Notes under the pieces: model-generated
Seen by the model: the letters and a program-made list of their open reading frames with translations, nothing else
Database searches by the model: none
Told to the model about the DNA's origin: nothing
Made by a program: the position numbers and the translations under genes
Source: a virus
Lineage: Duplodnaviria; Caudoviricetes
Length of the DNA stretch: 64,000 nt
Strand: one strand, 5' to 3'
Virus record (IMG/VR): IMGVR_UViG_3300043427_002668
In this document: positions 1 through 64,000 of the stretch, one piece after another
Layout of the letters: each line of letters opens with the position of its first letter
How positions within the stretch are numbered: position 1 is the first letter of the stretch

Positions 1-781
1 TTCCGAAGTTAACCATACCCTGACGGGTCTCAGCAATCTGACTGTTTAAAGCATTTAACTGAGAGTTAACTTGTGAAGACAGTGCTGCGAACTGGCTATT
101 GAAGAGACCATCTCTGGCACCCCAATAGTCGTGGCGGCAGTGGTTGAGGTCAGTGTTACGCTCAATCAGCATACGATTGAGTTCATCATTCTTGAGAGAA
201 TTGATGAGGTCACGGGTCTTCTCATTTTCATAAGAAACCTGCTTGCTGAGATCATACTTGCTCTCAGCAATCTCTTTGCTGAGTTGTGACTGTCCAAGTG
301 CTACAGCAGCAGCAACCTTAGCGGACTCAAGTGCAGCAGCAGTAGCAGTCTTCTCAGTGGCAAGAAGAATTTCACTGCTGAGTTTCTGAGCAGCAAGGTC
401 TTGAGTTGCTCTTAAAGCAGCAAGATCACGGGATTGATCAAAATCTCTTGCCTGACCAGAAATATAGAAATCAGTAGCTCTTTGCTGAATTTTATCAGCA
501 GCTTCGTCTACTTTAACTGCTGTGTTATGTCCTACGTTCAGAACATCACGGTTGGTTGCTTCTGAATGCTCAGCAATAGCGTATCTGGTATCACCAAAAC
601 CATTTGCTAATTCTCTACGAATATCGCCTTGACCGATAGCATTAGCATAACGGTTGTCAGCGGAACGAGTAGCAACATCGTAACGGATCTCACCACGCTC
701 TACAGAACCTTCTCTACGGATGTCTGAGTGCTGTGCTGAGAGTGCTGCCCAAGGATCGGGCATATAAACTGGATCTGCCAT
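1..781 (-). CDS. Ala-rich, probably coiled-coil hypothetical protein; 3' end runs off the window
   Basis: Not in the ORF track; translated by hand. ATG at 781 preceded by AGGAG, open for 260 codons to the edge (MADPVYMPDPWAALSAQHSDIRREG...ENEKTRDLINSLKNDELNRMLIERN...). Confidence 0.85.
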   Translation of the reverse strand, partial: MADPVYMPDPWAALSAQHSDIRREGSVERGEIRYDVATRSADNRYANAIGQGDIRRELANGFGDTRYAIAEHSEATNRDVLNVGHNTAVKVDEAADKIQQRATDFYISGQARDFDQSRDLAALRATQDLAAQKLSSEILLATEKTATAAALESAKVAAAVALGQSQLSKEIAESKYDLSKQVSYENEKTRDLINSLKNDELNRMLIERNTDLNHCRHDYWGARDGLFNSQFAALSSQVNSQLNALNSQIAETRQGMVNFG

Positions 782-798
782 TTTTTTCTCCTAAAGGT

Positions 799-1017
799 TA
801 ATCGGAGAGCAATACAATCCAATTCCTCCCTGACATAATGCCAGACGAATCGAGCCCACAGACGACCATAGGTGAATCGTCTGGGATTATTTCTCTTTGA
901 AATCGGACTGTATTACCCGATTAGAGATGAAGCATTAATGAAAGAACCATTTTTGGAATCTTTTAGTAATACATCTTATCTCTAATGAGAGGATTGCTCC
1001 TCGCAAGATTATTTATG
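799..1017 (-). ncRNA. Candidate structured 5' leader / cis-regulatory RNA
   Basis: About 230 nt non-coding stretch with several stems, a GAGGA-GCAA-TCCTC GNRA hairpin (989-1002) and a 19-bp long-range helix (799-820 with 905-923) whose G.U pairs form only on the minus strand. Confidence 0.55.
1010..1017 (-). promoter_or_regulatory. T4-type late promoter-like CATAAATA
   Basis: Matches NATAAATA, at the 5' end of the structured leader. Confidence 0.5.
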
Positions 1018-1026
1018 TAAATAAGA

Positions 1027-1170
1027 TTATAACCAAGAAATTTCTACTTCACGAGGAACTACTACAATTGATACTTCTGGAAGTTGAGATTTAGTATTTG
1101 CAAGTAAAGTTGCAATTTGTTCTGCAGTGTAAGTGTCTGGTACTTTAAGTACTAATGTTTTTGAATTCAT
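1027..1170 (-). CDS. Small hypothetical protein, 47 aa (MNSKTLVLKVPDTYTAEQIATLLANTKSQLPEVSIVVVPREVEISWL)
   Basis: Translated by hand; protein-like composition; co-oriented with neighbours. Confidence 0.55.
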   Translation of the reverse strand: MNSKTLVLKVPDTYTAEQIATLLANTKSQLPEVSIVVVPREVEISWL

Positions 1171-1199
1171 AATTTTCAATAGAGTGTACAGATTATATA

Positions 1200-1490
1200 T
1201 TAAGTTGAACGGTTTTTACGCTCACTTTGCCACTTTAAAAAACCTTCCATATTATTGGGATATTTTGGTTTCCCTCTACCTCTTGGTTTCTTCTGATTTT
1301 TCATTGCAATTTCATAGTTACTCCAACATAATTCAAGTTCTTCTGGACCATTATCGAAGTTATAAAAACCATCTATCCAAAAGTCAAACTGAGATTCGTT
1401 TTTCATATAATTGCACCACAATTTAAATGATGCAAATACGTATAACCATCCAAGTCTGAGTTTTGAAAAGAAGTCTTTGAGTGTAATCAT
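1200..1490 (-). CDS. Hypothetical protein, 96 aa
   Basis: AGGAG 5 nt upstream of ATG; basic C-terminus. Confidence 0.7.
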   Translation of the reverse strand: MITLKDFFSKLRLGWLYVFASFKLWCNYMKNESQFDFWIDGFYNFDNGPEELELCWSNYEIAMKNQKKPRGRGKPKYPNNMEGFLKWQSERKNRST

Positions 1491-1591
1491 AGATACTCCT
1501 TTAAACTCAGTATTATATATTTGCAGATCAAAACATAACAGTGCATTATAGGTATAACTTCTTATAATTACTTATGAGTTCTTTTTCTTTT

Positions 1592-2254
1592 ATGAAGATC
1601 TTTTTAGACACAGCAGATGTTTCGTTAATTGGTTCAGCATATGATACTGGACTATTGGATGGAGTCACCACAAATCCCACTTTGATTCTTAAAAGTGGAA
1701 GACAATTAAAAGAAGTTATCGAAAATATATCACAAGCATTTCCAGAGTTAGAAAGCATTTCCGCAGAAGTTGTCGCAGATGAAGCAGAGGAAATGCTTTC
1801 ACAAGCACAAAAGTATTACTCAATTGCACCAGCAGTTACAATCAAAGTTCCTTGTACTGTAGAAGGACTGAAAGCGTGTAACTTCTTATCAAAGCAAGGT
1901 ATCAAAACAAATGTAACTCTGGTGTTCTCTGTAGCACAAGCAATACTTGCTTCAAAGGCAGGAGCAACGTATATCTCACCATTCGTTGGTCGTTGGATGG
2001 ATAATTCGATTGATGGTATTGAACTCATCAAGAATATTCGTAAAGCATTTGATTACTCAGGGACTAGCACACAGATTCTTGCAGCATCTCTTCGTGATGT
2101 GAGGCAGGTAGAACAATCCGCTCTTGCTGGTGCTGATGTAGTTACGATTCCTCCGACAGTATTTTGGGGAATGTATAAGAACATTATGACTGAAAAAGGT
2201 CTTGAATTGTTTCAAAAAGATTGGAATGAGGTACTAAAAAATGAAGAAGTTTAA
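1592..2254 (+). CDS. talC: Phage transaldolase (TalC/MipB family)
   Basis: MKIFLDTAD start, GVTTNPTL, IKVPCT Schiff-base Lys, YISPFVGR, ILAASLR; start placed at the second ATG. Confidence 0.97.
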   Translation: MKIFLDTADVSLIGSAYDTGLLDGVTTNPTLILKSGRQLKEVIENISQAFPELESISAEVVADEAEEMLSQAQKYYSIAPAVTIKVPCTVEGLKACNFLSKQGIKTNVTLVFSVAQAILASKAGATYISPFVGRWMDNSIDGIELIKNIRKAFDYSGTSTQILAASLRDVRQVEQSALAGADVVTIPPTVFWGMYKNIMTEKGLELFQKDWNEVLKNEEV

Positions 2255-2741
2255 TAATTTTATTCTTAACATTACAATAGGAATTATTGATTTTCTTTAT
2301 TATGGATTACCAATTGAAAGGTTTTGGGTTCTTGAAACGATTGCAAGAGCGCCTTATTTTTCTTTTCTAAGTGTTCTTCATCTAAAAGAATCACTGGGAC
2401 TTAGAACAGAAGAGCATTATGATCTAATGAGAGAACACTTTGAGCAGACAGTCAATGAAACGGAACACCTCAGGGAAATGGAGTTACGTGGTGGAGCAGA
2501 TCGCTGGTTTGATCGCTTTTTCGCTTATCATTTGGTTCTCATCTACTATTGGGTTATGGTTGTCTATTATCTTCTTGATCCTGTTTCTGCTTATCACCTG
2601 AATGCTGGTGTTGAACTTCATGCAACAGAAACATATCTAAACTATCTTTGGTTCCACCCAAAGGATGAAAAGATTTCTCAAATTGCTGTAGATGAAATGA
2701 ACCACTATATTGAACTTAAAAAAGCAATGGAGTTGGTATGA
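2241..2741 (+). CDS. ptox: Plastoquinol terminal oxidase (alternative-oxidase di-iron family)
   Basis: FWVLETIARAPYF, NETEH, ELHATETY, DEMNH di-iron carboxylate motifs. Confidence 0.93.
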   Translation: MKKFNNFILNITIGIIDFLYYGLPIERFWVLETIARAPYFSFLSVLHLKESLGLRTEEHYDLMREHFEQTVNETEHLREMELRGGADRWFDRFFAYHLVLIYYWVMVVYYLLDPVSAYHLNAGVELHATETYLNYLWFHPKDEKISQIAVDEMNHYIELKKAMELV

Positions 2742-4063
2742 AGGGGTTAGTTATATTCGGAGCAACTGGAGATCTTTGTAAAAAGAAATTGATTCCAGCA
2801 TTGTATTCTTTACATAAGAAAAGTCTTTTGCCAAAAGGACTAAAGATCATCGGTGCCTCCAGAACCCAACACACCAAAGAAAGTTGGGTAGAAGTATTGG
2901 GAAGCTATTCTCAAGAGTTTATCAAAAGACTTGAATATGTTCCCTGTGATTTAAGTGATGCCGAATCTCTTAAGTCATTACACGATTATGGGGATATGAC
3001 ATACTTTCTGTCAGTTCCTCCAGAACGATATGCTGATGCTATTACAAACCTAAAAGAAGCAGGTAAGTTAGATGACGCAGAAAAATCTAGAGTTATTATT
3101 GAGAAACCTTTTGGCACCGATCTTCAATCTGCTAATTATTTACAATCTGTGGTTTCTGGATATCTACGCGAAAAACAAGTTTATCGCATTGACCATTATC
3201 TTGGTAAAGATACTGTTAATAACATTCTTGCCACTCGTTTTAGCAATATTCTTTTGGAACCACTATGGAATCGAAATTTTATAGAGGAAGTCCAAATCTT
3301 CGCAACTGAAACAATTGGATGTGAAGGTCGAGCACAGTATTACGATACTGCTGGTGCCGTAAGAGATATGCTCCAGAACCATATGCTTCAGGTTCTGGCA
3401 CTGATTGCTATGGAACCACCTTGTAGAAATGATGCAAGGGAAATCCGTAGAGAGAAAGTTAAGGTTCTAGCAGCCACCAGATTAGGTGATAATGTGGTCC
3501 TAGGACAATATGATGGATACAAGAGTGAGGAAGGTGTGAAGTATGACTCACAAACACCAACCTTTGTTGCTGGTGAGTTGTATATCGATAACTGGAGATG
3601 GAAAGGAGTTCCTTTTCACTTTATGACTGGTAAGAAAATGCCAGTTGGATGTGTGGAAGTTGTGATTAAATTTAAAGCACCTCCACAACAATTGTTTGAG
3701 GGTCACGAATGTAATGATCGAATTGTAATGAGATTACAACCAGATCCACACCTAGATATGCGTATTGATATTAAATCTCCAGGACTAAATGATATGGTAG
3801 AACCAGCACTTCTTCAGTATCATTATCCTGTAGAGAAAGCAATTGATGGTTATGTGAAACTGTTTTATGATGCGATTAATGAAGATCAATCACACTTTGT
3901 TCATGCGGATGAAGTGCTGGAGTCTTGGCGAATTGTTGATGATCTTCTTTGTACGGGAGATTATTGCCCTATTAATACAAGACCTTATTCTTATAAGGAA
4001 GGTGTTTGGGGACCAGAAGAAAAAGCAATTACAAAGTGGGATTATCCACTCAAATTAAAATAG
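2738..4063 (+). CDS. zwf: Glucose-6-phosphate dehydrogenase
   Basis: GATGDL, EKPFG, YRIDHYLGK, RDMLQNH motifs. Confidence 0.98.
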   Translation: MKGLVIFGATGDLCKKKLIPALYSLHKKSLLPKGLKIIGASRTQHTKESWVEVLGSYSQEFIKRLEYVPCDLSDAESLKSLHDYGDMTYFLSVPPERYADAITNLKEAGKLDDAEKSRVIIEKPFGTDLQSANYLQSVVSGYLREKQVYRIDHYLGKDTVNNILATRFSNILLEPLWNRNFIEEVQIFATETIGCEGRAQYYDTAGAVRDMLQNHMLQVLALIAMEPPCRNDAREIRREKVKVLAATRLGDNVVLGQYDGYKSEEGVKYDSQTPTFVAGELYIDNWRWKGVPFHFMTGKKMPVGCVEVVIKFKAPPQQLFEGHECNDRIVMRLQPDPHLDMRIDIKSPGLNDMVEPALLQYHYPVEKAIDGYVKLFYDAINEDQSHFVHADEVLESWRIVDDLLCTGDYCPINTRPYSYKEGVWGPEEKAITKWDYPLKLK

Positions 4064-4073
4064 GAGAAAGACT

Positions 4074-5096
4074 ATGAAAGTAGGAATGATCGGACTGGGA
4101 CGGATGGGAGAAGGAATGTCTCGTCGTATGATGAAGGCAGGTATTGAAGTTTGGGGATACCGCAGGAACTATGGGAAAGCAAAAGAAGCATTTGAGAAAG
4201 GATATGTAAATGGGGTTACGACAACGATTGAAACTTTAGTTAGAGTTGTTAAAACAGAGAATAAACCAGGAATTTTCCAGATGGTAGTTCCTGCCGAAAC
4301 AGTAGAGGAAACAATCAATGAGTTACTACGATTTTGTGGTGAAGGAGATATTATTATTGATCATGGCAATAGCAATTTTAAAGACAGTCGGAAGAGAGCA
4401 GAACGTTTGGCAAAGTTGGGTATCCAATATATTGATTGTGGCACTAGCGGGGGTGTTTATGGTCTGGATCGTGGATACTGTCTTATGGTTGGCGGTGGAG
4501 ATACTGCAGTCGCCACTTGTAAAAGCATTTTTAATGCCCTCGCTCCAGGAGTACACGCTGCCGAGAGGACTGAGTTTGACTCACCTGTAACCTCAGCAGA
4601 GCACGGTTGGTTGCACTGTGGTGGTCCAGGAGCAGGGCATTTTGTAAAGATGGTGCATAATGGCATTGAGTATGGTATTATGCAAGCATATGCAGAAGGA
4701 TTTAACATTATCAAGAATGCTAATAATGGAGCACAGTATGTTAGAGAAGGAGACGCTGAAGTTGCCCCTATGGCGGATCCAGAAAGTTACTGCTATGATA
4801 TTGATGTTGCTGAGGTTGCTGAGTTATGGCGTCGTGGTAGCGTTGTTGGTTCTTGGTTACTTGACCTTACTGCTTCTGTGTTGCGCCACAGCCCACAGCT
4901 TTCTAACTTCTCTGGAGGGGTATCCGACAGCGGTGAAGGTCGCTGGACGGTTAATGCTGCTGTGGATCTGGGGGTTCCCGCTCCTGTTATCACCACTGCT
5001 CTTTATGAAAGATTTAATTCACGCAATCTGGGTACTTTCGCAGCCAAGATTCTAAATGGTATGAGGTATATGTTTGGAGGACATCACGTTAGATGA
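4074..5096 (+). CDS. gnd: 6-phosphogluconate dehydrogenase (short, decarboxylating type)
   Basis: IGLGRMG, IIDHGNS, DCGTSGG, GHFVKMVHNGIEY, DSGEGRW motifs; AGGAG RBS. Confidence 0.97.
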   Translation: MKVGMIGLGRMGEGMSRRMMKAGIEVWGYRRNYGKAKEAFEKGYVNGVTTTIETLVRVVKTENKPGIFQMVVPAETVEETINELLRFCGEGDIIIDHGNSNFKDSRKRAERLAKLGIQYIDCGTSGGVYGLDRGYCLMVGGGDTAVATCKSIFNALAPGVHAAERTEFDSPVTSAEHGWLHCGGPGAGHFVKMVHNGIEYGIMQAYAEGFNIIKNANNGAQYVREGDAEVAPMADPESYCYDIDVAEVAELWRRGSVVGSWLLDLTASVLRHSPQLSNFSGGVSDSGEGRWTVNAAVDLGVPAPVITTALYERFNSRNLGTFAAKILNGMRYMFGGHHVR

Positions 5097-5218
5097 TTAC
5101 ATCAACAACACCATATAAACTTGCTGAGATTATTCGGGATACTTGGCCTGGTCTTTACAGGAAACCTCAAGCGTCCTATAATACCCAAAAGACTTCTAAA
5201 AATGAAAAAATACAATGA
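5093..5218 (+). CDS. Small protein, 41 aa (MITSTTPYKLAEIIRDTWPGLYRKPQASYNTQKTSKNEKIQ)
   Basis: ATGA overlap with the gnd stop; translated by hand; resembles a small ORF recalled from cyanophages. Confidence 0.6.
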   Translation: MITSTTPYKLAEIIRDTWPGLYRKPQASYNTQKTSKNEKIQ

Positions 5219-5534
5219 AGAATATTTTTCTGTAATTGAAACCAAAACTGGCAGAAAGATTGTTGATTGTGGATTAGAGGAAGATGCACTCGCAATGGTT
5301 GCTCTTGATCCACAAAACAGAACTTATACTAGAAATAAGTTTTTGATGGGACCCGTGGTAGACATTGAAATACCAAAAGCATTACCAACAAATGAAATTG
5401 TTGACTTAGGTGGTAAATGGGATGATCCAATCCCAGAGGGTATTGATCCTTATAATTTAAGGGGGAGACAACCTTTGCAACCAGTTAAAAAACAATTACC
5501 AGAAGATCAACGAATTCCAGTAAATCCTAAATAA
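5202..5534 (+). CDS. Hypothetical protein
   Basis: ORF track (start moved to MKKYNEEY); overlaps the upstream small ORF. Confidence 0.7.
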   Translation: MKKYNEEYFSVIETKTGRKIVDCGLEEDALAMVALDPQNRTYTRNKFLMGPVVDIEIPKALPTNEIVDLGGKWDDPIPEGIDPYNLRGRQPLQPVKKQLPEDQRIPVNPK

Positions 5535-5554
5535 TTTTCAGATTAATAAGAAAT

Positions 5555-5791
5555 ATGAAGTTCACAGTTTATTCCAAAGAAGGTTGTCCTTATTGCACTA
5601 AAGTACAACAAGTATTGCAATTAGCAAGTCTTGATCATGTTGTTTATAAACTTAATAAAGATTTTACAAGAGATCAATTTTATGCAGAATTTGGTCATGG
5701 ATCTACTTTCCCTCAAGTAATTGTAAACGATCAACATATTGGCGGATGCACTGACACGGTTCAATATCTAAAGGAACAAAATTTGGTTTAA
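5555..5791 (+). CDS. Glutaredoxin
   Basis: GCPYC active site, TFPQV and IGGC glutaredoxin motifs. Confidence 0.95.
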   Translation: MKFTVYSKEGCPYCTKVQQVLQLASLDHVVYKLNKDFTRDQFYAEFGHGSTFPQVIVNDQHIGGCTDTVQYLKEQNLV

Positions 5792-6150
5792 TGGAAAGCA
5801 CTCTTAATGAAATTTATAATGACGTAGAAAAGGCAATCGACTATGCCTTTCAAGGACATTTTGTATTGAAGTTTTATGATTATCTAAAAATTCGCGGAAC
5901 AAAAAGAATAGAAGTAAAGGAGTTTATTGAAAGCTCAACCGCAAGTGAAATAAGTAGTCTTGTAATGGACTTAGATGATTACTTAGAGGGAGGATCTGAC
6001 GAGATCCATAAACAACTTCGTGAAGGTTACGGACATATTCCAAAGCCAGAAGCAAGAAAAATAAGAAATTATCTTTATAATATACTTGAAGATGCGTGGA
6101 AATATGACCATGACAAAAAACCAGGGCGGCGGAAAAAGAAAACTAAATAA
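5791..6150 (+). CDS. Conserved cyanophage hypothetical protein
   Basis: TAATG overlap with glutaredoxin; 119 aa; basic tail. Confidence 0.8.
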   Translation: MESTLNEIYNDVEKAIDYAFQGHFVLKFYDYLKIRGTKRIEVKEFIESSTASEISSLVMDLDDYLEGGSDEIHKQLREGYGHIPKPEARKIRNYLYNILEDAWKYDHDKKPGRRKKKTK

Positions 6151-6316
6151 CTCAGAACCTCAAATTAATAGAGGTGTTGAGTTATTACTTAGGAATAGGA
6201 GAAGAAAATCAGAAAAACCAAAGACTTTTCAAGTGAAATTTGGTAAAATGATTTCTCTTTTCCGTAGAGAGTTTCATTTTTTTATAGAATTTCACTTTGA
6301 TGTTAGGAAAAAATAA
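6104..6316 (+). CDS. Basic hypothetical protein (start uncertain)
   Basis: ORF track; fills the gap in a tightly packed operon. Confidence 0.55.
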   Translation: MTMTKNQGGGKRKLNNSEPQINRGVELLLRNRRRKSEKPKTFQVKFGKMISLFRREFHFFIEFHFDVRKK

Positions 6317-6334
6317 ACTCTCTGGAGAAAACAA

Positions 6335-6565
6335 ATGGAAACAGCATATGTAATTACATTCACCGTAATGTTTACCTTGCTCTTTTTTATGGTAGGTAGT
6401 ATAATAGGTTGGTTAACATATAGGCATTTACTTGAATCAAGACCTCCATATTTACATCCAGAGTTTTTTGATGAAAACGGACAAGTAATACCGGACGAAA
6501 TTGTATCAGTGAGATTTGAAAACGATTATGACTACACCGACGAAGACGAGGAAGAAGACAACTGA
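6335..6565 (+). CDS. Small membrane protein
   Basis: GGAG RBS; N-terminal hydrophobic helix, acidic tail. Confidence 0.8.
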   Translation: METAYVITFTVMFTLLFFMVGSIIGWLTYRHLLESRPPYLHPEFFDENGQVIPDEIVSVRFENDYDYTDEDEEEDN

Positions 6566-7100
6566 AAACTCAGTTAATACTCTTCCAGTAAATCCATTTG
6601 CATTTGAGGTTCTAGAATTTGCCTCAAAGCAAAGAAGTAATGCAAAAAAAGTAGAAGTCCTTAAGACATACGAACATGATTCTCTTAAGGCTATTTTTAT
6701 TTGGAATTTTGATGATAGTGTTATTTCTCTACTTCCTGAAGGAGAAGTTCCTTATGCAAACGTAGATGAACAGTCTGTATATTCAGGAACTCTTTCTGAA
6801 AATCTTAGGATGGAAGCATCTGGAGGTGAGTTAGCCACAGGTCAAGATCTTGATGGCAGAGGAAAAACATCTCTTCGTAAAGAATGGCAAAATCTTTATC
6901 ATTATGTGAAAGGTGGAAATAATAGTCTTACTTCTATCCGTAGAGAAATGATGTTTATTAATCTTCTTAGAGGTCTTCATCCCAGAGAAGCTGATTTGTT
7001 GGTTCTTGTTAAGGATAAGAAGTTGACTGATAAATATAAGATCACTAAAGAAATCGTGAGCGAAGCATACCCAGACATTCAATGGGGAGGACGTTCATGA
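6528..7100 (+). CDS. Conserved T4-like cyanophage hypothetical protein
   Basis: Long ORF; RREMMFINLLRGLHPREA motif recalled from T4-like phages. Confidence 0.8.
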   Translation: MTTPTKTRKKTTENSVNTLPVNPFAFEVLEFASKQRSNAKKVEVLKTYEHDSLKAIFIWNFDDSVISLLPEGEVPYANVDEQSVYSGTLSENLRMEASGGELATGQDLDGRGKTSLRKEWQNLYHYVKGGNNSLTSIRREMMFINLLRGLHPREADLLVLVKDKKLTDKYKITKEIVSEAYPDIQWGGRS

Positions 7101-7435
7101 CAGTAGTTGTGGGGGAAAGAAAAAAAATGGCAGGATCATCAAAAAAAGAAAATCAAGTTCTGCCACATGAGTATGGATGTGAAGTTTTACTTGAAAAAAC
7201 AACTATTGATAAAGTCAAGGATCCATCTTTTCCAAATGATGCATATTTAATTTGGTATACTTCTGATGGAGAAACTCATATAGATCTTGTCAGATGCCCC
7301 AAAAGAGTAAATTTATTTGATATGTACTATGACAAATATGGTCCAGGTGCAGTTCAAAAAATTGATTTTGGATATGGCAGAATAAATCCCAAACTTTGGG
7401 GATATAAACAACCTGAGAAAAAGAAAAGAAAATGA
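7097..7435 (+). CDS. Conserved hypothetical protein
   Basis: ATGA overlap with the upstream stop. Confidence 0.75.
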   Translation: MTVVVGERKKMAGSSKKENQVLPHEYGCEVLLEKTTIDKVKDPSFPNDAYLIWYTSDGETHIDLVRCPKRVNLFDMYYDKYGPGAVQKIDFGYGRINPKLWGYKQPEKKKRK

Positions 7436-7644
7436 GTGCTGGATTTGGTGGAGATCCTAATCAAGGTAGACTTGGAAAGGATGCAAAAATTACTATTGAT
7501 TTAGATAACATTGATCATGTTCTAAAAAAATATAAAAAGATTAAAAAATATATGAAGTCTCCTTTATATGCTGTTAAAACAATGGACGGCACAGAAGAGA
7601 TTGTGAGTTCATTGATTAAGGAAGCGGAGGAGAATCCACTGTAA
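7432..7644 (+). CDS. Hypothetical protein
   Basis: ATGA overlap; 70 aa. Confidence 0.7.
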   Translation: MSAGFGGDPNQGRLGKDAKITIDLDNIDHVLKKYKKIKKYMKSPLYAVKTMDGTEEIVSSLIKEAEENPL

Positions 7645-7645
7645 A

Positions 7646-7972
7646 ATGGGGAAGCATTACTTACTTAACTTGTATGGATGCTCGTTTGTCCTTTTGGACG
7701 ACGAGCGTTGTCTTATAGACTTATTAGAAAACGCAGCAGCTGCAAGTGGTGCTACTGTAGTTCAGACCATTTCAAAGAAGTTTCATCCACAGGGAGTCAC
7801 TGTGATTTGCTTGTTGTCTGAAAGTCATATCAGTATCCATACATGGCCTGAGGAAGGTAAAGCAGCAGTGGATGTTTATACTTGTGGTGATTGTAATCCA
7901 AAGATTGGTTGTGATATTATCATTCAGCAACTTTATGCATCTAATCATACATTGAGTTACATAGAACGGTAA
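7646..7972 (+). CDS. speD: S-adenosylmethionine decarboxylase proenzyme
   Basis: MGKHYLLNLYGC, KKFHPQGVT, LSESHISIHTWPE autocleavage site, DVYTCG. Confidence 0.96.
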   Translation: MGKHYLLNLYGCSFVLLDDERCLIDLLENAAAASGATVVQTISKKFHPQGVTVICLLSESHISIHTWPEEGKAAVDVYTCGDCNPKIGCDIIIQQLYASNHTLSYIER

Positions 7973-7982
7973 CAAATGTTAC
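7969..7982 (+). promoter_or_regulatory. NtcA-type binding site GTA-N8-TAC
   Basis: GTAACAAATGTTAC exact consensus and palindromic, 8 nt upstream of a -35 box. Confidence 0.6.
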
Positions 7983-7990
7983 AAAGTTAG

Positions 7991-8019
7991 TTGCATATAT
8001 AAACCAACGGGTCTATAAT
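7991..8019 (+). promoter_or_regulatory. Sigma70-type promoter TTGCAT-17-TATAAT
   Basis: Consensus -10, 17-bp spacer; predicted start just before the first aptamer. Confidence 0.8.
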
Positions 8020-8026
8020 GATCCTA

Positions 8027-8110
8027 CGTTCATCCCTATGGGACGGAAGTAAGCCGACGCGGAACGGAACGTTCATCGGGAAACCGACGCAAACGCCGAC
8101 TGAAGGAACG
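8027..8110 (+). ncRNA. Tandem glutamine riboswitch aptamers (glnA / Downstream-peptide families)
   Basis: Two units closed by CGTTC/GGAACG (8027-8066, 8070-8110), each with an inner hairpin (TCCC-TATG-GGA; TCGG-GAAA-CCGA) and GCCGAC core; unit 2 ends CTGAAGGAACG; lies upstream of a DUF4278 ORF. Confidence 0.8.
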
Positions 8111-8143
8111 CTCTTTAACCTAAAAAACTAAGGAGAAAACCTA

Positions 8144-8281
8144 ATGTCTAAAGTAGTATATCGTGGCGTTGAATATGATACGCAAAAGCGTATTGCATAT
8201 CAACAGCAAATGATGCAACAACCCCAACAATACAACGAAACCTATCGTGGTGTTAAGTTTGTAAAGGAGGGACACAAATGA
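8144..8281 (+). CDS. DUF4278-family small protein, 45 aa
   Basis: Not in the ORF track; AAGGAG RBS; two YRGV motifs (MSKVVYRGVEYD...NETYRGVKFVKEGHK). Confidence 0.85.
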   Translation: MSKVVYRGVEYDTQKRIAYQQQMMQQPQQYNETYRGVKFVKEGHK

Positions 8282-8379
8282 ACACTTACTTCGTTCGTTA
8301 CCTTAAGAAAAAAGCAAAGAAGGAACAACTCCTTCATAACGCACAATTGAATATGGCTAAGCAACCACAAGTTGCTTAA
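8278..8379 (+). CDS. Small basic peptide, 33 aa (MNTYFVRYLKKKAKKEQLLHNAQLNMAKQPQVA)
   Basis: ATGA overlap, AAGGAGG RBS, followed directly by a terminator. Confidence 0.65.
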   Translation: MNTYFVRYLKKKAKKEQLLHNAQLNMAKQPQVA

Positions 8380-8385
8380 TAAATC

Positions 8386-8415
8386 AGAGAGGGACTTGAC
8401 TCCCTCTCTTTTTTT
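8386..8415 (+). terminator. Rho-independent terminator
   Basis: AGAGAGGGA-CTTGAC-TCCCTCTCT 9-bp stem plus T-tract. Confidence 0.85.
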
Positions 8416-8444
8416 ATGTATAATTACCTTTGTGAGGGTTAATC

Positions 8445-8684
8445 ATGATGGATAAAGAAAATCTTAAGTTAATCATCAGAAACCTAGAGTCTCTTGTAGA
8501 CTGTTTGAAGTCAGAAGTCTATTCTGATGTTAATTCATATAAACCTCAGTATGAGGAGATTGCTCCTTATATTGATGATTATGATGAAGTCTTTTATGAT
8601 GAAGAGGAAGATGATGTATTTGGATCAGTAAGGGTCAACAAAAAATACAAACTAACAAACGACGATGATGGAGATGGACTGTGA
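8445..8684 (+). CDS. Acidic conserved hypothetical protein
   Basis: ORF track; GTGA overlap with thyX. Confidence 0.75.
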   Translation: MMDKENLKLIIRNLESLVDCLKSEVYSDVNSYKPQYEEIAPYIDDYDEVFYDEEEDDVFGSVRVNKKYKLTNDDDGDGL

Positions 8685-9403
8685 AGGACATGTTTGAAGA
8701 ATTCGAATTTATGAAACCAGAGGTAAAACTGGTGTCTGTTACCCCAGATGCAGAGAAACACATGGCGTATTGTGCCCGCGTTTCTAACCCAAAGAATCAG
8801 GACAATGAAAGTTTTGATGGATTGCTTAAGTATTGTATTAAACATCAGCACTGGAGTATCTTCGAGCAAGCATCTATGACTGTAGAAATCAATACTACAA
8901 GAGGTATTGCAGCTCAGATTTTGCGTCATAGGTCATTCACTTTTCAGGAGTTTTCTCAACGCTACGCTGATACCAATCTTCTAAACGAATCTATCCCTCT
9001 TCCTGAACTTCGTCGTCAAGATACGAAGAACCGTCAGAACTCAATTGACGACCTTCCAGACTACATGAAGCTTACTCTACTGGAAGATATCCGCGTTCTA
9101 TTCGAACAGTCTCAGAGGGTCTACAACCGCCTTCTGGAGAAGGGAGTAGCAAAGGAGTGTGCTAGGTTCGTACTACCCTTAGCGACCCCTACACGCCTCT
9201 ATATGACGGGTTCTGTGAGGTCTTGGATTCACTACATTGATTTGAGAGCAGGTCATGGTACACAGAAGGAACATATGGATATTGCTGAGGCAATTCGTTG
9301 TATTTTTACTTGTCAATTCCCAGCAGTTTCTGCTGCTCTTAATTGGAATCGTGATAACTGTGCTGATTGTGAAAGTATTCAACCATCAGTTCGTATAGAC
9401 TAA
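8681..9403 (+). CDS. thyX: FAD-dependent thymidylate synthase
   Basis: HWSIFEQ, QILRHRSFTFQEFSQRY, KECARFVLP motifs; true start may be 8711. Confidence 0.97.
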   Translation: MKDMFEEFEFMKPEVKLVSVTPDAEKHMAYCARVSNPKNQDNESFDGLLKYCIKHQHWSIFEQASMTVEINTTRGIAAQILRHRSFTFQEFSQRYADTNLLNESIPLPELRRQDTKNRQNSIDDLPDYMKLTLLEDIRVLFEQSQRVYNRLLEKGVAKECARFVLPLATPTRLYMTGSVRSWIHYIDLRAGHGTQKEHMDIAEAIRCIFTCQFPAVSAALNWNRDNCADCESIQPSVRID

Positions 9404-9432
9404 ATACTGACATATAAAATGGAGGAATAGAG

Positions 9433-9675
9433 TTGGCAATTTATCCAATCATTCATAAAGAAACGGGTGAAAAGAAAGTAATTGAAATGAGCGTTCATGA
9501 AATTACTCAATGGTATAAAGACAATCCAGAGTGGCAACGGGATTGGTCTGAAGGATGTGCGAGTCCAGGAGAAGTTGGAGATTGGCAAAATAAGCTAATC
9601 TCCAAAAATCCTGGATGGAATGAAGTTCTTGGTCGTGCTGCCAAGATGCCTGGTTCAAAAGTCAAAAAAATCTAA
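9433..9675 (+). CDS. Conserved cyanophage hypothetical protein (TTG start)
   Basis: GGAGG RBS before TTG. Confidence 0.8.
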   Translation: MAIYPIIHKETGEKKVIEMSVHEITQWYKDNPEWQRDWSEGCASPGEVGDWQNKLISKNPGWNEVLGRAAKMPGSKVKKI

Positions 9676-9681
9676 TTACAT

Positions 9682-10437
9682 ATGGCAAGAAGAAAAAGAG
9701 TAGAAGACCAACCAATTGGTGTTGGACTTACCGCAAAACAAATGAAGCGTAAGAAACCAATCAATGCTGATTTGATACGAGAGATTGAACCTCTTACGGA
9801 TAATCAAAAACTTCTCTACAAAGCATATGAAGCAAATCAAAATATCGTTGCTTATGGATGTGCTGGAACAGGTAAAACTTTCATCACACTCTATAATGCT
9901 CTCTGTGATGTATTGGACGAAAGAAGTCCTTATGAAAAAATTTATATCGTAAGGTCTCTTGTTGCCACCCGTGAGATTGGATTTCTTCCTGGAGATCATG
10001 AAGACAAGTCCTCTCTTTACCAAATTCCTTATAAGAATATGGTGAAGTATATGTTCCAACTCCCCACAGACGCAGATTTTGAGATGCTCTATGGAAACCT
10101 CAAAACTCAAGGAACGATTAGTTTTTGGAGTACTTCTTTTATTCGCGGAACTACTCTGGATAATGCAATTATAATCGTAGATGAATTCCAAAATCTTAAC
10201 TTCCATGAACTTGACTCTATCATCACTCGTGTTGGAGAAAACTCCAAGATTATGTTCTGCGGTGATGCAACTCAATCAGACTTGATTAAGTCAAATGAGA
10301 AGAATGGCATCGTTGACTTTATGAAGATTCTTCGGGTGATGCCCTCGATTGATATTATTGAATTTGGTGTTGAAGATATTGTTCGCTCTGGATTCGTGAA
10401 GGAATATATTCTTGCAAAAATGGAAATGAATCTATGA
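9682..10437 (+). CDS. phoH: PhoH-family ATPase
   Basis: GCAGTGKT Walker A, EIGFLPGD, FIRGTT, IVDEFQN, CGDATQSD. Confidence 0.96.
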   Translation: MARRKRVEDQPIGVGLTAKQMKRKKPINADLIREIEPLTDNQKLLYKAYEANQNIVAYGCAGTGKTFITLYNALCDVLDERSPYEKIYIVRSLVATREIGFLPGDHEDKSSLYQIPYKNMVKYMFQLPTDADFEMLYGNLKTQGTISFWSTSFIRGTTLDNAIIIVDEFQNLNFHELDSIITRVGENSKIMFCGDATQSDLIKSNEKNGIVDFMKILRVMPSIDIIEFGVEDIVRSGFVKEYILAKMEMNL

Positions 10438-11114
10438 CATTTATTCATCATAATTTTCTAGGTGATATTGAATTAGAAAAGAAAGAACAGAATGGCATCC
10501 GCCTCTACCATCTTCCTGACGGGCAGTGGGTGCCTTCTATCACTTCGGTCACTTCATTTTATAATCGTCAGATCTTTATTAACTGGCGAAAGAGAGTTGG
10601 ACTAGAAGAAGCAAATCGTATTACGAAGAGAGCAACAACAAGAGGAACTGATTTTCACCAAGTCTGTCAAGACTATCTTGAAAACAAAGAACTGAACTGG
10701 GATGATTATCAACCTCTGACAAAGTTTATGTTTCATCATTTGAAACCTGAACTTGATAAGATAAATAATATTCACGCAATTGAAAGAACTTTATACTCTC
10801 AGTATTTTGGACTTGCTGGACGAGTTGATTGTATCGCTGAGTATGAAGGTGAACTTGCGGTTATAGACTTTAAAACTTCAGAAAAAATTAAACCAGAAGA
10901 ATGGATTGAGAACTATTTCGTCCAAGAGATGTTTTATGCATCTGCTTATTATGAAATGACTGGTAAACCAATTAAAAAGTTAATCACATTAATGGTGACT
11001 CCTGGTGGAGAAGTGAAAGTATTTGACAAAAGAAACAAAGGCGAGTATATTAAACTACTAGTTCGCTATATTAAAGAATTTGTATCTCACAGTACTAGGC
11101 CAGATGGAGAATGA
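10434..11114 (+). CDS. PD-(D/E)XK exonuclease (RecB/Cas4-like) of T4-like cyanophages
   Basis: PSITSVT, RGTDFH, AGRVDC...IDFKTS, YFVQ motifs. Confidence 0.88.
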   Translation: MTFIHHNFLGDIELEKKEQNGIRLYHLPDGQWVPSITSVTSFYNRQIFINWRKRVGLEEANRITKRATTRGTDFHQVCQDYLENKELNWDDYQPLTKFMFHHLKPELDKINNIHAIERTLYSQYFGLAGRVDCIAEYEGELAVIDFKTSEKIKPEEWIENYFVQEMFYASAYYEMTGKPIKKLITLMVTPGGEVKVFDKRNKGEYIKLLVRYIKEFVSHSTRPDGE

Positions 11115-11361
11115 GTTAGAGAAAGTACTAGAAAGTAAATTTTTCTGTCCTTCGCGGTTCGCTCAGGAGATTGAGAATCTCGTTCAGGTGAATATCGAAA
11201 TGAATTATATTGACGCGATTATTCATTTTTGCGAACATAATAATATCGATTTGGAATCAGTTCCTAAACTCATTTCAAAACCCCTGAAAGAAAAAATTAA
11301 GTATGAAGCAATGGAACTCAACTTCTTAAAAAAGAGTTCCCGTGCAAAACTACCTCTTTGA
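11104..11361 (+). CDS. gp33: Late transcription co-activator gp33
   Basis: YIDAIIHFCEHNNID...KLISKPLKEKIKYEA; synteny exo-33-59-32. Confidence 0.9.
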   Translation: MENELEKVLESKFFCPSRFAQEIENLVQVNIEMNYIDAIIHFCEHNNIDLESVPKLISKPLKEKIKYEAMELNFLKKSSRAKLPL

Positions 11362-11364
11362 TGA

Positions 11365-11961
11365 ATGATGCCATTCGATTCTTATAAAACTTATCTGTCC
11401 TTGAAGAATCATTTCACCAAGGACAGTTATGATTACTTTAAATATTGTGGTAAAAGTCGTGCCACTCTTCAATCTTTTTACAAACGAAAAGACCGAATGT
11501 GGTTTGAGAAAGTTGCAAGACAAAAAACAGATCAGGAAGTTGTAGATTTTTTTGTTGCTAATTTCGTCTCCTGTAATGATCCAGAAACTCTCTGGATTGG
11601 TGAGATGATTAAAGAAGGAGAAGATAGATATCAAAATTGGCAAAAGAAAATTCAATCTCTTTCTTATCTCTTTAAAGAAGAAAGTGAATCTTTATTTGAA
11701 GAAAATAAATTTCAAGAAGTTTTTAGTTGTTCCAAAGGACATCCTCCTCTTCTTAAAAAGTTTCTAACTGGTAAAGTAAGTTTGGAAACACTTGTCATCT
11801 ACGATAAAATCTTTTCTTACTCAAAGAATTTTGATAAGAAACTTAAGGATCCAGTGTGGGAAACCGTCAGTCGTAGGGTTAAAAAATATAATCCATTTCT
11901 AAATATTGATGTATTTCGGTTTCGTAAAATTTTAAAAGAAATCGTTTTGGAGGGTTCATGA
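11365..11961 (+). CDS. gp59: Helicase loader gp59
   Basis: YLSLKNHFT..YDYFKY, FYKRKD, SLETLVI motifs. Confidence 0.93.
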   Translation: MMPFDSYKTYLSLKNHFTKDSYDYFKYCGKSRATLQSFYKRKDRMWFEKVARQKTDQEVVDFFVANFVSCNDPETLWIGEMIKEGEDRYQNWQKKIQSLSYLFKEESESLFEENKFQEVFSCSKGHPPLLKKFLTGKVSLETLVIYDKIFSYSKNFDKKLKDPVWETVSRRVKKYNPFLNIDVFRFRKILKEIVLEGS

Positions 11962-12299
11962 GTTTCTTTAGTTCAGAAGTTGTCCGTGCTGAGATGACTG
12001 AAATATCAGAGATGCAAGAAGAAATTTATTCGAACATCTTCAAGTTTCCTACAATGACTAAGGAAGAACGACTGGATCATGTTGAACTTCTTGAACGTCT
12101 TTTAGAAAAACAAAAAGTTCTCTATACGAGAATGAGTTTGTCTGATGACCCCGAAGCACAGCAGATGAAAGATCGTATTGTTGAATCTGCAATGATGATG
12201 GGTATGCCTCCGGGTACTGATATGAATATCATTCTTAACAATATGTCTAGGATGCTTGAGATGATGAAGGAACAGATTGACAAGCACGACCCAGACTGA
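11958..12299 (+). CDS. DUF1825-like conserved cyanophage protein
   Basis: MSFFSSEVVRAE...LLEKQKVLYTRMSLSDDPEA pattern. Confidence 0.75.
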   Translation: MSFFSSEVVRAEMTEISEMQEEIYSNIFKFPTMTKEERLDHVELLERLLEKQKVLYTRMSLSDDPEAQQMKDRIVESAMMMGMPPGTDMNIILNNMSRMLEMMKEQIDKHDPD

Positions 12300-12305
12300 T
12301 AGAAT
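12277..12305 (+). promoter_or_regulatory. Sigma70-type promoter TTGACA-17-TAGAAT for gp32
   Basis: Consensus -35, near-consensus -10, 17-bp spacer. Confidence 0.8.
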
Positions 12306-12369
12306 ATGGGCTGGACGATCCCTTAAGCAAAGTCCCAAAAGCCAAATCCAATTAATACGGAGAAATCTA

Positions 12370-13314
12370 ATGTCTTTTTCAGATCTAAAAAAGCAATCCA
12401 AACTTGGTTCTTTGACTGCTAAACTAGTCAAAGAAGTTGAAAAAATGAGTGCCACCAGCGGTGGTGAAGATGATCGTCTCTGGAAACCCGAACTTGATAA
12501 AACTGGAAACGGTTTTGCAGTGATTCGTTTCCTTCCTGCTCCTGAGGGTGAAGATGTTCCCTGGGCAAAGATTTATTCTCATGGTTTTCAAGGTCCTGGT
12601 GGTTGGTACATTGAAAACTCTCTGACTACTCTAGGTCAGAAAGATCCTGTTTCCGAATACAATCGCAAACTGTGGAACAGTGGTAGCGATAAAGATAAAG
12701 AAACTGTTCGTAAGCAGAAGCGTAAACTGTCTTATTACAGCAACATTTATGTTGTAAAAGACCCTACCAATCCTCAAAACGAAGGTAAAGTCTTCCTGTT
12801 TAAATACGGCAAGAAGATCTTTGACAAGATTATGGAAGCAATGCAACCTGAGTTTGAGGATGAAACTCCTATCAATCCTTTTGACTTCTGGCAGGGTGCG
12901 AATTTCAAACTCAAAATCGTTAAGAAAGATGGGTACTGGAATTACGACAAGTCAGAATTTGGTTCTGTTGAACCACTACTGGATGATGACGATGCTCTGG
13001 AAGCCATCTGGAAGAAAGAGTATTCTCTGGCAGCAGTAACTGCTCCCGATCAGTTTAAGTCCTATGAAGAACTGGAAGCACGTATGAACGTTGTTCTGGG
13101 TCTTCAAACTTCTTCTCCTGCACGTTCCCGTGCTGTAATGGAGGAGGAAGATGAGTATGAATCTTATGCAGAAAAACCGACTGCTGAGAGTCGTGTCGTA
13201 GAGGAACTGGAGCAATCTTATGCTCGTTCTAAGTCTCCTTCACTTCCTAAGATCGCTCAGGATGATGATGAGGATGATGCTCTCTCTTACTTCCAGCGTC
13301 TTGCTGAAGAGTGA
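12370..13314 (+). CDS. gp32: Single-stranded DNA-binding protein gp32
   Basis: DDRLWKP, AVIRFLPAP, WYIENSLTT, FKYGKKIFDKI, acidic C-tail; CGGAG RBS. Confidence 0.97.
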   Translation: MSFSDLKKQSKLGSLTAKLVKEVEKMSATSGGEDDRLWKPELDKTGNGFAVIRFLPAPEGEDVPWAKIYSHGFQGPGGWYIENSLTTLGQKDPVSEYNRKLWNSGSDKDKETVRKQKRKLSYYSNIYVVKDPTNPQNEGKVFLFKYGKKIFDKIMEAMQPEFEDETPINPFDFWQGANFKLKIVKKDGYWNYDKSEFGSVEPLLDDDDALEAIWKKEYSLAAVTAPDQFKSYEELEARMNVVLGLQTSSPARSRAVMEEEDEYESYAEKPTAESRVVEELEQSYARSKSPSLPKIAQDDDEDDALSYFQRLAEE

Positions 13315-13980
13315 TTATTCAAAGAGTCTAATATTATCTCCTTTCTTAAGGTTCTCAGCAACATACTGCTGAGAACCTTTTTTGTATGGCATAATCTCTG
13401 CAATATCATCAAATACAATACTTAAGTATCTTGATTTGAGAACGTAGATATTTCTTTTCTTTTCTTCCAACTCAACTTCATACTCGTAATTTGTGACTGG
13501 AATCGCAAAATCTTTTGCATCCTTATATTCACCGTTATCATAGTATTGAAGACTGAATTTTTCATCAACAATTAGACCTTCTGGAATAATTATAGTTCCA
13601 TTGGAGTCTATAATTTCTGTAGTCTTATAATATTTAATTCCATTATAAAGAGTATTATAGTCATTGTATTTGTCTAGGACATACTTATCAAATGTTCTTT
13701 GAGTCATGGGCCATTCTGTTTTTACGTCAAGTATGTTATTGGAAAGAAGAACTATCCAATCTAGGGTTTCATCATCATAAATTTTGAATGCAACATTATC
13801 GGGTCTTTCATCTCCAATAATTTGATATTTTTCAAAGTATGCTAGATTTTGAAAAATATCATCACGAAGTTTTGCTCTTTTGAAAAGATTTTTTACAACA
13901 GTGTAATCTGAAAGATTTTTTTCATCTTTTACTCGATTAATATAAGCGAAGTTTGGAACTGATCTGAAGTAGAATGCCAT
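13315..13980 (-). CDS. gp53: Baseplate wedge protein gp53
   Basis: ERPDNVA..IY...DWIVLLSNNI LysM-like motif. Confidence 0.9.
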   Translation of the reverse strand: MAFYFRSVPNFAYINRVKDEKNLSDYTVVKNLFKRAKLRDDIFQNLAYFEKYQIIGDERPDNVAFKIYDDETLDWIVLLSNNILDVKTEWPMTQRTFDKYVLDKYNDYNTLYNGIKYYKTTEIIDSNGTIIIPEGLIVDEKFSLQYYDNGEYKDAKDFAIPVTNYEYEVELEEKKRNIYVLKSRYLSIVFDDIAEIMPYKKGSQQYVAENLKKGDNIRLFE

Positions 13981-13982
13981 TT

Positions 13983-15356
13983 TTAGTAACCTATTTCTGA
14001 TTCAAATGTTGTTGATCCCTTACCATAGTCATCATCATAAACCGGTTCAAGTTCTGAGAATTGCATTGATATATCGTATTGCGTCATTGCACCATCATAA
14101 AAAGTTGCATAGTTTCCTGCAGGAGTATAATTGACATTGAATGAAGTGAGAGCACATTCTTTGATTTTGTTAATCCAAGGATGTTCTTTTGTTCCTATCA
14201 TATATTTAATCTCAAATGTGTTAGGTGATTTCAAGAATAGTCCAGTGCTTGCTCTTTTTACTGACATTCCTTGTTTAAAAAATCTAATAATATTTCTAAT
14301 TCTTTTTGCTTCATCTGGTTCTCTAGCAGATAAACTGAATGTAAAGTTAAACCCTCTTAAATTTGGACCTTGGAATAAAAGTTCCATATTTGGATTTATA
14401 ATTCCACCAGTGGTTCTTGTTAGAAGACCTTTTGTTCCTGCTGCTTTATCTGCAAAACCTGCAGCAAATGCAGTTTTTATATCTTGAGATGCTCCAGTTA
14501 AAAGATCTGCAGATGCTTGAATTGCTTGACCAGCTCCTTCTGCTCCTCCCGTAATTGTTCCTAAAGCACCTGCTGCAGCGATTGCCTGTGCGGCGTTCAT
14601 TTCATCAGATCCCCATTGAACTGTATTTGAATCTGAAATACTTGGTTGAATTGGGAGAATTACTGAACTTCCTCTTCTTTTTCCTTCAGTTGATCTTTCT
14701 CCGAAAGGGTCTCCTTTTGCAATTCCAGTTAAATTTATATTTTTTGGAGCATATTCCAACATTGTAAATCTTATATAATCTTGTTTATTTGTATCTAAAC
14801 CTATTGGGTACTTTAAGTATAGACCTGCTGGATATTCAGAAACTTTTCTTGTTTCACTGCTGTCTCCAATTGTTAATTTTTTCAAATTATCTTGAGCCTG
14901 ATTTAAATCTACTGTTTGTTGAGGTTCATTCGTTGCTCCAGTACCTTCTGCAGTTGCTGCTGCATTCCCATTACTTAGTTGATTTAACTGTTGGGGAGAA
15001 GCACCATTTGCCTTTGCATCTATCTGAGCGGTGCTTTTTACTGCATTATTTAAAGCACCTCCTGGTTGAAGTGATTTTAATTGATCTTGTGTTAAAATAT
15101 TATTTCCACTTGCGTCTTTTGTGGGAGACCATGATTTTCCTCCATCAGTAGAAGTAGCTAATGCTCTATCAGTCTTTCCGCTTCTTGCAGTAACACTGTC
15201 CTGAAGAGTTAATTTTGACGCTCCTACTTGACTGTTTGTTATATTGGTTTCTGTCTTTACTGTATAAATTGTTGTAGAGTTTCCTATTTTTAACGGAAAT
15301 GGTTTGCTAGTACTTGTTTTAGAACCTTCAGAATTCCATTGTTGGCTACTAGGCAT
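13983..15356 (-). CDS. gp48: Baseplate tail-tube cap gp48 with N-terminal extension
   Basis: NPNMELLFQGPNLRGFNFTF, LFLKSPNTFEI, CALTSFNVNYTP, FSELEP. Confidence 0.88.
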   Translation of the reverse strand: MPSSQQWNSEGSKTSTSKPFPLKIGNSTTIYTVKTETNITNSQVGASKLTLQDSVTARSGKTDRALATSTDGGKSWSPTKDASGNNILTQDQLKSLQPGGALNNAVKSTAQIDAKANGASPQQLNQLSNGNAAATAEGTGATNEPQQTVDLNQAQDNLKKLTIGDSSETRKVSEYPAGLYLKYPIGLDTNKQDYIRFTMLEYAPKNINLTGIAKGDPFGERSTEGKRRGSSVILPIQPSISDSNTVQWGSDEMNAAQAIAAAGALGTITGGAEGAGQAIQASADLLTGASQDIKTAFAAGFADKAAGTKGLLTRTTGGIINPNMELLFQGPNLRGFNFTFSLSAREPDEAKRIRNIIRFFKQGMSVKRASTGLFLKSPNTFEIKYMIGTKEHPWINKIKECALTSFNVNYTPAGNYATFYDGAMTQYDISMQFSELEPVYDDDYGKGSTTFESEIGY

Positions 15357-15418
15357 CAACCTCTCCTCCAAATTTCTGAAGGATTAAAGATCTCAATTTT
15401 TTGTAGAGTATGAGACAT
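15356..15418 (-). CDS. Possible 20-aa upstream ORF (MSHTLQKIEIFNPSEIWRRG)
   Basis: TGATG overlap with the gp48 start; just downstream of a late-promoter-like AATAAATA. Confidence 0.35.
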   Translation of the reverse strand: MSHTLQKIEIFNPSEIWRRG

Positions 15419-15435
15419 TTATATGGAGAGGACTT

Positions 15436-15825
15436 TTATTTATTTAGACGGAATTTTCCATATTGCAATGAGACTAATTCGTCCAACTCGTTATACTTAA
15501 CGACGTGAAGTTTTCCGATAACTTCCTCCCAAGTATATTGTCTTGCCTGTCTCCAGTGAAAATTAAATCCTTTAAATCCCCATCCATAAAGTTCAGTGCA
15601 AGCAATTAATGGATGTTGATCGTATTCAATATCTGGTGTTTTTGGGTTATAGATGAAAGTATAAAACTTTCCTGGTTCTGGATATAGAACTTCTTCTTTG
15701 AAGATATCCATAATAATTAACATGATATCTTCTGGATCTCCACTTCCCAATTGCTCTACTTTTTTTAAGAGTTCTTTTGTTCTTACTGTTCCAGTTCCTA
15801 CGTACTTTCCAAAACCTTCTGCCAT
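15436..15825 (-). CDS. Conserved cyanophage hypothetical protein
   Basis: TAATG overlap with gp4; YDQHPLIAC motif. Confidence 0.8.
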   Translation of the reverse strand: MAEGFGKYVGTGTVRTKELLKKVEQLGSGDPEDIMLIIMDIFKEEVLYPEPGKFYTFIYNPKTPDIEYDQHPLIACTELYGWGFKGFNFHWRQARQYTWEEVIGKLHVVKYNELDELVSLQYGKFRLNK

Positions 15826-16268
15826 TACTTAATACCTAAGTCTTCTTCGGTGATTACTTTGAATTCTAACATTCTATCCGCACACCACTCTTGTGCCGCT
15901 TTCCACTTTGCTTGATTTACCGCATAAGTTTTACATTCGTGCAGATAAGATTTAGTTACTCTTGACTTTTGTTTTGGTGGGACGGTTTGTTTTTTCGGTT
16001 TTACCTCAATCACGTAAGTTTTAATTTTTCCAGACGCTTCTTTAACTTTGATTAAGTAATCTGGAAAATATCTATGCACTCTATTATCAACCGGAGACAC
16101 ATACCCTATACAAAACTCTTCAGAAGCCCAAGAAATTATGCTTGGATTGTGGTCGCACCAATAACAGAACCTACGTTCCCAACTGCTTCTGCAGATAATA
16201 TTGTTTGCGTCACCTTGATATTTTTCTGGATACGATGGTTTGTAGATACTTTTAATACTTTCTGCCAT
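15825..16268 (-). CDS. gp4: Head completion protein gp4 (TnsA-like nuclease fold)
   Basis: KYQGD, RSSWERRFC, HRYFPDY, IEVKPKKQT, NQAKW motifs. Confidence 0.92.
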   Translation of the reverse strand: MAESIKSIYKPSYPEKYQGDANNIICRSSWERRFCYWCDHNPSIISWASEEFCIGYVSPVDNRVHRYFPDYLIKVKEASGKIKTYVIEVKPKKQTVPPKQKSRVTKSYLHECKTYAVNQAKWKAAQEWCADRMLEFKVITEEDLGIK

Positions 16269-16297
16269 TTCCAGCATACATAATATAACAGTAAAAA

Positions 16298-16305
16298 TAT
16301 TTATA
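16298..16305 (-). promoter_or_regulatory. T4 late promoter TATAAATA
   Basis: Exact T4 consensus about 30 nt upstream of gp4. Confidence 0.7.
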
Positions 16306-16306
16306 A

Positions 16307-17212
16307 ATGCCAGCTCCAACTCCAAGAGTAAGGGACGTATCGTTTTTAAAAACGAAGATAATGCAACCTGCATTAACTTCGAATTTTGAATGTCATTTTG
16401 TCATACCACCAGAAGTAAACAAGCAGCTTGGATATAATGGAATATCTGGATCATCTCCTTTTACTACAGAGACATTAACAATTTCTTGTTCTGATGCGTC
16501 TCTTCCAGGTTCATCTCTTACAACTCATGAATTAAATAATGATTTTACTGGTGTTACACAAAGACATGCATATAGAAGATTATATGATGATAGGGCAGAT
16601 TTTACTTTTTATGTAAATAGAGATTACCTTCAGATAAGATTATTTGAAATTTGGATGAGGTATATTGCCGGAGAACAAGCATCATTTGGGGAAAGTAATA
16701 CCGTATCATATAGAGTAAATTACCCAAAAAATTATAAAGCAAGTGCAATCTATATTACTAAATTTGAAAGAGATCTTGGATCAAAAAGTTCTCCTAATAA
16801 TAAAACCTTAGTTTATACATTTGTAAATGCATTTCCAATTTCTATAACTTCAATCCCCGTTTCTTATGATAGTTCTCAACTTTTAAAGTGTACTGTTTCC
16901 TTTACTTATGATAGGTATTTTGTGGGTAATGTGAAGGATAAATCGCCTACAGGAGACCCATCACAATCACTAGCAACTGGTGTTCCTAATCCAAATGATG
17001 TTACTTATTCCAGTGGTGTGGATCAAAATGCATTTACTGGAGATGCATCACTTACTAAAGATGTTACAAATACTTTAAATAATGTTTCTCCAAATCAATT
17101 AAATAGGCAACCAGCATTTACTCAATCCGAGATTACTAGTGCAATAGATGCTGAGAGACAACTTCAGTTAAATGGAGTTCCTGCAGATAGCGGTGCTTTA
17201 AACCTCTTTTGA
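16307..17212 (+). CDS. Tail tube-like / tube initiator (gp54/gp19-like) protein
   Basis: SCSDASLPGSSLTT, FINAFPISI-like motif, CTVSFTYD tube-fold pattern. Confidence 0.7.
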   Translation: MPAPTPRVRDVSFLKTKIMQPALTSNFECHFVIPPEVNKQLGYNGISGSSPFTTETLTISCSDASLPGSSLTTHELNNDFTGVTQRHAYRRLYDDRADFTFYVNRDYLQIRLFEIWMRYIAGEQASFGESNTVSYRVNYPKNYKASAIYITKFERDLGSKSSPNNKTLVYTFVNAFPISITSIPVSYDSSQLLKCTVSFTYDRYFVGNVKDKSPTGDPSQSLATGVPNPNDVTYSSGVDQNAFTGDASLTKDVTNTLNNVSPNQLNRQPAFTQSEITSAIDAERQLQLNGVPADSGALNLF

Positions 17213-17218
17213 TCTTTT

Positions 17219-17226
17219 AATAAATA
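17219..17226 (+). promoter_or_regulatory. Late promoter-like AATAAATA
   Basis: NATAAATA upstream of gp26. Confidence 0.6.
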
Positions 17227-17253
17227 GTCACACCTGAATTGTTTTAGGAGATT

Positions 17254-17973
17254 ATGCCTTTACCAAAAATTGCAACTCCAACATATGAGTTGGAATTACC
17301 TTCGACTGGGGAAACAATTAAGTATCGTCCATTCTTAGTTAAAGAAGAAAAACTTTTAGTCATTGCCCTAGAATCTGAAGATACGAAACAGATTACTACA
17401 GCAATAAAGACGGTTATTAAAAACTGTATTGAGACGAAGGGAATTAAAGTAGAAACTCTTCCAACATTTGATATTGAATATTTGTTTTTAAATATTCGTG
17501 GTAAGTCCGTTGGAGAAGAGATAGAAGTTAATATTATCTGTCCTGATGATGGGGAGACTACAGTTCCTATTAAAATTAATGTTGATGATATCAAAGTTCA
17601 AAAGAATGAAGATCATAATAATAAAATTAAATTAGATTCTCATTTGATGATGGAAATGAAGTATCCTTCATTGGATCAATTCATTAAAAATAATTTTGAT
17701 TTATCCAACAATAATGCATTGGAACAATCTTTTGAACTTGTTGCATCATGTGTAGATAAAATTTATAATGAAGAAGATGTTTGGTCTGCTGCAGATGTAA
17801 CGAAGAAAGAACTTATGGAGTTTTTGGATCAAATGAATACGACTCAATTTAAACAGATTGAAAAGTTCTTTGAGACAATGCCTAAACTTTCTCATAAAGT
17901 TATGGTGAAAAATCCAAAGACAGAAGTTGAAAGTGAAGTCGTATTAGAGGGTCTCTCAAGTTTTTTCGCATAG
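17254..17973 (+). CDS. gp26: Baseplate hub assembly protein gp26
   Basis: MPLPKIATPTYELELPS, YRPFLVKEEK, DIEYLFLNIRGKSVGE, LEGLSSFF. Confidence 0.93.
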   Translation: MPLPKIATPTYELELPSTGETIKYRPFLVKEEKLLVIALESEDTKQITTAIKTVIKNCIETKGIKVETLPTFDIEYLFLNIRGKSVGEEIEVNIICPDDGETTVPIKINVDDIKVQKNEDHNNKIKLDSHLMMEMKYPSLDQFIKNNFDLSNNNALEQSFELVASCVDKIYNEEDVWSAADVTKKELMEFLDQMNTTQFKQIEKFFETMPKLSHKVMVKNPKTEVESEVVLEGLSSFFA

Positions 17974-17991
17974 CACTGATCCATATGGATC
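17961..17991 (+). other. Candidate -1 ribosomal frameshift signal
   Basis: T_TTT_TTC heptamer (17961-17967) in the gp26 frame one codon before the stop; -1 frame open into gp51; GATCC-ATAT-GGATC hairpin at 17978-17991. Confidence 0.7.
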
Positions 17992-18158
17992 TTGAAAACT
18001 ATTTTCGTCTTAATTTTTCGTTGATGCAGTATCATAAATACTCATTGACGGAAATTGAAAATATGATTCCTTGGGAAAGAGACATTTATGTTGAACTTCT
18101 CAAGCAACATATAGAAGAAGAAGAGTTTAAACAAAAGCAACAAAGTAATGGCTGGTAA
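17985..18158 (+). CDS. gp51: Baseplate hub assembly catalyst gp51 (possibly made as a gp26 fusion)
   Basis: Not in the ORF track; MDLENYFRLNFSLMQYHKYSLTEIENMIPWERDIYVELL; no SD before its ATG. Confidence 0.88.
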   Translation: MDLENYFRLNFSLMQYHKYSLTEIENMIPWERDIYVELLKQHIEEEEFKQKQQSNGW

Positions 18159-20586
18159 TCCTACTTTACCTACAGAGAATATAGATGAGGTAATTTTAAG
18201 ATTACTGGCCTTAGAACCTAATGAAGTTGATGAACTTGACTATGATACTTATAAATCACTCCTAAGAGAACTTTTAGTAGAAGTCACTGCATCAAAAAGA
18301 AAAATCGGTGATACTGAGTTCTCTTTTGTGAAGGATGAATTCAAAAGAGTGAGAGGAAAAAAAGGAAGATTTCGAATTAAAAAAACTAAGATAACTGCAA
18401 GTGGTCTTGGTCTTGGTGGAATACGAAAACAAGTAAAAGGCACTCAGCAACGATTGATGTTGGTTCCTGTTGGAGGAATTCCAAAACAAACTGAAGTTGT
18501 ATCTAAAGGAAAAGGATCCGATACTGATGTTTTGTCGCGCATCAGTCAAACTCTTGATTCAATATTATCAACTTTAGTTTCTATTAATAGAGAAAATAGA
18601 AATAGAATTGAAAGAGAAAGAAAAGATGCTGAGAGTAGAAAAAGATCATCAAGAGAAAAGGAATTAGAATCGAAACCAATTGAAGGTCTCAAGAAGGCAA
18701 TATCTGCAATTACAAAACCATTTCAATCTATCTGGGATAGAATAGTACAATTTATTACTAATATTATTCTTGGGAGAATTGTATTAAAATTAATTGATTG
18801 GTTTGCTAATCCAGAAAATCAAAAGAAAATCAGAAGTCTAGTTAGATTTTTTAAGGATCATTGGCCTACTTTACTGGCATTGTATTTGAGATTTGGAACT
18901 GGTATAGGTAGATTTGTTGGTAAGTTAAGTAGTATATTAATTAAAGGTGCAATAAAGTTAGGAGCAATCACTGCAAATCTTGCTGCCCGAGCAGGTCTTA
19001 AAGGTGCAGGAAGACTTGGTAGATTTCTTGGTGGTCGTGGTGGAAAACTTTTGGGTGCAGGATTAGCAATCGGCACTGATGTTGCATTGACGATGGGCGC
19101 TTCAAAAACAATTGAAGGACTTTCTAATGGTGATGTAAAAGTTCCTGGGTTTTCTGGTGGTGGGTGGAATAAAGGATTTGGTAATTTCTTTGGAAAGATG
19201 TTTAGTGGTCTTGTAAAGGGACCAAAGGGAAGAGATAAAGTTCCTGCGATGCTTACTGATGGTGAGTTTGTTGTGTCTGCTGGCGCAGTTAAAAAGTATG
19301 GTGTTGATACTTTCGAAGCAATGAATGCTGCTGGGGGAGGAACTAATGTTCCCCAAATAACAAATGGAATGACTTATGCTGAGGGTGGTGGATGGATTGG
19401 AAGAGGTGAACCTGGAGCAAGATACGATGCAAGATATGGTTCTGGTGCATATGCTAGAGAATCTGCAAGAAGAGCGGCAGCAGCAAATGCAGCACCTTTA
19501 GTTCCAAATATGCTACCACCAATAAAAACTGGTAGCAGATATCATCAGGAAAGTAAATCAAGAGTAGGTCAAGGAACAAAAACAACATCCATAAATGGAT
19601 TGAGTGTTCCAATTGGAATAAATGCATCAGGCATAACTTCTCCATTTAAACCTTCTTCTGCAAGTAGAAAAGCACAATTTACGCCAGAGCAGCAGAGAAG
19701 AATAGCACAAGATAATGCTGAACGAAATAGAATTATGCAAAGAGGTCAGCAGAGAAGATCTTCTGATGATGCAATAAGAAGAGAATGGAGCAAAGCATTC
19801 AGTGATCCTACCAATCCACTCTATCAAAAAGCAGCATTTGATGAGAATTATAATTACCAAAAGTTTAAAAAAGATTATCTTGCAAGACAATCGAAAGCAT
19901 CGGGAACAGGATACACTCCGTATCAATCAAGATTTTCTGGTTCCCGTGATTCTGCTTTTAGAAGAGCTCAAGGAATAACAGGTGCTTCAGTAAGTTCTGG
20001 AAGAACTAAATCTCAACTTATGGGTGGTGGTGGAGGATTATCAAAACCAAGTGGAATTTATAGAGGTGCTGGCGCAAAAATGGTCGGTGGATATGGTTTG
20101 AAGCAGCAATCTTTTGGTGATGCACCTTCATCTCAAATCATAAAGAATGATAAGGGGCAGAATGTAGTTGGTTATAAGGCAATGAAAGGTGGTAAATTAA
20201 CTTACGTTCAGGGTCCAAAACCTGGAACTGGAACTACAAATATTTTTGAAAGGATTGGAAGAACAATAAATCCAAATGCATATAAAGCAAGTGATGCTGC
20301 AGCAGCACAAAGAAAATATCAGCAAGCATCTGCTGGTTCAATTGCTTCTTTAAAAGCAAGAGGTGCAAGTCAAGCAACAATTGCAAGAAGACAAGCAGAA
20401 TTAAAGAAAGGAGTAAAACCGTTACCAAAGCCAAGAACAAAGGCAGATGTTATTGGACGTGGTGGAGGTGGAGGAAGAAGTAGTGGAGCAAGACCTACAT
20501 CTCCTTCCAAACCACCAAGTTTCTCACCCACTCATAAGAAGGGGACAAGAACCGCACAAGCAGCACTGGGGGTTAAGAAGAAATAA
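18148..20586 (+). CDS. Tape-measure-like / hub (gp29-like) protein 1
   Basis: 812 aa; helical, Gly/Ala-rich; GPKGRDKVPAMLTDGEFVV motif; follows gp26/gp51. Confidence 0.65.
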   Translation: MAGNPTLPTENIDEVILRLLALEPNEVDELDYDTYKSLLRELLVEVTASKRKIGDTEFSFVKDEFKRVRGKKGRFRIKKTKITASGLGLGGIRKQVKGTQQRLMLVPVGGIPKQTEVVSKGKGSDTDVLSRISQTLDSILSTLVSINRENRNRIERERKDAESRKRSSREKELESKPIEGLKKAISAITKPFQSIWDRIVQFITNIILGRIVLKLIDWFANPENQKKIRSLVRFFKDHWPTLLALYLRFGTGIGRFVGKLSSILIKGAIKLGAITANLAARAGLKGAGRLGRFLGGRGGKLLGAGLAIGTDVALTMGASKTIEGLSNGDVKVPGFSGGGWNKGFGNFFGKMFSGLVKGPKGRDKVPAMLTDGEFVVSAGAVKKYGVDTFEAMNAAGGGTNVPQITNGMTYAEGGGWIGRGEPGARYDARYGSGAYARESARRAAAANAAPLVPNMLPPIKTGSRYHQESKSRVGQGTKTTSINGLSVPIGINASGITSPFKPSSASRKAQFTPEQQRRIAQDNAERNRIMQRGQQRRSSDDAIRREWSKAFSDPTNPLYQKAAFDENYNYQKFKKDYLARQSKASGTGYTPYQSRFSGSRDSAFRRAQGITGASVSSGRTKSQLMGGGGGLSKPSGIYRGAGAKMVGGYGLKQQSFGDAPSSQIIKNDKGQNVVGYKAMKGGKLTYVQGPKPGTGTTNIFERIGRTINPNAYKASDAAAAQRKYQQASAGSIASLKARGASQATIARRQAELKKGVKPLPKPRTKADVIGRGGGGGRSSGARPTSPSKPPSFSPTHKKGTRTAQAALGVKKK

Positions 20587-23534
20587 TGGCTAACCTAGTT
20601 CCCTATAAAAAAACAAATAATGCTATTATTAAAGCAGACAAATTTTTACCAAGGATAAAGACTTCTTTTATTTCTTCTGGAAAAGATTTCACTAAACTTT
20701 CTGAAAGTCCTTTATTAAAAATTGAAAGAAAGTTTATTAAGATTGATAGTCTTTTGAAGGATTCTTTATTACTTTCTAAAAAGGAAAATGAAAAAGGTAG
20801 AGTAAAAAAAGAAGAGAAGAAATTCGAACAAAGAGAAAAGGAATTAGAAAATAAAAAAGCAAAATTACCAAGTGGTGTTAAAGTTCCTTCTTTACCTGGA
20901 GTTGGTATTTTAGGGTGGATTAGAAACTTCATCGTTCAGACTGTTTTAGGATTTCTTGCGGTAAGATTAATCGATCATCTTCCAAAACTTTTAAAAGTCT
21001 TACCTGTAATTGTTAAAGTTAGTGATTTCTTCATTGATATGGGAGGAAAACTTTTAGATGGATTAGTGACTTTTGTTGATAAGGCATATGATGTAGTAGA
21101 TAATACTCGCAAGTTTACTAAGCAACTTGGTGGTGAAGGTCTCGCACAGAACTTTGATAAGTTTGCTGGTGCATTAAGCACGATGCTAGATGTTGCTGTT
21201 ATTGCAGCATTGTCTGCTGCAAGTATGGGTGATGATTTTGGAGGTTCTGGTGGTCCTACTTCAAAAACAAAACCTGCGTTGGGATCAAAACCGAAGGTAA
21301 CAACGGGGTCTGGTGGAAAATTTAAATTCAGAATACCTGGAACTGGTCCTAAAATTACAGGTACTAAAGGTATTCTTTCCTTTGTAAGACCATTCTTAAA
21401 AAGAATACCCATACCTGTTATTGGTGCATTAATTGACTTTGGATTATCTTGGGCTCTTGGAGAAGATCCAGGTAGAGCAGCATTTAGGGCAATTGGTGCT
21501 GGTATATTAGGTTCTATTGGTACTGGATTAGCAGGAGCATTGGGTCTTGCTGGTGGTCCTTTAGCAATTGCTACTGCTGCTCTCGGGGGTCTTGCTGGTG
21601 GTGCTTTAGGCGATATGGCTGGTGGTGCTTTATATGACTTGTTCTTTGGTGGTAAGAAGACACAGAAAGGTAAAGTTGCAAAGGCAGCAGGTGGAGGGCA
21701 ACCAACAACTCGCGGAGGAAAATTAGTTGGTGGTCCTGCAAAGAGATCTGTTAAGAAAAAGAAAACTCCTAGAACACTTACTGTTACTCCTAAAAAATTA
21801 AAACCAGGATCTGCTGTTGGTGGAGAGAATAAAGTAAAACAACTTTTCCCAGAAACAAAAGATAAAACAAAGATGAGTCCTTTTGATGTTTTAAAAAATG
21901 CTTATGATGGTTTTTCTAAATCTTCTGGTCTTGGTTCTCTTATTGCTCTTGCAATTAAACCATTGATGGGAGATAGACCATCATATGCAGACTATAAGAA
22001 TGCTGGAATTGGTGTGAATAACTGGATGAATCAATCAGTTGCAACCGGAACTTATGGATATGCTGGTGGTGGTGAAGTTAAAATTGAGAGCATTGTATCT
22101 GGGGAAGATTATAGCGATGTGATTGCAAAGTCATTGCAAGATTCTGTAACTCCACAGGTTGATAAAACCATTCAAGATTTGATGAGGCAATTAAATTTAA
22201 AACAACCTACGAAAAAAGAACCAGATAAAACAGATCCAACACTAAAAGAAGAGGGTGGTGGTGGAGTTGATGGGGGAGGAATGACTGGCGGGCAGTGGGG
22301 TCCACTATTAGATCTGATTGCTGGAAAGGAATCCGGTGGAAATTATGAGGCAATGTATCCAAGCACAACTTTACCCGGAGCAACAAAAATGACAATCTCT
22401 GAAGTTGCACGGAGAGCTACTGGAGCAGTTGGAAAATATCAACAATTACCTCAATATCTTGTTAATAGAGCAAGAGCTGCGGGTCTTAATCCAGATAAAG
22501 ATCTTTATAGTCCAGAAAATCAAGAAAAAATTATTATTAATGTTAATATTAAAGGAAGGGGTGGGGAAAAGTGGTTGAAGGGAGAAATAAGTGACGAACA
22601 ATTTATGCAAGGTTTATCTCAAGAATTTGCTTCTCTTCCAAATGCAGATGGTAAATTTTATTATCCAGGTCAAAGAAGCGCAATGACTCCGGAAAAAGTT
22701 AAATCAGCACTTTCTAAAGTTAAGCGTGGTGGATATTCTCAACAAGAACTCGCAGCAGGTATGGGGCGTGGACCATCTGGTGCAACAAGAGGTAGTATTG
22801 GTGGATCAGTTGTAGAGTACATTACTGGAGATCCAAATACTCCATTTGGGAGATTCGATAGAGCGGGTCATGGAACTACAGATAATTATCATGACCACAT
22901 TGCGTTTAAAGATAGAAGCACTGCTGTCAGAGCTTACAATTTCTTTAAATCTAAGGGCATTCAAGTTACAGAATTTAAGGGTTATGGTCCTGTTGGAGGT
23001 CATGCTTCTGGATCATATCACTATTCCGGACTTGCTTTTGATATTCCCGGAGCACAATGGGGTGGATCTGGAGCAATTGGCGCAAGAGATTATGCTGGAT
23101 CGGCAAAGGTTAGAAGACTTCTAAAAGAATTTATGGGTGGAGGATCAACTCAAATTGCATCGAAGTTTCATGGTGGAATTGGATATGCGAATAAAGATGG
23201 AATGACTTTAAAACTTCATAAAGGTGAGATGTATAAAGTAGTTGATAAAGACTCTGTAGATTTATTTGGAAGAGACTTTATTGAAGATATTATTAATGTA
23301 GAAAATAAAGCACAACTAGTTGCAAAAGCACCATCAATTATTGAAAAACTTAAATTAATTTCTGGATATACTGATTATGAAAGACCAGAACCAGAGGTTG
23401 TTTATGTTCCTAGTCCAGTTGAATATCTACCACTTCCTATGGGTAGTGGAGGTTCTACCATAATTGCTGGTGGAGGTGGTGGAGATGATTATGTAAATAG
23501 TAGTATGGAACAAACACTTGCTCAAATAGGATAA
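20586..23534 (+). CDS. Tape-measure-like protein 2 with lysozyme-like and M15-like peptidase domains
   Basis: 982 aa; LIAGKESGGNY...AVGKYQ muramidase-like segment; HYSGLAFD and HDH zinc motifs. Confidence 0.7.
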   Translation: MANLVPYKKTNNAIIKADKFLPRIKTSFISSGKDFTKLSESPLLKIERKFIKIDSLLKDSLLLSKKENEKGRVKKEEKKFEQREKELENKKAKLPSGVKVPSLPGVGILGWIRNFIVQTVLGFLAVRLIDHLPKLLKVLPVIVKVSDFFIDMGGKLLDGLVTFVDKAYDVVDNTRKFTKQLGGEGLAQNFDKFAGALSTMLDVAVIAALSAASMGDDFGGSGGPTSKTKPALGSKPKVTTGSGGKFKFRIPGTGPKITGTKGILSFVRPFLKRIPIPVIGALIDFGLSWALGEDPGRAAFRAIGAGILGSIGTGLAGALGLAGGPLAIATAALGGLAGGALGDMAGGALYDLFFGGKKTQKGKVAKAAGGGQPTTRGGKLVGGPAKRSVKKKKTPRTLTVTPKKLKPGSAVGGENKVKQLFPETKDKTKMSPFDVLKNAYDGFSKSSGLGSLIALAIKPLMGDRPSYADYKNAGIGVNNWMNQSVATGTYGYAGGGEVKIESIVSGEDYSDVIAKSLQDSVTPQVDKTIQDLMRQLNLKQPTKKEPDKTDPTLKEEGGGGVDGGGMTGGQWGPLLDLIAGKESGGNYEAMYPSTTLPGATKMTISEVARRATGAVGKYQQLPQYLVNRARAAGLNPDKDLYSPENQEKIIINVNIKGRGGEKWLKGEISDEQFMQGLSQEFASLPNADGKFYYPGQRSAMTPEKVKSALSKVKRGGYSQQELAAGMGRGPSGATRGSIGGSVVEYITGDPNTPFGRFDRAGHGTTDNYHDHIAFKDRSTAVRAYNFFKSKGIQVTEFKGYGPVGGHASGSYHYSGLAFDIPGAQWGGSGAIGARDYAGSAKVRRLLKEFMGGGSTQIASKFHGGIGYANKDGMTLKLHKGEMYKVVDKDSVDLFGRDFIEDIINVENKAQLVAKAPSIIEKLKLISGYTDYERPEPEVVYVPSPVEYLPLPMGSGGSTIIAGGGGGDDYVNSSMEQTLAQIG

Positions 23535-23535
23535 T

Positions 23536-25062
23536 ATGTCTGTAAACGAAAGTAATATACCTATTTTTAAAGTATATTCAAATGCAACTGGAAAAGAACT
23601 TCCATTCAATGGTGGAGTTGCTGAGTTGCATTATTATGAAAATATATTATCTGAGACTGTAAGAATGTCGATAAGTGTTGTTGATACCGGTCAAGGAGAT
23701 CAAGGAACAACAGGATCGGAGAGTGTAAAACTCACCGGAACTGAAAAGGTTCATATTGAATTGGAAGATACTCAAAAACAAAAGATTTCTTTCACTACGA
23801 GTACAAATGAACTTCATATTACTGGAAGAGAAAGAATTACTGAAAAATTAAAAGATATTGAATTCTTAGAGTTGGTATCGAAAGAGTACCTGAAAAATGA
23901 AAGTGTGAGAGTTGATAAGAGATATGATGGAAAAATATCGGATTCTCTAACTAAAATTCTTAAAGAAGTTCTAAGCACGCAAAAGAAATTAGATATAGAA
24001 TCTACAAAAAATTCACGTTCATTTATTGGAACTTTAAAGAAACCTTTTTGGTTTATTATGTGGTTAGCAGGACAATCCATTCGTGAGGATACAAGTGCTC
24101 TTGGATTGAGTGCCGGATATTTCTTCTTTGAAACTAAATCTGGGTATAAGTTTAAATCTATTGATACTTTATTTGGACAAACACCAGTTAAAAAATATAT
24201 CTATAATAATACAGTATCTACTAAAATACCCACTGGATATGATGGAAAAATTTTAGAATATAATTTTGTTGATAGTGCTGATATGAAAGATCAGATGATG
24301 ATGGGTACATTCAATACCTCCGTAAATCTTTTTAACTCTTTTGAGAGTGCTTTTGGTTGTAATCCTTTAGATATTTCCACTCAGGAATCTGCAATTACTG
24401 CAGCTGGAACTGAGTATGGTAAGAATTTATTTAAAGATTTTATAACAAAACCTTCAAGATTTTTTACTGGTAATCAATCAATAGGTGGATATACTCCTGT
24501 AGATCAGTCTCACGAATTGGATACTGATAAAGCAAAGTATCTTTCATCTTCTACAGCAAGATACAATCAAGCGTATACTGTTAAAGTAAATATCACTATT
24601 TTTGGTGACTTTAGTTTAGAAGCGGGTCAATTAATTTATTGCGATTTTCCCGAACAATCCACTAAATCAACTAAGGAGGCAAATCCTAGGATGAGCGGTG
24701 TCTATATGATTTCTGCACTATGTCATCGTATTGATCCTATTAAACAGTGCTATACATCGTTGGAATTGATTCGTGATTCTTATGGTAGAAAACCAATGGC
24801 AGCTTCTGCCACTGCAGCAGGAAATCAAAAATCATCAGTACAAAAAGCGTCTGATGGAGCATCTGCAAATAATAAGGGTGTTACTGATGAAGATATTGCA
24901 AGCGAATTAAACAACGAAAATCAACTTATGTCTCAGCAAGAACAGGCAATAGCAGAAACTCCTCCAGATGGAACTAAATATGATGATGAAGGATATCCTG
25001 CAGATGCTGGTAGTGAATTTGAATATAATCCAGTTACAGGAAGACTTGATCCTAAAGATTAG
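23536..25062 (+). CDS. Baseplate hub protein (gp27-like)
   Basis: YYENILS, YFFFETKSGYKFKSID, ITIFGDFSLEAG, SGVYMISALCH pattern; position before gp5. Confidence 0.65.
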   Translation: MSVNESNIPIFKVYSNATGKELPFNGGVAELHYYENILSETVRMSISVVDTGQGDQGTTGSESVKLTGTEKVHIELEDTQKQKISFTTSTNELHITGRERITEKLKDIEFLELVSKEYLKNESVRVDKRYDGKISDSLTKILKEVLSTQKKLDIESTKNSRSFIGTLKKPFWFIMWLAGQSIREDTSALGLSAGYFFFETKSGYKFKSIDTLFGQTPVKKYIYNNTVSTKIPTGYDGKILEYNFVDSADMKDQMMMGTFNTSVNLFNSFESAFGCNPLDISTQESAITAAGTEYGKNLFKDFITKPSRFFTGNQSIGGYTPVDQSHELDTDKAKYLSSSTARYNQAYTVKVNITIFGDFSLEAGQLIYCDFPEQSTKSTKEANPRMSGVYMISALCHRIDPIKQCYTSLELIRDSYGRKPMAASATAAGNQKSSVQKASDGASANNKGVTDEDIASELNNENQLMSQQEQAIAETPPDGTKYDDEGYPADAGSEFEYNPVTGRLDPKD

Positions 25063-25096
25063 TAATAAATAATAAAAACTATTTTAGTGTGTTCAT

Positions 25097-25312
25097 ATGG
25101 ACAGAACACTTCAACAACATATTAACGATGATAGAGATGAACTGGATAACCCAAATACCAGTGGTCAACGTCGTCGTCACTTAGAAGATGAACTTGATGC
25201 TTTAGAACAGTATCAAGTTAATCATCCAGACGAAAATCACGATCCAACTTCTTTGGAATTATATTGTGACACTCATCCCGATGCTCTTGAATGTAGAGTT
25301 TATGAAGATTAA
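25097..25312 (+). CDS. cp12: Phage CP12 Calvin-cycle inhibitor
   Basis: C-terminal YCDTHPDALECRVYED; preceded by AATAAATA (25064-25071). Confidence 0.93.
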   Translation: MDRTLQQHINDDRDELDNPNTSGQRRRHLEDELDALEQYQVNHPDENHDPTSLELYCDTHPDALECRVYED

Positions 25313-25314
25313 TT

Positions 25315-27186
25315 ATGTCTGATGTAACTACAGGATCTGCTTTTAATCCTCAATTCTTTATGAATCCTCCTTGGTGGATTGGAAGAGTTGAGGATAAAGA
25401 AGTATGGAAAGATAATATTAAAGGTGAAACTTTTAATAGTGTAGCAGAAATAAAGGGTTGGGGTCAAAGATATAAAGTAAGAGTTTTTAATTGGCACACT
25501 GGGGATGTAAATAAACTTCAACCAGATCAAGTTGCATTTTGTCAGGTTTTGATGCCGGTAACTGCTGGTTCCGGGCATGGTGGAGCATCAATTACTCCTG
25601 CTATCGAATCTGGATCCGTGGTATTCGGGTTCTTTATGGATGGAATGGCAGGACAGGAAGGATATATTGTAGGACTTCTTGGAAACTCTAACAATAATGT
25701 CCCCAAAGAAAGAGCAGAACCTGCACCAAATCAACCAACAACAACTGTTCCTCCAACATCAACAACCGGAGGAAAACCAACACCAACTGTAGTCAATCCA
25801 CCTACACCACCAACAGGTCCTGGTAGTTTAGCAACTAAACCAGTACCCGACAATGTAGACCAACTGAGTACAGACCAATTAAAAAAACTTTTAGATCCAT
25901 CTAAGACTCCATCTTCTGCAGTTTTTAAAGCAGCATCGGAGGCAAGGCAAAAAGCAAAAGCAGCAGGACTCCCTACAAATGAAGTTGAAAGACTGGTTCT
26001 TGCAGCAACAGTAAAAGCATCAAGACAACCAGGTGCTGATGCTGGTGGAAGTGCAAATTGCAATAAAGGATATCAACAGTTTAATAATACCTATACTGAT
26101 GGGAGTCCTCAAACTGCAGCAAAAGTTCCTGACGATAGAATCATTGGAGGAACTCCTTTATCAACTATCGAAGCACTTCATATTGGGGTTAAGTCACAAG
26201 ACCAGCACGATAAGTCCAGTAAAATAAAAATTCCTTTACTTGATGTCACTAAAAAGAATAATAGTGATATGAAAGGAATTCAACGTACTATGAAAAATTT
26301 AATTAATAGTGTAGAAGAACTTAAAAAGACTTACAATCAAGTCTCTGCTTTTGCATCTGATGTAACTGAATTTTCTAGTCAAATTCAAAATGAAATTAGT
26401 GGAGCTGTTACAGAACTTTCTGGATTTACTAAAAATATAATGGGAGGTATTCGTGCCTATACACTAACCAAACTTTCTGATGCTACTAAAAAAGTAACAC
26501 CCAATCTTTTCCCATCAGAAATACCTAGGTTCTATAGAAAAGTGGAAAAAGGGATAAAATCTTTAAATTGTGCTTTTAATAAAATTACTTCTAATATGCC
26601 TAATTTATTGAATTCTATTATTAAAGATACTTTAGATAATATGATTAATACTCCTTTGTGTGCTATTGAAAGTATGGTTTCTAATATTTTAGATAATGTT
26701 CTGAATGAAGTTACTGGAATTATGGATGATGTTTTTTCAACATTTAATTCTACACTTGGATCTATTGCTGGTACTTTAGGCGCGGCAGGTGGCGCAATCA
26801 ATCAAGCAGGGGGTGTTCTGGGTTCTGTCAGTGGGGCTTTAGATTCTATTGGTGGTATTGGTGGAAATATGTTTAATTCTCTGGAATATGTAAATGGAAT
26901 TAAGCAATTCTTTGCTTGCGATGATATAGAAAGTCCAGTAAAATATAATGAATTGGCTTACGGATATCCTGCTCTTCCTGGTGGAGATGCTTCACCAGTT
27001 CCAGGTGCCGCAAATGAATCTCCTACAGGTAAGGGTGCAGTTGCTTCTCAAGCACCTTCTGGAAATATTGTAAATAGTAGAAGCACCACTGTTACTCCAA
27101 CTGCTCCAACTGCCCCAAAGATAAGAGAACAGATACAAAGTCCGGAGGATGATAACAGTGGAACATCGACATTTACTTTATTCTAA
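25315..27186 (+). CDS. gp5: gp5-like baseplate hub/spike protein (OB-fold N-terminus)
   Basis: WWIGRVED, RYKVRV..WHT, VLMPVTAGSG, VVFGFFMDG; no recognisable lysozyme domain. Confidence 0.8.
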   Translation: MSDVTTGSAFNPQFFMNPPWWIGRVEDKEVWKDNIKGETFNSVAEIKGWGQRYKVRVFNWHTGDVNKLQPDQVAFCQVLMPVTAGSGHGGASITPAIESGSVVFGFFMDGMAGQEGYIVGLLGNSNNNVPKERAEPAPNQPTTTVPPTSTTGGKPTPTVVNPPTPPTGPGSLATKPVPDNVDQLSTDQLKKLLDPSKTPSSAVFKAASEARQKAKAAGLPTNEVERLVLAATVKASRQPGADAGGSANCNKGYQQFNNTYTDGSPQTAAKVPDDRIIGGTPLSTIEALHIGVKSQDQHDKSSKIKIPLLDVTKKNNSDMKGIQRTMKNLINSVEELKKTYNQVSAFASDVTEFSSQIQNEISGAVTELSGFTKNIMGGIRAYTLTKLSDATKKVTPNLFPSEIPRFYRKVEKGIKSLNCAFNKITSNMPNLLNSIIKDTLDNMINTPLCAIESMVSNILDNVLNEVTGIMDDVFSTFNSTLGSIAGTLGAAGGAINQAGGVLGSVSGALDSIGGIGGNMFNSLEYVNGIKQFFACDDIESPVKYNELAYGYPALPGGDASPVPGAANESPTGKGAVASQAPSGNIVNSRSTTVTPTAPTAPKIREQIQSPEDDNSGTSTFTLF

Positions 27187-27188
27187 TT

Positions 27189-28343
27189 ATGTTTTCTAGA
27201 AATATTCCTCAAGATACTGCTATTAAGGTTGCTTTCTTTGATGATGATGGGAAGAAAGTAGGTGGATTAACTGTCGAAGAAGCTAATAGAGTTCATCAGA
27301 TAGATCCTACAAAACTATTTTACTTTCAAAATGGTGATGGAACTGAAGAAGAACTTACAATAGTAGAAGTCAATCAATTAACTCCAGAAAAAGATTTACT
27401 TCCAACAACTTCTGATTGTCCTACACAACCTCAAGTTTGTGGGCCACCATTGGTTAAGTTTTTTGGGGGTGGGGCTGGATTTGGTGCTGCTGCGAATGCT
27501 GTGATTAGTCCAATCTCATCTTCTGTAATTGGATTTGATATTGTAAATCCGGGAAAGGGATTTGAATCACCTCCAAATGCAGAGTTAATTGATAACTGTG
27601 GTAAAGGTGCTGGAGGAAATCTTACTGTAAATATGAATTCCGATGGTAAGTCGGTTAAAAATATAACTATCAATGCACCTGGTGATGGATATCTTGCTGC
27701 TCCTGATGGCAGTCTAGGTGGAAATGAGAGAGTATGGAAAGAACCTGATGAGGGTTATGTCAGAACTCCAATTAGTGGATATCACGTCGTTCAACCTTTA
27801 AGGCCTATAGGAGTAAAATCGGGAAGTACTTATTATCCACCAAATGGTTCACCGAGAGTTCTGGAACGAGATGAGGTCATTACCTTACCATTAGTTCCAG
27901 TAAAACCAAAAGATCCTACATCATTTGGAACACCATATTCGGTTATTCTTTGCATTGAAGAGATAAAGGTTTTAGATCAAGGATTTGGTTATAGACCTGG
28001 AGATGAACTAATTATCACTCCTGATAATGGAACTAAAACCGAATTAGTAATCAATGAGTTTGGGAGTATTACCTCAGTAAAAATTATTCAAGGTGGATGT
28101 GGATATGATGATTTGCCTGAAATTAGAACAAATTCTCCTACAGGATTTAATGCTACATTTAGTCCAATCTTTAAGGTTACACGAATTGATCCAACTAAGC
28201 CAATAGAATCTCAGGTTTCTCCCGTTACACCTTCTACAACAGTGGAACAAATAAGTGTTGTTCCTCAAGAAGTTCGTTTAGTGACAGTTATTGATTGTGT
28301 AGGTAAAATTCCACAAACAAGTACTTTTAATGTGCCGAGGTAA
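27189..28343 (+). CDS. Baseplate-region structural protein with GxGY repeats
   Basis: Recurrent PGKGF, PGDGY, QGFGY, GGCGY motifs. Confidence 0.7.
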   Translation: MFSRNIPQDTAIKVAFFDDDGKKVGGLTVEEANRVHQIDPTKLFYFQNGDGTEEELTIVEVNQLTPEKDLLPTTSDCPTQPQVCGPPLVKFFGGGAGFGAAANAVISPISSSVIGFDIVNPGKGFESPPNAELIDNCGKGAGGNLTVNMNSDGKSVKNITINAPGDGYLAAPDGSLGGNERVWKEPDEGYVRTPISGYHVVQPLRPIGVKSGSTYYPPNGSPRVLERDEVITLPLVPVKPKDPTSFGTPYSVILCIEEIKVLDQGFGYRPGDELIITPDNGTKTELVINEFGSITSVKIIQGGCGYDDLPEIRTNSPTGFNATFSPIFKVTRIDPTKPIESQVSPVTPSTTVEQISVVPQEVRLVTVIDCVGKIPQTSTFNVPR

Positions 28344-28348
28344 TTAAA

Positions 28349-28945
28349 ATGGGAAAATCTTTAAATTTAGAAACAAAAGATATAAGAACTAAAGATGGAA
28401 ATTTGAGGTTAGGTCATATTCACCTGGACCAAGTAAAGTCATCGATTATGATGCAGGGTCAGGGTGGATTGGAGTATATTACCATAGACCAAACTGCACC
28501 TAGAAATGGATGGATTACGTCGAGGTGCAGGGGAAGATATCAAGTTATTTGCGGAGATAATATTCCTGATGGTGATGTAGCAATGTATCTTAATTCTTGC
28601 GGTGACAAAGGATTAAGTAGAGGAAATATTGAGATCATTACAAAGGGAGTATTTAAAGTTAATGCAAGAGATATTCAATTGATTGCCACTGGAACTGATA
28701 ATAGTACTGGAAGAATAACATTACAATCAAATGAAGAAATTAAGTTAAAGTCAAAACAAATTAATCTCAATGCTGAAGAAGCAATGAGTTTGTTTTCTGA
28801 TGGGGAACTAAATACTACAGCAAAAAATATTATGAAAATGACTGCAGGAGCATTTCAAAAATTGAGTACATCAAGTTCATTAAAACCTCCTGTACTTTCT
28901 ATCAATCCAAGAGCACTTGGATCTGTAAAACCTGGATCAATTTAA
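28349..28945 (+). CDS. Putative spike beta-helix segment (gp5 C-terminal-like)
   Basis: Alternating beta-strand pattern (GRITLQSNEEIKLKSKQINLNAEEAMSLFS). Confidence 0.55.
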   Translation: MGKSLNLETKDIRTKDGNLRLGHIHLDQVKSSIMMQGQGGLEYITIDQTAPRNGWITSRCRGRYQVICGDNIPDGDVAMYLNSCGDKGLSRGNIEIITKGVFKVNARDIQLIATGTDNSTGRITLQSNEEIKLKSKQINLNAEEAMSLFSDGELNTTAKNIMKMTAGAFQKLSTSSSLKPPVLSINPRALGSVKPGSI

Positions 28946-28960
28946 TAAGGAGATATACTT

Positions 28961-29662
28961 ATGTCGTCATTCAGTGATTCTGAATATATTCAAAGATGTT
29001 TTATTGCAAAGGATGAAGTAAAACCAGAATCTTTAGGTAGAGGTGCAGCTGCAATTCGTGGTTCTTCATATCTCCAAGGACCAGTTCATGGAGGAGATGA
29101 TGAAGAATACAATGATATAAAAGCAACTATGATGCTTGCTCCTCTTGAAAATAGTGATACTGTCAAACCTTTATATTCTTTATGGCTTCGTTTTTATGCT
29201 AGAATACAAAGTTATTTGAGAGTCGATATTTTAATTAAAACTAAGTTTCTTCGTGCCTTTAGAATTCGTACTACTAAACTTCGTGCAGTTGAGATTAAAA
29301 CTGTAATTCTGAGAGCAAGTATCAAAAACTTTCAGATACCTCATCCCCTCAAAAAGGATAAAGATCTGGTTCACTCTTGTTTAGAAGGACCAGAAAACGG
29401 GGTTTATTTCAGGGGTAGATTGAGAAATAAAAATGTAATTGACCTTCCCGACTATTGGACTGAACTAGTACATGAAAATAGTATCACAGTTCAATTACAA
29501 CCAATCGGAGCACATCAAGATATAATTATAAAAAGAATAGGAGAAAATCAAATACATTTACAATCTAGAGGTGGAATGCCTATAGATTGCTTTTATCATG
29601 TTTATGGTGAAAGAAAAGATGTTGAAAAATTAAAAATTGAGGTAGATAAGGAAAATGGATAA
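28961..29662 (+). CDS. Spike/fibre protein with C-terminal chaperone-like domain
   Basis: KNFQIPHP...HSCLEGPENGVYFRG...LPDYW...TVQLQPIG module. Confidence 0.65.
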   Translation: MSSFSDSEYIQRCFIAKDEVKPESLGRGAAAIRGSSYLQGPVHGGDDEEYNDIKATMMLAPLENSDTVKPLYSLWLRFYARIQSYLRVDILIKTKFLRAFRIRTTKLRAVEIKTVILRASIKNFQIPHPLKKDKDLVHSCLEGPENGVYFRGRLRNKNVIDLPDYWTELVHENSITVQLQPIGAHQDIIIKRIGENQIHLQSRGGMPIDCFYHVYGERKDVEKLKIEVDKENG

Positions 29663-30725
29663 GGATAATCAATTTGAAGATAAGTTTGATGAGAGTACTT
29701 ATTATAAGGTTTCTGAAGACACTGTACTATTAAATAATCTTTGGACCAATGCTGTAAAGACAAGTGGATCTTTCGTAGGAATTCCTAACTCTGGATTGAA
29801 TTCTTTTGATGATAATGATTATCTGAGTCAAGATTACCTTGATAATAATAATTTTAGTCCAGAATTATACAATCGAGATGATCTTGCGAACATGAATTTC
29901 TTTAGGGATGATAATGTATCAATGGTTCTATATAATAATCCATTTGATTACATAAATTTACGTCTTGAAAAATCAGATACAAATTATGTAAAACTGGAAA
30001 AAATCCAAACAAGTATTGTTTCTCCTGGAATTACAAGCAGTAATATAGCAATAGCTTCTTCTGATATAAAAAGTATACTTTCATATTCTATTCTTCCTGT
30101 CGATGTTTTTACTTTTAATGTAAATACTCTTAATGTTGGGTATACTACTGCTTATAATACTATAGTTGGATATGGAACAACGAGTGTTGTTGGGTATAGT
30201 AGTATTACTTTTGGTAGAGGAGATACAAATGTTTTTGGTGATTTTACTGTCAATGTAAATCAATTTACCGTAGATTCTTCAACTGGAGATACTTATGTTA
30301 ATGGAGATTTAGTAGTAAATGCAAATAAATTTGGAGTAGATTCTGTTACCGGAGATGCATATATTGATGGAAATCTTGAGATAAATGGATGCTTGAATGT
30401 CACTGAATTTTGTGACTATACTTGGTTAAATACGTATCTAAGTTCTTCTCCAGTTGGTGTTAGTACTCTACTGGTTGGAGTTGCTGGAACTACAATTATT
30501 ACGACTGCTGATGGTCTTGTCGGCATCGGAACAACAGTTCCTCAAGCAAAACTTCATGTTGTTGGCAATACTCTAATCACTGGTATTGCTACTGTTGGAT
30601 TGGGAACCACTTCCTCACCAGCAAATTCTCAACTTTCTTTTGATCTTACAAGTAACACTAACTTGAGGATAAGAGTAAGAGGAACTGATGGTGTTATGAG
30701 GACTGCAAATATTACTCTGACATAA
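29655..30725 (+). CDS. Tail fibre-like structural protein
   Basis: Repeated FxVDSxTGDxY units, GIGTTVPQAKLHVVG motif. Confidence 0.6.
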   Translation: MDKDNQFEDKFDESTYYKVSEDTVLLNNLWTNAVKTSGSFVGIPNSGLNSFDDNDYLSQDYLDNNNFSPELYNRDDLANMNFFRDDNVSMVLYNNPFDYINLRLEKSDTNYVKLEKIQTSIVSPGITSSNIAIASSDIKSILSYSILPVDVFTFNVNTLNVGYTTAYNTIVGYGTTSVVGYSSITFGRGDTNVFGDFTVNVNQFTVDSSTGDTYVNGDLVVNANKFGVDSVTGDAYIDGNLEINGCLNVTEFCDYTWLNTYLSSSPVGVSTLLVGVAGTTIITTADGLVGIGTTVPQAKLHVVGNTLITGIATVGLGTTSSPANSQLSFDLTSNTNLRIRVRGTDGVMRTANITLT

Positions 30726-30728
30726 CCC

Positions 30729-30757
30729 TTGACGCCAGCCCCCTACCGTGCTATGAT
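30729..30757 (+). promoter_or_regulatory. Sigma70-type early promoter TTGACG-17-TATGAT
   Basis: Near-consensus boxes, 17-bp spacer, extended -10 TG. Confidence 0.75.
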
Positions 30758-30783
30758 ACTTGGGTAATCACGGAACGAACCGA

Positions 30784-30966
30784 ATGCAAGATGAGTACCT
30801 GACGCGATGTGTCGTTGATCCAATTAAACGAACCGTGTATCTTTACTCCAGTGAGGGGTCAGAACGTGAAGTGGTCTGTGATACGGTTGATGAGTTTATG
30901 AACGTGCTAGAATTCGTACGTTCGACGGTGGATGAGAAAACACTTTCATACGCAAATCCACTTTAA
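30784..30966 (+). CDS. Conserved cyanophage hypothetical protein
   Basis: MQDEYLTRCVVDP...; first gene after the promoter. Confidence 0.75.
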   Translation: MQDEYLTRCVVDPIKRTVYLYSSEGSEREVVCDTVDEFMNVLEFVRSTVDEKTLSYANPL

Positions 30967-31024
30967 GTTTCATTTAGGGTGGAAAAATTTTCCCGGTAAA
31001 AATTGCCCTTATTACTTTTTTCAA

Positions 31025-31204
31025 ATGCGTCCAGAAACAAGAGAATCAATGGAAATGCTGTTCTCAGCAAAATGGAATGTTCCAAAAGCAGCAGCAAACT
31101 GTAATCTTACAAACAAAGAAATGAAGATTACGTTTAATGAATACTGCACTTTACATCCTCCGACTTATACGGTAGAATCTGATAGTCAACTCAGTCTTCT
31201 CTGA
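31025..31204 (+). CDS. Conserved hypothetical protein
   Basis: MRPETRESMEMLFSAKWNVPKAA... Confidence 0.7.
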   Translation: MRPETRESMEMLFSAKWNVPKAAANCNLTNKEMKITFNEYCTLHPPTYTVESDSQLSLL

Positions 31205-31213
31205 GTTTTTTAT

Positions 31214-31297
31214 GGGCGTGTGACGTAATTGGTAGCCGTACCGAACTTAAAATTCGTTGGGAGTAATCCCGTGGGGGTTCGAGTCCCCCCATGCCCA
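31214..31297 (+). tRNA. tRNA-Leu(TAA)
   Basis: GGGCGTG/CATGCCC acceptor, CTTAAAA anticodon loop, long variable arm GGGAGTAATCCC, GGTTCGAGT T-loop; CCA not encoded. Confidence 0.95.
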
Positions 31298-31349
31298 TTA
31301 GAGGTTATAAACGACTTCTAAATAAAACAAAAGTATAAGGAACTATTCT

Positions 31350-31619
31350 ATGAAATACAGAATAGATGCCAGATATGTTTGGTACAACAGAGGAACACAA
31401 CTTGTTCTGATGTATTTCATACAAAGTTTACCTTTTACTTTTGACGATGTTCCTGATAGTTACATTTACGATCCGGAAGTCCTTGAATGTGCAGACAACG
31501 AAAGACGATTTGAACCAGAGGATTTATATCAAGCATCTTACTATCTTATGATGGAAGAATGTCATCCTCTGATGTTTGAAGTCGATCTGGAAAATCCAGA
31601 AATGATGCCTGCAGATTAA
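31350..31619 (+). CDS. Conserved hypothetical protein
   Basis: AAGGA RBS; lies between the tRNAs. Confidence 0.75.
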   Translation: MKYRIDARYVWYNRGTQLVLMYFIQSLPFTFDDVPDSYIYDPEVLECADNERRFEPEDLYQASYYLMMEECHPLMFEVDLENPEMMPAD

Positions 31620-31620
31620 T

Positions 31621-31692
31621 GCCCTTGTAGCTCAGTGGTAGAGCAATGGTTTTGTAAACCATTTGTCGCAAGTTCGACTCTTGTCGGGGGCT
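31621..31692 (+). tRNA. tRNA-Thr(TGT)
   Basis: GCCCTTG/CGGGGGC acceptor, AGCTCAGTGGTAGAGC D-arm, ATGGT-TTTGTAA-ACCAT anticodon arm, GTTCGACT T-loop; CCA not encoded. Confidence 0.95.
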
Positions 31693-31712
31693 CTTAAAAC
31701 CTAAGTTTTAAA

Positions 31713-31883
31713 ATGAAGATAAATCTCTGGTACTGCAAAGATATGCAACAATGGCGTTGGACTCTTACCGACGACTCAAGACCTATTCTTAAGCAAGAAT
31801 CAGGTCAGCAACCAGATCTTCGTACAGCAATGAATGACGTTGCAAATACCGTAGAATATATGATGAAATCCTCACAAGAATGA
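31713..31883 (+). CDS. Small hypothetical protein, 56 aa (MKINLWYCKDMQQWRWTLTDD...)
   Basis: Translated by hand; ATGA overlap with the next gene. Confidence 0.7.
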   Translation: MKINLWYCKDMQQWRWTLTDDSRPILKQESGQQPDLRTAMNDVANTVEYMMKSSQE

Positions 31884-32515
31884 GTAAAAATACTCAGTAC
31901 TTTATAGATAGAGTAGGTAAAGAAGAAATCAAAAATCTTCTTTATACCTATCATTATCTTAAAGACGAATCAAAAGATTTTAAAAGTGGGAATAATTACG
32001 GTCTTTTCCGATCATCTGTTACTGATGTCCTTCATATTGATAAGTGCTTGGGTTGTTGTGTCTTTACTAAGATCCCCGTCCCAGAGATAGCAGTTGGGGC
32101 ATTTGGATTACAAAGACACGAACAGGAAGGTCTTTATGAACTTTCAAGACTTTGTATTCATCCTGATATTCAGAAAACAGAGTATAACATTACCTCTTGG
32201 TTCGTCAGTCGTTGTATAAAGAGGTTCCGAAAAGATGCCCGCGTTCGTGCTATTCTTAGTTACGCTGATGCTAATCACCACTCTGGAGTTATATACAGAG
32301 CTTGTAATTTTACTTACTACGGTCTAACAGCACCCAAAAAAGACTTTTACTATGCTGATGGTACAAAGCATTCAAGGGGAAGTGTGAAGGGTGCTGAAGG
32401 TGAGTGGAGAGAAAGAAGTCGTAAACACAGGTATTTGATGATCTTTGATAAAGAACTCAAGAAACGCTTGACTTGGAAAGAGGAGAAGTGGTATAATAGT
32501 CAAGGCGATACTTAA
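31880..32515 (+). CDS. mom: Mom-like (GNAT-fold) DNA adenine modification enzyme
   Basis: YHYL, ELSRLCI, SWFVSRCI, ILSYAD..HHSGVIYRACNFTYYG match the Mu Mom family pattern. Confidence 0.75.
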   Translation: MSKNTQYFIDRVGKEEIKNLLYTYHYLKDESKDFKSGNNYGLFRSSVTDVLHIDKCLGCCVFTKIPVPEIAVGAFGLQRHEQEGLYELSRLCIHPDIQKTEYNITSWFVSRCIKRFRKDARVRAILSYADANHHSGVIYRACNFTYYGLTAPKKDFYYADGTKHSRGSVKGAEGEWRERSRKHRYLMIFDKELKKRLTWKEEKWYNSQGDT

Positions 32516-32538
32516 CCAGTCCCTTCCGTGTGCTTCAG

Positions 32539-32561
32539 AACCCTCCTTTGTGAGGGTTTTG
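32539..32561 (+). terminator. Rho-independent terminator
   Basis: AACCCTC-CTTTGT-GAGGGTT then TTG; followed by late promoter-like GATAAATA (32568-32575). Confidence 0.65.
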
Positions 32562-32605
32562 TTGTATGATAAATAATCCATAACGGAACTATAAGTATTA
32601 ATAAG

Positions 32606-35600
32606 ATGGGTCTCTCCAGATTAGATAATTTTCTGAAGTCAGCAAGAGGAACAATTCTTTATGTTGATCCAAACGCTTTAGATTCAACCGATAGTATAGA
32701 AAATCAGGGAAATTCTCTTGCAAGGCCATTTAAAACCATTCAAAGGGCATTAATAGAGGCAGCAAGATTTTCGTATCAAAGGGGAAAAGATAACGATAGA
32801 TTTGGAAAGACCACTATTTTACTATATCCTGGCGAGCATATTGTAGATAATCGTCCTGGATGGATTCCCATAGGCAGCGGACAATATCAATTAAGAAGTA
32901 GTCAAACTTCTACTGATTTTTCTGATTGGGACCTAACATCCAATTTTGATGTTACTGCAGAAAATAACGTACTTTATAAATTAAATTCGGTTCATGGTGG
33001 TGTCATAGTACCTAGAGGAACTTCAATCGTCGGATTAGATCTTCGTAAGACAAAAGTTCGTCCAACATACGTTCCAAATCCAGAGAATGATAATATTGAA
33101 AGATCTTGTATTTTCCGTCTAACTGGTGCTTGTTACTTATGGCAATTTACTGTTCTTGATGCAGATCCAAATGGACAGTGTTATTATGATTATACGATTA
33201 ATAAGGTTGTTCCTAATTTTTCTCACCACAAATTAACTGCATTTGAATATGCTGATGGTGTTAATAATGTTGTAATTGATGATGATTTTATTTCAAAGAC
33301 TGATTATGGTCGTACAGACCTCGATATGTATTATGAAAGAGTTGGATTAGTTTACGGTCAATCATCTGGTAGAGAAATATCAAACGATTATCCACCTTCA
33401 TCTGTTGTTGATATTGAACCAGTTATTGATGAGTATAGGATTGTAGGTTCCAGAGGTTCTGAAGTAGGAATTACAAGCATTCGTGCTGGGGATGGAATCA
33501 CTGCAACAAATACAATTACAGTAACAACTGCAGAAAGTCTTGAAGGAATTAGTGTTGATACTCCAATTCAAATTTCTGGTGTAAGTGAAGTTGGTTATGA
33601 TGGTAAATTTGTTATTTTCTCTATTACAAGTGATACTGAATTTGTATATAAAGCATCCACCATTCCAAATAGTCCAATAGGATCAGTTTCAAGTGCCACT
33701 GCAAGTATATCAGTTGATACTGTAACCTCAGCATCTCCATATATCTTTAATATTTCTCTACGTTCTGTTTATGGAATGTGTGGATTGCTTGCTGATGGAG
33801 ATAAAGCAACTGGATTTAAGAGTATGGTTGTTTCCCAATTTACTGGGGTAGGTTTGCAGAAGGATGATAATGCATTCGTAAAATACGATAGCTCAACTGG
33901 AACATATAAAGATTCTACATCAAACTTTACTAACTTATTTGCAGATTCTAATGCAAAATATAAACCGGCATATGAAAACTTCCATATTAAGGCAACAAAC
34001 GATGCTTACCTTCAGTTAGTATCTGTATTTGCTATTGGATACGCACAACATTTTGTTGCGGAGAATGGTGGAGATATGTCCATCAACAACTCCAATTCTA
34101 ATTTTGGTTCTAAAGCACTTGTTTCATCTGGATTTAAGAGGGAGGCATTTTTAAGAGATAATACTGGATATATTACTCATGTTATTGCTCCACAGGAAAT
34201 CGAAGCAGAAGAGGGATCGGTTGAGTTCATTGCGATTGATGTTGATAAAACTGTAGGAGTTGCAAGTACAAATAGACTTTATTTGTATAATTATACTGAT
34301 TTAAATAATCCACCAACAAATGTCATTGATGGATTTAGAATTGGTGCTAAAGTAGATGATGAACTATACGTTCAGGTTGTATCGAGTGGCATTTCATCAG
34401 AATATTCTGCTCGAATTATTATGCCAAGTACGGAGTTTTCTTCAAATGAAACTTCGTATCAAAAATCATTTAACGTCCTAAAGACTTCTGCGTCAGAAAA
34501 TAGTATTGTTGATAAAATTGTATCATTTGGTGTACCACACTCATTTAAGACTGGAGAATCAATAAGAATTATTAGTGATGATGGTAATCTCCCCAGTTCA
34601 ATTTCCCCATCAAAAGTCTATTATGTAATTGCAAATGATCTTGCTGGAGTTGGCATAGGATCTACTCAGATTAAAATAGCTCAAACATTTACGGACGCTT
34701 TCCAAGATATTGCAATTTCACCAAGTAAAAAGGGCGGAAATCTTACAGTTTTAAGTAGAGTATCTGATAAGAATTCTGGAGATGTAGGACATCCAGTTCA
34801 ATGGGATTCTTCAGAAGGGCAGTGGTATATTAATGTTGCAACTGCATCTACTGAAAATACAATTTACGATACAGTTGTTGGTTTGGGAACTACTTCTCTT
34901 GGGTATGCCACCCCAAGAACTTATATTAAAAGAAAAACGGATTTTAGAAATCTTTCAGACACTATTTACAAAGTTCGTTATGTAATTCCAAAGTCTTCTT
35001 CAGTTACTGCAAGACCTCCTCTTGATGCATTTGTTCTTCAGGATGCAAGTTCTGGTATTGGTACTGGAACCGCAGAAATTTCTAAGTATTTTGATCTAAC
35101 AAATACATTATCTTTATCTAATGAAAACGAACTTAGAAATCCAAGATTTATTGCAACTTGTACCTGGTCTTCTTCTGGCATTACTACTGTTACAACAGAA
35201 CTTCCTCATGACTTAAAAGTTGGGAATACCGTTGAGATTGTCAGCGTTCAGAGTAGCCCAAACAATTTAACAGGAATTGCAAATACTGGATTTAATGGTA
35301 CATTTACTGTTACTGCAATTAAAAACACCAGACAGTTTACTTATCAACTTTCTGATAATCCAGGTGCTTTCTTTAATAATACTTCAATTAGAGATGCGGA
35401 TCTTCCAAGGTTTTCGAGAAAATCTTTAACTGGTACATATCAACTTTACAGAAGTCAAGAAGTTCAAGAGTATATTCCAAACGTACAAGATGGTGTTTAT
35501 CATCTTTTACTTATTGACGCTTCAAATTCACCGTCAATAGAACCATTCACTGATTTAAAATTCTCTCAACCAATACAATATCTTTATCCTCAGTTTAATA

Positions 35601-38600
35601 GAGACAATCCAACGTCAGATCCAGAAGCATCAAAATCTTTTGCAGTATCCGACATTATTGGTAAGGTTGTTATTAATGAACCTCAAAAATCACTTACAAA
35701 AGAAGCACTTGGAAATCTTTTAGATGATATTAACGTTGGATTTGGAATCACAAATATTGCATCAAATTCTGCAGGAACAGCGCATACAATTTATACTACG
35801 TATGATCATGGATTTGCTGGTATTACTTCAGTAAGTATTACTGGTGCTGGATCTACTTATGCCACAGGAACATATTATAACGTTCCTCTTGTCGGAGCTG
35901 CTGGTTCTACTACAGGTGATTATGCAACTGCTGCCGTAACTGTAAGTGTTGCCGGAACTATCAGTAAAGTTGTTATAATGAATAGAGGTAGTGCTTATGG
36001 AATAGGAAATACTCTTGCTATCCTAGATGTTCCAAGAAATGCTGGATCAATTGCTGCTTATGTAACGGTTCAACAAATTCAGAACAATGTCGGTGATACT
36101 TTAGTTGTTTCTGGAGTAAGTTCTTCTCAATATAATGGTGTTTATAATATTACTCAAGTACCCATTGGGTCTACAAAAGCAATTTTAGTTGGATCTGCAA
36201 ACTCTATTTCAAGTCCATCAACAACTGGTATTGGAGTTACTGCAACATCTTCTGCAAATGTAGTTGTAAGTGGATCATCAATCGGCATATCAAGCATCAC
36301 ATATGATGCTGCAACTGGTATTTCTACAGTATCTTTCAGTAGAGCACACGGATTTAGAGTAAATGATAAGATTAGGATTGGTGGAGCATCGGACAGTATT
36401 TTTAATAATGAATTTATTGTAAAGACTACACCTTCTGTTGCTGTTGCATCTACACAACTTACAATAAACACTGGTGTTAAAAATGCATCTCCAATTTATG
36501 GAGGAACTCTAACTGCATATCCACTCTTCTTAAATTCTTATGGTGGAGATTTAACACTAGAAAATGAAAAGACCTCTTCTCGACTTGTGGCGCAGTATGC
36601 TGGAATTACAACTGTTTCTACAGCATTAATTGATATTACATCAACAAATAATGATCCACTTACTATTCAGAACGCAGTTGCTTGTGGACTGAGAATGGGT
36701 GATTATATTCAGATTGATAATGAAATTTTCCGTATTCGCTCTGCTGTTACAAGCGATCAAGTTTATGTTTTTAGATCAGTTCTTGGAACTCAGAAACAAA
36801 CTCACTTAGACAACTCAGTTGTTAGAAAGGTTAAACCAATTCCAATTGAATTCCGCAGAAACTCAATTATTCGCGCATCGGGACACACCTTTGAGTATAT
36901 GGGATTTGGTCCTGGAAACTACTCAACAGCACTTCCAGAAAGACAAAATCGCATTATCACAGGTCAGGAAGAAATTCTTTCGCAGGCAACAAAAGTTGAT
37001 GGTGGTGTTGCAATCTTCACTGGTATGAATAGTGATGGAGATTTCTACACTGGAAACAAGAAGATTAACTCTTCAACAGGTCAAGAAGAAATCTTTGATG
37101 CACCAGTTCCAACTGTTACTGGCGAAGAGCCAAGTGTAAGTGTTGTAAATATTGGATTTGACGTTCTCACTCCTCTCGAAATTTCAGTTAATAGATCTAT
37201 TAGAGTTGAGGGTGGACCAGATTCAACATTAATTTCTGAGTTTGATGGTCCTGTTGTCTTTAATAATAAGATTACTTCTACTTCATCTAAGGGAATTGAA
37301 GCAGCGTCTCTATATCTTCAAGGTGATGCATTTGTTTCTAGAAAATTAACTGTTGGTATTTCAACTCCAACTCAAGCAGGAAATCCCGGAGATATAGTTA
37401 CACGCACGGAACCACAAAGTGGTAATAGTGTTGGGTGGGTTTATACTACAAACAATCGTTGGGAACAGTTTGGAACTATTGGTGATGAAGGAAAAGATCC
37501 ATCCATCAGAATTGGAATTTCTTCTAATGGAAATTTTGTAGGACTTTCTACGTTAATTGACTTTAAGGCAGTTGGAGATGTTGAAATATCAACAGAACAT
37601 GATGATATTGTTGGTATTACTTCATTGACTATTTCTAATGTCAATAAGATTGAAGTCTCTAGGAATGTAACTAATAATTTTATTGGAACTGCCACACAAC
37701 TTAATTTCGTTGGTATTGGTATTACCGTTACTTCTGATTTTGATGTTTCTTCTGGAATTGCTACGATTAGTTTTGATGGTTTATCTCTTAATGAATTGCC
37801 AGATATTGCTCCTCCTGGTGGAAATATTGGAGAACTTCAATATAATTTAAATGGAGTTCTCTTTGGTGGAGTCACGGGTTCTTCCTATGATTCAGTAATT
37901 AATCAACTTAATGTTGCCTCAACACTGAATGTTGCAATTTCTACATCATCTTCAGCATTAGTAGTTACTCAAACTGGAACTGGAAATGCACTTTTAGTTC
38001 AAGATGAAACAAATGATGCATCTCCATTTGTAATTTCAAACAATGGTGGTGTCGGAATTGGAAGAGCAATACCTCAAGCAAGACTTGATATTACTTCTAC
38101 TGATGAAACTTCCCTGAGAATTAGATCAACGTATGGTGGAGGTCCTGTTGTAAGAATTGATAGTTCCTTAGATGACACCTCACCATTCATTATTGATGCA
38201 TCAGGAAGTGTTGGTATTAATACTCTTACTGTTGCTTCTGGTATTTCTCTGGATGTTGTTGGTAATGCTGGAGTAACTGGAGAAATTCGTTATTATAATT
38301 CTACTAGAACAAACTATGTTGCATTTAAGGCACAAGAAACTATCGCATCAAACGTTGTCTGGTCTCTACCAAATGTAGTTGGAGCAGCAAATAGCATTCT
38401 ATATTCTGTAACACCAGGAGTTCTTGGTTGGACCTCAATTAAGAATGCCCTTTCATTGGCAACAACTGATGATCTTCCAGAAGGAAATACGAATAAGTAT
38501 TATACTGATGCGAGAGTTGTGAATAAGGTTAAGACTTTAATTGGAGATCAGTGTGGAATTAATGTTACCTTTAATGAAGCAACACAAAAAATCGACTATG

Positions 38601-38668
38601 AAGTTATTGTAACTCAAGAATATGCTCCATTCCCATATTCAACTCGTGGATTTGCTATTCCTCTCTGA
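32606..38668 (+). CDS. Very large virion structural / fibre protein (2020 aa)
   Basis: MGLSRLDNFLK...RPFKTIQRALIEAARFSY N-terminus typical of cyanomyovirus giant structural proteins; Ser/Thr/Gly beta-rich; TTDDLPEGNTNKYYTDARV. Confidence 0.85.
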   Translation: MGLSRLDNFLKSARGTILYVDPNALDSTDSIENQGNSLARPFKTIQRALIEAARFSYQRGKDNDRFGKTTILLYPGEHIVDNRPGWIPIGSGQYQLRSSQTSTDFSDWDLTSNFDVTAENNVLYKLNSVHGGVIVPRGTSIVGLDLRKTKVRPTYVPNPENDNIERSCIFRLTGACYLWQFTVLDADPNGQCYYDYTINKVVPNFSHHKLTAFEYADGVNNVVIDDDFISKTDYGRTDLDMYYERVGLVYGQSSGREISNDYPPSSVVDIEPVIDEYRIVGSRGSEVGITSIRAGDGITATNTITVTTAESLEGISVDTPIQISGVSEVGYDGKFVIFSITSDTEFVYKASTIPNSPIGSVSSATASISVDTVTSASPYIFNISLRSVYGMCGLLADGDKATGFKSMVVSQFTGVGLQKDDNAFVKYDSSTGTYKDSTSNFTNLFADSNAKYKPAYENFHIKATNDAYLQLVSVFAIGYAQHFVAENGGDMSINNSNSNFGSKALVSSGFKREAFLRDNTGYITHVIAPQEIEAEEGSVEFIAIDVDKTVGVASTNRLYLYNYTDLNNPPTNVIDGFRIGAKVDDELYVQVVSSGISSEYSARIIMPSTEFSSNETSYQKSFNVLKTSASENSIVDKIVSFGVPHSFKTGESIRIISDDGNLPSSISPSKVYYVIANDLAGVGIGSTQIKIAQTFTDAFQDIAISPSKKGGNLTVLSRVSDKNSGDVGHPVQWDSSEGQWYINVATASTENTIYDTVVGLGTTSLGYATPRTYIKRKTDFRNLSDTIYKVRYVIPKSSSVTARPPLDAFVLQDASSGIGTGTAEISKYFDLTNTLSLSNENELRNPRFIATCTWSSSGITTVTTELPHDLKVGNTVEIVSVQSSPNNLTGIANTGFNGTFTVTAIKNTRQFTYQLSDNPGAFFNNTSIRDADLPRFSRKSLTGTYQLYRSQEVQEYIPNVQDGVYHLLLIDASNSPSIEPFTDLKFSQPIQYLYPQFNRDNPTSDPEASKSFAVSDIIGKVVINEPQKSLTKEALGNLLDDINVGFGITNIASNSAGTAHTIYTTYDHGFAGITSVSITGAGSTYATGTYYNVPLVGAAGSTTGDYATAAVTVSVAGTISKVVIMNRGSAYGIGNTLAILDVPRNAGSIAAYVTVQQIQNNVGDTLVVSGVSSSQYNGVYNITQVPIGSTKAILVGSANSISSPSTTGIGVTATSSANVVVSGSSIGISSITYDAATGISTVSFSRAHGFRVNDKIRIGGASDSIFNNEFIVKTTPSVAVASTQLTINTGVKNASPIYGGTLTAYPLFLNSYGGDLTLENEKTSSRLVAQYAGITTVSTALIDITSTNNDPLTIQNAVACGLRMGDYIQIDNEIFRIRSAVTSDQVYVFRSVLGTQKQTHLDNSVVRKVKPIPIEFRRNSIIRASGHTFEYMGFGPGNYSTALPERQNRIITGQEEILSQATKVDGGVAIFTGMNSDGDFYTGNKKINSSTGQEEIFDAPVPTVTGEEPSVSVVNIGFDVLTPLEISVNRSIRVEGGPDSTLISEFDGPVVFNNKITSTSSKGIEAASLYLQGDAFVSRKLTVGISTPTQAGNPGDIVTRTEPQSGNSVGWVYTTNNRWEQFGTIGDEGKDPSIRIGISSNGNFVGLSTLIDFKAVGDVEISTEHDDIVGITSLTISNVNKIEVSRNVTNNFIGTATQLNFVGIGITVTSDFDVSSGIATISFDGLSLNELPDIAPPGGNIGELQYNLNGVLFGGVTGSSYDSVINQLNVASTLNVAISTSSSALVVTQTGTGNALLVQDETNDASPFVISNNGGVGIGRAIPQARLDITSTDETSLRIRSTYGGGPVVRIDSSLDDTSPFIIDASGSVGINTLTVASGISLDVVGNAGVTGEIRYYNSTRTNYVAFKAQETIASNVVWSLPNVVGAANSILYSVTPGVLGWTSIKNALSLATTDDLPEGNTNKYYTDARVVNKVKTLIGDQCGINVTFNEATQKIDYEVIVTQEYAPFPYSTRGFAIPL

Positions 38669-38672
38669 GGAA

Positions 38673-39323
38673 TTAGCAACCACCTTCTGGCATAACTAAT
38701 ACATTATAAGTGATTTGCTGAACCGTTGGAGAAATTGTAGTATTTTTTCTATCAGTCTTTGAAGTTTTCTTTCTCGTTAGAAACTGTAAAGACTGATTTG
38801 GTTTTAGATAAAGTTCAACAGGGAAAGGAACTTCCATAATTCTATTATTTTTTCTCCACCAGTTGTCAGAACTTCCAAAGAAATAATAACTTGAACCTGT
38901 TACGACTTCTGAAGAATAGATAAACATATATCCATTATTTCCAGGTCTTGCACTAACGGCATTATTCCACCACAGAGAAGGGAAGTTTCTCCATCTTCCC
39001 CAGTACCAACTATAATTAAATGAAGTAGATGAAAGTTGTTTTCCTACAATACCTTCCATCCAGTCCGTATCTATATCTGGAATGTTTGGAATTTGGACGT
39101 ATGATGCCGGAACAACTGTTTCTGTAACGATTGCATTACCTGCGTTATCATATGATGGAGTTTGATTGGTCTGTGCTGGAGTTACAATACGAACCTCACT
39201 TGTACCAGTTCCCTCAAGAGAAAGATAATTGAATATAACTCTTACGTTCTGTCCTGTATTATTTGCATATAATGTAAAATCCTCATTTTTTGCAAAATAT
39301 CCAGTAAGTACTTCAGTTGCCAT
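38673..39323 (-). CDS. Hypothetical protein, inverted within the structural cluster
   Basis: YANNTGQNVRVIFNY ... YNVLVMPEGG frame; Trp-rich middle. Confidence 0.75.
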   Translation of the reverse strand: MATEVLTGYFAKNEDFTLYANNTGQNVRVIFNYLSLEGTGTSEVRIVTPAQTNQTPSYDNAGNAIVTETVVPASYVQIPNIPDIDTDWMEGIVGKQLSSTSFNYSWYWGRWRNFPSLWWNNAVSARPGNNGYMFIYSSEVVTGSSYYFFGSSDNWWRKNNRIMEVPFPVELYLKPNQSLQFLTRKKTSKTDRKNTTISPTVQQITYNVLVMPEGGC

Positions 39324-39401
39324 TTTTTTATAGTGTTATCTTTTTTATTATTTAGAATACATAAATAATAGAAGCAAATTATCGGTGGATAGGGAAACCG
39401 A

Positions 39402-39878
39402 ATGGCAAATAAAAACTTTGTAGTTAAGCACGGGTTAGAGGTTGATACTAATCTAATTTTTGCGGATCAAGGTACAAACAAAGTTGGTATTGCAACAACC
39501 GTCGCAAATTATACTCTACACGTTAATGGTGGCATTGGTGCAACAACTGCGGTTATTTCAGGAATAACCACAGTTAATAATTTGGTTATTCAAGGAACTC
39601 TAAAAGCAAATACTTCCACAGGATCCACTGGAAATTATTTGGTTTCCACTGGAGTTGGAGTAACTTGGATTTCTCCAAGAGTTTCTACTGTTTTTACTGC
39701 AACTTCAGGTCAAACAACATTTAGTGTAAATTATACTGTTGGATTGGTAGATGTTTATATCAATGGTATTCGTTTAATTCCAAGTGAATTTACTGCAACA
39801 AATGGAACGTCGGTTATTTTGAATGATGCTTGTTTTGGTGATGAAACTGTCGAACTTGTTGTATATTCATCAATCTAA
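39402..39878 (+). CDS. Short tail-fibre-like protein
   Basis: MANKNFVVKHGLEV, TATSGQTTF..NY, VDVYINGIRL; CATAAATA at 39360-39367. Confidence 0.75.
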   Translation: MANKNFVVKHGLEVDTNLIFADQGTNKVGIATTVANYTLHVNGGIGATTAVISGITTVNNLVIQGTLKANTSTGSTGNYLVSTGVGVTWISPRVSTVFTATSGQTTFSVNYTVGLVDVYINGIRLIPSEFTATNGTSVILNDACFGDETVELVVYSSI

Positions 39879-39889
39879 GGAGAAGATAA

Positions 39890-41206
39890 ATGCCAATTCC
39901 AAACAGGGAACTATCACAATTTGGTTCTTTTCTCTATGTTGACAATACAACAAGAAATATTGGTATTGCTACGACAGCAACTCCTTATGTTGGTATAGGA
40001 ACTACAAATCCATCTGTAAAATTTACAGTCATTGGAGATACAAACATATCTGGTGTTGTTTCTGCAACTGGATATTATCTGAACGGAAGTCAATTAGTAA
40101 GTGCTGCTCTTCAGACTTGGGATTTTTCTGGGTCTGATATCTATCGTTCTACTGGTAATGTTGGTATTGGTAGTACAATACCAGCACAAAAACTTGATGT
40201 TATTGGAAATATTACTGCAACTGGTACAATTACTGGAAGTAATATAAGTGCAAATGGAATCTCAATTAGTAGTGGTATCATCACTGCTTCTCGATTTGTT
40301 TCTACAGTAGCATCAGGAACTTCTCCATTAACTGTTACTTCAACTACTCTTGTTACAAACTTAAACGCAGATTATTTAAGAGGAAAATTACCACCATCTG
40401 GAGATATTGTAGGAACAACAGATACTCAAACTCTTACAAATAAAACTTTAACATCACCAGTATTAACCTCTCCAGTAGTTTCTTCTGCTGGTATTGCATT
40501 TTCTGGATCTACTTCAGGATCAACAACATTAAGAGCATCTGCAGTTGCTACTGGTATTGCAACTCTTCCTACAATTAGCACAAGTGATACTTTAGTTGCA
40601 AGAAACACCACAGATACTTTAACTAACAAGAATATTTCTGCTGGTTCCAATACAATTAGTGGACTAACAAATTCTAATTTGTCTGGTTCTGCTGGAATTA
40701 CAAATGCAAACCTTGCAAATTCTACTATTTCTGGAGTTTCTCTTGGTGCTAATTTAAACAATTTGATAGCAGGTTCATATATTAACTATAGCTCTGGAAC
40801 GACTTATAATGGATCTGCTGCGATTACAGTTTCTGTTGCAGCAACAACTTTAAACACTGCTAATACAGTTGTTGCTCGTGATCCTTCTGGAGATTTTACT
40901 GCAGGAACAATTACAGCATCAAATTTTAATTCAACATCAGATATATCAGTTAAAGAGAACATTTATACGATTGAAAATAGTTTAGAGACAATTAATAATA
41001 TTCGTGGAGTGAATTTTACTTGGAAAAATGATGGAAAATCTTCTTTGGGTGTTATAGCTCAGGAAATCGAAGAAGTATTACCTCAACTTGTTAACGATGG
41101 TGAAGTAAAATCAGTTAACTATAATGGTCTGATTGGAGTTCTAATTGAAGCAGTTAAAGAACTATCTGCTGAAGTAGAGCAACTCAAACAGCAACTAAAT
41201 AAGTAA
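39890..41206 (+). CDS. Tail fibre with C-terminal intramolecular chaperone (peptidase S74-like)
   Basis: TSDISVKENI, RGVNFTW, GVIAQEIEEVLP, VNYNGLIGVLIEAVKEL. Confidence 0.88.
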   Translation: MPIPNRELSQFGSFLYVDNTTRNIGIATTATPYVGIGTTNPSVKFTVIGDTNISGVVSATGYYLNGSQLVSAALQTWDFSGSDIYRSTGNVGIGSTIPAQKLDVIGNITATGTITGSNISANGISISSGIITASRFVSTVASGTSPLTVTSTTLVTNLNADYLRGKLPPSGDIVGTTDTQTLTNKTLTSPVLTSPVVSSAGIAFSGSTSGSTTLRASAVATGIATLPTISTSDTLVARNTTDTLTNKNISAGSNTISGLTNSNLSGSAGITNANLANSTISGVSLGANLNNLIAGSYINYSSGTTYNGSAAITVSVAATTLNTANTVVARDPSGDFTAGTITASNFNSTSDISVKENIYTIENSLETINNIRGVNFTWKNDGKSSLGVIAQEIEEVLPQLVNDGEVKSVNYNGLIGVLIEAVKELSAEVEQLKQQLNK

Positions 41207-41225
41207 AAGCCGAGTGTAAACGAAG

Positions 41226-42158
41226 ATGGCTATCAAGGTTAATAATATTAATGTTATTGATGATACTAGACAGTTTATTCCAGTTACAATTTCTGCAGGT
41301 TCAACAACAGGAACATCGGGTCAAGTTCTTCAATCGACGGGTGTTGGTGTTACCTGGGCCGCAGCAGGAGGATCGGGAACTTTTGATACTGGAATTACGA
41401 CATCCATATATGTTTCAGTAACTTCTGGTATTGCTACTGGTATTGGTACAACTGCCGCACAAATTACTGCATCTCAAATTTTTAGAAACAATGATATATT
41501 CATAGGTCCGGGAATTGCATATTCCTTCCCATCAACTGCTGGATATGAATATATAATCGAATCTATGCACGTTACAAATAAATCTGGAGCAAATTTATAT
41601 CTCTCAGGAAGACACGATTTTAATGGAGGACAGAATACACCAATTTGCAATAAAGTCCTAATACCATATCAAGGTGCTCTTGAACTTCTGGAACAACCAA
41701 GAGTCGCAAACCCTTCAGATATTATTCGTCTACAAGCACTTACTGGACTTGGAACAGATGCATCAGGAATGGATGGTGGTCTTGATGCATTCATTACGAT
41801 TTCAAGAAAAACTGATACAACTTATGTTGGAATTGGAACAACAGTAAGAACAACAGATCAGGAAATTTTTACATCTGTAACCTATTCATCAGTTATTCAA
41901 TCGATTAATCTTGCAAATTATAATAATAATGTAGATGTTGATGTAACTGTTTCTGTTTTTCGAGGTGGAACTGTCGGGGGAATTAGTACAACAGGTGTGA
42001 GGTTGGGATATCTAGCATATAATCTCACTATTCCAAAAAATAGTGTCGTTGAAATATGTCAGAAACCAAAACAACTCTCAGTTGGTGACTCCATTCTTGT
42101 CACAACAACTCCAGCAAACTCTGTAGGCATTGTTCTTGCAGGTAAATATATAGTCTGA
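41226..42158 (+). CDS. Tail fibre-associated protein
   Basis: GTSGQVLQSTGVGVTW, two internally similar beta-domains. Confidence 0.7.
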   Translation: MAIKVNNINVIDDTRQFIPVTISAGSTTGTSGQVLQSTGVGVTWAAAGGSGTFDTGITTSIYVSVTSGIATGIGTTAAQITASQIFRNNDIFIGPGIAYSFPSTAGYEYIIESMHVTNKSGANLYLSGRHDFNGGQNTPICNKVLIPYQGALELLEQPRVANPSDIIRLQALTGLGTDASGMDGGLDAFITISRKTDTTYVGIGTTVRTTDQEIFTSVTYSSVIQSINLANYNNNVDVDVTVSVFRGGTVGGISTTGVRLGYLAYNLTIPKNSVVEICQKPKQLSVGDSILVTTTPANSVGIVLAGKYIV

Positions 42159-42185
42159 TAGAATTAATTTATTTGAAAAAATCTT

Positions 42186-42764
42186 ATGTTTAATATTAAA
42201 TGTCGTGGTCTTTTCCCGACTGATTTGTACTTTGTTGATATTTACGATCAAAAAGAAAACGAAAGTTATAAACAAGAACTTTTAAAACTTTCAAAAGAAA
42301 GTCCTGGAGAAATTAAAAGTAATCGTAATGGATGGCAGAGTGATATTACACTTTGGCAGAATGAGACCTTTAAACCATTGTTAGAAAAGTCTTCTACAAT
42401 CGTTCAATCAATCATTGCAGACCTTTCTACCAACAAACCAGAGTTCGTCATTCGTGCAATGTGGGGAAATGTCAATCCTCAAGGTGGTTATAATTTCACA
42501 CACGTTCATCCCAGTGGTTGGATGAGTGCCGTTTATTATGTTGCACTTCCAGAAGGTGCTCCTGGTATTACCTTTGAAGATCCAAGACCTTCAAAGATTA
42601 TGGACTTTCAAGGTAGTTGTTTAAGAGATACAAACTATCATAATCACACTCCAAAGGTTGGAGAGTTGGTATTATTTCCTTCTTGGTTACCTCATTTTGT
42701 GAATCCAAATCCAATTAACGAAAATCGTATTTCAATCTCATTTAATGTAGAGTTACTTGTATGA
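42186..42764 (+). CDS. 2OG-Fe(II) oxygenase (TIGR02466-like)
   Basis: WGNVN, HVHP, SAVYYV, LFPSWLPHFV, RISISFN. Confidence 0.88.
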   Translation: MFNIKCRGLFPTDLYFVDIYDQKENESYKQELLKLSKESPGEIKSNRNGWQSDITLWQNETFKPLLEKSSTIVQSIIADLSTNKPEFVIRAMWGNVNPQGGYNFTHVHPSGWMSAVYYVALPEGAPGITFEDPRPSKIMDFQGSCLRDTNYHNHTPKVGELVLFPSWLPHFVNPNPINENRISISFNVELLV

Positions 42765-43423
42765 CTTCAGTATTAATCGCAATGCCCTGTTATGGGGGAA
42801 TGGTAAGTGATAAAACCGCAAAGGGATTATTCAATTTAGGAAAGGCACTGAATAAAAACGGAATCGATCACGGTCTTTTGACTATGGCAAATGAAAGTCT
42901 TGTTACGAAAGCAAGATCAAGAATTGCTAACTTCTATATGAATAATACCGAGTATGAGAAGATTTTGTTTATTGATGCTGATGTTGGATTTACACCAGAA
43001 GATGCCCTGAAGGTTATTCTTGCAGATAAGGATATTGTTTGTGGTGCATATCCAATGAAGGGTATTCCACTTCGTTACAATTATAATATCTCATCTCCTC
43101 CAGTTGCAGAAGAAGGATTAGTTCAGATTGAAAATATTGGATTTGGATTTTGTTGTATTAAACGGCAAGTATTTCGGGAAATTCAAAATCGTTATGGTGA
43201 AGAATTAAAGTATTATCCTGCACTAAATAATTCTAGTTATCCACCAACAGAACAGGAATATCATAACTCATATCATTACTTTCTTGAAATGAAAAAAGAT
43301 ATGTCTTTTCTACCTGAAGATTTTTCATTCTTTGAAAGAGCATCAAGTGTAGGATACAAATCTTGGTTAGATACAAGTATTCGTCTGTGTCATGTTGGTT
43401 CTCATGTTTATCAAGAAGAGTAA
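42761..43423 (+). CDS. GT-A-fold glycosyltransferase-like protein
   Basis: LIAMPCYGG, ESLVTKARS, FIDADVGF DxD motif, EDFSFF, LCHVG. Confidence 0.7.
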   Translation: MTSVLIAMPCYGGMVSDKTAKGLFNLGKALNKNGIDHGLLTMANESLVTKARSRIANFYMNNTEYEKILFIDADVGFTPEDALKVILADKDIVCGAYPMKGIPLRYNYNISSPPVAEEGLVQIENIGFGFCCIKRQVFREIQNRYGEELKYYPALNNSSYPPTEQEYHNSYHYFLEMKKDMSFLPEDFSFFERASSVGYKSWLDTSIRLCHVGSHVYQEE

Positions 43424-43428
43424 ATCAA

Positions 43429-46245
43429 ATGGCAGGAGTATTCGGTCTTAAAAAAGTCTATAAAAAACAGATCGAAAATACTGATCCTGGATTGCAACTG
43501 GATATTGAGGGTCTTTTTTATGGTTACTTTGGTGGTGGATATTTTATTCCTCCTACTCCTACTGCTAGTATATTTTATTCCACTATAGATCGTTTAGATT
43601 TCACGACAGAAACTGTAACATCATCGATCGATCTACCGGTAGCAAAATCATATGTAGCAGCAACCTCAAGTAGTTCTTATGGTTACTTTGGTGGCGGACT
43701 TACTTCACCATCAACAAGTGTTTGCACCATAGATCGTCTAGATTTCTCCTCAGAAACCCTATCAACACCAACACCTAAGTTATCTCAATCAAGAGGTTAT
43801 TTAGCAGCGACTTCAAGCAGTTCTTATGGTTACTTTGGTGGAGGTGCTGGATCCTCCACTGTAGATCGTTTAGATTTTGATACTGAAACGACAACACCAC
43901 TTCCAAATATATCTATTTCGCGAGGATATTTAGCAGCAACCTCAAGTAGTTCTTATGGTTACTTTGCTGGTGGAACTTCTCCAGGATTTGTTACGTATTA
44001 TTGTACTATTGATCGTTTAGATTTTTCCATAGATACATTTTCAGTTCCTCCCCAACAATTACCAACATCTACGGTTTATCCTGGGACAGTAAAAAATGAT
44101 CTTTATGGTTATTTTGGTGGTGGTGTTACTCCTCTTGGATATGTCTGTACTATAAATCGTTTAGATTTCTCCACAGAAACCCTATCAACACCAGCACCTA
44201 AGTTACCTCAAGCAAGATATGCTTTAGCAGGAACTTCGAGTAATTTTTTTGGATACTTTGGTGGTGGTTTTTATGCTCCTCTTGTTTTTGTTTGCACTAT
44301 TGACCGTCTAGATTTCTCTACAGAAACCGTATCAGTACCAGGACCTCAGTTATCTCAAAGAAGAGCGGCTTCAACAGCAGTCCAAGTCAACCGCAATCCA
44401 ATCTTCCAGTCATCTCCTAAGTTCACTAACTGGCCTGAGAGTGCTAATGTTGGTTACTTTGGTGGAGGAGCAACTCCTCCTGGAGTTATAGTATTAAGTA
44501 GTTTTAATCGATTAGATTTTTCTACAGAAACTGTGGCAACACCAGCACCTAAATTAACTGAAGCAAGATATCATTTGACATCATTGTCAAATAATCAGTA
44601 TGGTTATTTTGGTGGAGGAGCAACCTCACCTCTTCCTTCTCCTTTTATTCGTTCTACTACTGAACGATTAGATTTTTCTACAGAAAATACAATAAGACTC
44701 GGTAGTTCATTATCTATATCAAGAAGGTTTTTGAATTCAGTATCAAGTAGTTCTTATGGTTACTTTTGTGCTGGTATTACTTTACCTAGTCCTAATATTA
44801 GGGTTTCCACTATAGATCGATTAGATTTCTCTACAGAAACAATAACAACACCAACACCTAAGTTGGCTGGTGATAGAAGTGGATATAATACTGTATCAAC
44901 TAGTTCTTATGGTTACTTTGCTGGTGGTTCAATTTATGCTGTTCCATCGGATATTTATCAACTTGGTATAGATCGTTTAGATTTTTCTACAGAAACTGTG
45001 GCAACATTAGGATCTAATCTTTCTTCAATAAGAGCCGATTCCACAACTGTTTCAAATTCTTATTATGGTTATTTTGGTGGTGGAGGTAATTTTATTGGAC
45101 CAGGAGCACTATCTACTATAGAACGTTTTGATTTTTCTACCGAAACTGCAAATTTGTTAGGATCTAGGTTCACTACATCTAGAACCTCAACATCGGGAGC
45201 TTCAAGTAGTTCTTATGGTTATTTTGCTGGTGGTAATACTCCTCCCGATACTTCCAGTATAAATCGTTTAGATTTCTCAACGGAAACAATAGGAGATCTA
45301 ACATCTACATTATCTAGTTTTAGATATGGTGGAACTGGAGTATCAGGAGCAATAGGAACTCGTAGAGTTGGTTCTGCGACTTATGGTTATTATGGTGGTG
45401 GTGCTATTCCTACTGCTGTTTCTACCATAAACCGTTTAGATTTCTCTACAGAAACAGTAACAACACCATCTCCTAAGTTATCTCAAGCAAGACAACAATT
45501 AGCAGCAACCTCAAGTAGTTCTTATGGTTACTTTGGTGGTGGTGGTCTTACTCCCAGTTCCACTATAGATCGTTTAGATTTCTCTACAGAAACAGTATCA
45601 GTCCCAACACCTAAGTTATCTCAAACAAGACAACAATTAGCAGCAACCTCAAGTAGTTCTTATGGTTACTTTGGTGGTGGTGCTATTCCTACTGCTGTTT
45701 CTACTATAGATCGTTTAGATTTCTCAATAGAAACAGTATCAGTCCCAACACCTAAGTTATCTGATTTGAAAAGGGGAGTGGCAGCAACTGCAAGTAGTTC
45801 TTATGGTTACTTTGGTGGTGGTTATGCTTTTTTTCCAGGTCGTGTTTCTACTATAGATCGTTTAGATTTCTCCACAGAAACAGTATCAGTACCAACACCT
45901 AAGTTATCTCAAGCAAGAGAAAGTTTATCAGCAACCTCAAGTAGTTTTTATGGTTACTTTGGTGGTGGTGCTACTAGCCCAACTACTGTTGTTTGCACCA
46001 TTGATCGTTTAGATTTCTCCACAGAAACAGTATCAGTACCAACACCTAAGTTATCTCAAGCAAGAGAAAGTTTATCAGCAACCTCAAGCAGTTCTTATGG
46101 TTACTTTGGTGGTGGTTTTGCTCCTACTCCTGCCGTTTATTCAACAATTGATCGTTTAGATTTCTCCACAGAAACCGTATCAGTTCCATCACAAAAACTC
46201 ACTTCAGAAAGATCTGCTCCAGCTGCAGTCTCAAACGCAAACTAA
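43429..46245 (+). CDS. Kelch-like repeat protein A (18 repeats, three blocks of six)
   Basis: About 45-50 aa units SSSYGYFGGG-variable-TIDRLDFSTETVSVPTPKLSQAR; counted by hand. Confidence 0.85.
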   Translation: MAGVFGLKKVYKKQIENTDPGLQLDIEGLFYGYFGGGYFIPPTPTASIFYSTIDRLDFTTETVTSSIDLPVAKSYVAATSSSSYGYFGGGLTSPSTSVCTIDRLDFSSETLSTPTPKLSQSRGYLAATSSSSYGYFGGGAGSSTVDRLDFDTETTTPLPNISISRGYLAATSSSSYGYFAGGTSPGFVTYYCTIDRLDFSIDTFSVPPQQLPTSTVYPGTVKNDLYGYFGGGVTPLGYVCTINRLDFSTETLSTPAPKLPQARYALAGTSSNFFGYFGGGFYAPLVFVCTIDRLDFSTETVSVPGPQLSQRRAASTAVQVNRNPIFQSSPKFTNWPESANVGYFGGGATPPGVIVLSSFNRLDFSTETVATPAPKLTEARYHLTSLSNNQYGYFGGGATSPLPSPFIRSTTERLDFSTENTIRLGSSLSISRRFLNSVSSSSYGYFCAGITLPSPNIRVSTIDRLDFSTETITTPTPKLAGDRSGYNTVSTSSYGYFAGGSIYAVPSDIYQLGIDRLDFSTETVATLGSNLSSIRADSTTVSNSYYGYFGGGGNFIGPGALSTIERFDFSTETANLLGSRFTTSRTSTSGASSSSYGYFAGGNTPPDTSSINRLDFSTETIGDLTSTLSSFRYGGTGVSGAIGTRRVGSATYGYYGGGAIPTAVSTINRLDFSTETVTTPSPKLSQARQQLAATSSSSYGYFGGGGLTPSSTIDRLDFSTETVSVPTPKLSQTRQQLAATSSSSYGYFGGGAIPTAVSTIDRLDFSIETVSVPTPKLSDLKRGVAATASSSYGYFGGGYAFFPGRVSTIDRLDFSTETVSVPTPKLSQARESLSATSSSFYGYFGGGATSPTTVVCTIDRLDFSTETVSVPTPKLSQARESLSATSSSSYGYFGGGFAPTPAVYSTIDRLDFSTETVSVPSQKLTSERSAPAAVSNAN

Positions 46246-46270
46246 ATAACTTTAACTACATCATTTTGAT

Positions 46271-47947
46271 ATGAAGTCTGGAGCAACTGAAAGTTCTTTT
46301 TATTATCTTTCGCAATATTATACATTTCCTGAAAATGTAGATGTAAGAAGAACCACACACGAAATCATACAATCAGATAAGCAATATAAGGTCATCTGGG
46401 CACACGATAATTGCGACCAAGCAGGACACCGAGACCTTCCACAGCACATAGACAAGATTGATAAAATTGTCTGTGTATCAAACTGGGAACGAGAGCAATA
46501 CATCAAGTATAACCGAGCACCCGCAGAGAAACTGACGGTCATTCCAAATGGTGTGGATGATATGTTCCGACCATCAGGAAAACCAAAATCAAAAACCTGT
46601 ATCTTTTTCTCCGCACCACATAAGGGTATCACACCATTAGTACCCATCTGGAAAGAAGTCATCAAACATCATCCAGATGCAAAACTCAAAGTGTTTTCTT
46701 CAATGTCTCTGTATGGTGCAATTCAACCAGGAGAAGGAGAAAATGAGACTATCACAACTGATAAGGGACTAGAACCTTCACCATTCATTCCTATCTACAA
46801 GGAACTTCAAGCACTTCCAGGTGTGGAGTATTCACCTTGTATTGACCGTGAAGAACTACTACTTCATATTCAAGATGCTGCTTTTTATATTCATTCAAAT
46901 GTGTGGGAAGAAACCTTCTGTGTTTCTCTTGCAGAAGCAATGAGTTGCGGATGCTTTCCTATCACTACAGATATGGGAGCACTTCCAGAAACATCAAACG
47001 GAATGGGTAAGTATATTCCAATGTCAGGGCAAAATACTCCCAGAGGTTGGATTACTGATGACACATTCCACCAGAACTTTGCAGAAGAAATCATAAGAGC
47101 ACTTCATTTCTTTGATGTTGCTAGAGATGAATACGAACAAGCATCCTCAGCAATCTCAAAGTTTGCAATAGAAACTTATAATTGGAGAAGAGTTGCAAAG
47201 TTATGGGAAAATGAAATCAATAGTCTGACTCAAAAGATAGACCTCTTTGAAGGAAGAATGAAGACCTTAGAGGAATATTATGAGTGGTCTTCAAGTATCA
47301 ATATGGTTCCAGCACAACACATTGACTATCTTTACAGACTAAAGTATCATCATAATTTTGAACCAAAAGTGGTTTATGACATTGGTTCGGCAGTTCTTCA
47401 TTGGTCTAAGTTTGCTTCTTGTGTGTGGAATGAAGCAGAGTTCTATCATATTGATGGATTTGATGGATATCATTCGTTATACCAAAAGAATAGAATAAAC
47501 TATGCAATTGAAGTTCTAAGTGATAGGGAAAAAGAAGTTACTTTCTATGAGAATGTTAAGGATAGTGGAAGTTCCTCATATTATGAAATGAATTTCCAAG
47601 AGTTTCCACACAATCTAGCATTTAAGACCAGTCCTTTTTACAGAGAAAGAACAGTTAGAACAAAAACTTTAGATGCAGTAGTTGCAGAAAGAAATTGGAA
47701 ACTTCCGGATTTAATTAAAATGGATATTCAAGGATGCGAATTGGATGTTCTCAAAGGAGCAGAAAGAACTCTTGAATATTGTAATCATCTGATATTAGAA
47801 TTGCAAAATAAGCAGTATATGAAAGATGCCCCTCTTAATCAAGAGGTTATTCAATACTTAGAGAATAAAGGATATATTCTTATTTCACACTTCGTACAAA
47901 ATCCAAGTTGTGCTGACGGAGATTACCACTTCTTTAGATCGAAATAA
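46271..47947 (+). CDS. GT4-like glycosyltransferase fused to FkbM-family methyltransferase
   Basis: WAHD, VIPNGVD, EETFCVSLAEAMSCG (GT-B E-x7-E); YDIGS, LIKMDIQGCELDVLKG. Confidence 0.85.
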   Translation: MKSGATESSFYYLSQYYTFPENVDVRRTTHEIIQSDKQYKVIWAHDNCDQAGHRDLPQHIDKIDKIVCVSNWEREQYIKYNRAPAEKLTVIPNGVDDMFRPSGKPKSKTCIFFSAPHKGITPLVPIWKEVIKHHPDAKLKVFSSMSLYGAIQPGEGENETITTDKGLEPSPFIPIYKELQALPGVEYSPCIDREELLLHIQDAAFYIHSNVWEETFCVSLAEAMSCGCFPITTDMGALPETSNGMGKYIPMSGQNTPRGWITDDTFHQNFAEEIIRALHFFDVARDEYEQASSAISKFAIETYNWRRVAKLWENEINSLTQKIDLFEGRMKTLEEYYEWSSSINMVPAQHIDYLYRLKYHHNFEPKVVYDIGSAVLHWSKFASCVWNEAEFYHIDGFDGYHSLYQKNRINYAIEVLSDREKEVTFYENVKDSGSSSYYEMNFQEFPHNLAFKTSPFYRERTVRTKTLDAVVAERNWKLPDLIKMDIQGCELDVLKGAERTLEYCNHLILELQNKQYMKDAPLNQEVIQYLENKGYILISHFVQNPSCADGDYHFFRSK

Positions 47948-47952
47948 TTTTT

Positions 47953-50415
47953 ATGAAAAAAGTCATTGATAGTTTTATGTTCTTCAACGAGTTTGATGTT
48001 CTCAAACTTCGTTTGTCTTATTTGAATGATATTGTAGATCACTTTATCATTGTAGAAAGTAATTACACACATTCGGGAAAACCAAAACCTTATTACCTAG
48101 ATGAAATTTGGAATGAAATTCCGAAAGAAATTCAAAGGAAAATCATTAGATTAAAGTATGAACCTGATATCTCAAAATTTAAACTTCCTGAAGTTGTGAT
48201 TGAAGGAGAGGTTAAGAACTATGATAATGACTATTGGAAGTTAGAAAGAGAACAAAGAGATTTGATTACTCAACATCTTTCTCATTTTTCTTTAGATGAC
48301 TTTTTTATGGTGAGTGATGTTGATGAAATTCCAAGAAAGGAAATCATTACATCATTACTTAATAATAACTTTGTTGAAAATGTAGCATCTTGTGAGATGT
48401 TCTACTATAACTTTAAGTCTTATTGTCCGAATTACTGGCCTGGTACAGTATTTTCTACCGTTTCAAATGCAATCAAAAAAGGTTGTGATTATTTTAGAAG
48501 CAATCGGTTCTCACTAACTCCTATTCCAAATGCAGGATGGCATTTTACATACTTTGGTGGAGTTGAAAGAATTAAACATAAGTTAGAGTGTTACGCACAT
48601 CAGGAATACAACCGCGATGAATATAAGAACGAACAGAATATCGAAGATCTTATCAAAAGTAAGAAACATTTTTTAAGAAGAGGTGAAGAGTTTGGTGATG
48701 ACTTTATTGATTATTCATTTACTAAGTATCCAGAAGATCTTCGTAAATTAATTATCAACATTTTTCCTCAAGAAACTTATACCGACCATCCTATCAATGT
48801 TTCATTTTCAATCATTCCCTCAAGGTTTAATAATCTTGAAATGATTATCCGATCATTCTTATCTCAAACACTAAGACCAAATAAAATTATTGTTACTATC
48901 CCAAAGCAATATCATAAGTTTTCATATCAACCAGAAGAGATAGAAAATATCTGCAAAAAATATTCAGGACTAGTTGATTTACTTTATGTTGATATGGATT
49001 ATGGGCCAGCAACTAAAATTTATGGAGCATTGAAATCACTAGAGATGTATCCAAACTCAAATGTGATTGTATGTGATGATGATGTTGTCTATGATGAAAG
49101 ATTAATCGAATGTTATCTGAAATCTTTTGAAGTTGATGGTGAGTGTGCATGGTCTACTGGAACTGAAACTTTAAAAGGAAATTATCTTCACTTTCTGAGT
49201 AATTCTGTTCCCAAACTTCAAGGTGTTGGTTCTTTCTTCTTTAATCGTAAGATATTAGAAAAATTAAATTCATCTAATTTTGAAGAACATTATATTAACT
49301 TTCTTTCTAAGAATACTAATATTAAATCTTTAGATGATGTATTCTTACATGATGATTATTTTATTTCTATTCTACTTTATGAACTTCAAGTTCCCGTCAA
49401 GTTTTTCTACTTGAGAGATCCTGTTTATGATGGAATAGGAGGAGAGAATCAAATCCACGAATCTATTAAATGTCACTCTGATGAAATTCAACTCATTCAA
49501 AAAATTTATCATAACTATGAAAACTCATATCCAATTATTCAATGCATTTTTACTAAAGTAAATGGAGAAAAGATCGGAGAATATTTGGTAAAGGGGGAGT
49601 TGGATGTAAATGACTATCACAGTCGCATTATAGATATTAATAAGCAATATGGACCTTTTAAGATTGCAATTGAAATTAATTCAAAGAAACCTATGAATAC
49701 TCTATTAGATAAGAAGACCAGTGACTTGCAAGAGTTTTATGACTGGCAAATTAAATATGATAAGATGTATGATGATCATGTTGATTATCTTTTTAGATTG
49801 AAGTATTGGAATAACTTTCATCCAAAGGTCATTTATGATATTGGTTCCAACTATCTTTCTTGGTATAAGTTAGCATCAAATGTTTGGAGAGATGCAAAGA
49901 TTTATTGTGTCGATGCTTGCTCTGAGTTTGCAAATACTTATCCAAGATATAATGTTGACTATGCGATTGAACTTCTAAGTGATAGAAAAGAACAGATTGA
50001 ATTTTGGGAAAATCCAATGTGCCCTGGACTTTGTACGATGTATCCTGTGAATGAAAATTATGATGATGCAAGAGTTTTTCATAACGAACATCTAAGAAAA
50101 ACAATTCGTCAAACAAAAACTCTTGATGAACTTGTAAATGAGAAAGGATGGATGAAACCAGATCTGATTAAGATTGACGTTCAAGGTGCAGAAGTGAATA
50201 TTCTCAAAGGTTCTTCTTCAGTTCTTGAGAATTGTAATCACTTGATTCTTGAGGTTCAAAATAAAGAGTTTAGCACTGGAGCACCAATGTTGGAAGATGT
50301 AAAACAATTTATGAATTCAATTGGATTTGCACTCTTCCATCATATTGGATATAATGGCGGACACAACTGTGATGGTGATTATCACTTCGTTCGTCAAAAT
50401 ATATTACCTAAATAA
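47953..50415 (+). CDS. GT17-like plus GT-A glycosyltransferase plus FkbM methyltransferase fusion
   Basis: FMFFNEFDVLKLRL, VSDVDEIP, GWHFTYFGG (GT17); DYGPATK, VCDDDVVY; YDIGS, LIKIDVQGAE. Confidence 0.85.
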   Translation: MKKVIDSFMFFNEFDVLKLRLSYLNDIVDHFIIVESNYTHSGKPKPYYLDEIWNEIPKEIQRKIIRLKYEPDISKFKLPEVVIEGEVKNYDNDYWKLEREQRDLITQHLSHFSLDDFFMVSDVDEIPRKEIITSLLNNNFVENVASCEMFYYNFKSYCPNYWPGTVFSTVSNAIKKGCDYFRSNRFSLTPIPNAGWHFTYFGGVERIKHKLECYAHQEYNRDEYKNEQNIEDLIKSKKHFLRRGEEFGDDFIDYSFTKYPEDLRKLIINIFPQETYTDHPINVSFSIIPSRFNNLEMIIRSFLSQTLRPNKIIVTIPKQYHKFSYQPEEIENICKKYSGLVDLLYVDMDYGPATKIYGALKSLEMYPNSNVIVCDDDVVYDERLIECYLKSFEVDGECAWSTGTETLKGNYLHFLSNSVPKLQGVGSFFFNRKILEKLNSSNFEEHYINFLSKNTNIKSLDDVFLHDDYFISILLYELQVPVKFFYLRDPVYDGIGGENQIHESIKCHSDEIQLIQKIYHNYENSYPIIQCIFTKVNGEKIGEYLVKGELDVNDYHSRIIDINKQYGPFKIAIEINSKKPMNTLLDKKTSDLQEFYDWQIKYDKMYDDHVDYLFRLKYWNNFHPKVIYDIGSNYLSWYKLASNVWRDAKIYCVDACSEFANTYPRYNVDYAIELLSDRKEQIEFWENPMCPGLCTMYPVNENYDDARVFHNEHLRKTIRQTKTLDELVNEKGWMKPDLIKIDVQGAEVNILKGSSSVLENCNHLILEVQNKEFSTGAPMLEDVKQFMNSIGFALFHHIGYNGGHNCDGDYHFVRQNILPK

Positions 50416-50449
50416 AAAGAAATGAACTGAATTGTTTAAAGAGGATTCT

Positions 50450-51310
50450 ATGTCTGAAGCTTATAAGGATATTGCACTTGCTAAAGCAGATGATGTTTTA
50501 GATGATAGCAATGAATTTATGTTTAAGGTTTATAATGAATGCATGAAGTGGGAGGAGAGTGAGAAAGAACTTGCTGGTAGTCGTTCCAATTTTCAGATTG
50601 AAAAATTCATTATTCACGACAACTTTACTCTTCCTTCGGCATTTAAAGCAGCAATTATCAACCGTAAGAGTGTTGCAGAAGGACTTCTTCAAGGCATTCA
50701 AGAAGCAAAAAGAATTGCTAGAGAATTTCATTTTAAGTGGGATGGAAAAGATAAATCTCAACCAATTTGGTGGAAGAATGGTAGAGGTGGAGAAGACCTT
50801 TGTTGGTATGATATTGATGAGTTCAATTTCCATCGTCTCATTCACGGACTTAATCAAGGTTTCCAAGCAGCAGTTGATGAACTTGAGTTCTTTGATAAGT
50901 TGATTTCAAGACTAATTGAATTAAATGGTGGAAAACTAGTAAGTAAAGAACAATATGATGAAGATCAACCAAACTATTGGGAAAGAAGACTTGCGAATCA
51001 GTCTCTGGATGATTTACTTGCTGCAAAGACTGGTGTAAATGCTGGTAATATTCGTTCTATGAGAAGAGCAAGTGCTCCTACCGTTCTTCCTGATGATGTC
51101 AATAGAACGAAGGGAACATTTGGGGATCCTACGAATCCTATGTCATTCCTGAATGCACTTCAAGATCATGTTGCAAAAGGTATTGAAGAAATTAGTGGAA
51201 TGTATAATGTTCTTGAAGGAAAACAGCAAGAAGAACAGAAGATTTTAGATCCAGCAACAGGAACTGAGGGAGTTTCATTATTCAACGAACAACTCAAACA
51301 GGAAGCATAA
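50450..51310 (+). CDS. Helical hypothetical protein
   Basis: GAGGA RBS; 286 aa; SRSNFQIEKFI, YWERRLANQ. Confidence 0.8.
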   Translation: MSEAYKDIALAKADDVLDDSNEFMFKVYNECMKWEESEKELAGSRSNFQIEKFIIHDNFTLPSAFKAAIINRKSVAEGLLQGIQEAKRIAREFHFKWDGKDKSQPIWWKNGRGGEDLCWYDIDEFNFHRLIHGLNQGFQAAVDELEFFDKLISRLIELNGGKLVSKEQYDEDQPNYWERRLANQSLDDLLAAKTGVNAGNIRSMRRASAPTVLPDDVNRTKGTFGDPTNPMSFLNALQDHVAKGIEEISGMYNVLEGKQQEEQKILDPATGTEGVSLFNEQLKQEA

Positions 51311-51316
51311 AAACAA

Positions 51317-54124
51317 ATGCCTGGAGACATATTCGGTCTAGATCGTGTTTACGACAAACAAGTTGAAAACATAGCATCAGGAATAGAAGTTACTTCTGTT
51401 TATGCTTCTCTTTATGGTTACTTTGGTGGGGGTGCTATTCCTGGTACTCCGAATATTAATGTATGTACCATAGATCGTTTAGATTTCTCTACAGAAACCG
51501 TAACAACCCCAACACCTAAGTTATCCCGGGCAAGAAATAGTTTTGGAACAGTTTCAAATAGTTCTTATGGTTATTTTGGGGGTGGTGGACTTGATGATGT
51601 TCCTCCATTAACTTTATTTTCTACTATTGATCGTTTAGATTTCTCTACAGAGACCGTACAAATACCAGTTATATCTGCCAAATTATCTGCAGAAAAAATT
51701 GCTTTGATAGCATCTTCGAATAGTTCTTATGGTTACTTTGGTGGTGGTTTTAATAGCACTTATCTTTCCACTATAGACCGTTTAGATTTCTCTACGGAAA
51801 CAGTAACAACACCAACACCTAAGTTATCTCAAGCAAGAAGTCGTTTAGCATCAGTTTCAGATAATTCTTATTCATACTTTATTGGTGGTTGGGATGGAAC
51901 TAATAATTTTTCTACTATAGATCGTTTGGATTTTTACACGGAAACAAGATCAGTACCATCATCTAAATTATCTACAGGAAGAAATAGTATAGATGGAACT
52001 TCAAGTAGGTCTTATGGTTATATTGCAGGAGGTCTTACTGCCCCCACTACTCGTGTTTCTACCATTGATCGTTTAGAGTTCTCTACAGAAACAATATCAG
52101 TACCAACACCTAAGTTATCTGGAGCAAGAAATGCCTTAGCAGCAACCTCAAGTAGTTCTTATGGTTACTTTGGTGGTGGTCTTACTTCCCCTACTACTTT
52201 TATTTCAACCATTGATCGTTTGGATTTTTATACAGAAACAGTAACAACTCCAACACCTAAGTTATCTACGGTAAGAACTGCTTCATCAGCAGTTCAAATC
52301 AACCGACAAAGAAAAATAAAAAATTCTCCAATATACACCAACTGGCCTGAAAGTGCTAATACTGGTTACTTTGGTGGTGGTTCTGCTCCCTCTGTTATTT
52401 CTACTTTTAATCGTTTAGATTTCTCCACAGAAACAGTATCAACACCAACACCTAAGTTATCTCAAGCAAAAACAACTTTATCTGCAACTTCTAGCAGTTC
52501 TTATGGTTATTTTGGTGGTGGTTATATTTCAGCTCCAACTCAAGTTACAACTATTGATCGTTTAGATTTCTCCACAGAAACCGTATCAGTACCAACACCA
52601 AAGTTATCTTCAGCAAGATATTTCTTAGCAGCAGCATCAAGCAGTTCTTATGGTTACTTTGCTGGTGGAACTCCGTCTACTATTTCTACCATAAACCGTT
52701 TAGATTTCTCTACAGAAACAGTATCAACACCAACACCTAAGTTATCTCAAGCAAGATTTGGTTTAGCAGCAGTATCAAGCAGTTCTTATGGTTACTTTGG
52801 TGGTGGATATTTACCTCCTGCTACTTTGGTTTGTACTATAGATCGTCTAGATTTCTCCACAGAAACAGTATCAGTACCAACACCTAATTTATCTCAAGCA
52901 AGAAGATATATTGGTGCAATTTCTAATAGTTCTTATGGTTATTTTGCTAGTGGAAATAATCCCAATACTACATCTATCATAGATCGTTTAGATTTCTCTA
53001 CAGAAACAGTATCAGTACCAACACCTAAGTTATCTCAAGCAAAAACTAATTTAGCAGCAGTCTCAAGTAGTTCTTATGGTTACTTTGGTGGTGGTGCTAT
53101 TACTGGTCCTAGTATTCTTTCTACCATAGACCGTCTAGATTTCTCTACAGAAACCGTATCAACACCAACACCTCAATTATCTCAAGCAAATCAAGGTTTA
53201 GCAGCAGTATCCGGAGGAACCGGAACTCAAAGAGTTGGTACTGCGACTTATGGTTATTGGGGTGGAGGAGGTCCCACAACAGTATCCACAATAGATCGTT
53301 TAGATTTCTCCACAGAAACCGTATCAGTACCAACACCTAAGTTATCTCAAGCAAGAGATGGTTTAGCAGCAACCTCAAGCAGTTCTTATGGTTACTTTGG
53401 TGGTGGTACTTCTGCTTCTGTTAATTTATGTGCCATAGATCGTTTAGATTTCTCTACAGAAACAGTAACAACACCAACACCTAAATTATCTCAAGCAAGA
53501 ACTAGTTTAACAGCAACCTCAAGTAGTTCTTATGGATATTTTGGTGGTGGGTTTACTACTATTAGTGTTTGTACTATAGATCGTTTAGATTTTTCTACAG
53601 AAACGGTTTCAGCACCAGGAATCTATCAGTTATCGACAGCAAAAAATCAATTAGAAGCAGTCTCAAGTAATTCTTATGGTTATTTTGGTGGTGGTTACAT
53701 TCCTACTCCCTCTACTCGTTATTCCACTATAGACCGGTTAGATTTCACTACAGAAACCATAACAGTTCCAACATCTAAGTTATCTTCAGTAAGAAGAGGG
53801 TTAACAGCAACCTCAAGTAGTTCTTATGGATACTTTGGTGGTGGTAGTACTATTCCTAATCCTACTGTCGTTTCCACCATAGATCGTTTAGATTTCTCTA
53901 CAGAAACAGTATCAACACCAACACCTAAGTTATCTCTAGCAAAGGAGAGACTAACAGCAACATCAAGTAGTTCTTATGGTTACTTTGGTGGTGGTCTTAC
54001 TCCTCCTGCTACTCGTTATTCCACCATAGATCGTTTAGATTTCTCTACAGAAACAGTATCAGTACCATTACAAAAACTCACACAAGAAAAACAATCTTTA
54101 GCAGCAGTCTCAAACGCAAACTAA
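51317..54124 (+). CDS. Kelch-like repeat protein B (18 repeats)
   Basis: Same repeat, same linkers (NWPESAN, TQRVGTAT) and AVSNAN end as protein A. Confidence 0.85.
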   Translation: MPGDIFGLDRVYDKQVENIASGIEVTSVYASLYGYFGGGAIPGTPNINVCTIDRLDFSTETVTTPTPKLSRARNSFGTVSNSSYGYFGGGGLDDVPPLTLFSTIDRLDFSTETVQIPVISAKLSAEKIALIASSNSSYGYFGGGFNSTYLSTIDRLDFSTETVTTPTPKLSQARSRLASVSDNSYSYFIGGWDGTNNFSTIDRLDFYTETRSVPSSKLSTGRNSIDGTSSRSYGYIAGGLTAPTTRVSTIDRLEFSTETISVPTPKLSGARNALAATSSSSYGYFGGGLTSPTTFISTIDRLDFYTETVTTPTPKLSTVRTASSAVQINRQRKIKNSPIYTNWPESANTGYFGGGSAPSVISTFNRLDFSTETVSTPTPKLSQAKTTLSATSSSSYGYFGGGYISAPTQVTTIDRLDFSTETVSVPTPKLSSARYFLAAASSSSYGYFAGGTPSTISTINRLDFSTETVSTPTPKLSQARFGLAAVSSSSYGYFGGGYLPPATLVCTIDRLDFSTETVSVPTPNLSQARRYIGAISNSSYGYFASGNNPNTTSIIDRLDFSTETVSVPTPKLSQAKTNLAAVSSSSYGYFGGGAITGPSILSTIDRLDFSTETVSTPTPQLSQANQGLAAVSGGTGTQRVGTATYGYWGGGGPTTVSTIDRLDFSTETVSVPTPKLSQARDGLAATSSSSYGYFGGGTSASVNLCAIDRLDFSTETVTTPTPKLSQARTSLTATSSSSYGYFGGGFTTISVCTIDRLDFSTETVSAPGIYQLSTAKNQLEAVSSNSYGYFGGGYIPTPSTRYSTIDRLDFTTETITVPTSKLSSVRRGLTATSSSSYGYFGGGSTIPNPTVVSTIDRLDFSTETVSTPTPKLSLAKERLTATSSSSYGYFGGGLTPPATRYSTIDRLDFSTETVSVPLQKLTQEKQSLAAVSNAN

Positions 54125-54144
54125 ATACATCAAAACTCTATATT

Positions 54145-54972
54145 ATGAAAACCTTTCACTTTATGTCAGGTCTTCCAAGATCTGGTTCGACACTTCTGAC
54201 TGCACTTCTGAATCAAAATCCACAGATCCACGCATCTACAAACTCTCCTCTTTTAGATACGATACATTATACTGAGGAGTATTTGTTATATAACTCAGAG
54301 CAATATAAGGCACACCCAAAACCAGAAGCAGCACATAAGGTTTTATCATCAATACCTCATAACTATTACTTTGATACACCAGAACCGATTATTATTGATA
54401 AATCAAGAGGTTGGGTGAATCAGATTCAACACATTCAAGATTATATTACTCCAGAACCAAAGATCATCTGCCCTGTAAGAAACATTCGGGACATTATGAG
54501 TTCTTTTCTTGCACTGATCGAACGCAGTAAGACTTTATCTTTTATTGATAACGCACTGATAGAAAGAAACTTAGAACTCACGAATGATAATCGATGTGAT
54601 TTTCTAATGTCTCCTCAAGGTATTATCGGTCAATCTTATCACGCACTTTCAGAAGCATTTCGTAAAGGTCATCAGAAATATTTGTTGTTTGTTGAGTATG
54701 AAAACTTAGTCAGTAATCCACAAAAAGAACTCAATCGTATTCATTCGTTTCTGGGAATACCTGAGTATTCTTATGATTTCTCAAATGTTCGACCAAAGTT
54801 TGACGAAAATGATGTCGTTTATGGTCTTGAGAATATGCATACTGTGAGAAATAAGGTACAAAAGATACATCGTGATAACTCAAAGTATCTTAGTAAGTAT
54901 ATAACAGATAAATATAAAGAAATGGAGTTCTGGCATAAAACAACTCCGAAGTATTCTATATTTGGAATCTAA
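54145..54972 (+). CDS. Sulfotransferase (P-loop, PAPS-binding)
   Basis: SGLPRSGSTLL 5'-PSB motif, IIDKSR, PVRNIRDIMSS 3'-PB motif, VEYENLV. Confidence 0.88.
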   Translation: MKTFHFMSGLPRSGSTLLTALLNQNPQIHASTNSPLLDTIHYTEEYLLYNSEQYKAHPKPEAAHKVLSSIPHNYYFDTPEPIIIDKSRGWVNQIQHIQDYITPEPKIICPVRNIRDIMSSFLALIERSKTLSFIDNALIERNLELTNDNRCDFLMSPQGIIGQSYHALSEAFRKGHQKYLLFVEYENLVSNPQKELNRIHSFLGIPEYSYDFSNVRPKFDENDVVYGLENMHTVRNKVQKIHRDNSKYLSKYITDKYKEMEFWHKTTPKYSIFGI

Positions 54973-57770
54973 TGGCTGGGATATTTTCACTTAGAGAAGT
55001 TAGAACAGAACAACTAACAAATGTTAATGAAGGACTAACACTAGATATTCCTGGTCTTCTTTATGGTTATTTTGGTGGGGGTGATATTGCTACTAGTGAT
55101 TTTATTTCTACTATTGATCGTTTAGACTTCTCTACAGAAACCGTAAGTACTCCAACCCCTAAGTTATCTCAAGGAAGATTTGGTTTAGCAGCAGTATCAA
55201 ATAGTTCTTATGGTTATTTTTGTGGAGGAGAACGTCAAGTTGGAACTCCCCCTACGGTATCTTACTCAACTATAGATCGCCTAGATTTTTCTACAGAAAC
55301 AGTATCAGTACCAACATCTAAGTTATCTCAATCAAAACCTGGTTTGGCAGCAGTCTCAAGTAGTTCTTATGGTTATTTTGGTGGTGGTGATATTAGTGTT
55401 ACTCCAACCACATCATTGGTTTGTACTATAGATCGTTTAGATTTTTCCGCAGAAACCGTATCAACGCCTGGATCCTATCAGTTATCTCAGGCAAGATTTA
55501 GTTTAGGGGCAGTCTCAAGTAGTTCTTATGGTTACTTTGGTGGTGGTATTAATTCTCCTGGTATTCGTGTTTGTACTATAGATCGTTTAGATTTCTCTAC
55601 AGAAACAGTATCAGTACCAACCCCAAAATTATCTCAAGCAAGAGGTACTTTAGAAGCAACATCAAGTAATTCTTATGGTTACTTTGGTGGTGGTTTTGAT
55701 GGTACTATTAGAGTTTGCACCATTGATCGTCTAGATTTTTCCACAGAAACCGTCACAACACCAACACCTAAGTTATCTCAAGCAAGATCTGGTTTAGCAG
55801 CAGTCTCAAGTAGTTCTTATGGTTACTTTGGTGGTGGTACTACTGCTCCTACTTATGTCTGTACGATAGATCGTTTAGATTTCTCGACAGAAACAGTATC
55901 AGTTCCATCACCAAAATTGTCTCAAGCAAAAGATCAATCAACAGGAGTCCAAGTCAATCGTCAGCAAATCTTCAGAGGTTCTCCTAAGTTTACTAACTGG
56001 CCTGAGAGTGCTAATGTTGGTTATTTTGGTGGTGGTGATATTCCAGCTGGACCTAATCCAGTTACTACATTTGATCGTTTAGATTTATCCACAGAAACAA
56101 TAACTACACCACAAACTAAAATATCCCCAGCAAGATATAGTTTGGATGTAACATCAAGCAGTTCTTATGGATACTTTGCCGGTGGTGCTAGTTCTCCTAG
56201 TGTTTTTTATTGCACCATAGATCGTTTAGATTTTTCATCAGAAACAATATTATATCCAACATCTAAGTTATCTAAAGCAGCAATTGTAAATGCAGTTTCA
56301 AGTGATTTTTATGGATATTATGCAGGTGGGGGACCAGAAACTGGAGCTACTTTTTCTAATATTAACCGTCTAGATTTCTCTACAGAAACCGTAACGACAC
56401 CGACATCTTATTTAAGTTCCGCAAAAAATAAGTTTGCATCAGCTTCAAATGCTTTTTATGGATACTTTGGTGGTGGTGTTTCCCCCACTACTCTTTTTTC
56501 TACCATCGACCGTTTAGATTTTTCAACAGAAATAGTATCAACACTAACCTCTAGGTTATCTCAAGTAAAAAATAGTTTAGGAGCAGTTTCAAGTAGTTCT
56601 TATGGATATTTTGGTGGTGGTTATACTCCCACTCCTGTTTCCACCATAGACCGTTTAGATTTTACTACAGAAACAGTAACTACAACATCAACTAAGTTAT
56701 CTTCAATAAGAGTTAAATCCAAAGGAGCAGTTTCAAGTAATTCTTATGGTTACTTTGGTGGAGGAAGAACACCTGGATTCACCTCCACCATAGACCGTTT
56801 AGATTTTTCTACAGAAACAGTATCAACACCAGGACCTAAATTATCTCAAGCAAGATCTGAAATAGGAGCAGTATCAGGAGCAAGAGGGACTCAAAGAGTT
56901 GGTTCTGCCACTTATGGTTATTGGGGTGGTGGTGGTACTCCTACTGATGTTTGTACTATAAACCGTTTAGATTTCTCTACCGAAACAGTATCAGTACCAG
57001 GACCTAAGTTATCTCAGGCAAGAACTGGTCTTAAAGCATTTTCAAGCACTCTTTATGGTTATTTTGGTGGAGGATTTACTCTAAGTAATATTTCTACAAT
57101 CGATCGTTTAGATTTTATTACAGAAACAGTGTCAGTACCAACACCTAAATTATCTATAGCAAGAAATAACATATCAGCAACATCAAGTAGTTCTTATGGT
57201 TATTTTGGTGGTGGTAGTACTCCTACTCTTGTTTCTACAATCGATCGTTTAGATTTTATTACAGAAACAGTGTCAGTACCAACACCTAAATTATCTAAGG
57301 TAAGAAATGGTTTAGTAGCAACTTCAAGTAGTTCTTTTGGATACTTTGCTGGTGGGGCTACTCCTATTATTGATTGTACCATAGACCGTTTAGATTTTTC
57401 TACAGAAACAGTAACACCTGTATCAAGTACATTATCTGCAGCAAAAAGAAATTTAGCGGGGACATCAAGTAATTCTTATGGTTACTTTGGTGGTGGACTA
57501 CTAGCGCCAGCAACAATAAATGCTTCCACTATTGACCGTTTAGATTTCTCTACAGAAACCGTAAGTACTCCAACACCTAAGTTATCTCAAGAAAAAAGTA
57601 GTTTAGTAGCAACATCAAGTAGTTCTTATGGTTATTTTGGTGGTGGTAGTACTCCTACTCTTGTTTCTACAATCGATCGTTTAGATTTCTTTACAGAAAC
57701 AGTATCAGTCCCATCACAAAAACTTACTCAAGCAAGAGATCAATTAGCAGCAGTCTCAAACGCAAACTAA
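54972..57770 (+). CDS. Kelch-like repeat protein C (18 repeats)
   Basis: Same architecture as A and B. Confidence 0.85.
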   Translation: MAGIFSLREVRTEQLTNVNEGLTLDIPGLLYGYFGGGDIATSDFISTIDRLDFSTETVSTPTPKLSQGRFGLAAVSNSSYGYFCGGERQVGTPPTVSYSTIDRLDFSTETVSVPTSKLSQSKPGLAAVSSSSYGYFGGGDISVTPTTSLVCTIDRLDFSAETVSTPGSYQLSQARFSLGAVSSSSYGYFGGGINSPGIRVCTIDRLDFSTETVSVPTPKLSQARGTLEATSSNSYGYFGGGFDGTIRVCTIDRLDFSTETVTTPTPKLSQARSGLAAVSSSSYGYFGGGTTAPTYVCTIDRLDFSTETVSVPSPKLSQAKDQSTGVQVNRQQIFRGSPKFTNWPESANVGYFGGGDIPAGPNPVTTFDRLDLSTETITTPQTKISPARYSLDVTSSSSYGYFAGGASSPSVFYCTIDRLDFSSETILYPTSKLSKAAIVNAVSSDFYGYYAGGGPETGATFSNINRLDFSTETVTTPTSYLSSAKNKFASASNAFYGYFGGGVSPTTLFSTIDRLDFSTEIVSTLTSRLSQVKNSLGAVSSSSYGYFGGGYTPTPVSTIDRLDFTTETVTTTSTKLSSIRVKSKGAVSSNSYGYFGGGRTPGFTSTIDRLDFSTETVSTPGPKLSQARSEIGAVSGARGTQRVGSATYGYWGGGGTPTDVCTINRLDFSTETVSVPGPKLSQARTGLKAFSSTLYGYFGGGFTLSNISTIDRLDFITETVSVPTPKLSIARNNISATSSSSYGYFGGGSTPTLVSTIDRLDFITETVSVPTPKLSKVRNGLVATSSSSFGYFAGGATPIIDCTIDRLDFSTETVTPVSSTLSAAKRNLAGTSSNSYGYFGGGLLAPATINASTIDRLDFSTETVSTPTPKLSQEKSSLVATSSSSYGYFGGGSTPTLVSTIDRLDFFTETVSVPSQKLTQARDQLAAVSNAN

Positions 57771-57795
57771 ATAAGGTAACTATATCATTATTGAT

Positions 57796-58455
57796 ATGAA
57801 TGATTTATTATCCAATATTTTAATTCAACCAAAAGTAGTCACAAAGGAAAACTGTAAATATCTGCTTGATTTTGCTAATCAAGCAGATATGGAACAGATG
57901 GGAGTATTTGATCCTGATAAAACAAATCTTACAAAAAAATCAGAACATAAAGTAGATAAGACATCTAGAGATGTAAAGTGTGCTGATATAACTCCTATTC
58001 TTCCTCAAGTTCATGATTTGATGAAGAATATCATCGATCATGTTATTAATCCTTTTTATAATTTTAAGATTCGTGATAGTGAAATGCCTCAACTTCTTTA
58101 CTATGAAAAAGGAGGGCACTATAAACCTCATTATGATGCAGAAGCACTTTGGACGAATCCTGATGGAACAACAATGTGGAAGAAGAGTGTAGATCGGGAT
58201 CTTTCTACGGTTCTTTTTCTCAACGATGATTTTGAGGGTGGTTATTTTTCTTTTCCAGATCTAAGAATCAAAATCAAACCAGAACCAGGACTTCTTGTTT
58301 GTTTTCCTTCTTCTAGATGGTTTAAGCACTGCGTAGAACCTGTACTTTCAGGTAAGAGATATACTTTAGTAACTTGGATGAGAGTTCAAGGGTTTAAAAC
58401 AAAAGAAGAGCAAGATAAAGAAATAGAACAGAAGTATGGAATTAAGGTTCCATAA
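57796..58455 (+). CDS. Prolyl-4-hydroxylase-like 2OG-Fe(II) oxygenase
   Basis: YKPHYD, LSTVLFLNDDFEGG, FPS..WFKHCVEPVLSGKRY. Confidence 0.88.
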   Translation: MNDLLSNILIQPKVVTKENCKYLLDFANQADMEQMGVFDPDKTNLTKKSEHKVDKTSRDVKCADITPILPQVHDLMKNIIDHVINPFYNFKIRDSEMPQLLYYEKGGHYKPHYDAEALWTNPDGTTMWKKSVDRDLSTVLFLNDDFEGGYFSFPDLRIKIKPEPGLLVCFPSSRWFKHCVEPVLSGKRYTLVTWMRVQGFKTKEEQDKEIEQKYGIKVP

Positions 58456-58483
58456 ATATCAAGAAAGTATCTCAAAATAAGAA

Positions 58484-59029
58484 ATGACTCAACTTATAAA
58501 ACATTATTTGGTCGATAGAGATAATCCAGAAGTTTTTGCAACAACAGCAGAACAATTCTCAAGACCAATGTTCGGTACAATTGGTCCAAATATTGAAGGT
58601 CTTGAAGTAGTTCATGCATTAAGTGATGTAAATGGTATTACATTCTTTCTTTCCAACTGTCCTGATACTACTACGATTAATGAAGTAGAGGGTCTTGCAA
58701 TCCTTACGCAACAACAATGGGATGATGAAATCGCAGCATATGATACAAGACAAGGAACAAAACGTTTAAATCTTGTTCGTAAGTACAGAGATCAACTTCT
58801 TTCTCAAACTGATTGGATTGTAATCAAAGCAAAAGAGCAAGGAACTAATCTTACAACTGCATTTAAGGATTGGAGACAATCTCTTCGTGATCTTCCTGCA
58901 GCACCAACCTTTCCAACTGAACTTCCTGCACCTCCAGCAAATGTATCAATAGATCAAGCAATTTATGATGCTTATGTTGCAGATATTAGAACTGTTCCAA
59001 TGATTAATGATCCACTTCCTCCAGTATAA
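58484..59029 (+). CDS. Tail fibre assembly chaperone-like protein
   Basis: VRKYRDQLLSQTDW...WRQSLRDLP motif. Confidence 0.75.
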   Translation: MTQLIKHYLVDRDNPEVFATTAEQFSRPMFGTIGPNIEGLEVVHALSDVNGITFFLSNCPDTTTINEVEGLAILTQQQWDDEIAAYDTRQGTKRLNLVRKYRDQLLSQTDWIVIKAKEQGTNLTTAFKDWRQSLRDLPAAPTFPTELPAPPANVSIDQAIYDAYVADIRTVPMINDPLPPV

Positions 59030-59033
59030 TAAT

Positions 59034-59624
59034 TCAATAAGGTTTAGTCATATTTAATAAATGATAACACTTATCGTTACGGTCAAATGCGTAATCCACG
59101 TATTGACCGTTTTTTCTTACAAAGTGTAGGAATAATTGCATAAAACGATCATTATCGTGAGTTCTTAGAGGACTTCTCCAGTGCTCTACTTGAGTTCCAA
59201 GATACGCAACTCCATGTCCTACAGGTGTTACAACTGCTCTATTCTTACCTTCTAAATCTTTGAGTTTAATCGGCCAAGCAGCATCACCGCAAATATTCAT
59301 TGTGACTGAGACTTCACAGGAAGGTCGGTCAGTATGACAGTTCATCCAACCACCTTTATGGTAAGTCGTAGAGAACCAATAAGTCGGCAGAAGTTCTTCA
59401 CCAAGCAACTCCTCAAGTATTGGTTTGACTCTCCACATAATATAAGTACAGGTTGGTGGAGCATAACAAGTTAACACTCTTCCTCTTTCTGGATCGTGAT
59501 GTCCTTTAAGACTTCCAAGTTCTCTTACTGCACCACAGAGGTTTTTATATTTAATCTCCAATGCTTCTTCTTTGCTGATAATATTGGGAAGATAGTACCA
59601 CCCCTTTTTAGCAAACGTACTCAT
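59034..59624 (-). CDS. 2OG-Fe(II) oxygenase-like protein
   Basis: HTDRPSCEVSVT, WPI, VEHWR, QLFLHFV; divergent late-promoter-like motifs at 59644-59651 (-) and 59656-59663 (+). Confidence 0.8.
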   Translation of the reverse strand: MSTFAKKGWYYLPNIISKEEALEIKYKNLCGAVRELGSLKGHHDPERGRVLTCYAPPTCTYIMWRVKPILEELLGEELLPTYWFSTTYHKGGWMNCHTDRPSCEVSVTMNICGDAAWPIKLKDLEGKNRAVVTPVGHGVAYLGTQVEHWRSPLRTHDNDRFMQLFLHFVRKNGQYVDYAFDRNDKCYHLLNMTKPY

Positions 59625-59682
59625 ACTTATAGTTATTCTGCAGTATTTATTCTATCATAAATACTTAAAAATCTAAAAAAAG

Positions 59683-60015
59683 ATGGCAGTTCCAGCAGTT
59701 AATATTGTTGTAGAACAGGGAACCGATTACGAAGAAGTCTTTACTGTTAATAATCCTGATGGAAGTCCGTTAGATTTAACAGGACATACTGGTGTAGCAA
59801 AAATTCGTAAGTTTCCTGAATCAACCACATCAACTTCATTTAATGTTGGTATTGTATCTGCTGCAGGGCAAGTTGTAGTATCTCTTGCAAATACAGTTTC
59901 TGATGATTTGAAAGCAGGAAGATATTATTATGATGTGATTATCATCTCCTCTCAAGGAAAGAAAACCAAAGTTGTTGATGGGATGGTGCTTGTAAATCCT
60001 AGTGAGTCAATCTAA
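59683..60015 (+). CDS. Small Ig-like baseplate/fibre attachment-type protein
   Basis: VEQGTDY, PLDLTG..AKIRK, GRYYYDV, VVDGMVLVNP. Confidence 0.7.
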   Translation: MAVPAVNIVVEQGTDYEEVFTVNNPDGSPLDLTGHTGVAKIRKFPESTTSTSFNVGIVSAAGQVVVSLANTVSDDLKAGRYYYDVIIISSQGKKTKVVDGMVLVNPSESI

Positions 60016-62255
60016 TGCCTTCAGTTTCTCTTGGAAGTACCAGTTATAACGTTACTGTAGGTTACAAACCTTCTCTTAAACTTACGAGAGAGGCTGGAAG
60101 TCTGCAAGGTCTTCAGGGTACTCAAGGTCCTTTAAGCAACTTTCAAGGAACTCAAGGTCATCAAGGATCTCAAGGTCTTCAGGGAAGACAAGGATCTCAA
60201 GGTCTTCAGGGGATTCAAGGAACAATTGGTATTCAAGGGCATCAGGGTACTCAAGGTCTTCAGGGAAGACAGGGTACTCAAGGAAGACAGGGATCTCAAG
60301 GACTTCAAGGAACCCAAGGAACTCAAGGTAATCAAGGTCTTCAGGGTCTTCAGGGTTTAAGTAATCAAGGAACTCAAGGAACTCAAGGTTTACAAGGAAC
60401 ACAAGGAAGACAAGGAACTCAGGGACTTCAAGGAACTCAAGGTCTTCAGGGCACTCAAGGTCTTCAGGGAACTCAAGGTCTTCAAGGTACACAAGGACTT
60501 CAAGGAGTTCAAGGTCGTCAAGGCACTCAAGGTCTTCAAGGAAGACAAGGAACCCAAGGACTTCAAGGTACTCAAGGAACTCAAGGTCTTCAGGGAACCC
60601 AAGGTACACAAGGACTTCAAGGCACTCAAGGTCTTCAAGGAAGACAAGGAACTCAAGGACTTCAAGGTACTCAAGGAACACAAGGACTTCAAGGTACACA
60701 AGGACTTCAAGGTACACAAGGTCTTCAGGGAACTCAAGGACTTTCTATTCAAGGAACCCAAGGTCTTCAGGGTCTTCAAGGAAGGCAAGGAACTCAAGGA
60801 CTTCAAGGAACTCAAGGTCTTTCTATTCAAGGAACCCAAGGTCTTCAGGGTCTTCAGGGAACACAAGGTCGTCAAGGATTACAAGGAACTAGAGGTCTTC
60901 AAGGAGATCAAGGAATTCAGGGTCTTCAAGGAACACAAGGTTCTCAGGGTCTTCAAGGAACTCAAGGAATACAGGGGCAAAGAGGAATTCAAGGAAGAGA
61001 AGGTCTTCAAGGTCTTCAAGGCGATCAAGGTATTCAGGGTTTAAGTAACCAAGGGGTTCAAGGTCTTCAGGGCGAAAGAGGATCTCAGGGAAGACAAGGA
61101 GTACAAGGAACTCAAGGTCTACAGGGTCTTCAGGGAACTCAAGGTCTACAAGGTCTTCAGGGAACTCAGGGGAGACAAGGTACACAAGGTCTCCAAGGAG
61201 TTCAGGGTCTCCAAGGAGTTCAGGGTCTTCAGGGCCTTCAAGGAACTCAAGGAACTCAAGGTCTTCAAGGAGTTCAGGGAACATCAGGTAAAGATGGAAA
61301 CTTTGGTGGTGCCACTTTTGATTATACTTTTAGCACAGATACTACAAATTCTGATCCAGGTATTGGGTACTTAAAGTTTAATAATTTAGATCTTTCTCTT
61401 GCACTTGAACTTTATATTGATGATCAAAATGACGGTTCTACTGATATCCAATCTTTCCTAAGAACAATTGATGATAGTACATCAACAATTAAAGGACACT
61501 TTAGAATATCCAATAAATTTGACAGTTCTGATTTTGCACTCTTCACAATATCTTCGATTACAGAACTGAGTGGTTATTTCCAGGTCTTCTGTGCTTATGT
61601 TTCTGGAAGCACCACAGCATTTAGTAATAATGAAGATGTTATTATTACATTTGCAAGAACTGGTGATAAAGGAGATACTGGTTCACAAGGTTCTCAAGGA
61701 GTTCAGGGTCCACAAGGTTTACAAGGTACTCAAGGTCTTCAGGGTCAAACAGGAACATCTCTCAATATTATTGGTTCTCTTGCTCTTACTCCAGGAAACG
61801 AGCAATCTGAATTAAATGCGGCATTCCCATCAGCAGGTGCCGGTGATGGTGTTATTGATACAAATACAGGAAACTTATGGATTTATGATACTGTTTCTTG
61901 GACGAATGTAGGAAATATTCGTGGACCTCAAGGATCACAGGGTCTTCAAGGTCTGCAAGGTCTTCAAGGATCTGGGTCTCAAGGTCTCCAGGGTACTCAA
62001 GGTCTCCAGGGTACTCAAGGTCTTCAAGGAATAACTGGTGATAGTTATTGGGTTAAAACTAGTGTTGGTATTCATACATTATCTTATGTTGGTATTGGCA
62101 CTACAAATCCAACAGAACAATTAACTGTTTTAGGTTCTGTTGGCATTGGTGGAAGTTTAATTTTTAATGATACTGCAGGAATTTCTACAGTCATTGTTGC
62201 AATTGGAACTGAAAGATTTTTACAAAATATTATTATAGATTGCGGAGAATATTAA
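60015..62255 (+). CDS. Collagen-like fibre protein with Gly-X-Gln repeats
   Basis: Long (G-X-Q)n run, globular inserts, C-terminal GIGTTNP and IIIDCGEY. Confidence 0.9.
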   Translation: MPSVSLGSTSYNVTVGYKPSLKLTREAGSLQGLQGTQGPLSNFQGTQGHQGSQGLQGRQGSQGLQGIQGTIGIQGHQGTQGLQGRQGTQGRQGSQGLQGTQGTQGNQGLQGLQGLSNQGTQGTQGLQGTQGRQGTQGLQGTQGLQGTQGLQGTQGLQGTQGLQGVQGRQGTQGLQGRQGTQGLQGTQGTQGLQGTQGTQGLQGTQGLQGRQGTQGLQGTQGTQGLQGTQGLQGTQGLQGTQGLSIQGTQGLQGLQGRQGTQGLQGTQGLSIQGTQGLQGLQGTQGRQGLQGTRGLQGDQGIQGLQGTQGSQGLQGTQGIQGQRGIQGREGLQGLQGDQGIQGLSNQGVQGLQGERGSQGRQGVQGTQGLQGLQGTQGLQGLQGTQGRQGTQGLQGVQGLQGVQGLQGLQGTQGTQGLQGVQGTSGKDGNFGGATFDYTFSTDTTNSDPGIGYLKFNNLDLSLALELYIDDQNDGSTDIQSFLRTIDDSTSTIKGHFRISNKFDSSDFALFTISSITELSGYFQVFCAYVSGSTTAFSNNEDVIITFARTGDKGDTGSQGSQGVQGPQGLQGTQGLQGQTGTSLNIIGSLALTPGNEQSELNAAFPSAGAGDGVIDTNTGNLWIYDTVSWTNVGNIRGPQGSQGLQGLQGLQGSGSQGLQGTQGLQGTQGLQGITGDSYWVKTSVGIHTLSYVGIGTTNPTEQLTVLGSVGIGGSLIFNDTAGISTVIVAIGTERFLQNIIIDCGEY
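60102..61283 (+). repeat. 9-bp-period degenerate tandem repeat encoding Gly-X-Gln
   Basis: CAAGGTCTT / CAAGGAACT / CAGGGTACT variants over about 1.2 kb. Confidence 0.9.
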
Positions 62256-62256
62256 T

Positions 62257-62264
62257 TATAAATA
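62257..62264 (+). promoter_or_regulatory. T4 late promoter TATAAATA
   Basis: Exact consensus just after the collagen-gene stop. Confidence 0.7.
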
Positions 62265-62322
62265 TCTAAAACCCCCGATAAATATTGGGTTGTTTTACGG
62301 TATATACCACCATCTTAAGTGA

Positions 62323-64000
62323 ATGATAAATACCAATCCTATCGTCAGGATTAGAAGATCCGCAGTTCCCGGTAAGAAACCAACAGTAAACCAGTTACTA
62401 ACTGGAGAACTTGGACTTAATACTTATGATGGTGATTTGTATTCCGTAAGAAGTCGTGCAGGCATCGGAACAGATATTGTAAATCTGGGTGCCGGAGCAA
62501 CGGTTACTAATATTTTATATGTCACTCAAGATGGAAACGACACCAATACAGGAAGAAAACTTGGAGACGCAAAACGAACAGTCGGAGCAGCTCTCTCAGC
62601 AGCAACAACAGGAACAGTTATTAAAGTTAGTGCTGGATCTTATGTAGAAAATAATCCATTAATACTTCCAACTCAAGTTTCGATCGTAGGAGATAGTTTA
62701 AGAGAGGTATCAGTATCTCCTCAAAATGCAAATGAAGATTTATTTTATGTTCTTGAAGGTAATTATGTTGCAGAAATGTCTTTTACTGGAACTTTGAATC
62801 CAGGAAAAGCAATATTTGCATTTAATCCAAATCAAGTAGGATATTCAAGCCAATCACCATATATTCAAAATTGCACGAATTTTATTCCAAATAGTATTGG
62901 TCTCAAAATTGATGGTTCAAAATGTATTGGACCATTAAAATCAATGGTTCTTGATTCTTATACTCAATATAATCAAGGTGGTATTGGGTGTTCTATTACA
63001 AATGAAGGATACGCACAGTTAGTTTCCCTCTTTACTATTTGCGACGAAATCGCAGTTTATTGTGGTTCTGGTTCTGCTTGCGATTTAACTAACTCCAATT
63101 CTTCTTTTGGAAATTATGGACTAGTGGCAGATAGTGTTGGTCCTTTAAAATATACAGGTATTGTAACGGCATCTGCAGCAGAAAATGCAGATACTTTTGT
63201 TCTTGATTTAAATGTTCCAACTCTGAATGTTACGAATGCACTTTATGATAATGTAACTGGACTTACAACAATTACTGTAGGTTCAAATCATAACTTTAAT
63301 GTTGGAATGGGTGTTTCAATTGCTGGACTTGCATTTACTTGCTCTTCTGGTCCAGGAATTGTAACTTATCCATCAGGTAATAAAGGTTATATTTTTGAGG
63401 TTGCTGGTGTTCCATCACCAACTTCCTTTGAAGTTTATGTTGGAGTTTCTACTCTTTCGCATACATATCAATCTGGTGGAACTGCAAAAATAAATGTAGT
63501 CAGACCTTTTGACGGACAAGTCATTTATTTTGATACACTTTATTATAGTGTAGAAAGTATTACAGTAGGTTCTGGTGGAACTGGATATACTGGAAATGCA
63601 GATCTAACGATTGGAAATCCATCTACACCTTGGGGTATTCCCGCAACTGCTGTTGCTGAGGTAAAAGATGGTTCTATTGTTTCCGTCGAAATGATTTCAA
63701 ATGGAAGAGGATATACTTCAACTCCTACAGTAACTTTTAGCTCTCCTGATGTTGGAATAAATACTGCAACAGGTACTGCAAATTTAATTCCAACTTATTA
63801 TGTAATTCAAAATTCAACACCTGTTTCTGCTGGAATTTGTACGATTACAATTACTGATAATGTTCCCTATGCAGTTGGAGTTGGTACTACTGTTCCTTTC
63901 TTCAAACAAAGTAGAGTTCTTGCATCAGGACATTCTCTTGAATATATTGGATCTGGAACAAATATTGCAACTGCATTACCTGCAAATGGTGGAGTTCCTA
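62323..64000 (+). CDS. Large tail fibre/structural protein, 3' end runs off the window
   Basis: Not in the ORF track; MINTNPIVRIRRSAVPGKKP..GELGLNTYDG, YVTQDGNDTNTG, IVGDSLR; reading frame continues to the edge. Confidence 0.85.
   Translation, partial: MINTNPIVRIRRSAVPGKKPTVNQLLTGELGLNTYDGDLYSVRSRAGIGTDIVNLGAGATVTNILYVTQDGNDTNTGRKLGDAKRTVGAALSAATTGTVIKVSAGSYVENNPLILPTQVSIVGDSLREVSVSPQNANEDLFYVLEGNYVAEMSFTGTLNPGKAIFAFNPNQVGYSSQSPYIQNCTNFIPNSIGLKIDGSKCIGPLKSMVLDSYTQYNQGGIGCSITNEGYAQLVSLFTICDEIAVYCGSGSACDLTNSNSSFGNYGLVADSVGPLKYTGIVTASAAENADTFVLDLNVPTLNVTNALYDNVTGLTTITVGSNHNFNVGMGVSIAGLAFTCSSGPGIVTYPSGNKGYIFEVAGVPSPTSFEVYVGVSTLSHTYQSGGTAKINVVRPFDGQVIYFDTLYYSVESITVGSGGTGYTGNADLTIGNPSTPWGIPATAVAEVKDGSIVSVEMISNGRGYTSTPTVTFSSPDVGINTATGTANLIPTYYVIQNSTPVSAGICTITITDNVPYAVGVGTTVPFFKQSRVLASGHSLEYIGSGTNIATALPANGGVP

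Follow-up and report, generated by a model that had tools for sequence, protein, structure and literature searches.

The locus and its late operon

The window analysed here, a stretch of 64,000 nucleotides in all, is taken from a 115-kb IMG/VR virus record and represents the minus strand of that record. Near its beginning, 245 nt separate a minus-strand ORF of 50 aa (end 1027) from the next ORF on the same strand (start 781), and within this gap lies a structured leader RNA, some 225 bases long here and reaching about 290 nt in relatives, that is itself on the minus strand and precedes a late fibre-protein operon. We give window coordinates throughout; an RNA position n is found, on the minus strand, at window coordinate 1018-n. 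The features of the locus are the following.

1010..1017, minus strand: T4-type late-promoter-like box, CATAAATA here and TATAAATA in most homologues
989..1002, minus strand: P0, 5'-terminal hairpin GAGGA/UCCUC with a GCAA (GNRA) loop
921..985, minus strand: domain 1, a nearly invariant irregular hairpin (975-929) closed by an outer helix
985-980/926-921, minus strand: P1, UUAGAG/CUCUAA, the outer helix of domain 1
901..922, minus strand: P2', local hairpin of AAUCGG (922-917) and CCGAUU (906-901)
809..916, minus strand: domain 2, a rod of about 110 nt made of P2-P5
916-899/826-809, minus strand: P2, 18 bp, of which 11 pairs covary
898-891/834-827, minus strand: conserved internal loop of domain 2
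890-886/839-835, minus strand: P3, every cell paired (100%), with compensation at one pair (887/838)
884-877/848-841 (plus 875-874/851-850), minus strand: P4, in which pair 879/846 occurs as C-G, G-U and G-C
872-866/861-855, minus strand: P5, a variable, covarying hairpin
799..805, minus strand: CCGAUUA, which pairs with UAAUCGG (923-917) and so extends P2 outward
779..808, minus strand: 3' tail with CUCUCC (anti-SD-like), a linker, the AGGAG SD (792-788) and the AUG (781-779)
2..781 and on past the window edge, minus strand: first gene of the late operon, 275 aa in the full record

The flanking genes encode transaldolase, PTOX and G6PDH, and they have about 70% nucleotide identity to marine Synechococcus T4-like phages. 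Only these neighbouring metabolic genes match cultured phages (marine Synechococcus phages); among the cultured phages of INPHARED, neither the leader DNA nor the 260-aa part of the fibre protein that the window encodes found a match. In DNA contigs of two freshwater studies, 1016 is followed by 32 other letters and then by 1220, so there are close relatives without the 50-aa ORF that precedes the leader here. Four tRNA genes immediately precede the leader in an L022-type phage (L033:633-1221).

AlphaFold models the first product of the operon (L029:1746-2573) as a single uninterrupted alpha-helix of about 250 residues (10-258, pLDDT 82.5), a fold that would make the protein a very long coiled-coil fibre. 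Conserved DIRRE-like repeats are present near its N-terminus. It falls in no Pfam family and has no PDB relatives by sequence; its own family comprises 924 metagenomic clusters at 90% identity (about 100 at 50%), all of them hypothetical. In all long relatives the fibre gene is followed by a collagen-like gene and then by a Peptidase_C1 (papain-like) gene, and among these three we found no metabolic or transport theme that would indicate a ligand. Two relatives (G001 and G002) encode RegA. Autoregulation by the first gene product was considered and found no support: a single long helix is predicted, and sequence searches of the atlas and the PDB were uninformative.

An invariant AUG within domain 2 (836-834, minus strand) opens a short reading frame. 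Depending on the genome, this frame amounts to a uORF of 12 codons, overlaps the fibre gene out of frame or extends it in frame, and with neither frame nor stop conserved we rejected it as a uORF. Many public records of the protein family, in forms of 286-329 aa, begin at this AUG or at other upstream codons (L173:1501, L170:1501, L179:1501). Their N-terminal extensions look like gene-calling artefacts, the conserved MADP... start lying 11-54 codons downstream; the public annotation is hereby corrected, since the AUG at which many records open the fibre gene lies within the RNA structure.

Conservation and folding of the leader

The preliminary description of this DNA, made from the one sequence, had let its reading stand or fall with homologues and covariation, both of which were found, and with a folding energy better than that of shuffled controls, which was found as well. 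About 30 distinct leaders, viral and metagenomic, are now in hand, all of them upstream of the same 275-aa gene. In IMG/VR, 28 loci carry orthologues of the protein, and most of these have the same upstream sequence; scans with patterns built from the most conserved strings gave more viral and metagenomic members (one of them on a TARA scaffold), and look-ups of divergent proteins gave five additional leaders. Three other candidates (L054, L155 and L156) were chance pattern matches and were dropped as coding sequence. Each leader lies between an invariant TAAATA box and the AAGGAG-N7-10-AUG of the same gene. Model R1, which describes domain 2, scores 98-137 bits in 30 sequences, and domain 1 (model R2) was never found without domain 2. 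Each domain model finds one copy per genome, including the complete 258 and 250 kb genomes with terminal repeats, and the element was never found elsewhere or as separate domains. Where orthologues share less than about 50% identity, or differ at the N-terminus, the upstream gap is too short for the leader and the models find no match, and the cellular genomes searched gave 0 matches to the domain-2 pattern. These observations are best explained by a leader that is specific to one lineage, a freshwater/estuarine group of T4-like cyanophages. One metatranscriptome has contigs over the ORF of a relative and none over the leader, in a comparison that covers four runs and contigs only, where transcript ends and strands are invisible.

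The minus strand from 1004 to 782 has a minimum free energy (MFE) of -83.1 kcal/mol; 200 dinucleotide shuffles gave -52.2 +/- 4.1 kcal/mol (z -7.6), and none of them (0 of 200) folded as well. In the same kind of shuffling, the plus strand of the leader region reaches a z of only -3.4. The earlier statement that the G.U pairs work on the minus strand only is borne out by the alignment, where the consensus pairs include 169 G.U cells against 28 A.C cells, and by the covariance models, which give 97-137 bits in the sense and 25-52 bits in the antisense orientation, i.e. two to four times as much in sense. The excess of G.U pairs and the sense model scores thus identify the element as an RNA of the minus strand. 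Three-base periodicity is absent from the leader (0.16/0.18/0.14, against 0.22/0.21/0.35 in the CDS).

Every string that had been named beforehand lies on the minus strand exactly where it had been placed. These are UAAUCGG-GUAAUACAGUCC (923-905) with CCGAUU (906-901); GGAUUGUAUUGC-UCU-CCGAUUA (820-799); CCAGACGA (884-877) with UCGUCUG (865-859) and UCGUCUGG (848-841); the GCAA (GNRA) hairpin (1002-989); UUAGAGAU/AUCUCUAA (985-978/928-921); and AGGAG (792-788) with the AUG at 781. RNAalifold and explicit pair counts agree on a consensus made up of P0-P5. All-against-all single-pair covariation was swamped by phylogenetic background, and a helix-level ranking of stacked diagonals was used instead.

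At the 5' end, TAAATA is invariant in 24 of 24 aligned leaders and stands at a fixed distance from P0. From the known late-promoter consensus of T4 and the cyanomyoviruses we infer that the box is a late promoter, with a predicted transcript start about 6 nt downstream of it, near 1004-1003. Neither TATAAATA nor ATAAATA is enriched within the window. In all leaders P0 begins about 6-8 nt past the TAAATA box, at the predicted start; 94% of its cells are paired, compensatory changes occur at three of its five pairs, and it ranks 3rd of 24,707 diagonals. The purine arm of P0 is SD-like, and in L173 the hairpin is replaced by a wholly different 8-bp version. No terminator was found, so read-through from upstream genes is possible and P0 may not always be 5'-terminal. 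A conserved AATGTTCA-N4-TGATATAAAA occurs 25-45 nt upstream of the late box in L123:4511-4560, L151, L152, L171 and L173 and is absent in the window. It resembles a -35 box followed by an extended -10 box, and in the relatives that bear it the operon may have a second, sigma-70-type promoter.

Compensatory changes among the aligned sequences support P0, domain 1 and the rod-like domain 2. In domain 1, P1 shows a G-C to A-U swap, with compensation only in the most divergent pair of sequences; AAAGA/UCUUU has become AGUGA/UCACU in L022/L159, and in eight homologues an additional hairpin of about 60 nt is inserted before the 3' strand. In domain 2, 92.9% of cells are paired, compared with 35-45% when the partners are slid, and both sides have changed at 14 pairs, a count that 0 of 500 shuffles reach. 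The second partner that had been proposed for CCAGACGA besides its P4 partner, at 865-859, did not survive this comparison: its mismatches are uncompensated, and it lies partly within the covarying P5. At 835-843 (minus strand, CUGGCAUUAUGUCAG), the 3' strands of P4 and P3 could also give rise to an invariant hairpin CUGGCA/UGUCAG with a 3-nt loop; this hairpin fits every sequence variant and has no independent covariation.

CCGAUU (906-901) has two partners, AAUCGG (922-917) in P2' and AAUUGG (824-819) in the inner half of P2, and since this strand is common to both, the two helices are mutually exclusive. Among 29 distinct leaders P2' is paired in 94.6% of cells, a score reached by 0 of 500 shuffles, and it ranks 18th of 24,039 diagonals, which places it, together with P3 and P4, in the top 0.08%. 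One of its pairs is C-G 14 times and U-A 12 times, and another is G-C 19 times and A-U 6 times; on a tree built without the P2' columns, the C-G/U-A state switched at least four times. Position 906 covaries with both of its partners. The G/A position of P2' faces an invariant U in P2, and the coupled change at 919 is therefore unexplained by P2 alone. As judged from the alignment, P2 and P2' are both kept by covariation, P2' independently of P2. Of the first two-partner element as originally proposed, a local hairpin in competition with a 19-bp long-range helix, the exclusivity and the covariation of both partners hold, as does a 12-bp core of the long helix. In both the MFE fold and the consensus, however, that helix extends inward (to 899/826, for 18 bp) and not outward across the UCU bulge. 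The outer 7-bp extension (923-917/805-799) was not upheld, being confined to the window, L001 and L149, with 68% of cells paired and a rank within the top 5.8% of diagonals.

In nested thermodynamic models the P2 state is ahead by 4-18 kcal/mol in 24 of 24 leaders, and P2' should thus be populated mainly before the 3' strand exists. The form of P2' differs among clades (a 6-bp helix closing a 10-nt loop; an 8-bp helix closing UACG; a shifted helix of 4 bp; next to nothing in L022/L159), yet despite these differing geometries it covers the P2 5' strand in every clade, a combination of variable shape and constant cover that suits a placeholder better than a switch with an exact geometry. The P2 5' strand has a further complement, in most leaders, in the invariant GUAUUAC of domain 1, and this pairing is plausible as a misfolding trap.

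In the 3' tail, a 10-nt pyrimidine tract (CUUUUCCUUA) is present in 23 of 24 homologues and not in the window. A DNA contig from a freshwater run (X1) has the insertion TAAGGGAAAG between 792 and 793, so close strains appear to differ in whether they have the tract. The SD is predicted to be mostly paired (about 0.2 unpaired); we rejected this masking as a signal, because it is within the range of other genes in the window and the genome. In the P2' state the mean predicted accessibility of the SD goes from 0.17 to 0.28, and in about 14 of 24 leaders the pairing of the freed strand to the pyrimidine tract is worth -12 to -17 kcal/mol, against -5 to -8 kcal/mol for the SD with the tract. In the L006/L147/L148/L150 clade, and in the window with its missing tract, this coupling does not appear or runs the other way, and over the 24 leaders we found no consistent link of the competing helices to SD accessibility. 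The MFE fold of L148 contains a long-range helix between the 5' end and the anti-SD. In L148:1258-1487 (and also in L006, L147, L150, L146 and L178) the 5'-terminal GAGGAGAAA pairs over this distance with UUUCUCCUC, which lies just past P2 and is a near-perfect complement of the SD region; the helix closes the entire leader into a three-way junction and shows one compensatory change, in L146 vs L150.

Possible functions of the leader

The preliminary description had suggested a novel riboswitch or other regulatory RNA. A conserved, strand-specific structured RNA is indeed present at this position; its being a riboswitch is unproven, as the leader offers no ligand logic, no terminator and no consistent coupling to the SD. 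The reading that we favour, though only tentatively, is a constitutive, cis-acting leader of a late mRNA in which P2' is a co-transcriptional placeholder. Transcription would begin a few bases past the late promoter of the TATAAATA type, and the RNA would start with the GNRA-capped P0. The leader would act in cis on the operon for the coiled-coil fibre, the collagen-like protein and the peptidase: P0 and the two rigid domains could shield the 5' end of the mRNA from 5'-end-dependent host decay, and the U-rich tract, the SD and the AUG would be left as the main flexible landing site for the ribosome. The invariant loops would probably serve tertiary folding or a protein partner. P2' would hold the P2 5' strand for the 75-95 nt that pass until the 3' strand is made, and would then be displaced into the stabler rod. 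Against such a leader with a placeholder, it counts that a plain stabiliser needs no 200 or so nt with near-invariant loops and helices, that two exclusive covarying helices are the classic signature of a regulated switch, that the late-promoter motif is unenriched in the window, and that distant or N-terminally different orthologues are without the leader.

An effector-operated switch, either a riboswitch or one bound by a protein, is a serious rival reading, although in our judgement somewhat unlikely. Here the effector, a ligand or else a protein of phage or host, would be bound by the conserved loops and would set whether CCGAUU pairs in P2' or in the inner part of P2. The purine-rich, SD-like strand freed in the P2' state (834-819, GUCAGGGAGGAAUUGG) would then occupy the anti-SD tract of pyrimidines by pairing with it, so that the true SD is released; GAGGAGAAA, the SD look-alike at the 5' terminus, would take this role against UUUCUCCUC in one clade. 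The covariation of both exclusive helices speaks for this mechanism, and so do the stacking energies of P2' and inner P2, which are similar by a hand estimate from nearest-neighbour values. The 10-nt loop of P2' could still pair with the outer 3' strand of P2, but such a pseudoknotted state is impossible where P2' has the UACG loop. The greater strength of the freed strand over the SD as a partner for the tract in about 14 of 24 leaders, the higher predicted accessibility of the SD in the P2' state and the 5'-end/anti-SD helix of L148 likewise favour a switch, but the coupling is inconsistent, failing or reversing in the L006/L147/L148/L150 clade and in the window. Furthermore, the SD is invariant, so its pairings cannot covary, the pairing of the freed strand with the tract is without strict covariation, and complementarity of purine-rich with pyrimidine-rich stretches arises easily. 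The conserved internal loops and the presence of RegA in G001 and G002 would provide a binding site and a candidate protein, but the masking of the SD is ordinary, the genes downstream are without metabolic logic, and there is no terminator. The farthest-reaching form of the idea, a new class of phage sensor RNA in which the P2'/P2 exchange, by way of SD/anti-SD look-alikes, times or doses translation of the late operon according to the state of the host cell, we hold to be unlikely.

It is quite improbable that the element is a stand-alone RNA (one working as a ribozyme, within an RNP or in trans) that is excised from the start of the late transcript, e.g. through RNase III cleavage of the rod of about 40 bp or through self-cleavage, and is linked to the operon by co-transcription only. 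Its size, its two domains, its variable expansion hairpin and its near-invariant loops do resemble those of ncRNAs with complex folds, P2 plus P3/P4 makes a long, nearly continuous duplex, and large orphan RNAs of other kinds (GOLLD, ROOL) occur in phages. However, the element is always found 20-45 nt upstream of the same ORF with no terminator, never elsewhere or as separate domains, and it matches no Rfam ribozyme model at E<=10. Hardly credible is the absence of any RNA element, with a DNA-level signal (for origin, packaging or recombination) or a short stretch of coding sequence in its place: the invariant AUG (836-834) opens a short frame and many public records start the ORF there, but the frame and stop of that short ORF are unconserved, there is no codon periodicity, the indels are not multiples of three, and the G.U-rich helices work on one strand only.

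To our knowledge, structured leaders with evolutionary support are rare before late, apparently structural genes of T4-like phages, and we know of none described for cyanomyoviruses. Between the constitutive cis-acting leader that we favour and a regulated one, the locus provides a test case, either for a new regulatory RNA of an abundant, uncharacterised phage operon (more than 900 protein clusters) or for a conserved co-transcriptional folding intermediate.

Comparison with known RNAs

The preliminary description had recognised no known motif in the leader, and the Rfam scan agrees. Rfam 15, searched with window positions 1-3000 and nine homologous loci (E<=5-10), returned no family at the gathering threshold and chance-level matches on the leader, and its ribozyme models gave no match at E<=10; literature searches found no description of an equivalent element. 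The strings AGAA, GUC and GUAUUAC, which we take to be strings of the hairpin ribozyme, raised the question of a likeness to it, which we rejected on a differing strand topology and the lack of an Rfam match. Phages do carry large orphan RNAs, e.g. GOLLD and ROOL.

With the expression platforms of riboswitches and attenuators the leader shares a strand with two partners, both of whose pairings are compensated, a position in a 5' leader and highly conserved loops. Unlike them it has no terminator, no reproducible link to the SD and no ligand-related genes, and in nested models one of its states is far more stable than the other. A covariation-supported domain in a 5' UTR, as in riboswitches, is present here, its UTR position being deduced from the late-promoter box. 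The 5' hairpin of SRP RNA is a conserved helix that forms transiently during transcription, and P2' is like it in being a weaker yet conserved local hairpin built from a 5' strand whose partner is made much later; P2', in contrast, is known from covariation and energetics alone.

In T4, RegA sites are short, unstructured and AU-rich and overlap the AUG, and control of gene 32 is autogenous, through the ssDNA-binding protein. The post-transcriptional controls of T4 (review: PMC3014915) include the gene 32 leader pseudoknot, RegA operators and hairpins at ribosome-binding sites that late promoters bypass. The leader resembles these controls in its T4-like phage setting, in having relatives with RegA and in standing before a single operon. 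It differs from them in that the late promoter lies upstream of the entire structure and that the first product is a coiled-coil fibre. A RegA-type operator like that of T4 was rejected, because the conserved part consists of about 200 nt of helices that end 20-45 nt before the AUG.

Stabilising hairpins at the 5' terminus are known from leaders of the E. coli ompA type, and RNase III sites occur in phage leaders such as the R sites of T7 and the N leader of lambda. The present leader is like both in having a hairpin at its predicted 5' end and a long irregular duplex upstream of the ribosome-binding site (18-bp P2 and 15-bp P3/P4), but it is far larger, and its sequence more conserved, than either class requires.

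The one family with a recurrent weak match is freshwater-2 (RF02980; gathering score 49.9), whose scores are 24.7 bits for L160 and L037 and, at the leader tail, 17-22 bits for four of five related genomes, that of the window (G000) among them. We rejected identity with this family: the matches are sub-threshold and align only the tail with the ribosome-binding site (the U-rich tract plus AAGGAGAAAAcAAAUG), similar weak matches recur at other ribosome-binding sites, even in control genomes, and no match above the cut-off occurs anywhere in the five related phage genomes. Both RNAs have a U-rich tract followed by AAGGAGAAAAcAAAUG, but the leader is about three times larger and has other helices. 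In kind, it is nevertheless closest to orphan leader motifs such as freshwater-2 and the cyanophage motifs of Weinberg et al. 2010 (PMC2864571), which likewise are structures in the 5' UTRs of genes of unknown function and come from aquatic metagenomic and viral DNA only. The leader is a new RNA family of this orphan structured kind, and one in which the competing, covarying helices are unusually clear.

What the first reader, a model, noticed from the sequence alone, without database searches (positions are those of the whole stretch)
42186..59624. Candidate virion glyco-decoration system: propeller scaffolds interleaved with their modifying enzymes
Within 17.4 kb, three Ser/Thr/Pro-rich repeat proteins alternate with at least four glycosyltransferase domains (GT-A, GT4-like, GT17-like, second GT-A), two FkbM methyltransferase domains, a sulfotransferase and three 2OG-Fe(II) oxygenases. 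The block is flanked by fibre genes and carries late-promoter motifs. Each scaffold gene is followed directly by an enzyme gene. The inference is a hydroxylate-glycosylate-methylate-sulfate pathway that coats fibres or capsid, analogous to giant-virus fibril glycans, for camouflage, adhesion or host range. Modifying the host surface for superinfection exclusion is an alternative.
Basis: partly seen in the sequence, partly recalled or inferred. Interest (0 to 1): 0.85.

Follow-up and report, generated by a model that had tools for sequence, protein, structure and literature searches.

The report
Phage fibre propellers with tailoring enzymes
Inside its tail-fibre genes, an uncultured marine cyanophage encodes three giant Kelch-propeller proteins interleaved with enzymes that add sugars, methyl, sulfate and hydroxyl groups; about a hundred related viral contigs carry the same cassette, so these phages probably decorate their own host-binding parts, but this has not been shown experimentally.

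Summary
Window 42186-59624 lies in the tail-fibre module of an S-SKS1-like T4-type cyanophage (an IMG/VR contig). It encodes three paralogous Kelch proteins, each with 18 blades (3 x 6). A two-propeller model has pLDDT 89 and matches Keap1/KLHL Kelch domains.

Pfam confirms GT4-FkbM, GT17-x-FkbM, a PAPS sulfotransferase and two 2OG oxygenases, one of them similar to prolyl 4-hydroxylases. Support for the first GT-A is weak. The "second GT-A" and the "third 2OG oxygenase" are unproven.

The cassette is conserved in about 100 viral contigs with 11 architectures, and in a Kyanoviridae virus whose Kelch proteins are only 26% identical. The Kelch genes, the u292-family gene and the P4H-like oxygenase form a core. 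The GT-A/GT4 pair and the sulfotransferase are accessory. u292 is fused to the GT4 domain in distant relatives. S-SRM01 has an analogous cassette built on RCC1 propellers, and earlier follow-ups in this scan described RCC1 versions on other DNA.

All the enzymes are soluble, and late-promoter-like motifs precede the transcription units. The best reading (about 0.45) is that the enzymes tailor virion-borne, hypervariable Kelch binding heads in the cytoplasm. Nothing here shows modification or virion location directly. The tests for pairing, loop composition and complex formation gave no support.

The parts
41226..42158 (+). 310-aa fibre-type structural protein ('u310'); upstream boundary gene of the cassette
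   Evidence: Lies directly upstream of the cassette in all 41 complete cassettes, by the way these were selected. In relatives it is the C-terminal part of fibre proteins of 2000-2500 aa. No Pfam or PHROG hit.
42186..42764 (+). 2OG-Fe(II) oxygenase, PF13759 / TIGR02466 type
   Evidence: Pfam 1.6e-25, NCBIfam TIGR02466 1.6e-35. Present in 7 of 11 cassette architectures.
42761..43423 (+). Probable GT-A-fold glycosyltransferase (phrog_1574), coupled to Kelch A (5-nt gap)
   Evidence: DxD motif (IDADV). PDB match to the STIV A197 GT-A, 2c0n, E 0.003. Atlas neighbours carry Anp1/GT2. Always co-occurs with the GT4 gene, 8 of 8 architectures.
43429..46245 (+). Kelch A: 938 aa, 3 x 6-bladed Kelch propellers
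   Evidence: The ATG at 43429 gives the N-terminal motif conserved across the family; the TTG ORF start at 43363 is unlikely.
46271..47947 (+). GT4 glycosyltransferase fused to an FkbM methyltransferase
   Evidence: PF00534, PF13439 and PF05050 above cut-off; TIGR01444. In relatives the GT4 domain is fused to a GT2-like domain or to u292, or stands alone.
47953..50415 (+). GT17-like domain + unassigned middle domain (GT-A-like motifs) + FkbM methyltransferase
   Evidence: PF04724 1.3e-21 and PF05050 9.6e-13. Middle domain: only Glyco_tranf_2_3 at E 0.12, and no PDB hit.
50450..51310 (+). 'u292': uncharacterised conserved protein, coupled to Kelch B (6-nt gap)
   Evidence: Present in all 11 architectures. 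Fused to the C-terminus of the GT4 domain in L113, L114, AG-345-L05 and P0187/P0264/P0266. No Pfam or PDB match.
51317..54124 (+). Kelch B: 935 aa, 3 x 6-bladed Kelch propellers
   Evidence: PF24681 at 94.7 bits. AF2 model of residues 322-935 with pLDDT 89. Foldseek match to Keap1/KLHL.
54145..54972 (+). PAPS-type sulfotransferase, overlapping the Kelch C start by 1 nt
   Evidence: PF13469 1e-19 and PF00685 1.2e-16. N-terminal PRSGST loop. Nearest solved relatives are TPST1/2, weakly. A NoeE-like motif.
54972..57770 (+). Kelch C: 932 aa, 3 x 6-bladed Kelch propellers
57796..58455 (+). Prolyl-4-hydroxylase-like 2OG-Fe(II) oxygenase
   Evidence: PF13640 3.6e-16. Nearest PDB entries are bacterial, collagen and PBCV-1 prolyl hydroxylases. 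H112, D114, H178 and R188 are invariant. Follows the last Kelch gene in 69 of 70 loci.
58484..59029 (+). Tail-fibre assembly chaperone-like protein
   Evidence: PF16778 1.2e-11 and phrog_4912. Present in 51 of 70 loci.
59034..59624 (-). phrog_2954 protein (labelled 'ferrochelatase' in cyanophage records); possibly a divergent 2OG oxygenase
   Evidence: Present in 60 of 70 loci. Invariant H97-x-D99...H148. No Pfam hit; hhalign against the P4H-like family is negative.

Best explanation
This is a conserved, virus-only 'propeller plus tailoring-enzyme' cassette inside the tail-fibre module of S-SKS1-like and some Kyanoviridae cyanophages.

The three paralogous Kelch proteins each consist of a conserved N-terminal peptide followed by three six-bladed propellers. 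Every blade carries one hypervariable Pro/Thr-rich loop on the face that Kelch domains use to bind ligands. They are most likely virion-borne, fibre-associated binding heads that help set host recognition.

The interleaved enzymes are soluble and sit in late-type transcription units, each of which ends with a Kelch gene. They most likely modify these propellers, or the neighbouring fibres, in the cytoplasm before assembly:
- A core step by the P4H-like oxygenase and the u292-family protein.
- Accessory O-glycosylation by the GT-A/GT4 pair.
- Extension of the glycan (GT17, GT2-like) and tailoring by FkbM O-methyltransferases and a PAPS sulfotransferase.

Swapping these accessory modules between phages would change the surface chemistry of the heads.

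Shown here: the folds, the enzyme families, the conserved synteny, the GT4-u292 fusion, and the variability pattern. Inferred: virion location, the Kelch proteins as substrates, and the order and chemistry of the steps.
For: 1. Conserved synteny. Seventy Kelch-centred loci carry the P4H-like gene (69), u292 (61), phrog_2954 (60), sulfotransferase (46) and GT4 (42), with contig ends cutting off many loci. There are 41 complete cassettes in 11 architectures.
2. Reverse test. All 32 sulfotransferase loci at 73% identity or more lie in the cassette.
3. Persistence across deep divergence:
- L113 and L114, with Kelch 30-36% identical.
- Kyanoviridae virus AG-345-L05, with Kelch 26%, sulfotransferase 39%, GT-A 49%, GT4 40% and P4H-like 43% identical.
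4. Analogous cassette. S-SRM01 combines three RCC1 propellers with a 2OG_Oxy_5, a sulfotransferase, a GT2-methyltransferase fusion and an epimerase, next to fibre genes.
5. Fusion link. u292, which is always directly upstream of a Kelch gene, is fused to the GT4 domain in several lineages.
6. Coupling and promoters.
- Each Kelch gene is coupled to its upstream enzyme gene.
- 68 of 95 distinct Kelch gene ends carry TAAATA at the stop codon, against 0.9% of random 18-nt windows.
7. No enzyme has a membrane segment, and the cassette has no flippase, polymerase or priming GT.
8. Solved-structure neighbours. The nearest solved relatives of the core oxygenase are peptidyl-prolyl hydroxylases. The best solved match of the GT-A is the GT of STIV, a virus with a glycosylated capsid protein (the glycosylation is from memory).
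9. Separate glycan cluster. The phage has a classical LPS-type nucleotide-sugar/GT cluster elsewhere, at G000 78-91 kb. The fibre-embedded set is therefore a separate module, and sugar donors could be phage-supplied.
10. Phage precedents. Kelch-fold proteins annotated as virion structural proteins exist in jumbo phages. CBB_552 was detected in virions by mass spectrometry (PMC5259590).
Against: - There is no direct evidence of virion location or of any modification.
- GTs and the sulfotransferase are dispensable. L019-type cassettes have three Kelch genes with no GT and no sulfotransferase.
- The Kelch tree clusters by genome (68 changes against 93 in shuffles) much more than by neighbouring enzyme (41 against 48.9; 46 against 52). 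No cognate enzyme-Kelch lineages are visible.
- The Thr/Ser/Pro content of the variable loops does not track the presence of GTs.
- Distant sulfotransferase relatives sit with APS kinase, GT4 and FkbM genes and no propeller.
- Much of the Ser/Thr/Pro richness belongs to the Kelch blade consensus itself. The TPTPK motif is confined to the window's sublineage.
Confidence: 0.45

Rival explanations
1. The Kelch proteins are receptor-binding heads, but the enzymes act on host envelope glycans. One version is masking of the glycan receptor late in infection, for superinfection exclusion or so that progeny do not stick to debris. Genetic linkage would then reflect matching of the binding head to its receptor-masking enzyme.
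For: - The usual reading of cyanophage GT clusters is host cell-surface modification (PMC12801897).
- Modular enzyme-Kelch units that swap order would suit matched pairs.
- The enzyme families (GT4, GT17, FkbM, NoeE-like sulfotransferase, and a carbamoyltransferase in AG-345-L05) are typical glycan-tailoring enzymes.
- Related sulfotransferases cluster with APS kinase, GT and FkbM genes without propellers.
Against: - The genes lie in the fibre module behind late-type motifs, in a lytic T4-type phage.
- The enzymes have no membrane segments, and there is no flippase, polymerase or priming GT.
- The phage already carries a separate LPS-type cluster elsewhere.
- The universal partners, the P4H-like oxygenase and u292, are not glycan-building enzymes of any known type.
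Confidence: 0.2
2. The enzymes tailor other virion proteins of the module, such as the collagen-like fibre, the u310-type giant fibres or other tail fibres. The Kelch proteins are unmodified neighbours.
For: - Collagen-like and other fibre genes flank the cassette in many loci.
- P4H-type enzymes classically act on collagen-like proteins.
- The triplets of the collagen-like fibre are rich in Thr (GTQ).
Against: - The collagen-like fibre has G-[TLRS]-Q triplets and essentially no Pro, so it offers no substrate for a prolyl hydroxylase.
- The enzymes are interleaved with, and coupled to, the Kelch genes rather than the fibre genes.
- The RCC1 analogue again places the enzymes among propeller genes.
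Confidence: 0.15
3. There is no functional link. The region is a hypervariable island where fast-evolving repeat genes and mobile accessory enzyme genes accumulate.
For: - Accessory content varies between relatives.
- No cognate pairing appears in the tree.
- 2OG oxygenases and phrog_2954 proteins are widespread in cyanomyoviruses without Kelch genes.
Against: - The association persists from 90% down to 26% Kelch identity and across two virus groups.
- Enzyme homologues at high identity occur only in the cassette.
- There is a GT4-u292 fusion, and u292 is always next to a Kelch gene.
- An independent RCC1 analogue exists.
Confidence: 0.1

Closest known systems
Mycobacteriophage virion glycosylation (Freeman et al. 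2023, Cell Host Microbe; cited as ref 61 in PMC12801897; details from memory)
   Same: Phage-encoded soluble glycosyltransferases sit next to structural genes and modify virion proteins in the cytoplasm.
   Different: There the acceptors are C-terminal extensions of capsid and tail-tube proteins. There are one or two GTs and no propellers, methyltransferase fusions, sulfotransferase or hydroxylase. In that system modification is demonstrated; here it is not.
Giant-virus glycosylation clusters: Mimivirus fibril cluster with R135, and PBCV-1 A064R (PMC9614988)
   Same: - The scaffold protein is encoded inside a clade-specific cluster of GTs and methyltransferases.
- Some clades also carry sulfate-metabolism genes.
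- A064R is a GT-GT-methyltransferase fusion, like the GT-FkbM fusions here.
- PBCV-1 also has a viral prolyl 4-hydroxylase (PDB 5c5t).
   Different: Those are eukaryotic viruses with different scaffold folds and no sequence relationship beyond the enzyme superfamilies. In them the glycans have been characterised chemically.
RCC1-propeller cassettes in phage fibre modules: S-SRM01 gp335-gp349, and earlier follow-ups of this scan
   Same: Several beta-propeller paralogues are interleaved with a sulfotransferase (33% identical), a 2OG_Oxy_5 oxygenase and a GT-methyltransferase fusion, next to fibre genes.
   Different: The propellers are seven-bladed RCC1, not six-bladed Kelch. The GT and MT families differ (GT2/Methyltransf_24, and GT9 in the scan notes). 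There is no u292 and no shared N-terminal peptide. I found no paper describing these cassettes.
Cytoplasmic glycosylation of bacterial adhesins: serine-rich repeat proteins with GtfA/GtfB, and TibC/TibA or Aah/AIDA-I (from memory)
   Same: Dedicated soluble GTs are encoded beside a repetitive surface adhesin and modify it before export.
   Different: The GT families and accessory parts differ (GT4 with DUF1975 plus accessory Sec; GT9 heptosyltransferases). Those acceptors are linear repeats or beta-helices, not propellers.
Cyanophage LPS / cell-wall modification gene clusters (P-SSM2, S-SCSM1, S-SCSM2R; PMC12801897)
   Same: GT-rich clusters in large cyanomyoviruses. The window's own genome has one at G000 78-91 kb.
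   Different: Those clusters lie outside the fibre module, include nucleotide-sugar synthesis genes, and are thought to act on the host envelope. The cassette here has none of these genes and is interleaved with propeller genes.

Membership tests
Kelch-repeat beta-propeller superfamily | Repeats of 44-56 aa with a GG doublet and conserved aromatic and Arg positions | tested here: met
   54 blades of about 48 aa with the consensus YGYFGGG...DRLDF...R. PF24681 scores 94.7 and 80.4 bits against a cut-off of 50.
Kelch-repeat beta-propeller superfamily | Four-stranded blades closing into a six-bladed propeller | tested here: met
   AF2 model with pLDDT 89. Foldseek TM 0.89-0.94 and rmsd 1.7-2.3 A to KLHL3, Keap1 and designed six-blade Kelch proteins.
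Virus-encoded virion glycosylation system | Glycosyltransferase genes embedded among virion structural genes | tested here: met
   GT4, GT17 and a GT-A-like gene lie between tail-fibre genes.
Virus-encoded virion glycosylation system | Glycans shown on virion proteins | not testable with these tools
   Needs glycoproteomics of S-SKS1 virions. No proteomic paper was found.
Peptidyl-prolyl 4-hydroxylase (2OG-Fe(II) oxygenase, PF13640) | HxD...H iron triad and a basic 2OG-binding residue | tested here: met
   H112, D114, H178 and R188 are invariant in 10 homologues. Pfam score 60.4 bits against a cut-off of 27.
Peptidyl-prolyl 4-hydroxylase (2OG-Fe(II) oxygenase, PF13640) | Hydroxylates proline in a protein substrate | not testable with these tools
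   Only weak sequence similarity to solved P4Hs (E about 1e-5). PKHD/PiuC-type hydroxylases score similarly.
PAPS-dependent sulfotransferase | Sulfotransferase fold with an N-terminal 5'-phosphosulfate-binding loop | tested here: met
   PF13469 72 bits and PF00685 61 bits, both above cut-off. A PRSGST loop at residues 11-16.
Protein-tyrosine sulfotransferase (TPST / RaxST type) | Specific similarity to TPSTs, and accessible acidic Tyr sites in the substrate | tested here: inconclusive
   TPST1/2 are the only PDB hits, but at E 8e-4 to 4e-3. The Kelch tyrosines lie in the conserved YGYFGGG blade motif. Relatives cluster with glycan enzymes and APS kinase.
FkbM-family methyltransferase | PF05050 / TIGR01444 domain | tested here: met
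   Both fusion proteins are above cut-off.
GT-A glycosyltransferase (42761-43423, and the middle domain of 47953-50415) | Rossmann-like GT-A fold with a DxD motif | tested here: inconclusive
   DxD motifs are present. The first protein matches the A197 GT-A at E 0.003. The middle domain has only Pfam E 0.12 and no PDB hit.
O-antigen / LPS assembly or modification locus | Membrane-bound priming GT, flippase, polymerase or Gtr-type membrane proteins | tested here: not met
   No segment in any cassette protein reaches a 19-residue Kyte-Doolittle mean of 1.6. No such Pfam families were found.

The most novel reading that the evidence does not exclude
Marine cyanophages write part of their host-recognition specificity as post-translational chemistry. 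Multi-propeller Kelch (or RCC1) heads on the tail would carry hydroxyproline and methylated, sulfated O-glycans installed by cassette enzymes, including a new enzyme or adaptor family (u292). Phages would re-code adsorption or evade decoys by swapping enzyme modules rather than by mutating the binding protein alone.
Probability: 0.3. Interest if true: 0.85.

Novelty: new variant of a known kind. Interest (0 to 1): 0.7.

Why it matters
- If the enzymes really decorate tail-borne propellers, this would be the first case of glycosylated, methylated or sulfated receptor-binding parts in cyanophages. Virion glycosylation would then extend from mycobacteriophages and giant viruses to an abundant group of ocean phages.
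- It would add a chemical layer to host-range determination, one that sequence-based host prediction cannot see.
- It would assign roles to several 'auxiliary metabolic' genes that are routinely read as host-surface or 2OG-metabolism genes: the 2OG oxygenases, the 'ferrochelatase-like' proteins and the GTs.
- It also flags an uncharacterised protein family (u292, about 150 clusters) that is genetically fused to a glycosyltransferase.
- A cultured member, S-SKS1 on Synechococcus WH7803, makes the idea directly testable.

Tried and rejected
- **Full-length Kelch B fold.** AF2 on the whole protein with a 10-sequence alignment failed (pLDDT 35). It was replaced by a two-propeller model built on 58 sequences.
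- **Complex prediction.** Complex prediction of u292 with its downstream two-propeller Kelch (the L019 pair) scored 0.00. This gives no verdict and is not evidence either way.
- **Cognate-pair test.**
  - The Kelch tree shows only weak clustering by upstream or downstream enzyme and strong clustering by genome.
  - Paralogues are therefore homogenised and no pairing can be read from the tree.
- **Loop composition.** The Thr/Ser/Pro content of the loops does not co-vary with GT presence.
- **TPTPK as a P4H target.**
  - I considered it because it resembles the PAPK repeats of PBCV-1.
  - I rejected it because the stretch is the canonical Kelch strand-4 / 4-1 loop, and TPTPK is confined to the window's sublineage. 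The wider family has SxPGxNL.
- **P4H acting on the collagen-like fibre.** Rejected: its triplets are G-x-Q without Pro.
- **Third 2OG oxygenase.** The profile comparison with the P4H-like family was negative.
- **Middle domain of the 820-aa protein.** No PDB or Pfam support.
- **u292.** No Pfam, PDB or informative Atlas neighbour.
- **RNA evidence.** No RNA sequencing run was listed for the region.
- **Cellular homologues of the Kelch family.** The only hit was one 2.6-kb contig in a MAG.
- **Literature.**
  - No paper on S-SKS1 or S-SRM01 treats these genes or reports virion proteomics.
  - The Freeman 2023 paper is not held in the library.
Full report
**Context.** The window is the minus strand of a 115-kb IMG/VR viral contig, estimated 58% complete. 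The only cultured relative found at DNA level is Synechococcus phage S-SKS1 (Llyrvirus), at about 71% identity over 14% of the query. The finding lies inside the tail-fibre module.
- Upstream: a 2020-aa tail fibre, a fibre with a Peptidase_S74 chaperone domain, and a 310-aa fibre-type protein.
- Downstream: two fibre-assembly proteins, a collagen-like fibre and another fibre.

**Gene content.**
| Coordinates | Product |
|---|---|
| 42186-42764 | 2OG-FeII_Oxy_5 / TIGR02466 oxygenase |
| 42761-43423 | phrog_1574 protein |
| 43429-46245 | Kelch A |
| 46271-47947 | GT4 + FkbM |
| 47953-50415 | GT17 + unassigned middle domain + FkbM |
| 50450-51310 | conserved unknown protein ('u292') |
| 51317-54124 | Kelch B |
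| 54145-54972 | sulfotransferase |
| 54972-57770 | Kelch C |
| 57796-58455 | 2OG-FeII_Oxy_3 oxygenase |
| 58484-59029 | fibre-assembly chaperone-like protein |
| 59034-59624 (minus) | phrog_2954 protein |

- The first 'GT-A' has a DxD motif, a weak match to the GT-A glycosyltransferase A197 of STIV (E 0.003) and GT-A-like Atlas neighbours.
- The 'second GT-A' rests on motifs only.
- The 'third 2OG oxygenase' has an invariant HxD...H, but no Pfam hit and a negative profile comparison with the P4H-like family.

**The repeat proteins.**
- Each has a conserved N-terminal peptide of about 30 residues followed by 18 blades of about 48 residues. Two linkers split the blades into 6+6+6.
- The blade consensus maps onto the classical Kelch motif. 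Much of the Ser/Thr/Pro richness is therefore structural.
- Full-length folding failed.
- Residues 322-935 of Kelch B, folded with a 58-sequence alignment, gave two confident propellers (pLDDT 89). Each superposes on Keap1/KLHL Kelch domains at TM about 0.9.
- The loop between strands 2 and 3 varies in length (3-13 residues in the window) and in sequence. Column identity there is 0.33, against 0.81 for the blade anchor.
- In the window that loop is rich in Pro (15%) and Thr (19%) and has no Lys.
- From established knowledge of Kelch domains, the 2-3 and 4-1 loops form the ligand-binding face.
- Between the window and its closest complete relative (L080), the enzymes are 73-95% identical while the Kelch proteins are only 57-61% identical. 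The first Kelch gene there has two propellers instead of three.
- This pattern fits a fast-evolving binding protein.
- The family has over 880 metagenomic members with two to five propellers. It is essentially absent from 185,579 prokaryote species genomes.
- Kelch-fold proteins are annotated as virion components in jumbo phages. One was detected in virions by mass spectrometry in phage CBB (PMC5259590).

**Co-occurrence.**
- A Kelch-centred scan returned 70 viral loci. They carry the P4H-like gene (69), u292 (61), phrog_2954 (60), the chaperone (51), the sulfotransferase (46), GT4 (42) and the GT-A-like gene (26). Many loci are cut by contig ends.
- The reverse scan with the sulfotransferase found that all 32 loci at 73% identity or more lie in the cassette.
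- Among 41 complete cassettes there are 11 architectures:
  - All 11 have u292; ending at the P4H-like gene was a selection criterion for 'complete'. Ten have three Kelch genes.
  - The GT-A-like and GT4 genes are either both present (8) or both absent (3).
  - The sulfotransferase is present in 8 architectures, including two with no GT.
  - One architecture (L019) has neither GT nor sulfotransferase.
- Units change order between phages.
- The association persists in distant lineages:
  - L113 and L114, with Kelch 30-36% identical.
  - The Kyanoviridae single-cell virus AG-345-L05, with Kelch 26% identical. That virus also has a second sulfotransferase and a carbamoyltransferase.
- In these distant lineages, and in several metagenomic clusters, u292 is fused to the C-terminus of the GT4 domain. 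Elsewhere the GT4 domain is fused to FkbM or to a GT2-like domain, or stands alone.
- The freshwater Kyanoviridae phage S-SRM01 has an analogous cassette built on true RCC1 propellers. It includes a homologous sulfotransferase, a 2OG_Oxy_5 oxygenase, a GT2-methyltransferase fusion and an epimerase, next to fibre genes.
- Earlier follow-ups in this scan described RCC1 versions on other DNA. I checked only the S-SRM01 instance myself.

**Expression signals and localisation.**
- Each Kelch gene is tightly coupled to the gene upstream of it: GT-A-like to A (5 nt), u292 to B (6 nt), sulfotransferase to C (1-nt overlap).
- Each Kelch stop codon is part of a CTAAATA motif 20-25 nt before the next gene.
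- TAAATA lies within 45 nt upstream of 13 plus-strand genes, against 1.5 expected. These include recognised structural genes.
- 68 of 95 distinct Kelch gene ends in related loci carry the motif, against 0.9% of random windows.
- The motif resembles the T4-type late promoter core (from memory). Promoter activity itself is not shown.
- No cassette protein has a membrane-spanning segment.

**Enzyme leads.**
- The core oxygenase has an invariant H-x-D...H...R. Its nearest solved relatives are prolyl hydroxylases, including the PBCV-1 enzyme, at weak E-values.
- The sulfotransferase matches only TPST1/2 among solved structures, weakly. Its distant viral relatives sit beside APS kinase, GT4 and FkbM genes, which favours a glycan substrate.
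- Outside the window, the same genome has a classical LPS-type cluster. It contains:
  - GDP-mannose dehydratase and two epimerase/reductases;
  - a DegT aminotransferase;
  - a sugar dehydrogenase;
  - two GT11 enzymes, one GT25 and a methyltransferase;
  - an OprB/SLH porin.
- The fibre-embedded enzymes are therefore a separate module, and the phage could supply the sugar donors itself.

**Interpretation.** The conserved but modular linkage, the GT4-u292 fusion, the soluble enzymes, the late-type units ending in Kelch genes and the RCC1 analogue together argue that the enzymes and the propellers work together. The most economical mechanism is cytoplasmic tailoring of virion-borne propeller heads (confidence about 0.45). 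The rivals are:
- modification of host glycans that the heads recognise (0.2);
- tailoring of other fibres (0.15);
- mere co-location (0.1).

Tests that could have tightened the link gave nothing:
- no cognate pairing in the Kelch tree, which clusters by genome;
- no covariation of loop composition with GT content;
- no verdict from complex prediction;
- no RNA data.

**Novelty.** I found no paper describing this cassette. The closest described systems are mycobacteriophage virion glycosylation and the giant-virus glycosylation clusters (PMC9614988). I class it as a new variant of virus-encoded virion tailoring, unproven at the biochemical level. The cultured phage S-SKS1 makes it directly testable.

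Noticed in passing
G000:C1:74000-92000 (locus L121), outside the window: The same phage genome has a classical LPS-type cluster: GDP-mannose 4,6-dehydratase, two epimerase/reductases, a DegT aminotransferase, a UDP-Glc/GDP-Man dehydrogenase, a SAM methyltransferase, two GT11 enzymes, GT25 and a GT7C-like protein. It also has a 524-aa OprB-family porin with an SLH domain, an NAD synthase and a peroxiredoxin. A phage-encoded cyanobacterial-type porin is unusual.
   Followed up: partly
window 50450-51310; L113:21912-23663; L114:7730-9475; L122:15521-17359: The uncharacterised u292 family (about 152 clusters at 50% identity, no Pfam or PDB match, invariant SMRRASAP and YWERR motifs) is a separate gene here. 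In distant relatives it is fused to the C-terminus of the GT4 domain.
   Followed up: yes
window 60015-62255: The collagen-like tail fibre has hundreds of G-[TLRS]-Q triplets and essentially no proline. This is an unusual collagen-repeat composition.
   Followed up: partly
L114:19289-21223: A 644-aa protein with an Mtd_N domain (N-terminal domain of the major tropism determinant, the target protein of diversity-generating retroelements) lies a few kb downstream of the cassette in a 204-kb relative.
   Followed up: no
L122:23500-25185 (Marine virus AG-345-L05): A NodU/CmcH-type carbamoyltransferase and a second sulfotransferase follow the cassette in this Kyanoviridae virus. Together with the FkbM and NoeE-like enzymes, this recalls the set of enzymes that decorate Nod factors.
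   Followed up: no
L001 (S-SKS1, NC_020851.1, both record ends): In the S-SKS1 record the cassette wraps around the ends of the linear record. The Kelch genes and the P4H-like gene are annotated as fragments, with gaps left unannotated. This suggests frameshifts or collapsed repeats in the assembly.
   Followed up: partly
L115 (CAZXGO010000276.1): The only 'prokaryote' hit to the Kelch family is a 2.6-kb contig binned into a Chitinophagales MAG. It is probably a mis-binned viral fragment.
   Followed up: no
window 31880-32515: A gene for a Mom-like DNA-modification protein (phrog_1384, 1.1e-29) sits just upstream of the 2020-aa tail-fibre gene.
   Followed up: no
window 43400-57800: The blade units are repeated at DNA level (47 copies of a 93-nt unit at 60-89% identity), and paralogues cluster by genome in the family tree. 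Both are consistent with concerted evolution among the three genes.
   Followed up: partly
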